Shown: positions 1 to 20,076, counted from the stretch's first letter. The stretch: 20,076 bases of DNA from Candidatus Bathyarchaeia archaeon (GCA_049512075.1 JBEKXL010000032.1:1-20076), one strand, 5' to 3'. Notes: generated from the sequence alone by a model not told the origin. Program-made: numbers and translations.

Positions 1-280
1 TCATAGCATTTTTAACTTCAGCCTTGCGAACTACAACGTACTCGTTTATTGATACGCCGGCATTTTTACGTAAGAACCCATCGATTCGCATAATGCTTGG
101 ATCCTGGTCTTCAGAGTACGCTGGCCAAGCGATCGCCGACGTCTTTTTCTTCCCTGAGAACTCTATTACGTCTCCAGATGAAACCCCTAACTTTTGCATT
201 ACGGTCTGGTCTATTCTAGCGATTCCTCTTGCCACATCTTTCTGTCTGGAATCCAGAACTCTCAGCTGAACTTCGCTCAA
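1..280 (-). CDS. cdc48: CDC48/VAT family AAA+ ATPase, N-terminal part (runs off window)
   Basis: Manual translation from TTG at 280: MSEVQLRVLDSRQKDVARGIARIDQTVMQKLGVSSGDVIEFSGKKKTSAIAWPAYSEDQDPSIMRIDGFLRKNAGVSINEYVVVRKAEV, matching the CDC48 N-domain. Not in the ORF track because it is open-ended. Confidence 0.93.
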   Translation of the reverse strand, partial: MSEVQLRVLDSRQKDVARGIARIDQTVMQKLGVSSGDVIEFSGKKKTSAIAWPAYSEDQDPSIMRIDGFLRKNAGVSINEYVVVRKAEVKNAM

Positions 281-437
281 TCTTCAACGCTCCACTAAAT
301 ATATTTCTGATAGAAGCACTAAACCCTTTCTCCCAATATAAGTAGAGGACCATTAAGGTGACCCTGGAACTTCAATACAAATAGGGCATGTGCTGACATG
401 ACATACAAGGTCCACGCAGCTCCGCGCGCGCACGCGC

Positions 438-931
438 GTTTACGATTTTTCCATTTCTTTGGATGCGGACGGAAGGCCCAGGATAAGGGAGTTTGGTAAT
501 GTGCAAAAGTGTCACTACGGCCCGCGCGCGCTCAAATCTGGGAGCAAAGCGAACCGCTAGTGGATGTGTTAGATGAGGAAGAAGAGGTTGTGGTGGTGAC
601 CGAGCTTTCAGGCGTGGAAAAGGAGGACATAAGCCTTTACGCGTCCAAGGATGGACTTACTATCAGCGTGGACACCCCGCAACGAAAACATCAAAAGGAG
701 CTACCACTGCCAGAGGAAGTGGATCCTAAACCAGTGAAGGCCTCCTACAAAAATGGCGTCCTCGCGATACTATTCAAAAAGAAGAGCAAAGGAGAAAAGA
801 TCCGCATTCAGCAGCTGAACCGGGCTAGAAAAAATGCGTGTCCTCTCGCTTTTCGATCTCATGATTTCTCTCTCTATGTTAGCCATGAACATTTGAGAAA
901 TCCAAAGAAAGATAAATCTAGTACAGCTTAA
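438..931 (+). pseudogene. hsp20: Archaeal small heat-shock protein Hsp20, 5'-truncated and frameshifted
   Basis: Frame from 438 gives VYDFSISLDADGRPRIREFGNV (archaeal Hsp20 N-motif) with no in-frame start. The frame shifts in the (CG)n tract at ~523-531 into EPLVDVLDEEEEVVVVTELSGVEKEDI...ASYKNGVL (alpha-crystallin domain). The expected stop after GEKIRI is absent, adding a ~40-aa tail. Confidence 0.8.
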
Positions 932-953
932 ATGGAATAAGAGGTGATGGAAG

Positions 954-1082
954 ATGGGGAAAGTATATCGATGCCCAAATTGTAATAGAACAGAAATCAT
1001 ATGGGATGCAGGACTTAGAAAAGCTGTATGCCCAAAAGATAAAACACCGGTGAACAACTACAAAACGGAAAATAATGCTTGA
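954..1082 (+). CDS. Small Zn-ribbon-like protein (42 aa)
   Basis: RBS GAGGTGA at 941-947. MGKVYRCPNCNRTEIIWDAGLRKAVCPKDKTPVNNYKTENNA has CPxC and CPxD knuckles. Confidence 0.5.
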   Translation: MGKVYRCPNCNRTEIIWDAGLRKAVCPKDKTPVNNYKTENNA

Positions 1083-1272
1083 AAATATCTTTGACGTTCG
1101 CGCGCTAACCTTTTCCTCTAAATCTCTGTCTTGCTTGAAATAGATCTCACTTGGATATAATTTGTTGCATAATATAGAGCGCATTGTAGCCCATCTCTTG
1201 TTCAATATTGAAGCGTGCGTGCAAAGTTATGAACTAGGGCTTATAAGCTAAACTTGCGTCTTTTGTCGTTTT

Positions 1273-1413
1273 ATGGCTTTGCCGATAGCTAAGATCGACT
1301 TACATATTCACACTAGTTTCTCAGATGGAGCTTGCAGTGTCGATGAAGTCGTTAACTTAGTTTGTTGCCGATTTCCGTATACGTCTGTCTCGCATTTTCT
1401 TGAAGCAGACTAA
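1273..1413 (+). pseudogene. PHP-domain phosphoesterase N-terminal fragment
   Basis: MALPIAKIDLHIHTSFSDGACSVDEVVNL carries PHP motif I (DLHxHT.xSDG), then loses similarity and stops after 46 aa. Confidence 0.6.
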
Positions 1414-1468
1414 GAATTTTCCAATCCAACTCGTCTCGCGCGCGCCAGAGGGGAATACAAAACATGAT

Positions 1469-1612
1469 CTATGTGCCAATCTTCTTTAGTCTAGCAATCT
1501 TCTTCCTCTTTCTCTTCTCTTTCCTTTCCCTTTTCGTTAGAGGCTTAGGTCTCCCTTCAGCCTCCATAGCCCTCTTTTCTTTCTTTTCACCTTTCTTCTT
1601 CTTGCCCATCAT
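1469..1612 (-). CDS. Small Lys/Arg-rich protein (47 aa)
   Basis: GGGAGG-like RBS upstream. MMGKKKKGEKKEKRAMEAEGRPKPLTKRERKEKRKRKKIARLKKIGT. Confidence 0.5.
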   Translation of the reverse strand: MMGKKKKGEKKEKRAMEAEGRPKPLTKRERKEKRKRKKIARLKKIGT

Positions 1613-1666
1613 ATCGCCTCCCCATGATAATTGCGTGCGCTCTAAATCTTATTCCTCTCTTTTGTC

Positions 1667-1834
1667 TTATGGCGTCTCTTCTTCTGTTTCGAATTTTGTG
1701 GTCCGTGTGGCACTTACTAGGTGGGTTACGTAGCCAGCTATCATGTTTGTCAGTTTTGGGGAGGAGGTTTTGACGAGGCTTTTAGCAAGTTCTTTGTTTG
1801 TCCTCTTCACTCGCTCCGGCCGCACCTTACCCAA
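1667..1834 (-). pseudogene. rps17e: 30S ribosomal protein S17e homolog with in-frame internal deletion
   Basis: TTG start. MGKVRPERVKRT|NKELAKSLVKTSSPKLTNMIAGYVTHLV: the S17e N-motif (MGxVR..VKR) and C-motif (NK...N.IAGYVT) are joined without the usual central ~18 aa (A.EL.E.Y...FT.DFE). Confidence 0.8.
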
Positions 1835-2205
1835 GATTTAACGCCCCTTAACCCCCGCTCCTTTGCCTCCATCCACACATAGCGCGCTAGGGCGTTGCTT
1901 AAATCAGATTTTAATAGTTTTTATTCGGTTTCATGAGTAGTTGGCAGTTTTTGGTTGAACAATCTTCCCATCAGAAGCATCCAAACACACACCGAGAAAA
2001 AACCAACACATATTAAAATCCATTTTTGTCCGAATTTAGCAACAGCCTAGCGCGCGCAAACTTTACTCCTGCACGTTTCCTCAAAAGGAAAGAGAGGGGT
2101 TTCCAACGATTCAACCCTGTAGCAAACTGACAGGCACTAGTTGCATTTGTTGGATTGAACCTGGAAACCTATCCAAGACTGAAGGGTGCCTAAATAAAAG
2201 TGTTA

Positions 2206-2239
2206 GCGCGCGCCGGTACTGGTGCGTTAAGGGACATGA
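2206..2239 (+). repeat. Left TSD (2206-2214) + left TIR (2215-2239)
   Basis: GCGCGCGCC followed by GGTACTGGTGCGTTAAGGGACATGA. Confidence 0.93.
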
Positions 2240-2862
2240 ATGTCTTAAATATATCCAAAAAGATAACACACATATCAAGGGTGGATGTTGGAGAAACGTC
2301 AACCAGAAGTTTAAGGAAACGCTTGTCGCGGTATTACAGAAAGATGCGGAGAATAAAAATCACAAGACGTCATGGAGAAGCTTTAGCGAAGAATTATCTC
2401 GGTGTTCTTCTGTTCTTAGGAGAATTGTCCGTCGTTCTTTTGATGTTATTCTTACTCACATCGAATATCTTGGATTTGAAAACGGTTCTCTCGGTGTTGG
2501 TGCCTGACTTGTTCATAGCAATTTTTCTCTATTATCTTCTCGGTCAAGGACGTCGTGGTCAGGAAGAAGAAATATCTAACCTATTTGACGTTGCTGAGAA
2601 ATGTGCGCACTTAGTAGTTTACAAGTTCAGATTGCTTGAAGCGGATTTCTATTTTGTTGAAAACACAACTACCCAGGAATATTACAAAGCTCCAAAACAT
2701 ATCGCGCAAATGGCTGATCTTGGGGCTATTAGATTAGTCGAGTGCCAAAAAGGAGAGAAAGAAATGCGAGCAAAATTGCAGAACTCGCATGGAAATGAAG
2801 CAGAAGCCACAATCATTCAGCTTATGCCAAGGGAAAAGCCTATAAGTTACGATAGCTTTTAG
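2236..2862 (+). CDS. Passenger membrane protein (2 predicted TM helices + soluble C-terminal domain); start uncertain (2236, 2281 or 2344)
   Basis: Long ORF with hydrophobic stretches YLGVLLFLGELSVVLLMLFLLTS and VLSVLVPDLFIAIFLYYLL. The track start at 2200 lies outside the element, so the true start should be internal. Confidence 0.65.
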   Translation: MNVLNISKKITHISRVDVGETSTRSLRKRLSRYYRKMRRIKITRRHGEALAKNYLGVLLFLGELSVVLLMLFLLTSNILDLKTVLSVLVPDLFIAIFLYYLLGQGRRGQEEEISNLFDVAEKCAHLVVYKFRLLEADFYFVENTTTQEYYKAPKHIAQMADLGAIRLVECQKGEKEMRAKLQNSHGNEAEATIIQLMPREKPISYDSF

Positions 2863-2887
2863 GATATAGATAAGAGCGTGATAAGCT

Positions 2888-3772
2888 ATGAATTGCAAGT
2901 ATTGTGACTCTGAAAAAGTTGTGAAGAATGGCACGAAAGGCGATAGACAGAGATACCTCTGCAAAGATTGCGGTCACAAGTTTTTTGAAGGTTCAGAGTT
3001 TCCGAGAATGAGAACTGAGGCACGGATTATTTCTTCTAGCATTGACTTTTATTTTGAGGGTTTAAGCACTAGGAAGATTCAGACTCAGATTGAGAAACTG
3101 TACGGTGTTCATGTTGACCATTCGACAGTGCTAAGGTGGATTCTGAAATACTCTAACTTGGTCTCTCGATACGTCGAAACTTTAACGCCTCAGTTGTTGG
3201 GTATTTATCATGTTGACGAAACAGCGATCAAGTGTAAGGGTGTTCAAAAATGGTTCTGGGAAATTATTGACGATCAGACTAAATTCCTAGTTGCAGGTCA
3301 CCTTTCAGGTTTGAGAACCATTGAAGAGGCAGTAGCTCTTTTTGAGAAAAGCATGAAGGTAGCTAAAAAGAAGCCAACTTCAATCTACTGTGATGGGCTA
3401 AAACCATACGTGGACGCTTACAATCAAGTGTTCCGTACGATGAAAAAAGAAACAAGACCAGAATTAGTAAGAAGAGTTGGAATAAAAGCAATTCACAATC
3501 AGAACGTAGTTGAAAGACTTCATAGCACCCTTAAAGACAGAATAAAGCCGACAAGAGGTTTGAAAGGTGAAAAGACTGTTAGAACTTTGCTTGAAGGCTG
3601 GGTTGTCCACTACAACTATGTTCGGAAACATCAGACTTTGAAAATGACTCCTGCACAAGCCAGTGGATTAAACGTAAAGAATGACTGGTACACTCTTGTA
3701 AAGGATGCAACGAAGAATGAGGCGAAGAGAGAGGAAAAGCAAGTTCAGCAAATTGAGATGACTGTGAAATGA
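2888..3772 (+). CDS. DDE transposase, IS6 (IS240)-like catalytic domain with IS1-type N-terminal Zn ribbon and HTH
   Basis: CKYC...VKNG...QRYLCKDC Zn ribbon; GLSTRKI...VDHSTVLRWI HTH; catalytic motifs HVDET, CDG and NVVERLHSTLKDR. Frame intact. Confidence 0.95.
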   Translation: MNCKYCDSEKVVKNGTKGDRQRYLCKDCGHKFFEGSEFPRMRTEARIISSSIDFYFEGLSTRKIQTQIEKLYGVHVDHSTVLRWILKYSNLVSRYVETLTPQLLGIYHVDETAIKCKGVQKWFWEIIDDQTKFLVAGHLSGLRTIEEAVALFEKSMKVAKKKPTSIYCDGLKPYVDAYNQVFRTMKKETRPELVRRVGIKAIHNQNVVERLHSTLKDRIKPTRGLKGEKTVRTLLEGWVVHYNYVRKHQTLKMTPAQASGLNVKNDWYTLVKDATKNEAKREEKQVQQIEMTVK

Positions 3773-3924
3773 AAAAGATTCTAGTTAGCCTTCCAGAAGG
3801 CATATTCAAGACTGTCAGAGAATTGAAAGGACAGCTTGGGGACAGCGATTCTGAGGTTGTTCGCACTATGGTGATAAGCTTTCTAAGTGAAAAAGGATAT
3901 TTAAACAAGAAGGAAGAACCATGA
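3769..3924 (+). CDS. Ribbon-helix-helix (CopG-like) DNA-binding protein (51 aa)
   Basis: ATGA overlap with the transposase stop. MKKILVSLPEGIFKTVRELKGQLGDSDSEVVRTMVISFLSEKGYL fits the beta strand, helix, G.S.SEVVR helix pattern. Confidence 0.8.
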   Translation: MKKILVSLPEGIFKTVRELKGQLGDSDSEVVRTMVISFLSEKGYLNKKEEP

Positions 3925-4076
3925 GTGAAGCAAAGGTATGTCCCAAGTGTGGTGCCAATAAACTAATGAAAAGTGACACTTTTAGACTTGAAACGAAATG
4001 GCGAGTTAGTTGGATTGTTGTAACTTCCTATATCTGTGATAATTGTGGTTACGTTGAGCTGTACAAGGAGAAATAA
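3921..4076 (+). CDS. Small Zn-ribbon protein (51 aa)
   Basis: ATGA overlap with the RHH stop. MSEAKVCPKCG...SYICDNCGYVELYKEK (CPxCG...CxxCGYxExY). Confidence 0.75.
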   Translation: MSEAKVCPKCGANKLMKSDTFRLETKWRVSWIVVTSYICDNCGYVELYKEK

Positions 4077-4078
4077 GG

Positions 4079-4270
4079 ATGAGCAAAAGAAAGAAAGACC
4101 GCTTTAAAGAATTAGCTTTGGAACTTGACATGGTGGATCACATGATTGCTGCATTGGTGGATGTCTTAGAGAGAAAGGGTGTTTTGACTTCTGAGGAATG
4201 GGAAAAGGAAGTTAAGGCAAAAGTTGAAAATGCAGCTAAGACCACGAAAAGTTTTCGGGAGATTGAATGA
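4079..4270 (+). CDS. Small helical hypothetical protein (63 aa)
   Basis: Starts 2 nt after the previous stop. Amphipathic segment ALVDVLERKGVLTSEEWEKEVK. Confidence 0.72.
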   Translation: MSKRKKDRFKELALELDMVDHMIAALVDVLERKGVLTSEEWEKEVKAKVENAAKTTKSFREIE

Positions 4271-4482
4271 CTTTGGGAAGAAAGGATTTCCTTCGAAAAA
4301 TAGTAAAGAGCTTGCGGGGAACCACAAGAGAAACTGCGAAGACAAAACAAGAAATGAATCTTGATACTGTCGAAGCTCTCATTTTGAACCAGATTATTGA
4401 CAAGAAAGTTGAGGATGTTGACCAAGGGGGACTTGTTACAATAAAGAAAACTTCGGATGAGAAGTACTACTTAGAGGCATAG
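4267..4482 (+). CDS. Hypothetical protein (71 aa)
   Basis: ATGA overlap with the previous gene; last gene of the coupled run. Confidence 0.6.
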   Translation: MTLGRKDFLRKIVKSLRGTTRETAKTKQEMNLDTVEALILNQIIDKKVEDVDQGGLVTIKKTSDEKYYLEA

Positions 4483-4511
4483 TCTTGTCATCTGTCAGTT
4501 TTGGTAAGTTT

Positions 4512-4712
4512 TTACGACCACCATCGTTTTCTGTTCCAGCTCTCTTTCCTAACGACGAACTTGATGTTTGTGCCCTTGTAATTTTTGTTCATGCTGTTTG
4601 CTTTTTTCTGCGCTCGCTTCTTCAAACGAAAACGTTTTCCAGCAACAACTCTAACGGGCGTTCTGCCTTGCTTTCTGACAACAAGCCATCGAGATTTTTT
4701 TTGAGAACTCAA
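4512..4712 (-). CDS. Small basic hypothetical protein (66 aa)
   Basis: TTG-start ORF convergent on the cargo operon, very K/R-rich, fills the space up to the right TIR. Confidence 0.42.
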   Translation of the reverse strand: MSSQKKSRWLVVRKQGRTPVRVVAGKRFRLKKRAQKKANSMNKNYKGTNIKFVVRKESWNRKRWWS

Positions 4713-4757
4713 ACAAGACTCACAAAAGAAAAATTCTACGGTTTTTTACATCGGCTG

Positions 4758-4791
4758 TCATGTCCCTTAATGCACCAATACCGCGCGCGCC
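4758..4791 (-). repeat. Right TIR (4758-4782) + right TSD (4783-4791)
   Basis: TIR reverse complement is GGTATTGGTGCATTAAGGGACATGA; GCGCGCGCC follows on the + strand. Confidence 0.93.
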
Positions 4792-4871
4792 TCTTTCCCC
4801 CTACTTCGACCAGTTCCCTCCTTCAAAATGAGAATGAGCTGTCCCGTTTCCGTTGTTGTTAAATAAGTCAC
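4783..4871 (-). pseudogene. Thermosome (group II chaperonin) N-terminal fragment
   Basis: GGAGG RBS at 4881-4885, GTG start. MTYLTTTETGQLILILKEGTGRSRGKEA matches the thermosome N-terminus (GQP.LILKEGT.R.RG..A). Similarity ends at the GCGC target site and does not resume left of 2206. Confidence 0.75.
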
Positions 4872-5081
4872 GTAAAACTTCCTCCACTTCAATTAAGATC
4901 GAATCTGGTTTTGGATTAAATAAACGTGCCTATTCTACCGAAAGCGCTTTCTAAATTTCGACCCCGTTATTTCCTAGATTAGTCCCTTTAGTATTTTGCA
5001 AACAATTTCCAAAGCAGAAATGTATCAAAAGGTATCAACTCTTAAATTTTGCAATTTTAACTTCGTTCTGGAAGGCATAAA

Positions 5082-5361
5082 ATGTTTCAATATTTTGAGG
5101 CTGCAAGAGTTGGGAGTTGGCTTGGATGGATTTTCAATTTTGGTTTTGGGAGTGTTCTCTTTGGTGCGCTTCCTTTTGAGCGTACTGATGGTCTTCCCCC
5201 TTTCCATACTCATTCTCATGTGTTATGCGGATGTGTTAAAGAACCCGTCAAAAAATGTCATTAACACACAGAAAACTACGAGAAAGTATGGAATTATTGG
5301 GGTAACAATGCTATGGGCTTATGCACTACTCGCAAAAATAGCCAGCTTTTATAGGGCTTAG
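5082..5361 (+). pseudogene. Probable membrane-protein remnant (weak UbiA-prenyltransferase-like N- and C-terminal pieces in two frames)
   Basis: MFQYFEAARVGSWLGWIFNFGFGSVLFG in one frame and a hydrophobic C-terminal piece in another. Family assignment is speculative. Confidence 0.28.
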
Positions 5362-5617
5362 GACGCAAGTTTGAAAAGGCATATACGAGTTTTCTGCACT
5401 TAATTATAACCCATCACCTAAATGCGAAGTGAATGCTGTGTCTAAAACCGGAATCTAGGATAAGGGAGCCGCGCAAAAATATCCTTAGGCTGCTCTGTTG
5501 TTTAATCGCTTTATAAGGAAGTTTGCGTATTATAGGGCAGTAGCGTTTTGTTGTTGAAGGACGGAAGAACACAGCAGCATTGCACGTTACAATCAATGAT
5601 GAAAGGAGTGATGTAAA

Positions 5618-5905
5618 ATGGCGGAAAGATCGGGAATCGTTTTCATTGGAAGTAAAACACCAATGGACTATGTTCTAGCGATTATTACGAGCCTATCGAC
5701 GAGCAATGCTAAGGAAGTAGTCTTGAAAGCACGAGGACAAGCAATCACAACAGCTGTTGACGCAGCTGAAATAACCAGAGGCCGCTTCCTAAAAAACCTA
5801 AAAATAAGCAGAATCGCAATAGGGACAGAGGAGATGCCACCGAGAGAAGGCGAAAACAGATCACGGATGGTTTCAACAATTGAAATAACGCTTACAAAAG
5901 AGTAG
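5618..5905 (+). CDS. albA: DNA/RNA-binding protein Alba
   Basis: VFIGSKTPMDYVLA...LKARGQAITTAVDAAEI...IGTE...VSTIEITL; GGAGTGA RBS. Confidence 0.95.
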   Translation: MAERSGIVFIGSKTPMDYVLAIITSLSTSNAKEVVLKARGQAITTAVDAAEITRGRFLKNLKISRIAIGTEEMPPREGENRSRMVSTIEITLTKE

Positions 5906-6294
5906 GAAAACCTTGCGAAACACACGCGCTAAGTAAACATTAAGGCACCGCGGGTCTCTAAATGTTCCGAAAAATAGGTTTTTGACGATTTTTGTTTTCT
6001 CCCGATACCTTAGGCTTTAAGAACTCTAACAGAACCAAACGCCTTTTTACGAAGCGCAATATGACCCTATCGGGTTATGTCATTGCGAAGCACATTCAAC
6101 CTTCCAATTTTCTTTTGTTCTACGAATTGAAAGAAGTGTTTTAAAAACAGGTGAACAAGAACTTTTGAAAAGATTAGAAGAGATCGAAAAATGGGGGAAT
6201 GAGGGGCCTGTAGACTTGATGCCTTATGCCTTCTCCACCAACCTCGGCTTTACTTGCGGCTTTTTTTGCCTTTTTTGAGCCGTATTCGGTGTGC

Positions 6295-6465
6295 CTAAAT
6301 AATCTTCTTGCTTAGTACTTCTCGGAAGGGCTTCTTGCACTTTGGACAGTCGAAAAGGCCGATTTCTAACTGAGTTCTTTTTCCAGCTTTGGACGGGCGT
6401 CCAGCCATTGTCCACTTCTTCTTAGGCGATGAAACAACTGTTCCACATTTTTTACATTTTCCCAT
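6295..6465 (-). CDS. Cren7-like small chromatin protein with Zn-ribbon cysteines (56 aa)
   Basis: GGAGG RBS. MGKCKKCGTVVSSPKKKWTMAGRPSKAGKRTQLEIGLFDCPKCKKPFREVLSKKII shows the Cren7 pattern P.K.W....K....IGLF.....K.FR. Missed by the ORF track. Confidence 0.75.
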   Translation of the reverse strand: MGKCKKCGTVVSSPKKKWTMAGRPSKAGKRTQLEIGLFDCPKCKKPFREVLSKKII

Positions 6466-6607
6466 TTAATTTCCTCCAGTATATCTTGATAACCATCTGA
6501 TGGCGATAGATAAAACACTTTCCATCGTTTTCGGATACGAGCGCGTTCTACTTCACTACGATGAGGAATGTTCGACCGAAGGCGATAGGCGGTTAACGTA
6601 TGAAGTT

Positions 6608-7168
6608 TTATTCGTAGAATATGAGGTTTTGTTCCTCCAAGCTTCTGTGAAGCTTATGCACCGCGTCATAAACGTCCTGTTCCTTCTTCGCTCCGGTGCA
6701 AACAAGGTTCCCGCTTGCGAATATCAGTATGACCACCTTAGGCTCGTCCATCCTGTATATCAATCCTGGAAACTGCTCCGGCTCATACATGGTTTTTACA
6801 AGCGCGCCCACTGCCAGTTCCAACTCTATCCTTCCGCCTAAACTTGCGGAGGCAACAATGTTCACAACCTTCAAGTCCGGCTTGCTGATGATGATTATTC
6901 CACCCTTTTTCAACTCTTTAACAACTGTCATGACGGCCCTGCGGGATTCCTTCTCCGATTTTGCCCCCGTGCACACCATTTTGCCAGAATTGAAGATCAG
7001 CGTGGCTGTCTTCGGTCTCTTCAGCCTAAACACTAGTCCCGGGAACTGTTCCGGACGATACTCTACGCCTGGATAACTCTTCACGATAGCGTTTAAGTCA
7101 ACTTTCTGGTTTAAGGTTGCAGAAGCAACAACGTTTTGAATTTTTATTATGGCTTCAGTCTTCGGCAT
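6608..7168 (-). CDS. tbp: TATA-box-binding protein
   Basis: Two TBP repeats: NVVAS...YRPEQFPGL...LIFNSGKMVCTGAK and NIVAS...YEPEQFPGL...LIFASGNLVCTGAK. Confidence 0.98.
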   Translation of the reverse strand: MPKTEAIIKIQNVVASATLNQKVDLNAIVKSYPGVEYRPEQFPGLVFRLKRPKTATLIFNSGKMVCTGAKSEKESRRAVMTVVKELKKGGIIIISKPDLKVVNIVASASLGGRIELELAVGALVKTMYEPEQFPGLIYRMDEPKVVILIFASGNLVCTGAKKEQDVYDAVHKLHRSLEEQNLIFYE

Positions 7169-7284
7169 AAAACACCACTTCTTACAATGTGGCGGATGCT
7201 TAAATACCCTTTATAAAAGCCCTATGTTGCCAGCGTATGGAGGCTTCCCGCGCATCCCTTTTTTCTGTGAGCGCCGGTTGTAAT

Positions 7285-7434
7285 TTAATATTGCTCTCTC
7301 TTCCAAATATTATAAGGACATTGGGTCCGGCAGTAGCTGCCTCCCTTAAAAATACAGTTCCGGCATTCAGGCCGATCAAAAAACCTAGGCTTACCTACAA
7401 CCCTTCCACAGTACGGATATACCCGAAGCCTCAC
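7285..7434 (-). CDS. Possible small Cys-rich protein (49 aa)
   Basis: GTG start. MRLRVYPYCGRVVGKPRFFDRPECRNCIFKGGSYCRTQCPYNIWKREQY. Confidence 0.35.
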   Translation of the reverse strand: MRLRVYPYCGRVVGKPRFFDRPECRNCIFKGGSYCRTQCPYNIWKREQY

Positions 7435-7475
7435 TTTCAGTTTGCGGGTAGCGCTTTTCCAAGCTTGAGCGCGCT

Positions 7476-8570
7476 GCCTTGTCCCGAAATTATGTGTTGA
7501 AGTAGGTTGGTGATATTGCCTTGTCGGATCTTCCAGTGTTTTCGGCTGCTTCTCTGTTTAGAACCAGACACATGATGCTGTAGAGAGCGTAAGTAGCTAC
7601 GCTTTTGAGACCTCTAGCCTTGTTCATGATCAAGCCGTATTGAGTCTTCAAGAAGCTGTAGACAGCTTCTATCGTTGGTCTTTTGTGGTATTTCCTCTTC
7701 AGGTCTTCGGGTCCATAGATTCTGAATTTCTTATCCACTCTGAGCAGACCTTTAACGTTGCGCTTCTGGTTTGCAGGATACGGAATCACTGCTTCAACAG
7801 TTCTCCTGATTTTCTCGTCGTTGTATTGGCTGTCAGCTATTACGCGTTTGAGTTTGGCTCCTGCGTTGGAGAGGATTTGCCTTGTCTTCTCCAGCAGGGT
7901 CGGAGTGTGTCTCTTCTCGTTCTCGTTTGTTGGAGCCACAACGTTGGCCAGTGGGAGTCTGTTTTCAGAATCTATGGACAGGGGAAGCTTGTAGCCTAAG
8001 CCGAACGTTCTGCCTGCTCTTCCAACTCTTGCTTCTCCGTCAGAGAAGCCTGTTTGGCTGTCTTTGGGGTGGCGCGTGCTCCAAGCCTTTACGAAAGAAG
8101 CATCTAACACGGCGTCAACGTCTGAAGCGCTGCTTCTCTTCAAGAGCGCAACAACCTTATCCTCTATTATGCTTTCAAGCTTGTCTGCTCCTACCTTTCG
8201 GGCGAACCTGCTCAGAACAGACCGTGGATAACCCTTCTCGCCTTTCTTGAGCAGACAGATCTTTCTAAGCCTAACATCAACATCCAGCAACCTAGTCATC
8301 TCTCTTAGGCTGCGAACACCCTTCATGTGCATGACGATGAAAGCTCTGAAAAGCCCCACGGACTTCTAGGATGCCTACCCGGCCCAGCCGTGTGTAAGTA
8401 TCTGCATACTGCTTTCTCAGCAAAGCTTGAGTCGATGTTACAAAAGAGGGTTTCAAGGGTCTCGTGTTCATCTTGTCCAGCTAAAGGATTCACCTCCTAT
8501 GCTTGGGCGTAACACAAAATACGAGACTCCACTTCTCAAAATAAGGTTTCACTTAATTTAGGGACAAGCC
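7476..8570 (-). mobile_element. IS5/IS1182-like insertion sequence (1,095 bp)
   Basis: 21-bp imperfect TIRs: GCCTTGTCCCGAAATTATGTG (7476-7496) and GGCTTGTCCCTAAATTAAGTG (reverse complement of 8550-8570). 8-bp TSD AGCGCGCT at 7468-7475 and 8571-8578. Confidence 0.9.
7490..8471 (-). pseudogene. DDE_Tnp_1-clan transposase (DUF772-like N-terminus), frameshifted
   Basis: ATG 8471 frame MNTRPLKP...GPGRHPRSP shifts at ~8358 into GLFRAFIVM..SLRE..SVLSRF..DASF..GYKLP..ADSQY..RPTIE. GYKLP replaces the usual GYKLH. The stop codon lies inside the TIR. Confidence 0.85.
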
Positions 8571-8641
8571 AGCGCGCTTCGCAACACTTAAAGACTTAAA
8601 ATGAGCATTATCATCACAATGTGAAAGGAGGAAGACGCCCT

Positions 8642-8869
8642 ATGAGTTATGAGAGAAGACGTGATTATGGTGGGGGCTTTAAGCCCTGCCCAGTTGAGAT
8701 GGGCAAGGAATACGAAGTGGACATAACAGAGCCGAGCAGCCAAGGAGAGGGCATAGCCAGAATCCAAGGTTTCGTAATATTCGTTGCCAACGCAAAGCCT
8801 CGAGACCATTTGAAAATAAAGATCACGCGGATAGGCCGTAGAGCCGCAAACGCTGAAATAGCTAAATAA
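8642..8869 (+). CDS. Single TRAM-domain protein (archaeal RNA chaperone)
   Basis: PVEMGKEYEVDITE...GEGIARIQGFVIFV..AKP.D.LKIKITRI. The GGAGG RBS favours ATG 8642. Confidence 0.9.
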   Translation: MSYERRRDYGGGFKPCPVEMGKEYEVDITEPSSQGEGIARIQGFVIFVANAKPRDHLKIKITRIGRRAANAEIAK

Positions 8870-9073
8870 ACCTTTTTGTTTTTTCCACATCGACCTGCAT
8901 AATCTTTATTCCCCTAGAAAGCGGATAGTCTTCCGAAATATTTTTCAATTTAATGTTATTTTCTGGCCATTCGAAAAGAAGCTCCCACCACTTTTCTACA
9001 TGAGATCCGCAGTCACGCAGATATCTGCGTGCACCTGAAAGTTCATATCTAGAGCATAGCAAAAAATAGCGTT

Positions 9074-9446
9074 CTATTTGCACTTTCTTTCATCATTCAT
9101 CTTTTTCAAGAGTTTGTCAAGGATTTTTCCTTTCATTCTCAATTCTTGTTCTGAAATCGTCTGTCCCATTGGTCATAATTCATCAACCACGGCACCCTCA
9201 TTTACTAGTAACACAACAGGATAAAAGATAGCATCCCACGGGTCCTTTTTCATAGACTCAGCATTTCCTATCAGCGAGACTGTAGAAGTGGCACTATCCC
9301 TCAACGTTTCTGAGCCGAGTCACACCATCATCCATAACTGCAAATTCTTCTAGACGATGACCCGCTTCCACTAGTCTTTTGATGCCCTCACTTGAAAGCT
9401 CCATCTCCGTTTTTTCACAGCACTTTCCACAATTTGAACAACGCAC
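9074..9446 (-). pseudogene. YkgJ-family (CxxCxxCC) cysteine-cluster protein, inactivated
   Basis: CSNCGKCC...RLRNVEG*CHFY..RKC*VYEKGPVGCYL|YPVV...VDEL*PMG. Stops at 9294, 9258 and 9173, plus a frameshift in the run at 9223-9226. Confidence 0.8.
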
Positions 9447-9502
9447 GAAAGGCGGACTCCCTTTACATGCCATAACAAAAGACAGCCGAGCTACAGTTGT
9501 TT

Positions 9503-9529
9503 TGGTAGCCCGGCAGAGATTCGAACTCT
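9503..9529 (-). other. Orphan tRNA 3' fragment (T-arm + acceptor + CCA; tRNA-Gln-like), possible att scar
   Basis: AGAG-TTCGAAT-CTCT-G-CCGGGCT-A-CCA, with no complementary AGCCCGG 5' strand upstream on that strand. Confidence 0.6.
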
Positions 9530-9619
9530 CGCCAAGTATGCTGTGGCCATGTTTTGCTGGTAAATACTCGCTACAGTAGATTGCGGGTGCTTGCACCCAA
9601 ATGGGTTCAAGCCCTGTGA

Positions 9620-9694
9620 TGGGGCTGCCCGGATTTGAACCGGGGTCTAGAGAGCCCAAGTCTCCAAGCCTAGACCAAACTAGCCGACAGCCCC
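9620..9694 (-). tRNA. tRNA-Pro(TGG)
   Basis: Acceptor GGGGCTG/CAGCCCC, anticodon arm GGAGA-CTTGGGC-TCTCT, T-arm CCCGG-TTCAAAT-CCGGG. Confidence 0.95.
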
Positions 9695-9966
9695 TTCAAC
9701 TGGGTCTGGAGTCCCTATCGATGATAATGCATCAGTCATAAAAACCTTAACCAGGCCTAGGATGCACACGTAAAGCAAATCGAAAAGCTATTTGACACAG
9801 ACTTACTGAACTGGTAGACTGGCTAAAAAGCACGCTCTCCATAAGCTCGCAAGCAGGGATAAGACCGTTTACAATCTGGATATTAGGAGTAGCCATGCGA
9901 GCAAACTGTTGCGTGGCGTGTGCTAGATTTCGCTTTCACCGATTACCGTGTTGTCTATGACCTTAA

Positions 9967-10296
9967 TCATCTAGTAGCCAAAATTTGATTGAAGTCTTCA
10001 CTTTTTGGGTTAAGGTCGGTGGCAACCAAATGCCAATGATCGTTTATCGTAGCAAACGTGGTGTCCATAATCACAAATTTGGGGGTGTAACTGAAAACTT
10101 CTTTTCCAATGTTGGTAAGTATGTCCAAGGCATGCTCATATGCCCTCTGAGGCACTGTGTGCTCATGTCTTTTGAAAATTATCATTATACGTTCTCTGTG
10201 TTCCTTCTCAGTCTTGGTTCTTAGGACGATAAACGACCTGTCTTCGTAATACTTTTTCTCCTTTTCCAGATCCAGATCACACAAAGGGCAACTCAA
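9967..10296 (-). CDS. HIT-like protein (possibly frameshifted near the C-terminus)
   Basis: TTG start MSCPLCDL...YYED..FIVL...HWHLV: N-terminal CxxC and a degenerate histidine triad. A one-base restoration at ~9968 would extend it to 9923. Confidence 0.55.
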   Translation of the reverse strand: MSCPLCDLDLEKEKKYYEDRSFIVLRTKTEKEHRERIMIIFKRHEHTVPQRAYEHALDILTNIGKEVFSYTPKFVIMDTTFATINDHWHLVATDLNPKSEDFNQILATR

Positions 10297-10654
10297 GCCT
10301 CTCAACCCCGGTCCTCTGCTGTTTCCTATCTTTCTTATTTGTAGTTCACATAATATAATCTTCTCCCAAAGTCTTTTTTCTCGAGTCGACCGATGGACGC
10401 AGAAGACAACCTGAACGCTCCGTCGCCACAAGTTCGGAAACATACGATTGGAAAATCCTAGCTCAGCAGCAGACTCTAGAAAATTGAGCAGTCAGGTGAA
10501 TTTCGGTTTGTGCACTTTGTAGCAACATGAGAAATCGGATGAGCGCTCTCTGCTCCGCTTTGTCGAATCACCTGAGATTCATGATCCCAGAATGGTGCGC
10601 ATCAGTATGACCTGATTCGGTGAAGGCAGTCGCCGTTTTTGTCTGCTGTTCGTT

Positions 10655-11008
10655 TTACTGCCTGGTAGCCCATTGCTTCTTTATTCCGCACTGCAGAATT
10701 TTTGGACACACCAGACAGTCGTCAGGGATAGCCATGTCGTATGACATCGCATTCAGGAAGCTAGTGTAGTGCGCACACTTTGCGGGTGAATCAAAGACCT
10801 TGCCGTACTCGATTGCTTTGATACCGACGACCTTCAAATTTTCAGTCTTGATGTCTATCTTCGACATGCAGTGAGGACAGGCATAAAACGTCTGTCTAGG
10901 CATCGTGGAAGAATCTGTCAGAATCGTCGGTCTTTCGAACTCCTTCCCACACCCACTGTAAGGGCACTTCAGTCTCTCAGTGTGGTGGTGAATATGGAAA
11001 GGTGACAC
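10655..11008 (-). CDS. Cys-rich Zn-binding hypothetical protein
   Basis: CPYSGC...CPHC...CAH...CLVCPKILQC; GGAGG RBS upstream. Confidence 0.7.
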   Translation of the reverse strand: MSPFHIHHHTERLKCPYSGCGKEFERPTILTDSSTMPRQTFYACPHCMSKIDIKTENLKVVGIKAIEYGKVFDSPAKCAHYTSFLNAMSYDMAIPDDCLVCPKILQCGIKKQWATRQ

Positions 11009-11197
11009 GGCTAACCCTCCTATACTGTTCTCTTATAAACATCTCTAATCGTAATATTTAATAAATATTGCTGTCTACATGCACAACAAGAATACAAAAG
11101 GCTCCAACTTGAGAATAGGCAGGTACAATTCGCGAAGTTTCAATTCATTATCAAATAGAAAAACCCAGAGGAGCGACCGATGGATTGCTCTGGGATG

Positions 11198-13505
11198 TCA
11201 GTCGCTTTGATAGTTTTCCTTTCCCTTTTCGTTTGTCTTGGGTATTGTAATAGTGAACTGAGCTCCTCTGCCCGGTTCACTAGTTTCTTGTATTGTCCAG
11301 CCGTAGACTTCCATCATCTTTTTGATCAAGTAGAGTCCGTATCCGGTGCCTTTTCCGTACCCTTCTTTGAAAAGGTTCGGCTTTTCGGCTCAGGGTATGC
11401 CGATACCGTCATCTTGGTAGAATAATTTCAGCTGTTTATCAATAGACTTTTCACAGTACACTCGGATCTGGGTGATTTTTTCACCGTATTTCAACGAGTT
11501 GTCTATCATGTTGTAGAAGAGCCGTTCTAAGAGCGAATCTGCCAAGACCTTTAGCCCTTGGCACTCATTCGATACTTTCACACCTTTTAAGTCAGAGAAT
11601 AGCGAGACCACTTTTTCAAAGGTTTCGCCCAAGTCAACATTCTTGAGTTCCTCATCGCCGAGCATCTCGTAGCTATGCGCAAAATCAAATATCTTTAGAA
11701 TTTGCTGACAAGCAAAATCAATGTCGTGAAGATATTCCCAAACCACCGGATTATCAGGCAGCCTTCTCTTGGCTAAGAAAATGCTCCCTGTGACTATGGA
11801 AAGCTTGTTTCGTACATCATGCCTAGTTAGGCTGCCAACTACGCGCAGTTTTTAGATCATTGTCGCCAGTTTTTGCATCATCTCCTTCATGGCTGCTTCT
11901 GTTCTCTTCAATTCAGAAATGTCCTTGTACATAGCCATGTGACCTACAAGTCTTCCTTCGACGATGATTGGAGCAGCCGAGACCGACACGGGGATGAGTG
12001 AGCCGTCTTTCCTCTTCCTGGCAGTGTCAAAATACACGTAGCCCCTTGCTGCGCTCTGGTCCAGTGTATGTCCTTCTTCTGTTCTCTCAGGTGGCACTAC
12101 AACGTCGTTGATGTCTTTGCCTTTGATTTCTTCGAGTGGATAACCGAAAAGCTCGAAGAAGCGTGGGTTCATGTCTAGTATGTGGAAGTCTTGAGACAAG
12201 TAGACGGTCGCTTCAGGGTTTCCAATAAATAATCCTTCGAACTTCTGTTTGTTCTCCCTGATTTCTTTCTCAGCCTTCTTGTCTTCAGTAACGTCTCGAA
12301 AACTCCACACTCTTCCGGCAGCTGCCCTTCCTATCCTCTGAGGACGAGAATACCGCTCGAAGACTCTTCCGTCTTTGAATTCTAGCAAGTCGTAGCTCTC
12401 TGCGTCGGGCTGATCGTAGAGTTCTCTGACTTTTGCCAGAAACTTCTCAGTCTCTTTCAGCTGGTCTAGAACATATGCCAGCGCCTGATCATCGTCTCGT
12501 GTGGCCATAATTTCGTCTGGAATACGCCACATTTCAGCGAACTTTCGATTGAAAATCGCTATCTTTCCATCTTTATTTACTACTAGGATGCCGTCGGCAG
12601 TAGATTCAAGCGTGGCACTGAGCAGAGAAAGAGTGTTCTTCGCTTCCTCCTCCGCACGTTTCAGGGCCTCCCATGCCTGTTTCTGCCCAGTAACGTCACG
12701 TGTGACAATCGTTAGAAAAGTCTCGCCTTTCATTTTCCACGTTGAAAGAGAGGCTTCTAAGGGGGAACTCTTTGCCGTCTCTTTTCAATCCAACCATTTC
12801 GAAAGTCTTTTCGAAAGGAGGCGGCGGCGATGAAAGCCATCCACCCAATTTTCTTTGGTGATTGTCCCTGAACCGTTCAGGCATAATCAACGTTACTGGC
12901 TTACCAATCATTTCGTTGGCTGAATAGCCGAAAATGGTTTCAGCCACTCTGTTCCAGAAGACTATCCTTCCTTGAGTATCAATGGAGATAGTTGCATCAC
13001 CAGCAGACTCGCTTATGGCTCGAAACTTCTCTTCGCTGTCCCGCAAGGCTTCTTCTGCTTCTCTAATCTTAGCTGGTTTCGTTATACTATGAGCTAGCTC
13101 GCAGTAGACTATTTCAGGGTCACCCGTCTTGCTCAGATACTGATCTGCCCCCAGATTCAACGCTTCTTTTGCGACTTCTTCTCTGCCTTTTCCGGTGAAG
13201 ATAATGAACGGTATGTTTTCGCCCTTTTCTCTGAGTTCTTTCAGAAAAGTTAAGCCATCCTTATCAGGCATGAAGTAGTCAGAAACTATCACATCAAATT
13301 TCTCTTCCTTCATCTTCTGAAAGGCTTCTTGGACGGATAATGCGGTTTCAACCTGAAATGATCCTTCCGTCTGTAACGCGCGCTTTGCTAGCTTCAAGAG
13401 GCTAGCGTCGTCATCCACGTGTAGAACCCTAATTGGCTTCGCTCTTTGATCTAGGCCGATCACGGCTTCTGTTTGCGGCTCAACCGTGGATCTGATCACA
13501 CGCAC
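11198..13505 (-). pseudogene. Hybrid sensor kinase (REC-PAS-PAS-PAS-HisKA-HATPase), disrupted
   Basis: REC domain (VDDD, SDY.MP), three PAS domains, H-box TRHDVRNKL, N-box NMIDNS, G-boxes DDGIGI and GTGYGL. Lesions: frameshift in the G5 run at 12761-12765, in-frame TAA at 11852, in-frame TGA at 11390. Confidence 0.88.
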
Positions 13506-13586
13506 GCACTAGGACACAAGACGGTAAAACTTGACAGATTGACCAATTAACGTCTTATGAAAACACAATTAGTATTTCAAAAATGT

Positions 13587-13955
13587 TCAGCAATACTTAG
13601 ACAGCGCTTCCAATATCCGCTCAGACATGATAGGCTTCGCGATGAAATCCTTTGCCCCTAATCTCAAGGCTTCCTCTATCAGCACCTGTTGCTCAAGAGC
13701 GCTACAGATAACAACGTTTGCTGAGGGATCCTCTTCTAGAATTTGCTTCAAGGCCTCCATCCCGTTGAGAGCGCTTTTTCCGGCCGGCATCACTATATCC
13801 AAGAGCACCAAATCAGGCTTAACCTTCCTGTACAAGTCGATTGCTTCATCTCCTGCCGTTGCTTCAGCAACCAGTTCATGCTTGGTTTCCTTAACTATCT
13901 TCTTCAACAGTTCTCTCGTGTAAAGAGCATCATCGCTAATCTGAATCCTGCCCAT
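13587..13955 (-). CDS. CheY-like single-domain response regulator
   Basis: SDD, LLDIVMP phosphoacceptor, CSA and FIAKP motifs. Confidence 0.9.
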   Translation of the reverse strand: MGRIQISDDALYTRELLKKIVKETKHELVAEATAGDEAIDLYRKVKPDLVLLDIVMPAGKSALNGMEALKQILEEDPSANVVICSALEQQVLIEEALRLGAKDFIAKPIMSERILEALSKYC

Positions 13956-14062
13956 GCATTTCGCTCAGCGTTCGCTCAACTTGCCCTTAACCAAGATTTG
14001 ATTCCTACAACGGATAATAAGGTTGTGAATTAGACACTGTTCAAATGGGCAGTAACTTGAAA

Positions 14063-14136
14063 AGCCTCGGCCGGGCTTTGAACCCGGGGCCTGCTGCTTA
14101 CGAGGCAGCCGCTCTACCGAGCTGAGCTACCGAGGC
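14063..14136 (-). tRNA. tRNA-Thr(CGT)
   Basis: Acceptor GCCTCGG/CCGAGGC, D-stem GCTC/GAGC, anticodon arm GCTGC-CTCGTAA-GCAGC, T-arm CCGGG-TTCAAAG-CCCGG. Confidence 0.95.
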
Positions 14137-14394
14137 GCCTGCCGCTCACTAGTGAAGGGTACGCATGTTTTTAAGATGTTCGGAAACAACAAATCCTCAT
14201 GAGCCATCAAAGAAATGATACGGGATAACCATTCTTGCCCAAGCTTTCGAATTTTCGAACGGGGCGAGTATGAGCAATATTTTTACCTCTAGATACTATA
14301 CTAATAGCATCTCGTGCAACTGGGATACCATTGCGACTCGATTTGGAAGATAGCTTAGAGATGATGGCAAAACGAGTGACTTGGGAGGGCTTCA

Positions 14395-15384
14395 TTGAAG
14401 AGAACCGAGAAATTGGGCGAAAGGAAGATAATACAAATAATTCAAAGCCATCTAGACTTAATGCCAAAAATGCCCGTACCCTTCGGCGATGACGTTTCAG
14501 CATGCGACATTGGGAACGGTAACCTCGCGATTCTGAAGACCGATATGTTGGTATCCAAGACGGATGTTCCGCCCGGCATGACACTGTGGCAGGCCGCCAG
14601 GAAAGCGGTTGTCATGAACATCAGCGATTTTGCAGCAAAAGGCGTCAAGCCGAAGGCGATGCTCGTTTCTCTTGGACTGCCGAAAGGGATGGGAGAAAAG
14701 GCTGTTGAGGAGCTTGCTGGAGGATTGAACGCCGGGGCACGCGAATACGGTGCATATGTTATCGGCGGTGATACTGGAGAGGCTTCAGACCTTGTTATCA
14801 GTCTTTCACTCTTTGGAACAGCGACAAAAAGTGAAGTGATACTGAGAAGTGGCGCAAGACCGGGAGACTTTCTGGCGGTTACGGGTTTTTTCGGCAAGAC
14901 TTCCGCTGGCCTCAAGATCCTGCTCCACAACCTTGACGTTCCGAAGAAGCTGCGCAAGGTTCTCGTTGAGTCAGTTTTGCTGCCGCGTGCACGATTGAAA
15001 GAAGGCTTGGCGCTCAGGCGGGCAGGGGCTGTTTCCGCAGCGATTGACTCAAGCGATGGTTTGGCCTGGAGCTTACACGAGGTTGCAAGGGCCAGCAACG
15101 TCGGTTTTACGGTTGACAAGTTGCCCATAGCCCGCGAAGCTGAAAGGTTTGCCGAGGACAACAACATCGACCCAGTAGAGTTAGCTCTTTACGGTGGGGA
15201 AGAGTACGAGATTATTCTAACCGTGAAGCCAAGCCTTTGGAGTGCAGCGGAAAAAGCAGTGAGGCGAGCGAGAGGAAGGCTTTTGCAAATAGGGACAGTG
15301 ACAGCCAAAAAAAGTGTTCTGTTCAAGACGAATGGCAAGAAACGTATAATAAGGCCGAGAGGATACGAACATTTCGAAACGTAG
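14395..15384 (+). CDS. thiL: Thiamine-monophosphate kinase
   Basis: GDD, KTDML, NISDFAAKG, IGGDT, DSSDGL, GGEEYE and C-terminal GYEHF motifs; GGGAGG RBS. Confidence 0.95.
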   Translation: MKRTEKLGERKIIQIIQSHLDLMPKMPVPFGDDVSACDIGNGNLAILKTDMLVSKTDVPPGMTLWQAARKAVVMNISDFAAKGVKPKAMLVSLGLPKGMGEKAVEELAGGLNAGAREYGAYVIGGDTGEASDLVISLSLFGTATKSEVILRSGARPGDFLAVTGFFGKTSAGLKILLHNLDVPKKLRKVLVESVLLPRARLKEGLALRRAGAVSAAIDSSDGLAWSLHEVARASNVGFTVDKLPIAREAERFAEDNNIDPVELALYGGEEYEIILTVKPSLWSAAEKAVRRARGRLLQIGTVTAKKSVLFKTNGKKRIIRPRGYEHFET

Positions 15385-15396
15385 TTTTGGTGGATT

Positions 15397-15594
15397 TTAT
15401 CGCTTTAGAGTTTCTTCGAACTTTAGACACGTTAGTGCGGCTATCCCCCTGCCTATGGTTGAGATCAAATAGACGACTTGCGGTCCTGCAACCAAGCTGA
15501 ACAGAGTTGTCATAGAATCCGATATTTGCCATCCAATGAGTGAACCAAGAAGAGTCACGATGCCTACGATTTGTTGAATACGCGCACGCTTCAC
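15397..15594 (-). CDS. Possible small membrane protein
   Basis: Two hydrophobic stretches; no recognisable family. Confidence 0.3.
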   Translation of the reverse strand: MKRARIQQIVGIVTLLGSLIGWQISDSMTTLFSLVAGPQVVYLISTIGRGIAALTCLKFEETLKR

Positions 15595-15690
15595 GTTGAG
15601 TTTTGGAGTTTTCCAGAGAAAATTTATATTTGGGGGAGATTGCTTTTATTTCGCTCTCACTTCTCAAATCAGATTCTTGGGCGATAACCT

Positions 15691-15999
15691 TTAGCGGGAT
15701 CGTTTCCTTGTTCCGCCGAGTTTTCTCTTGTTCTTCTTTGCCACTATCACCGTGTGCGATTGTTCCTTTTGCCGGATTTGAGCGTTTGGAAAGACTCCCT
15801 CGATTTCTCTTCGCAACCGCGCAAGGTCAACCTGTCCATAAGTCTTAATGTCAACCAAGGGCCTTTCATTCTCATCATAACTGACTGCCAATGTGTACCC
15901 TGAACCGAGCTCAATCTGTGTCGGTTCTAGAAGAATGCCTGCATCTTCGTCTAACTCGGCGATGTCTTCAGATCCACGTTTGTGTTTGCGTTCAGCCAT
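15691..15999 (-). CDS. Hypothetical protein (102 aa)
   Basis: AGGAG RBS, protein-like composition, basic C-terminal tail. Confidence 0.65.
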   Translation of the reverse strand: MAERKHKRGSEDIAELDEDAGILLEPTQIELGSGYTLAVSYDENERPLVDIKTYGQVDLARLRREIEGVFPNAQIRQKEQSHTVIVAKKNKRKLGGTRKRSR

Positions 16000-16151
16000 A
16001 CCTTGATTACTCCTTTCTAAAACGACGAGAACACGGGATTAAAGGCTTGCTAAGCTTGAATAAGGATTGAAAGTCCAAGAAGCACCGCGCACTGCGTTTG
16101 TCTGGAGACCTAACCTTCAACGTTAGAAACGAAAGCCAATCAAATGTCTAT

Positions 16152-16718
16152 TCAACGACCCGCCTTGTTGTCCATTAAATAGTTCAGAATTGTTATGCAC
16201 GAAGCTGCCAGGTAAGGCTGTTTTCCAAGACTGATCTTTTCAGCGTAGCGCAGGGCAAAGTTTTCGACGGTCTTCGGCAGACCAATATGGTCGCCAAGAA
16301 CGAACACAGCGTTTTCACCTAATTCAATCTCAGAGATGTTTCTCCCCTTTTCTTCAAGAACGTAAATAGCCGTTCGAGAAGCTTTAGCCTTGATTTTCAG
16401 CAGGGCTTCGAAGCTCGTTTTGTCCGCTGTTATGCCCGGATGAGTCTGGCCTCCCAAAACCTTTCTCAAGATTCTCTCCCACGTTTGCTGATCCGTGCGG
16501 ACATCATGAAGTGTTGCCCCTTCTATTCTTAGACGCAGCGGCGGTGTTGGCGGGCCGCTCAATAGAGCATTGAAAACGACGTTTTTTCGGATGGCGTGAG
16601 AGAGAAACAGGCTTGCAACCACACACTCGTACACTATGTCCAATCTGCCCGCGTCGTGCAGGTTTGCAAAGCTCGAATCGGTTCTTCCTAAACGTGAATA
16701 GAGAACAAACTCCCGCAT
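16152..16718 (-). CDS. trmY: tRNA (pseudouridine54-N1)-methyltransferase (SPOUT)
   Basis: MREF...GRLDI..C..ASLFLSHAIR...FVLGDHIG...ISLG...YLAASCITILNY. Confidence 0.88.
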   Translation of the reverse strand: MREFVLYSRLGRTDSSFANLHDAGRLDIVYECVVASLFLSHAIRKNVVFNALLSGPPTPPLRLRIEGATLHDVRTDQQTWERILRKVLGGQTHPGITADKTSFEALLKIKAKASRTAIYVLEEKGRNISEIELGENAVFVLGDHIGLPKTVENFALRYAEKISLGKQPYLAASCITILNYLMDNKAGR

Positions 16719-16996
16719 CACAGGTCACAACCCGGATTCTTCCATTAACTCCCCAGCGCCCAGTGCCGTCTAAGTCGCGACGTACTCTATTCTCCTTCCT
16801 ATTTATGCCGCGCGTGCTAATAACAACTCCCCTCCCAAATCTCCCCCAACTAGAATTTCTAGCGCGCATCTTCAACCGTTTGAGCCTCGAAAAAATTGCG
16901 GATCAAGCAGTCAAAAGCAAGGGTTTGGTTCTCAGCATGAGCCACGGAAGCCAACGTCTGGCAGCATTGCACGAAGCAAACATAGCTCTCGAGAAG

Positions 16997-17069
16997 AGCC
17001 TCGGGCGGGAATTGAACCCGCGACCTACAGCTTACAAGGCTGTTGCTCTACCGACTGAGCTATCGAGGC
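16997..17069 (-). tRNA. tRNA-Thr(TGT)
   Basis: Acceptor GCCTCGA/CCGAGGC (A7:C66 mismatch), anticodon arm ACAGC-CTTGTAA-GCTGT, T-arm GCGGG-TTCAATT-CCCGC. Confidence 0.93.
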
Positions 17070-17364
17070 ATCACTGTTTTCATTCCTATTTTGATTATTG
17101 AGGCTTGATTTAAGGTTAGCGTGCGCTCCATTCAGTTGATATGATGTTCCTTCCGCAGCGCGCGCTCCACATGATGACTGCGCGCACATCGACTTCTATG
17201 GCAATGGCCAGTGCGCGCGCATTGATTATCGCGTCGCATCATCAAAAACAAAAACGCCAGAGCAAAAAAATCTCATTGAAGGCTCTTATCACATACGACG
17301 TAATCCTTATATGTGCGAAACCTGCTTCTGGAATAGTTTGGCTAGTTACTTGAAGCCATAAAAG

Positions 17365-17508
17365 AGATGCAGCTCCCCATCGACTGGTGTGGAGTGAAGG
17401 GTGACAGTGAGCAGAGCAGTCGCTCACGATGACACCGTGCATAGACCCGTAATACCTGCACATAAATAAGTTTCACCGATACGTTATACAGACACTGCCG
17501 TAAGGTCC
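17365..17508 (+). other. Structured pre-23S leader
   Basis: Hairpin GTGAGC(17407-17412)/GCTCAC(17422-17427) closed by GGTG/CACC with GA/TGA bulges, resembling archaeal pre-rRNA spacer helices. Confidence 0.45.
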
Positions 17509-20076
17509 GATATGCTACGCCGTCTGGAGAATGGCTTGGCTTGAGTGCTGATGAAGGGCGCGGCAAGCCGCGAAAGAGCCCTGGGTAAGCGCATGCAGCC
17601 TTAGAACCAGGGATTCCTCAATGGGACTTCCCATCATGGTTCTTCGGAACCATGATACTCCTTTTTAGGAGGGGGAACCCCCCGAATTGAAGCATCTTAG
17701 TAGGGGGAGGAAAAGAAACCAACACGGGATTCCCTTATTAGCAGCGAGCGAAGAGGGAAAAGTCCAAACTGAATCCTTCAGGGAAACCTGTGGGAGATGT
17801 GGGGTTAAGGGCCTGGCTTCCTTCTCACCGGCAAAACTGAAGTGGCCTGGAAAGGCCTGCCATAGAGGGTGAAAGCCCCGTAAGGATAAGCTGGAAGAAG
17901 TTGAGCTGGAGTCCCGGAGTACCGTACCCTGGCTTGGGTGCGGGAAATTGGGAGTCACCAACTTCCAAGACTAAATACAACTCAAGACCGATAGCGCACT
18001 AGTACGGTGACGGAAAGATGAAAAGTACCCCGGAAGGGGGGTGCAAAGTGCCTGAAACCAGACGGTTACAGACGTGTGCAGCCCGGAAGGGTAGATCCCT
18101 TTCAAAGGAGGCCGTCGTGAGGCGGTAGTACAAGAAAGGGGGACCAGGGTTGCATACTCCGTCTATAAACACGGGCCGGGGAGTTCATGGCTGTGGCAAG
18201 CCTAAAGGTGCGAAGCCTGAAGGCGAAGGGAAACCAACATGCACGCAACCACCTTTTGGTGGCGAGGTGCGGAGTCTGAAAGGGCCCGGAGTCACGGCTT
18301 TGAGACTAGAAACCGGGCGATCTAGCCCTGGGCAGGGCGAAGCTAGGCGAAAGCCTAGTGGAGGCTCGCAAGGGTGCTGACGTGCAATTCGTTCTTCAGA
18401 CCTGGGGCTAGGGGCTAAAGACCAATCTAGCCCGGTGATATCTAGTTCCCTCCAAAGTGGGTCGCAGCCCAGTCCCGGACGAGGCGGCTGATGGGGTAGA
18501 GCACTGATTAGGAAGTAAGGAGCCGAAAGGTTCCATTTCTTTTTCAAACTCCGAATCTTTCAGCGTCGTAGACTCTGGGAAACGGGTTAGTGGGGGTAAG
18601 CTCCATGACCGAGAGGGGGACAACCCAGACTGAGGTTAAGGTCCCCAAGTGCTGGCCAAATGTCAAACAAAAGGGCGTCGTCAGCCTCAGACAGCGGGGA
18701 GGTAGGCTTAGAAGCAGCCACCCTTCAAAGAAAGCGTAACAGCTCACCCGCCGAGGCTCACGGCCCCGAAAATTGACGGGGCTAAGCCAGCCACCGATAC
18801 CTCAGAATGCAACATTCACTGTTGCACTGGTAGGAGGGCGTCCTGACTGGACAGAAGCTGGGCCTTGAGGTCCAGTGGACCGATCAGGATTGCAGATCCC
18901 GGCGGTAGTAACAGCAAAGAGGGGTGAGAATCCCCTCCGCCGAAGGGGCCAGGGTTCCCCGGCAACGATCGTCAGCCGGGGGTAAGTCGGTCCTAAGATA
19001 TGGCCTAACCGACCATGTCAAAAGGGAATCCGGTTAAGATCCCGGAACCACGAGGATACACGCGGCAACGCAAGCTCAACGTCTGACGCTTCGAGATATG
19101 CTGAGCAAGGCTGTCGCCTTGTTTAACTGTATAAGCCTGGGAAGTGCCGTAATGGCGAGAACCAGGTGAAGTCAGGAATAGCCGCCCGTTTTAGGGGGGT
19201 TCAGCCGATTTTTGGAGCCAGTGAAAAGGGCGTTGGGATGGATTCTTCGTGTCCGTACCTAGAACCGACACAGGTGTCTCTAGGCGAGGAACCTAAGGCG
19301 TGTCGGGTATACACTATTGTGAGGGAACTCGGCAATCTAGCCCCGTACCTTTGGTATAAGGGGTGCCTGCTGCTTTTGCCTTTGGCTGGAGTAGCAGGTC
19401 GCAGTGACATGGGGGTCCCGACTGTTTAATAAAAACACAGGAAACCGCAAGCGCGAAAGCGTGTGAACGGTTTCTGAATCCTGGCCAGTACGGGTACCTG
19501 AAATCCGGGTCCAACCGGACTAAGGGCCCGCAAACGCCGGGAGTAACTCTGACTCTCTCAAGGTAGCCAAATGCCTTGTCGGGTAAGTTCCGACGTGCAT
19601 GAATGGATCAACGAGGGCCCCGCTGTCCCCACGTAGTACCCGGTGAAACCACATAACGTGGACGAACAGTCCACGAACTCCCAGCGGGAAAAGAAGTCCC
19701 TGTGGAGTTTTACTGCAGCCTGCCGCTGGAATACGTTTGCGGATGCAGAGCGTAGACGGGAGCCGTTATACTCCGGTTTCTCCGGGAGCTGGGGAAGGCT
19801 ACAATGGAACACCGTCCTTCTGCGACCGTGTTTCTAACCGGCGCTTCGGCGCTGAAACAACGGTTGGTGGGCAGTTCGGCTGGGGCGGCACGCCCTTGAA
19901 AAGATATCAAGGGCGCCCTAAGGTCGGCTCAGGCGGGACAGAAACCCGCCGTAGAGTGCAAAGGCAAAAGCCGGCCTGACTGGATCCTCCAAAGTAAGGG
20001 ATCCAGAGGCGAAAGCCGGGCTTAGCGATCATCCATGTCCCCCTTGGTGGGGGCTGGATGTGTCAGAAAAATTACC
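17509..20076 (+). rRNA. rrl: 23S rRNA (5' end approximate; 3' end off window, stops in domain V)
   Basis: Conserved LSU motifs: GATGAAGG, GAATTGAAGCATCTTAGTA, CTTAGAAGCAGC..GCGTAACAGCTCAC, AAGGTAGCCAAATGCCTTGTC, P-loop CTGGGGCGGC. Confidence 0.98.

What the first reader, a model, noticed from the sequence alone, without database searches (positions are those of the whole stretch)
423..17220. Intergenic (GC)n tracts act as a shared landing pad for two unrelated transposon families
Seen: alternating CG tracts of 8 nt or more at 423-430, 523-531, 1437-1445, 2050-2057, 2206-2213 (duplicated at 4783-4790), 17158-17165 and 17213-17220. Shorter ones lie at 1099, 1882, 7469/8572, 16862 and 17180. Nearly all are outside intact CDS. 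A rough estimate at ~45% GC predicts well under one 8-mer per 20 kb. Both TSDs in the window (GCGCGCGCC, AGCGCGCT) are such tracts, although the transposases belong to different families. Inference: the tracts may be a genome-wide cis-element (chromatin-protein site, Z-DNA-prone or bendable DNA) that steers transposition away from genes, or scars of repeated insertion and excision.
Basis: partly seen in the sequence, partly recalled or inferred. Interest (0 to 1): 0.75.

Follow-up and report, generated by a model that had tools for sequence, protein, structure and literature searches.

The report
Abundant GC palindrome marks DNA joints
A short GCGCGCGC palindrome lies by the hundred between the genes of this uncultured archaeon and some of its relatives, and mobile elements and rearrangements begin and end at it, much as at bacterial REP repeats.

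Summary
The window has 8 GCGCGCGC against 0.09 expected. The genome, a Bathyarchaeia-like assembly of 2.7 Mb, has 646 sites against about 28-45 expected, and this is its most over-represented 8-mer. Tracts are 8-10 nt long (575 of them; only 6 are longer), with consensus A(GC)4-5T. Between 83% and 90% lie between genes, which make up 20% of the genome. All 5 genomes of the genus share the excess, and so do 20 of 201 sampled genomes of the class.

The landing-pad idea is partly supported. A metagenome contig shows the empty IS6 site with one intact GCGCGCGCC. The other element belongs to an IS5/IS1182-like clade that abuts (GC)3 or longer tracts at 31 of 36 ends in 10 genomes. A 266-bp repeat family also ends at tracts. 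Of 49 ends of segments shared recently with a sister species, 23 lie at a tract, against 1-4 in controls. Other IS6-like copies ignore tracts.

These elements are too few to explain about 580 tracts. Slippage and scars are not supported, and a C5-methylase is not supported either. What makes or keeps the tracts is unresolved.

The parts
423..431 (.). CGCGCGCGC tract, followed at 433-438 by CGCGCG; between the CDC48-N gene fragment and the Hsp20 gene
   Evidence: conserved in G004. In G002 a tract at this place joins directly to window 862, so the Hsp20 gene is missing there.
523..531 (.). CGCGCGCGC tract upstream of the Hsp20 domain
1099..1105 (.). CGCGCGC tract after a small zinc-ribbon ORF
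   Evidence: one metagenome contig joins 1096 to 9400
1211..1304 (.). 94-bp segment inverted relative to G004, bounded by degenerate tracts (GCGTGCGTGC type). Window 1305-1665, which holds the tract at 1437-1445, is missing in G004.
   Evidence: opposite-strand joints in runs X2, X5 and X7
1437..1445 (.). CGCGCGCGC tract inside the segment that G004 lacks
1882..1887 (.). GCGCGC tract
2050..2057 (.). GCGCGCGC tract
2206..2214 (.). GCGCGCGCC, left copy of the target duplication of the IS6 element. Homology with G004 and G001 ends here.
   Evidence: empty site in a contig of run X6 (joint 2205 to 4783, 9 letters shared)
2215..4782 (+). IS6-family element, 2568 bp, with 25-26 nt terminal inverted repeats, transposase at 2888-3772 and several extra small ORFs
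   Evidence: NCBIfam IS6, 131 bits, cut-off 125
4783..4791 (.). GCGCGCGCC, right copy of the target duplication
7469..7474 (.). GCGCGC on the left of the IS5/IS1182-like element. In G004 this place carries (GC)5 joined straight to window 9593.
7476..8570 (-). IS5/IS1182-like element (DDE_Tnp_1 plus DUF772), inverted repeats G[C/G]CTTGTCCC. The transposase ORF 7490-8359 lacks about 50 N-terminal residues and reads through 2 TAG when extended, so this copy is probably inactive.
8572..8577 (.). GCGCGC on the right of the IS5/IS1182-like element
16809..16867 (.). CGCGCG (16809-16814) and GCGCGC (16862-16867) upstream of an RNA methyltransferase gene
17158..17220 (.). Three tracts (17158-17165, 17180-17185, 17213-17220) between a tRNA gene and the 23S rRNA gene
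4956..6533 (+). Segment holding a hypothetical gene and an Alba gene, 97% identical to G004 although the core genomes are about 84% alike. In G004 a (GC)5 tract lies directly before it.

Best explanation
The tracts belong to a family of about 580 short palindromes, A(GC)4-5T, spread almost evenly over the intergenic DNA of this Bathyarchaeia-like genome. They act as preferred joints for incoming and rearranging DNA. One clade of IS5/IS1182-like DDE transposons is a dedicated recogniser. It always lies between two (GC)3 or longer runs, most simply because it cuts inside the palindrome and duplicates its GCGCGC core. A 6-bp duplication with element tips T...A fits the copies checked by eye. An 8-bp AGCGCGCT duplication fits the window copy. 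Other elements use the same sites less strictly: one IS6 event, a 266-bp MITE-like family, and anonymous gene-carrying segments. The tracts are also strong self-complementary microhomologies, so deletions, inversions and segment swaps end at them. Shown here: the abundance, the intergenic location, the discrete length, tracts at element ends, one empty site, and tracts at homology breakpoints. Inferred: the cutting geometry, the role of microhomology, and the safe-harbour benefit. Unknown: what created about 580 tracts and what keeps them.
For: Abundance: 646 sites against 28-45 expected under Markov orders 0-3, and the top 8-mer by z-score. In intergenic DNA there are 548 sites against 6, 24 and 109 expected under orders 1, 2 and 3.
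Location: 246 of 284, 155 of 186 and 95 of 105 tracts of 8, 9 and 10 nt are intergenic, against 20% of the genome. Of 581 tracts, 476 lie outside any ORF of 150 codons or more.
Discrete length: counts for 8, 9, 10 and 11 nt are 284, 186, 105 and 3, while the five other alternating dinucleotide pairs decay geometrically.
IS5/IS1182-like ends at tracts: 10 of 11, 13 of 14 and 31 of 36. The last set includes tract-poor genomes such as G222 and G171. A subgroup only 37-39% identical also has CG runs at the ends of its copies.
Tract without the element: G004 has the same left flank plus (GC)5 and no IS.
IS6 empty site: a contig of run X6 skips 2577 bases with 9 shared letters.
MITE-like family: full and truncated copies end at tracts.
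Within the genome: 515 of 4049 repeat ends abut a tract, against 83-164 in shifted controls.
Between species: 23 of 49 ends of segments at least 90% identical abut a tract (controls 1-4), and 70 of 313 ends of core matches do (controls 10-15).
In four metagenome runs, by my reading 6 of the 12 listed joints have a tract on at least one side.
Against: The specific IS clade is low in copy number, with 1-2 full copies per genus genome. It was found in only 5 of the 20 tract-rich genomes, against 20 of 181 others. It therefore cannot have made the tracts. Other IS6-like copies do not use tracts. Some insertions are unrelated to tracts, such as an 850-bp insert with 19-bp direct repeats (case C). 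Tracts are spread over intergenic regions nearly at random: 86 regions hold two or more, against 75 +/- 6 expected. Neighbouring 9-nt tracts are direct repeats in only 17 of 25 pairs, so duplication in place adds little. Several breakpoints carry a tract in one genome only, or 10-20 nt from the junction. The tract could be part of the IS inverted repeat rather than its target, because a palindrome cannot tell the two apart. No empty site of the IS5/IS1182-like element itself was seen.
Confidence: 0.55

Rival explanations
1. The tract is a host element comparable to cyanobacterial HIP1. It would be a palindrome kept by selection as a binding site for a dimeric protein or for chromosome organisation. 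Mobile elements would merely exploit or tolerate it, and the breakpoint association would be a side effect.
For: Density is uniform at about 1 per kb in convergent, divergent and tandem intergenic regions and across region lengths. The unit is a discrete 10-bp palindrome, A(GC)4T, the commonest form at 115 copies. The abundance is not explained by IS copy numbers, and 15 of the 20 tract-rich genomes lack the IS clade. No substitution or indel inside a tract appears among the listed differences in four metagenome runs over window 1-10000, though 108 and 3 rows were not shown. The trait recurs in 7 families of the class.
Against: Positional conservation is poor. Of 25 syntenic gaps with a tract of 8 nt or more in G000, G004 has one in 7, a 6-7 nt tract in 5, and none in 13. 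One-mismatch decay products are common: transition variants at 2.46 times and transversion variants at 1.62 times expectation. No C5-methylase was found in 5 of 5 genus genomes, and no Vsr in G000. The one strong N4/N6 methylase does not track tract-rich genomes, occurring in 3 of 20. No binding protein has been identified.
Confidence: 0.2
2. The tracts belong to the mobile elements themselves. They would be the outer tips of inverted repeats of the IS5/IS1182-like and MITE-like elements, and solo tracts would be what remains after the element interior is lost. This is the scar model.
For: Homology among 7 copies in G121 runs through GCGCGC and even the next TA. Where the flanks are not palindromic they are mirror images rather than direct repeats (L031; C39). 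A new tract stands at places where the sister genome has none. Truncated MITE copies end in a tract at internal positions.
Against: The empty IS6 site and the IS-free G004 site both carry the tract. Most tracts sit in unique sequence: only 203 of 1161 flanks have another copy in the genome, and no second motif is enriched beside them. The dominant (GC)4-5 is longer than the (GC)3 next to most IS copies. Doubled tracts of 12 nt or more are nearly absent. Element copy numbers are far too low.
Confidence: 0.15
3. The tracts are a mutational by-product, from dinucleotide slippage or from biased mismatch repair linked to a methylase.
For: One-mismatch variants are also over-represented. HIP1 has been discussed in relation to methyltransferases (PMC4390886, search listing and term search only).
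Against: The length distribution has a second mode at 8-10 nt and a sharp stop, unlike the other five alternating pairs. No length polymorphism appears among the listed indels. No PF00145 match above cut-off in 5 of 5 genus genomes, and no Vsr in G000.
Confidence: 0.05

Closest known systems
REP (repetitive extragenic palindromic) sequences as insertion targets for IS elements of several families (Tobes and Pareja 2006, PMC1525189; abstract read)
   Same: Both are numerous intergenic palindromes that act as hot spots for specific insertion by some transposases and as sites of genome plasticity. In both cases a subset of 'recogniser' transposases shows high target selectivity.
   Different: REPs are bacterial and, from recall, 20-40 nt imperfect palindromes that form stem-loops and are spread by RAYT (Y1) transposases. 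Here the unit is a perfect 8-10 nt alternating GC run with no loop, the host is an archaeon, and Y1 transposases were not found in 2 of the 5 genus genomes. The recogniser here is a DDE_Tnp_1 element. Most REP-specific ISs that I recall belong to the IS110 or IS3 families.
HIP1 (GCGATCGC), the highly iterated palindrome of cyanobacteria (Xu et al. 2018, PMC5861425, abstract read; Elhai 2015, PMC4390886, search listing and term search)
   Same: Both are octamer palindromes over-represented by one to two orders of magnitude, lineage-restricted and patchy, with no settled function.
   Different: HIP1 sites are conserved within and between ORFs and are linked to orphan methylases, according to the abstracts. 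The GC tract is 83-90% intergenic, poorly conserved in position, and no C5-methylase was found. Its link to transposon ends and homology breakpoints has no counterpart in the HIP1 abstracts I read.
Alternating G-C runs as Z-DNA-prone patterns in prokaryotic genomes (Huang and Mrazek 2014, PMC4060949; abstract, passages and section 3.6 read)
   Same: It is the same sequence class, which that survey calls GC6 and GC8.
   Different: [quoted passage not shown] Section 3.6 treats the broader purine-pyrimidine patterns and names exceptions (two Treponema species, Helicobacter felis and bizzozeronii, Thermofilum pendens). Here the pattern is the most over-represented 8-mer. From recall, 8-10 bp is short for a B-to-Z transition at natural supercoiling; this was not tested.
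Integron attC sites and gene cassettes (recalled, not tested)
   Same: Short palindromic sites bound small, promoter-poor gene segments that differ between close genomes. Here the segments carry Hsp20, Alba, TBP and TRAM genes.
   Different: There is no array, no integron integrase next to the sites and no attI. The multi-copy tyrosine recombinase family of this genome does not track tract-rich genomes.

Membership tests
IS6 family (element 2215-4782) | Transposase matches the curated IS6 model above its cut-off | tested here: met
   NF033587 at 131 bits, cut-off 125; Pfam DDE_Tnp_IS240, 5.4e-20
IS6 family (element 2215-4782) | Short terminal inverted repeats and a target duplication of about 8 bp (figure recalled) | tested here: met
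   Inverted repeats of 26 nt at 92%. The empty-site contig shares 9 letters, which fits 8 or 9 bp.
IS6 family (element 2215-4782) | Compact element of about 0.7-0.9 kb with a single ORF (recalled) | tested here: not met
   The element is 2568 bp and carries a 220-aa ORF of no known family and several small ORFs beside the transposase.
IS5 or IS1182 family (element 7476-8570) | Transposase reaches a curated family cut-off | tested here: not met
   Using the full-length C39 copy, IS1182 scores 85.8 (cut-off 270) and IS5_4 scores 69.2 (cut-off 140). Only the broad Pfam domains DDE_Tnp_1 and DUF772 are met. I therefore file it as 'IS5/IS1182-like', an unclassified clade.
REP elements | Numerous, intergenic and palindromic | tested here: met
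REP elements | Imperfect palindrome of 20-40 nt able to form a stem-loop (recalled) | tested here: not met
   The unit is 8-10 nt, and in G000 nothing is conserved beyond one flanking base. Only some sites in G121 extend to a 22-nt palindrome.
REP elements | Accompanied by a RAYT (Y1 transposase) gene | tested here: not met
   PF01797 was found in 3 of the 5 genus genomes and not in G003 (93% complete, 253 sites) or G004 (97% complete, 447 sites).
HIP1-type iterated palindrome | Octamer palindrome over-represented at least 15-fold | tested here: met
   646 sites against 28-45 expected genome-wide; 23- to 89-fold in intergenic DNA under orders 2 and 1
HIP1-type iterated palindrome | Present and conserved inside ORFs as well as between them | tested here: not met
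   83-90% of tracts are intergenic. Only 7 of 25 syntenic gaps keep a tract of 8 nt or more in G004.
HIP1-type iterated palindrome | Cognate orphan DNA methylases | tested here: inconclusive
   No PF00145 match above cut-off in 5 of 5 genus genomes. N4/N6 methylase matches exist at about six places. The strongest does not track tract-rich genomes. Specificities are unknown.
Dinucleotide microsatellite | Geometric length distribution and length variation between strains | tested here: not met
   There is a second mode at 8-10 nt and a stop above 10. No indel is listed in the tracts in four runs.
Z-DNA-forming element | Adopts the left-handed form in vivo or binds a Z-alpha protein | not testable with these tools
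   The PF02295 search rang in no control genome, so it is uninformative.

The most novel reading that the evidence does not exclude
The A(GC)4-5T tracts are the crossover sites of an unidentified recombination or cut-and-join system. It would move any tract-bounded segment, including small single-gene cassettes (Hsp20, Alba, TBP, TRAM), within and between Bathyarchaeia species. That would be a dispersed, array-free analogue of integron cassette exchange, and the IS5/IS1182-like clade would have learned to ride on it. Four observations fit. Segments 90-98% identical sit in genomes whose cores are about 84% alike. Nearly half of their ends lie at a tract. Pieces of 29-52 bp are framed by tracts in G002. 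The trait is patchy across 7 families.
Probability: 0.15. Interest if true: 0.85.

Novelty: new variant of a known kind. Interest (0 to 1): 0.62.

Why it matters
Bathyarchaeia are abundant, uncultured sediment and peat archaea, and nothing is known about how their genomes rearrange or exchange genes. A single 8-10 bp palindrome that marks where DNA enters, leaves and flips would give a simple, searchable handle on that plasticity. It would also be an archaeal counterpart to bacterial REP and cyanobacterial HIP1 elements, and a natural transposase with a short, defined target. The open HIP-type question becomes testable here: why does a lineage fill its genome with one palindrome? The trait is present in about 1 in 10 sampled genomes of the class and absent from close relatives, so phylogenetic profiling could find the responsible gene.

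Tried and rejected
1. Promoter or terminator role. Tract density is similar in convergent, tandem and divergent intergenic regions (1.02, 0.99 and 0.73 per kb). Rejected.
2. C5-methylase with Vsr-type biased repair. PF00145 gave no match above cut-off in G000-G004 (one sub-threshold match of 19.4 bits in G002). PF03852 gave no match in G000.
3. Z-alpha protein. The search rang in no control genome, so it says nothing.
4. RAYT-type spread. Y1 transposases occur in 3 of 5 genus genomes only.
5. A 13-member zinc-ribbon tyrosine recombinase family as the tract enzyme. Its genes are not consistently next to tracts. It occurs in 26 of 31 relatives, including tract-poor ones.
6. The N4/N6 methylase on contig C53. 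It occurs in 37 of 201 class genomes but in only 3 of the 20 tract-rich ones. It is 100% identical to a gene in a genome of another family, so it may be contamination or a recent transfer.
7. Tracts as ends of one big repeat family. Only 203 of 1161 flanks have a second copy, and no companion motif is enriched.
8. Assembly artefact. Tracts are not enriched at contig ends (0.27 against 0.21 per kb).
9. The MITE-like repeat as a known RNA. No Rfam match at E of 1 or less, and folding z-score 0.46.
10. An empty site of the IS5/IS1182-like element. None is among the listed joints of four runs.
11. Literature. Three searches found nothing on such a tract in archaea or Bathyarchaeia: 'GCGCGCGC + intergenic + archaea' gave 0 papers; 'Bathyarchae + palindrom + intergenic' gave 7 unrelated papers; 'over-represented/palindrome/archaeal genomes/GCGCGC' gave no relevant paper beyond PMC4060949. 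The library lacks most subscription journals.
12. The search of earlier findings was not open.
13. Exact duplication length of the IS5/IS1182-like element. Readings of 6, 7 and 8 bp each fit some copies and none is proven.


Full report
WHAT THE WINDOW IS. The window is a whole 20,076-base contig (C32) of a 2.73-Mb, 86-contig assembly with 47.5% G+C. It is archaeal. It carries a CDC48 N-domain fragment, Hsp20, Alba, TBP, a TRAM protein, a PAS/response-regulator cluster, a ThiL-like gene, three tRNA genes and the first 2.5 kb of a 23S rRNA gene. Relatives of one of its transposases lie on contigs titled Candidatus Bathyarchaeota or Bathyarchaeia, so I call the organism Bathyarchaeia-like.

THE OBSERVATION.
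- GCGCGCGC occurs 8 times against 0.09 expected from dinucleotide-preserving shuffles. GCGCGC occurs 24 times against 3.05 expected.
- All eight tracts of 8 nt or more lie outside Pfam-supported genes. Only two short tracts, at 6802 and 13377, lie inside genes.
- Both mobile elements are real and unrelated. One is an IS6-family element (2215-4782, 26-nt inverted repeats; NCBIfam IS6 at 131 bits, cut-off 125). The other is a DDE_Tnp_1/DUF772 element (about 7476-8570) that reaches no curated IS family cut-off.

GENOME-WIDE PICTURE.
- GCGCGCGC is the most over-represented 8-mer of the genome: 646 sites against about 28-45 expected under Markov orders 0-3.
- Maximal alternating C/G runs number 8834, 2105, 669, 195, 284, 186, 105, 3, 2 and 1 for lengths 4 to 13. 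This gives a second mode at 8-10 nt and a sharp stop.
- The other five alternating pairs (AT, AC, GT, AG, CT) decay geometrically. The tract is therefore a unit of defined size and not a slippage product.
- The commonest forms are A(GC)4T (115) and A(GC)5T (50). Apart from A before and T after (about 65% each), nothing within 15 nt is conserved, and no companion word is enriched within 60 nt.
- With my own crude gene calls (2570 genes, 79.6% coding), 246 of 284, 155 of 186 and 95 of 105 tracts of 8, 9 and 10 nt are intergenic. Without gene calls, 476 of 581 lie outside every ORF of 150 codons or more, and such ORFs cover 77% of the genome.
- In intergenic DNA there are 548 sites against 6, 24 and 109 expected under orders 1, 2 and 3.
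- Density is about 1 per kb in convergent, tandem and divergent intergenic regions alike, and in all length classes from 50 to 800 bp. The number of regions holding two or more tracts (86) is close to random placement (75 +/- 6). This argues against a promoter or terminator role and against strong pairing.

WHO HAS IT.
- All five species-level genomes of the genus have 168-646 GCGCGCGC sites. Most other genera of the family have 0-30.
- In an even sample of 201 genomes of the class, AGCGCGCGCT occurs at least 10 times, with the reversed control at 5 or fewer, in 20 genomes of 7 families. The highest count is 131. Two families are mostly positive (counted by eye).
- The trait is therefore patchy and recurrent, not a peculiarity of one assembly.
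- A published survey reports that Z-DNA-promoting patterns, which include alternating G-C runs, are generally suppressed in prokaryotes (PMC4060949, abstract; section 3.6, read in full, treats the broader purine-pyrimidine patterns). My three literature searches found no description of this tract in archaea.

TRACTS AND MOBILE ELEMENTS.
(a) IS6 element. A contig of public run X6 joins window 2205 to 4783 and skips 2577 bases, with 9 letters fitting either side. This is the empty site with one intact GCGCGCGCC. The tract was therefore there first and was duplicated. However, another full IS6-like copy with 52-nt inverted repeats, and solo matches to the window's inverted repeat at C3:163932 and C1:369238, do not abut tracts. 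Tract use is thus not a family rule.

(b) IS5/IS1182-like clade.
- In this genome 10 of 11 termini abut an intact run of 6 nt or more, and the eleventh abuts a decayed one.
- In ten loci from other Bathyarchaeia assemblies (44-96% protein identity), 13 of 14 termini abut a run directly and one has it 4 nt away.
- In 22 copies from 10 genomes, 31 of 36 determinable termini abut a run. These include genomes that have no A(GC)4T at all, such as G222 and G171. Three copies of a subgroup only 37-39% identical, shown in the same call, also have CG runs at their ends.
- Whether the run is target or tip cannot be read from a palindrome. Against 'tip', G004 has the same left flank followed by (GC)5 and no element.
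- For a central cut, one G121 copy is flanked by the two halves of a perfect 22-nt palindrome, TTCGGATA-GCGCGC-TATCCGAA. A 6-bp GCGCGC duplication fits the copies I checked by eye. This remains an inference.

(c) MITE-like repeat. A repeat of about 266 bp ends at tracts on both sides in its full-length copies. Its truncated copies also end at tracts, at several different internal positions.

TRACTS AND HOMOLOGY BREAKPOINTS.
- Within the genome, 515 of 4049 ends of repeated segments abut a tract of 6 nt or more, against 83-164 when the ends are shifted by 30-200 bp.
- Against 518 kb of the sister species G004, the core is about 82-88% identical, but about 19 kb is 90-98% identical.
- Of the 49 ends of these recent segments, 23 abut a tract in at least one genome, against 1-4 in shifted controls. 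Of 313 ends of core matches, 70 do, against 10-15 in controls.
- By my own arithmetic, purely intergenic positions would give about 4-5 of 49.
- Examples from the window follow.
  - Homology with G004 stops exactly at 2213, and homology with G001 within two bases of it (matches end at 2211). G001 joins that tract straight to 5435.
  - G004 and three metagenome runs join 7474 through extra GC letters to about 9593-9596.
  - G002 has a 29-bp piece (window 380-408) framed by two tracts and then window 862, so it lacks the Hsp20 gene. G002 also has a 52-bp piece and a 40-bp IS end, each framed by tracts.
  - G002:C1 has a tract at window position 336, where the window has none.
  - A 94-bp inversion is bounded by decayed tracts.
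- Often the tract is present in only one of the two genomes, or lies 10-20 nt from the junction. Some insertions have nothing to do with tracts (case C).

TURNOVER.
- Of 25 syntenic gaps in which G000 has a tract of 8 nt or more, G004 has one in 7, a 6-7 nt run in 5, and none in 13.
- One-mismatch variants are over-represented: 2.46-fold for transitions and 1.62-fold for transversions. This fits decay of perfect units.
- Among strains 93-100% alike, no listed substitution or indel falls in a tract of window 1-10000, though some rows were not shown.

WHAT IT IS NOT.
- It is not a product of slippage.
- It is not a doubled-duplication scar, because runs of 12 nt or more are nearly absent.
- It is not a promoter or terminator element.
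- It is not an assembly artefact.
- Candidate makers were tested and none fits:
  - C5-methylase;
  - Vsr;
  - Y1/RAYT transposase;
  - a 13-copy tyrosine recombinase family;
  - one N4/N6 methylase.
- The specific IS clade is too rare, at 1-2 full copies per genus genome, and is missing from 15 of the 20 tract-rich genomes sampled. It cannot be the source.

READING. The best-supported statement is that A(GC)4-5T is a lineage-specific, hyper-abundant intergenic palindrome at which DNA is preferentially joined. It is the obligatory site of one transposon clade, an occasional site for others, and a frequent end-point of deletions, inversions and recently exchanged segments. Staggered insertion re-creates the tract on both sides. 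An 8-10 bp G+C palindrome is also an ideal microhomology in either orientation. These two points are inference. The origin and upkeep of about 580 sites remain open. A host function in the manner of HIP1, or an unidentified enzyme that uses the tract as its crossover site, are the live alternatives.

COMPARISON WITH KNOWN SYSTEMS. In behaviour the tract is closest to bacterial REP elements as IS targets (PMC1525189, abstract). In statistics it is closest to HIP1 (PMC5861425, abstract). It fails defining features of both: it has no stem-loop unit, no consistent RAYT, no presence inside genes, poor positional conservation and no linked methylase. I therefore rate it a new variant of a known kind. 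It is well documented as a pattern, but its mechanism is unresolved.

Noticed in passing
window 6608-7168 and 5618-5905; G000 genome-wide: TBP and Alba are multi-copy. A TBP family of 8 members appears in my clustering, and there is a 6-member family whose representative I did not scan but took to be Alba-like. The window's TBP and Alba regions hit many places in each sister genome at 75-97% DNA identity. These small genes lie in the variable, tract-rich segments.
   Followed up: partly
G000 contigs C10:65117-66445, C4:115932-117158, C1:295899-299292 and others: A 13-member family of proteins of about 440 aa combines an N-terminal zinc ribbon with a tyrosine recombinase (Phage_integrase) domain. 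It has up to 16 matches per genome and was found in 26 of 31 relatives. It may be a tyrosine-recombinase mobile element typical of this order.
   Followed up: partly
G000:C3:152464-152729 (L068:465-730) and about 20 further copies: A MITE-like repeat of about 266 bp has no inverted termini and contains repeated TGTAATGT words, which are themselves among the most over-represented 8-mers. It has no Rfam match and no unusual fold.
   Followed up: partly
G000:C53:9-878 (L089): An N4/N6 DNA methylase on a 2.3-kb contig is 100% identical in protein to one in G137, a genome of another family of the class. This suggests either contamination of the assembly or very recent transfer.
   Followed up: no
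window 2200-4482: The IS6 element is three times the usual size. It carries a 220-aa ORF of no known family and several small ORFs, one with a weak FeoC-like wHTH match. A short stretch of this passenger region (about 4160-4203) is laid at high depth in other contexts in metagenome contigs of runs X2 and X7.
   Followed up: no
window 11390-13505: A sensor kinase appears to be in pieces. ORFs carrying HATPase_c, PAS and receiver-plus-PAS domains follow each other on the minus strand with overlaps, which suggests frameshifts or a split gene.
   Followed up: no
window 17503-20076 and 16997-17069: The 23S rRNA gene is preceded by a tRNA gene on the opposite strand, and no 16S gene lies in the 17 kb upstream. 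The rRNA genes therefore seem unlinked.
   Followed up: no
G000:C1:23269-24112: An insert of about 850 bp, absent from G004, is flanked by 19-bp near-identical direct repeats (ACCTATTAA.CT.AATG). It looks like an integrase-type insertion unrelated to the tracts (case C).
   Followed up: no
G018 (same family, another genus): GCGCGCGC occurs 227 times, and the reversed control 209 times. Several runs reach (GC)5-6. This is a related but longer-tract variant that I did not analyse.
   Followed up: no

Follow-up and report, generated by a model that had tools for sequence, protein, structure and literature searches.

Insertion sequences (IS) of the IS1 family generate a 9-bp target duplication, and IS1 subgroups with a single open reading frame (ORF) exist; an archaeal IS1 subgroup with members up to ~4.6 kb is listed in ISfinder as 'ISMhu11', a name that was not found in our literature search. 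Elements of the IS6/IS26 family duplicate 8 bp of the target and are compact, being ~0.7-0.9 kb and up to 1.76 kb in length, with the transposase as the sole gene. In the available portions of two surveys, the ends are characterized by a GG tip together with the motif cTGTt or GGnnnTG, and only one passenger-carrying member is recorded, namely ISDsp3, whose passenger is a single hypothetical gene (Varani 2021 PMC7986276; Harmer & Hall 2019 PMC6807381). The GGnnnTG ends are common to IS1 and IS6 in the accessible text of one of them (Harmer & Hall 2019 PMC6807381), while that of the other distinguishes a Zn-finger clade of Clostridia (clade h/VII), with ISCpe7 and ISCbo1, and gives IS6-family elements as being without a known resolvase (Varani 2021 PMC7986276). 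As for control, the closest functional precedent is Arc, an RHH protein encoded in IS605-family elements, which binds and represses their promoter according to the accessible part of its report (bioRxiv 10.64898/2026.09.24.754181).

The locus described herein lies in a stretch of 20,076 nucleotides (the window) from Candidatus Bathyarchaeia archaeon, a peat archaeon, in which positions 2215-4782 constitute a complete mobile element of 2568 bp with seven genes (Table 1). A single pair of inverted repeats and a single duplication flank both the transposase and the further genes, as in a transporter IS (tIS), in which such additional genes are not needed for transposition. Taken as a whole, the locus is probably a single-copy, apparently active tIS built on a core of a transposase (tnp), a ~50-aa DNA-binding protein and a 63-aa protein termed p63, where the RHH-like DNA-binding protein would repress the operon and the remaining genes would be passengers. 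The literature searched contained no published description of an element group with these passengers.

Table 1. Features of the element, with positions counted from the first nucleotide of the window
Feature	Position	Strand	Evidence
Left 9-bp target-site duplication, GCGCGCGCC	2206..2214	.	same as 4783-4791
Left inverted repeat (IRL), GGTACTGGTGCGTTAAGGGACATGA, tip GGnnnTG	2215..2239	+	direct reading and repeat search
Left-hand cargo gene for a basic protein of 208 aa, two membrane helices predicted (2-TM)	2236..2862	+	ORF and hydrophobicity
TATA-box-like sequence, CCTATAAGTT; in relatives CCTTATATA	2839..2848	+	alignment of 17 elements; putative function
Candidate operator, near-palindromic block CTTTTAGGATATAGATAAG between TATA box and start codon	2856..2874	+	conserved in RHH-class elements
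Transposase, 294 aa: N-terminal CxxC...CxxC Zn-ribbon, HTH region, DDE domain	2888..3772	+	NCBIfam, Pfam, alignment
Core gene 1, 51-aa RHH-like predicted DNA-binding protein, ATGA-coupled to tnp	3769..3924	+	in 18/18 Bathyarchaeia loci
Inserted gene for a Zn-ribbon protein of 51 aa with four Cys, separating RHH from p63	3921..4076	+	Pfam Zn_ribbon_13 22.3 bits, cutoff 23
Core gene 2 (p63), 63-aa helical hairpin, no named family	4079..4270	+	in 26/26 archaeal loci
Inserted gene (p71), 71 aa, ATGA-coupled to p63	4267..4482	+	ORF
Convergent very basic protein, 66 aa, pI 12.0, right end	4512..4712	-	ORF
Right inverted repeat (IRR)	4758..4782	-	direct reading and repeat search
Right 9-bp target-site duplication, GCGCGCGCC	4783..4791	.	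direct reading

Boundaries and genomic setting

The original prediction of 25-bp terminal inverted repeats and a perfect 9-bp duplication was borne out, the two repeats being identical at 23 of 25 positions by direct sequence reading and the duplication being exact. The repeat search returned a variant of the ends with 26-nt arms (92%), because an extra flanking base pairs too. The tip of the element reads GGTACTG, which fits GGnnnTG, and its internal motif is CTGGT rather than cTGTt, the latter being present in the relatives L013, L015, L024, L025 and L029. An inverted repeat identical or nearly identical to IRL was found in L005, L006, L007, L010 and L018. Moreover, ten related elements are bracketed by homologous inverted repeats, eight of them with a perfect 9-bp duplication (the exceptions are L007, with 8 bp, and L029, with none), which indicates that the ends and the duplication of the present element are not a product of chance.

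Among the immediate neighbours, the genes for Hsp20, Alba and TBP are intact, and another IS, unrelated to this one, is present too. The element had been described as intact amid decayed neighbours, of which the first half stands; the three adjoining genes just named are intact as well, and copies of such elements that have decayed are situated elsewhere in the genome. Its proposed recent arrival rests not on decayed neighbours, but on the absence of the element from four same-genus genomes and on versions of the left flank that lack the IS, where one genome (G001) joins 2211 to 5435, while another (G004) and metagenome contigs run from 2213 into unrelated sequence. As to the empty site, no contig or genome examined joins 2214 directly to 4792.

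Transposase and family placement

The transposase had been predicted to be intact, and its single open frame, devoid of an InsA/InsB frameshift, proved to keep D110, D169 and E209. These three residues are invariant in 12 aligned relatives and are followed by a nearly invariant K216 (DDE then K), while the four cysteines C3, C6, C25 and C28 are retained and are invariant or nearly so in the same alignment. The protein passed the NCBIfam IS6 model NF033587 with 131 bits (cutoff 125) and scored 72.4 bits against 27 for Pfam DDE_Tnp_IS240, whereas it failed the NCBIfam IS1 model NF033558 with 68.5 bits (cutoff 100). For the IS1/InsA-type N-terminal Zn-ribbon, the model IS1_IS1595_Zn (NF050000) was passed with 44.2 bits (cutoff 28), and Pfam Zn_ribbon_InsA stayed below its cutoff (18.8 vs 26.1). 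The closest annotated plasmid matches are IS6/IS26 transposases of ~28% identity, the best E-value of 3e-21 belonging to an IS6 transposase from a Clostridium botulinum plasmid.

The suspected mixture of IS6 and IS1 traits is genuine. With IS6/IS26 the element shares the family model, the DDE+K residues, an N-terminal Zn finger, GG tips and, in its relatives, the cTGTt motif. In contrast to IS6/IS26, it possesses a 9-bp duplication, 25-bp inverted repeats and an archaeal host, the related elements span 2224-6861 bp (2.2-6.9 kb), and a DNA-binding gene and p63 are always present. The Zn-ribbon of IS1/IS1595 type, the GGnnnTG ends and the 9-bp duplication are IS1-like, from which the failed IS1 model and the single open frame set the element apart. 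Its most plausible place is in a clade of archaeal DDE transposons with a Zn-ribbon, standing between the IS6 and IS1 families. While IS6 is described as transposase-only bar one exception in the accessible text of its reviews, here a whole archaeal clade bears cargo, up to ~4 kb.

Constant core and variable cargo

The comparison set comprised 28 related loci, including 26 archaeal ones (18 from Bathyarchaeia and eight of methanogen type) and two from Chloroflexi. The archaeal clade is never without its two tiny partner genes, a small DNA-binding gene and p63 being present in 26/26 loci: an RHH gene and p63 follow the transposase in 18/18 Bathyarchaeia loci, and p63 is accompanied by an AbrB/MazE-like gene (PF04014) in 8/8 methanogen-type loci. 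The pair is missing in both Chloroflexi relatives. In six Methanobacterium-type loci and in L071, the pair is placed divergently upstream of tnp, yet its members remain adjacent and coupled. The transposases of the archaeal loci are 45-89% identical to that of the window, and this identity is tracked by that of p63 (Spearman 0.80, n=24) and of the RHH protein (Spearman 0.74, n=18), the related loci not being independent in either case. All three core genes are under purifying selection, with dN/dS of 0.05-0.14 (0.05-0.08 for the transposase, 0.06-0.14 for the RHH-like gene and 0.058 for p63). The constancy of the RHH and 63-aa genes amid varying outer ORFs, which had been put forward as a check, was thereby found as predicted, and the variable cargo slots supposed at each end do exist on both sides of the core. 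Among the cargo of the relatives are a methylase, a protease, NYN and toxin-antitoxin-like genes (Panacea, UPF0175+DUF3368), and the elements show a route by which methylases, proteases and toxin-antitoxin-like genes spread among uncultured peat archaea.

The gene layout agrees with the earlier reading in its three ATGA overlaps, between tnp and RHH (3769), RHH and the Zn-ribbon gene (3921) and p63 and p71 (4267), as well as in the 2-nt gap between the Zn-ribbon gene and p63. Of the four coupled genes, RHH and p63 form the core as supposed, but the other two are inserts within the operon that are confined to the window: the Zn-ribbon gene is absent at that position, and p71 is absent altogether, in all 28 related loci. 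The Zn-ribbon protein has 18 representatives at E<=1e-3 in a library of 1.84 billion, with most of the matches listed being 48-62 aa long, and p71 has one homologue besides itself (73% identity) in a search of 5.8 billion proteins.

The upstream 2-TM gene and the downstream convergent basic ORF were likewise recovered at their predicted places. The 2-TM protein is hydrophobic over two segments, roughly residues 53-77 and 78-105, and has no Pfam or NCBIfam match; the ATG of its gene is located inside IRL, with the frame open upstream to a GTG at 2200, outside the element. A homologue (45% over 163 aa) occurs at the same position in one other locus, L019. The basic ORF had been assigned to variable outer cargo, which holds insofar as only one other of the 28 loci (L014) carries it; its presence is not arbitrary, however, for it recurs in the same genome in four copies, all in or beside IS6-like elements. 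Its dN/dS is 0.17-0.31, and its family amounts to 126 clusters, all 'hypothetical'. The AlphaFold2 (AF2) model is beta-beta-alpha-beta (pLDDT 78), for which Foldseek gave no significant fold match (best ClpS-like, E 2.2, probability 0.6), and a PDB sequence search also gave no match. We favour the view that the basic ORF is a passenger which this element has in common with other IS6-like elements of the genome, and that it occupies, together with the 2-TM, Zn-ribbon and p71 genes, slots that are exchangeable.

The 51-aa core protein is RHH-like to judge from its sequence, and it would accordingly be DNA-binding. In the family alignment G24 and S28 are invariant and an N-terminal KK(I/V)LVSLP is conserved, and the ten best named Atlas feature neighbours all belong to the RHH clan (scores 0.91-0.94). 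Pfam RHH_1 remained sub-threshold, with 13.4 bits vs 20.5, four of 21 members reaching E<=0.1 (best 0.013). The profile search against the PDB returned leucine-rich repeats on top, which were rejected as spurious matches to 'LxSLPxGxF' only, as well as the weak matches Z-alpha (E 0.02) and MazE6 (E 0.5).

The AF2 model of p63 (pLDDT 85.6) is constructed from two helices, residues 3-32 and 38-55, and the protein is neutral (pI 6.6). Its family counts 2108 clusters at E<=1e-3, and no Pfam domain occurs in any of the 120 that were listed; Foldseek against PDB structures gave no match at E<=1e-3, and the Atlas neighbours are 'hypothetical protein' clusters only. Two candidate relationships were set aside. 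The best PDB profile match, the nitrile hydratase beta subunit (E 0.015), covers 29 residues and a helix-turn motif only, and the Pfam match to FeoC (E 5.8e-4, 20.4 bits vs cutoff 21), a winged helix, was rejected since the model shows two helices in a hairpin. For this family of more than 2,100 clusters, which has neither a name nor a Pfam domain nor a structural relative, the link to a transposase is the first functional context. Two intact solo p63 genes have no DNA-binding gene or transposase within the ~3.1-kb loci examined, implying that p63 need not act only together with them.

Proposed control of the operon and competing readings

Self-repression of the transposase operon is the likeliest function of the core, argued by analogy with Arc. 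A single archaeal promoter, ~45 nt ahead of the transposase start codon, would serve tnp, RHH and p63, whose translation would be coupled. The RHH-like protein would bind the candidate operator and repress the whole operon, so that transposase output would be self-limited, while p63, made in step with the repressor, might modulate the circuit or the transposase itself. The candidate operator is unique in the window and was matched in 0/100 shuffles, with an SD-like GTGAT following on its 3' side (2878-2882). At the same place, AbrB-class elements carry different repeats, GTATACC... or TAGGTCTA/TAGACCTA. In the four elements whose blocks have diverged most, overall divergence is likewise the greatest, and the apparent co-variation of operator and repressor is thus confounded by descent. 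The conserved block could also simply represent the promoter, the start of transcription and the ribosome-binding site. A sigma-70 promoter/terminator scan was set aside, the host being archaeal.

Like Arc, the candidate repressor is a protein of ~50 aa encoded inside an IS, and it is RHH-like. IS605 elements, in contrast, are HUH TnpA/TnpB elements of bacterial hosts, for which the available part of the Arc report describes no p63-like partner, whereas the present system is a DDE one of archaeal hosts. Small RHH proteins that share a transcript with the main enzyme of a mobile replicon and repress their common promoter are also exemplified by CopG-RepB of pMV158 and ORF56-ORF904 of pRN1; those systems serve plasmid replication, with the repressor gene first, and are not known to have a second small partner. 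If RHH/AbrB indeed represses the transposase promoter, the Arc/IS605 principle would hold for DDE transposons and in archaea as well, and the elements would offer a compact, testable regulatory circuit.

A bolder version, which we regard as possible and advance tentatively, sees in the DNA-binding protein and p63 a new obligatory control module that defines an archaeal family between IS1 and IS6. Within it, p63 would be a novel type of transposase-associated factor that sets the transposition rate, either by countering the repressor or by inhibiting the transposase directly; its partner would have been swapped between RHH and AbrB, with p63 itself retained, and the elements would be a widespread vehicle by which defence and toxin-antitoxin cargo travels in peat archaea and methanogens.

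The pair might otherwise be a toxin-antitoxin-like addiction module that stabilises the element. Its two-gene layout, with the DNA-binding gene first and a 4-nt overlap, is in keeping with this, as is the type II-like exchange of the DNA-binding class (RHH vs AbrB/MazE-like, PF04014) beside a constant second gene; moreover, three decayed copies with a truncated or missing transposase still have the pair, and further cargo resembles toxin-antitoxin or defence genes (Panacea, UPF0175+DUF3368, NYN, methylases). However, the DNA-binding proteins, at 50-57 aa, extend ~6 residues past the fold, which leaves no neutralising tail, and the neutral two-helix hairpin of p63 is unlike any known toxin fold. 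The occurrence of intact solo p63 genes, and the position of the Bathyarchaeia pair behind tnp without a promoter of its own, further make an addiction module unlikely.

Little weight is given to a role of RHH/AbrB and p63 as transposition cofactors, which might recognise the ends, help to assemble the transpososome, select the target or handle the cointegrates expected from IS6-type copy-in. Such a role would suit their strict co-inheritance with the transposase clade and the lack of a known resolvase in the IS6 family, as given in the available text of its review (Varani 2021 PMC7986276), and the insertion of L005 and L018 into the same ~30-bp target in opposite orientations hints at a target preference. 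Yet the target duplications of ten elements show no consensus among them, the conserved block ahead of tnp does not resemble the inverted repeats and has no copy near the ends, and neither the DNA-binding protein nor p63 has a catalytic motif. The swap of RHH for AbrB would in addition require contacts with the repeats to be learned anew, whereas the inverted repeats are alike in both classes; self-repression acting at the promoter is the reading we retain.

That the pair is ordinary host-directed cargo fixed in the lineage, such as a host-gene regulator or an anti-defence factor, is very improbable, for although p63 is far commoner than the basic ORF (2108 vs 126 clusters) and occurs in solo copies, retention in 26/26 archaeal loci across such diverged transposases, with every other gene varying, is not how cargo behaves, and the patchy distribution of p63, found in 8/201 genomes of the class, follows that of the element.

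Architecture of the element and affinity of its transposase

The element is real and complete, and its ends, its gene order, the three ATGA overlaps and the single 2-nt gap were recovered from the ORF list and the printed junctions exactly as in the original prediction, whose overall reading is supported apart from the corrections given below. The left and right inverted repeats are complementary at 23 of 25 positions.

Coordinates of the features of the element and of two other elements in the same genome
Feature	Position	Strand	Basis
Left inverted repeat	window 2215-2239		window 1900-5100 read directly, repeat finder
Right inverted repeat	window 4758-4782		window 1900-5100 read directly, repeat finder
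9-bp target duplication GCGCGCGCC	window 2206-2214 and 4783-4791		identical 9-mer outside both ends
208-aa ORF, two hydrophobic segments (2-TM)	window 2236-2862		ORF list
Near-palindromic block CTTTTAGGATATAGATAAG	window 2856-2874		
Transposase, 294 aa	window 2888-3772		ORF list
51-aa RHH-like ORF	window 3769-3924		ORF list
51-aa four-Cys ORF (Zn-ribbon)	window 3921-4076		ORF list
63-aa ORF (p63)	window 4079-4270		ORF list
71-aa ORF (p71)	window 4267-4482		ORF list
Convergent 66-aa basic ORF, pI 12.0	window 4512-4712	minus	ORF list
Element of contig C12 with basic ORF, 56-nt inverted repeats starting GGTTCTGG	L076 1748-4918		
Element of contig C4 with basic ORF, perfect 52-nt inverted repeats, 2.66 kb	L077 1223-3883		

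The left inverted repeat contains the ATG (2236) of the 2-TM gene, whose frame stays open back to a GTG at 2200, beyond the element boundary, so that read-through from the flank could yield a fusion product.

The transposase scored 131 bits against the NCBIfam IS6 model (cutoff 125), 68.5 bits against the IS1 model (cutoff 100) and 72.4 bits against Pfam DDE_Tnp_IS240, and its N-terminal Zn-ribbon passed the IS1/IS1595 Zn-domain model (44.2, cutoff 28). In an alignment of 12 relatives C3, C6, C25, C28, D110, D169 and E209 are invariant and K216 nearly so; since these Cys and DDE residues are kept, the transposase looks intact. The element as a whole is probably active. A tblastn search of 72,556 plasmids gave at least 5,000 records, and the best 25 places inspected were almost all IS6 or IS26 transposases where annotated, at about 26-30% identity. 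The best E-value among the matches listed (3e-21) was that of a plasmid-borne IS6 transposase of Clostridium botulinum, a member of the class, Clostridia, in which the accessible text of two reviews places the Zn-finger IS6 transposases (Varani 2021 PMC7986276; Harmer & Hall 2019 PMC6807381). The element end GGTACTG matches GGnnnTG, given as common to the IS6 and IS1 families in the available portion of Harmer & Hall 2019 (PMC6807381). Family models, ends and the 9-bp duplication together bear out the prediction that an IS6-like catalytic domain is combined here with ends and a target duplication of IS1-like type.

A single scan of species-representative genomes yielded 28 related loci, namely 18 in Bathyarchaeia or Bathyarchaeota MAGs (L005-L021 and L029, whose transposases share 50-89% identity with that of the window), eight in Methanobacterium or Methanobacteriaceae, Methanolobus and Methanoperedens (45-52%) and two in Chloroflexi (35%). 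The window's own genome (2.73 Mb, 86 contigs, 99.8% complete) carries one full copy. An inverted repeat homologous to the window's was found at both ends in ten loci, whose elements measure 2224, 2459, 2864, 3094, 3125, 4049, 4376, 4751, 5432 and 6861 bp. Perfect 9-bp duplications flank eight of these ten (8 bp in L007, none in L029), which marks the 9-bp duplication as a property of the clade, whereas that of IS6 is 8 bp in the part of Varani 2021 (PMC7986276) available. In L018, an inward-facing inverted-repeat-like sequence (5235-5259) lies immediately 3' of p63 and a reversed p63 fragment (6933-7007) adjoins the right end, which suggests that this 4.4-kb element is nested or a composite of two copies.

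A constant pair of partner genes and its candidate control region

When the seven window proteins were compared with all loci by tblastn, all 18 Bathyarchaeia loci proved to have the RHH-like protein and p63 immediately 3' of the transposase, and the outer ORFs varied, as had been anticipated. The Zn-ribbon and p71 occupied a window-like position in none of the related loci, where the Zn-ribbon had one weak match, upstream of the transposase in L017, the 2-TM protein matched in L019 only and the basic protein in L014 only. Among the eight methanogen-type loci, p63 was detected in six by tblastn, in L024 by ORF clustering and in L027 by direct ORF reading. It is preceded in all eight by an AbrB/MazE-like ORF of 50-57 aa, which mostly abuts p63 or overlaps it by 1-4 nt (the pair reads differently in L028 and L030); in a Pfam scan of two of them, the L024 ORF scored 26.8 bits and the L025 ORF 22.1 against PF04014 (cutoff 24.7), and the call in the other six is based on evident similarity to these. 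The pair lies 3' of the transposase in Methanolobus and Methanoperedens, and upstream on the opposite strand in the six Methanobacterium-type loci, a divergent layout also seen in the RHH-class locus L071. Neither the DNA-binding gene nor p63 was found in the two Chloroflexi loci.

The dN/dS values of the transposase (0.05-0.08), RHH (0.06-0.14) and p63 (0.058, several comparisons being saturated at synonymous sites) point to purifying selection on all three core genes. Divergence from the window parallels that of the transposase for p63 (Spearman 0.80, n=24) and RHH (0.74, n=18), with p-values that overstate significance because the loci are kin. It is this constant pair that deserves experiment.

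The 51-aa core protein is only probably an RHH protein: it falls below threshold against Pfam RHH_1 (E<=0.1 in 4 of 21 members), and each of the ten named families closest to it in the Atlas belongs to the RHH clan (scores 0.91-0.94). RHH proteins possess an N-terminal strand and a G-x-S turn, which the conserved N-terminal KK(I/V)LVSLP and the invariant G24 and S28 of its alignment would fit. By profile search (7998 candidates scored, of which 2108 clusters reached E<=1e-3), p63 is assigned to a large unnamed family; no Pfam domain appears among the best 120 of these clusters, and the JGI-named ones among the matches listed are most often termed 'predicted DNA-binding transcriptional regulator'. 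Its AlphaFold2 model (22-row alignment, mean pLDDT 85.6) comprises helices 3-32 and 38-55 with an invariant K-G turn between them, and neither sequence profile search nor Foldseek returned relatives.

Within the class, p63 was matched at E<=1e-5 in 8 of 201 sampled genomes, a patchiness typical of a mobile gene. Outside the window's genome, five of nine p63 loci have transposase and RHH adjoining (L066 and L073 seemingly coincide with L014 and L007), two are pseudogenes with in-frame stops and two are intact solo genes (L068, L074). The window's genome holds three further copies, all remnants of a related sub-lineage: transposase residues 184-294 with partial RHH and p63 on contig C1, residues 214-294 with RHH and p63, with one TAG, on C20, and RHH and p63 on C19, with no transposase match.

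An alignment of 17 RHH-class elements over the 95 nt that run into the transposase start revealed a BRE/TATA-like AAACCTTATATA about 45-50 nt 5' of the ATG, followed by a near-palindromic block (consensus CTTATAGGATATAnATAAG) and next by GTGATAAG, with an SD-like GTGAT inside. The window's block is the sole match in 20 kb, and none of 100 shuffles gave any. In AbrB-class elements different repeats occupy the same place, GTATACC(A/T)AAAAGTATA in L022 and L025 and TAGGTCTA...TAGACCTA in the Methanobacterium loci. On the simplest reading, the block would be a candidate repressor site that overlaps the point where transcription of the transposase operon begins, and the RHH protein Arc of IS605-family elements offers a direct precedent for self-repression in the accessible part of its report (bioRxiv 10.64898/2026.09.24.754181). 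The repressor site is put forward conditionally, because the conserved block may be merely a transcription start site and leader.

Variable cargo and comparison with described elements

Two cargo slots were recognised, left of the promoter and right of p63. Their contents include a 341-385-aa membrane protein (L005, L006, L007, L018), a NYN-domain protein (L013), a UPF0175 and DUF3368 pair (L029), and an N-6 methylase, a Panacea-domain protein and further ORFs (L024); several cargo ORFs had no match. The largest relative (L015, 6.9 kb) carries an 846-aa N6/N4 DNA methylase (1376-3916), a 211-aa ORF (5222-5857) and a 746-aa subtilase (5860-8100), which may constitute a defence-type cargo set. 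In the window, the Zn-ribbon and p71 are inserted within the coupled operon with its coupling unbroken; the Zn-ribbon family is small (18 representatives at E<=1e-3 in 1.84 billion proteins, most of the matches listed being 48-62 aa), and p71 has one homologue (73% identity).

The basic ORF recurs as a passenger at the right end in several IS6-like lineages, with four copies in the window's genome. The C12 copy, with one in-frame TGA, is directly convergent to a 367-aa SWIM and Zn-ribbon IS6-like transposase, and the C2 copy lies about 1.3 kb 3' of a similar one. The C4 element, containing only a C-terminal transposase fragment, a 256-aa membrane-like ORF and the basic-protein gene, may be a non-autonomous derivative recently mobilised in trans. 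The ORF has a dN/dS of 0.17-0.31 and belongs to a family of 126 clusters, all unnamed; its model (beta-beta-alpha-beta, pLDDT 78) has no significant structural neighbour. IS6-like transposases of 367-390 aa occur on C12 (L002 1736-2839), C2 and C14, with an extra SWIM-like Cys-rich N-terminal domain ahead of the Zn-ribbon and 33-39% identity to the window's; two have the basic ORF associated.

ISfinder lists an IS1 subgroup, ISMhu11, whose name derives from a Methanospirillum element and whose lengths extend to about 4.6 kb; if the present elements are filed there, their cargo-carrying nature is already catalogued. We are not aware of any work on the partner genes, the DNA-binding gene and p63. 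The literature searched, with few subscription papers and without ISfinder, contained no account of an archaeal IS6-/IS1-like group that carries a p63-like gene together with one of RHH or AbrB type. In the available text of the reviews, IS6 elements are described as 0.7-0.9 kb, with a few exceptions up to 1.76 kb having Zn-finger transposases in Clostridia, and with one passenger-carrying member, ISDsp3 (Varani 2021 PMC7986276; Harmer & Hall 2019 PMC6807381).

Insertion age, flanks and targets

No copy of the element was found in the four same-genus genomes searched, where nothing beyond pieces resembling p63 or the basic ORF was present. G004 matches the left flank at 97% identity and G001 at 92%, in each case as far as window 2213 or 2211 with other sequence thereafter, and the G004-type continuation from 2213 was also seen in contigs of peat metagenomes. 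The empty site sought in related genomes was not cleanly obtained, because the right flank is non-contiguous in both genomes (G001 resumes at window 5435), and the region is mosaic around GCGCGC motifs. The absence from these four genomes, the flank variants and the perfect duplication support a strain-specific, fairly recent insertion.

The left flank ends in GTGTTAGCGCGC in three same-genus genomes, with a different sequence next in each (regions compared: window 2030-2062 and 2200-2214, L047 2040-2060, L048 1800-1820). Around CCTAGCGCGCG (window 2034-2056) lies a 22-23-nt word that has about 11 additional occurrences in G001 and is shared with G004, G007 and G026. The region is non-coding, repeated and mosaic, and its junctions seem to be marked by GCGCGC motifs.

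The L005 and L018 elements, from different MAGs, lie in the same roughly 30-bp sequence ...AAAGAATA TGTCGAAAG CGTAGAACA... in opposite orientation (L005 2698-2714 / 5809-5826; L018 7105-7121 / 2711-2728), with an identical 9-bp duplication and flanks diverging beyond the shared target, which suggests that the target is preferred or that its sequence is a repeated one.

In run X5, flank-like contigs (90% or more) over window 1637-2184 and 4925-5600 reach summed depths of roughly 1,000-5,500, and the element interior has depths of 0.1-7 nearly throughout, one bin (4103-4239) reaching 487. The pattern would fit abundant relatives that lack the IS, or repeats, contig depth not being equivalent to share of cells.

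A second, unrelated IS (window 7490-8359, minus strand), encoding a 289-aa transposase with DDE_Tnp_1 and DUF772 (IS4/IS5-like), lies 2.7 kb from the element, adjoining the TBP (6608-7168, minus) and Alba (5618-5905) genes.
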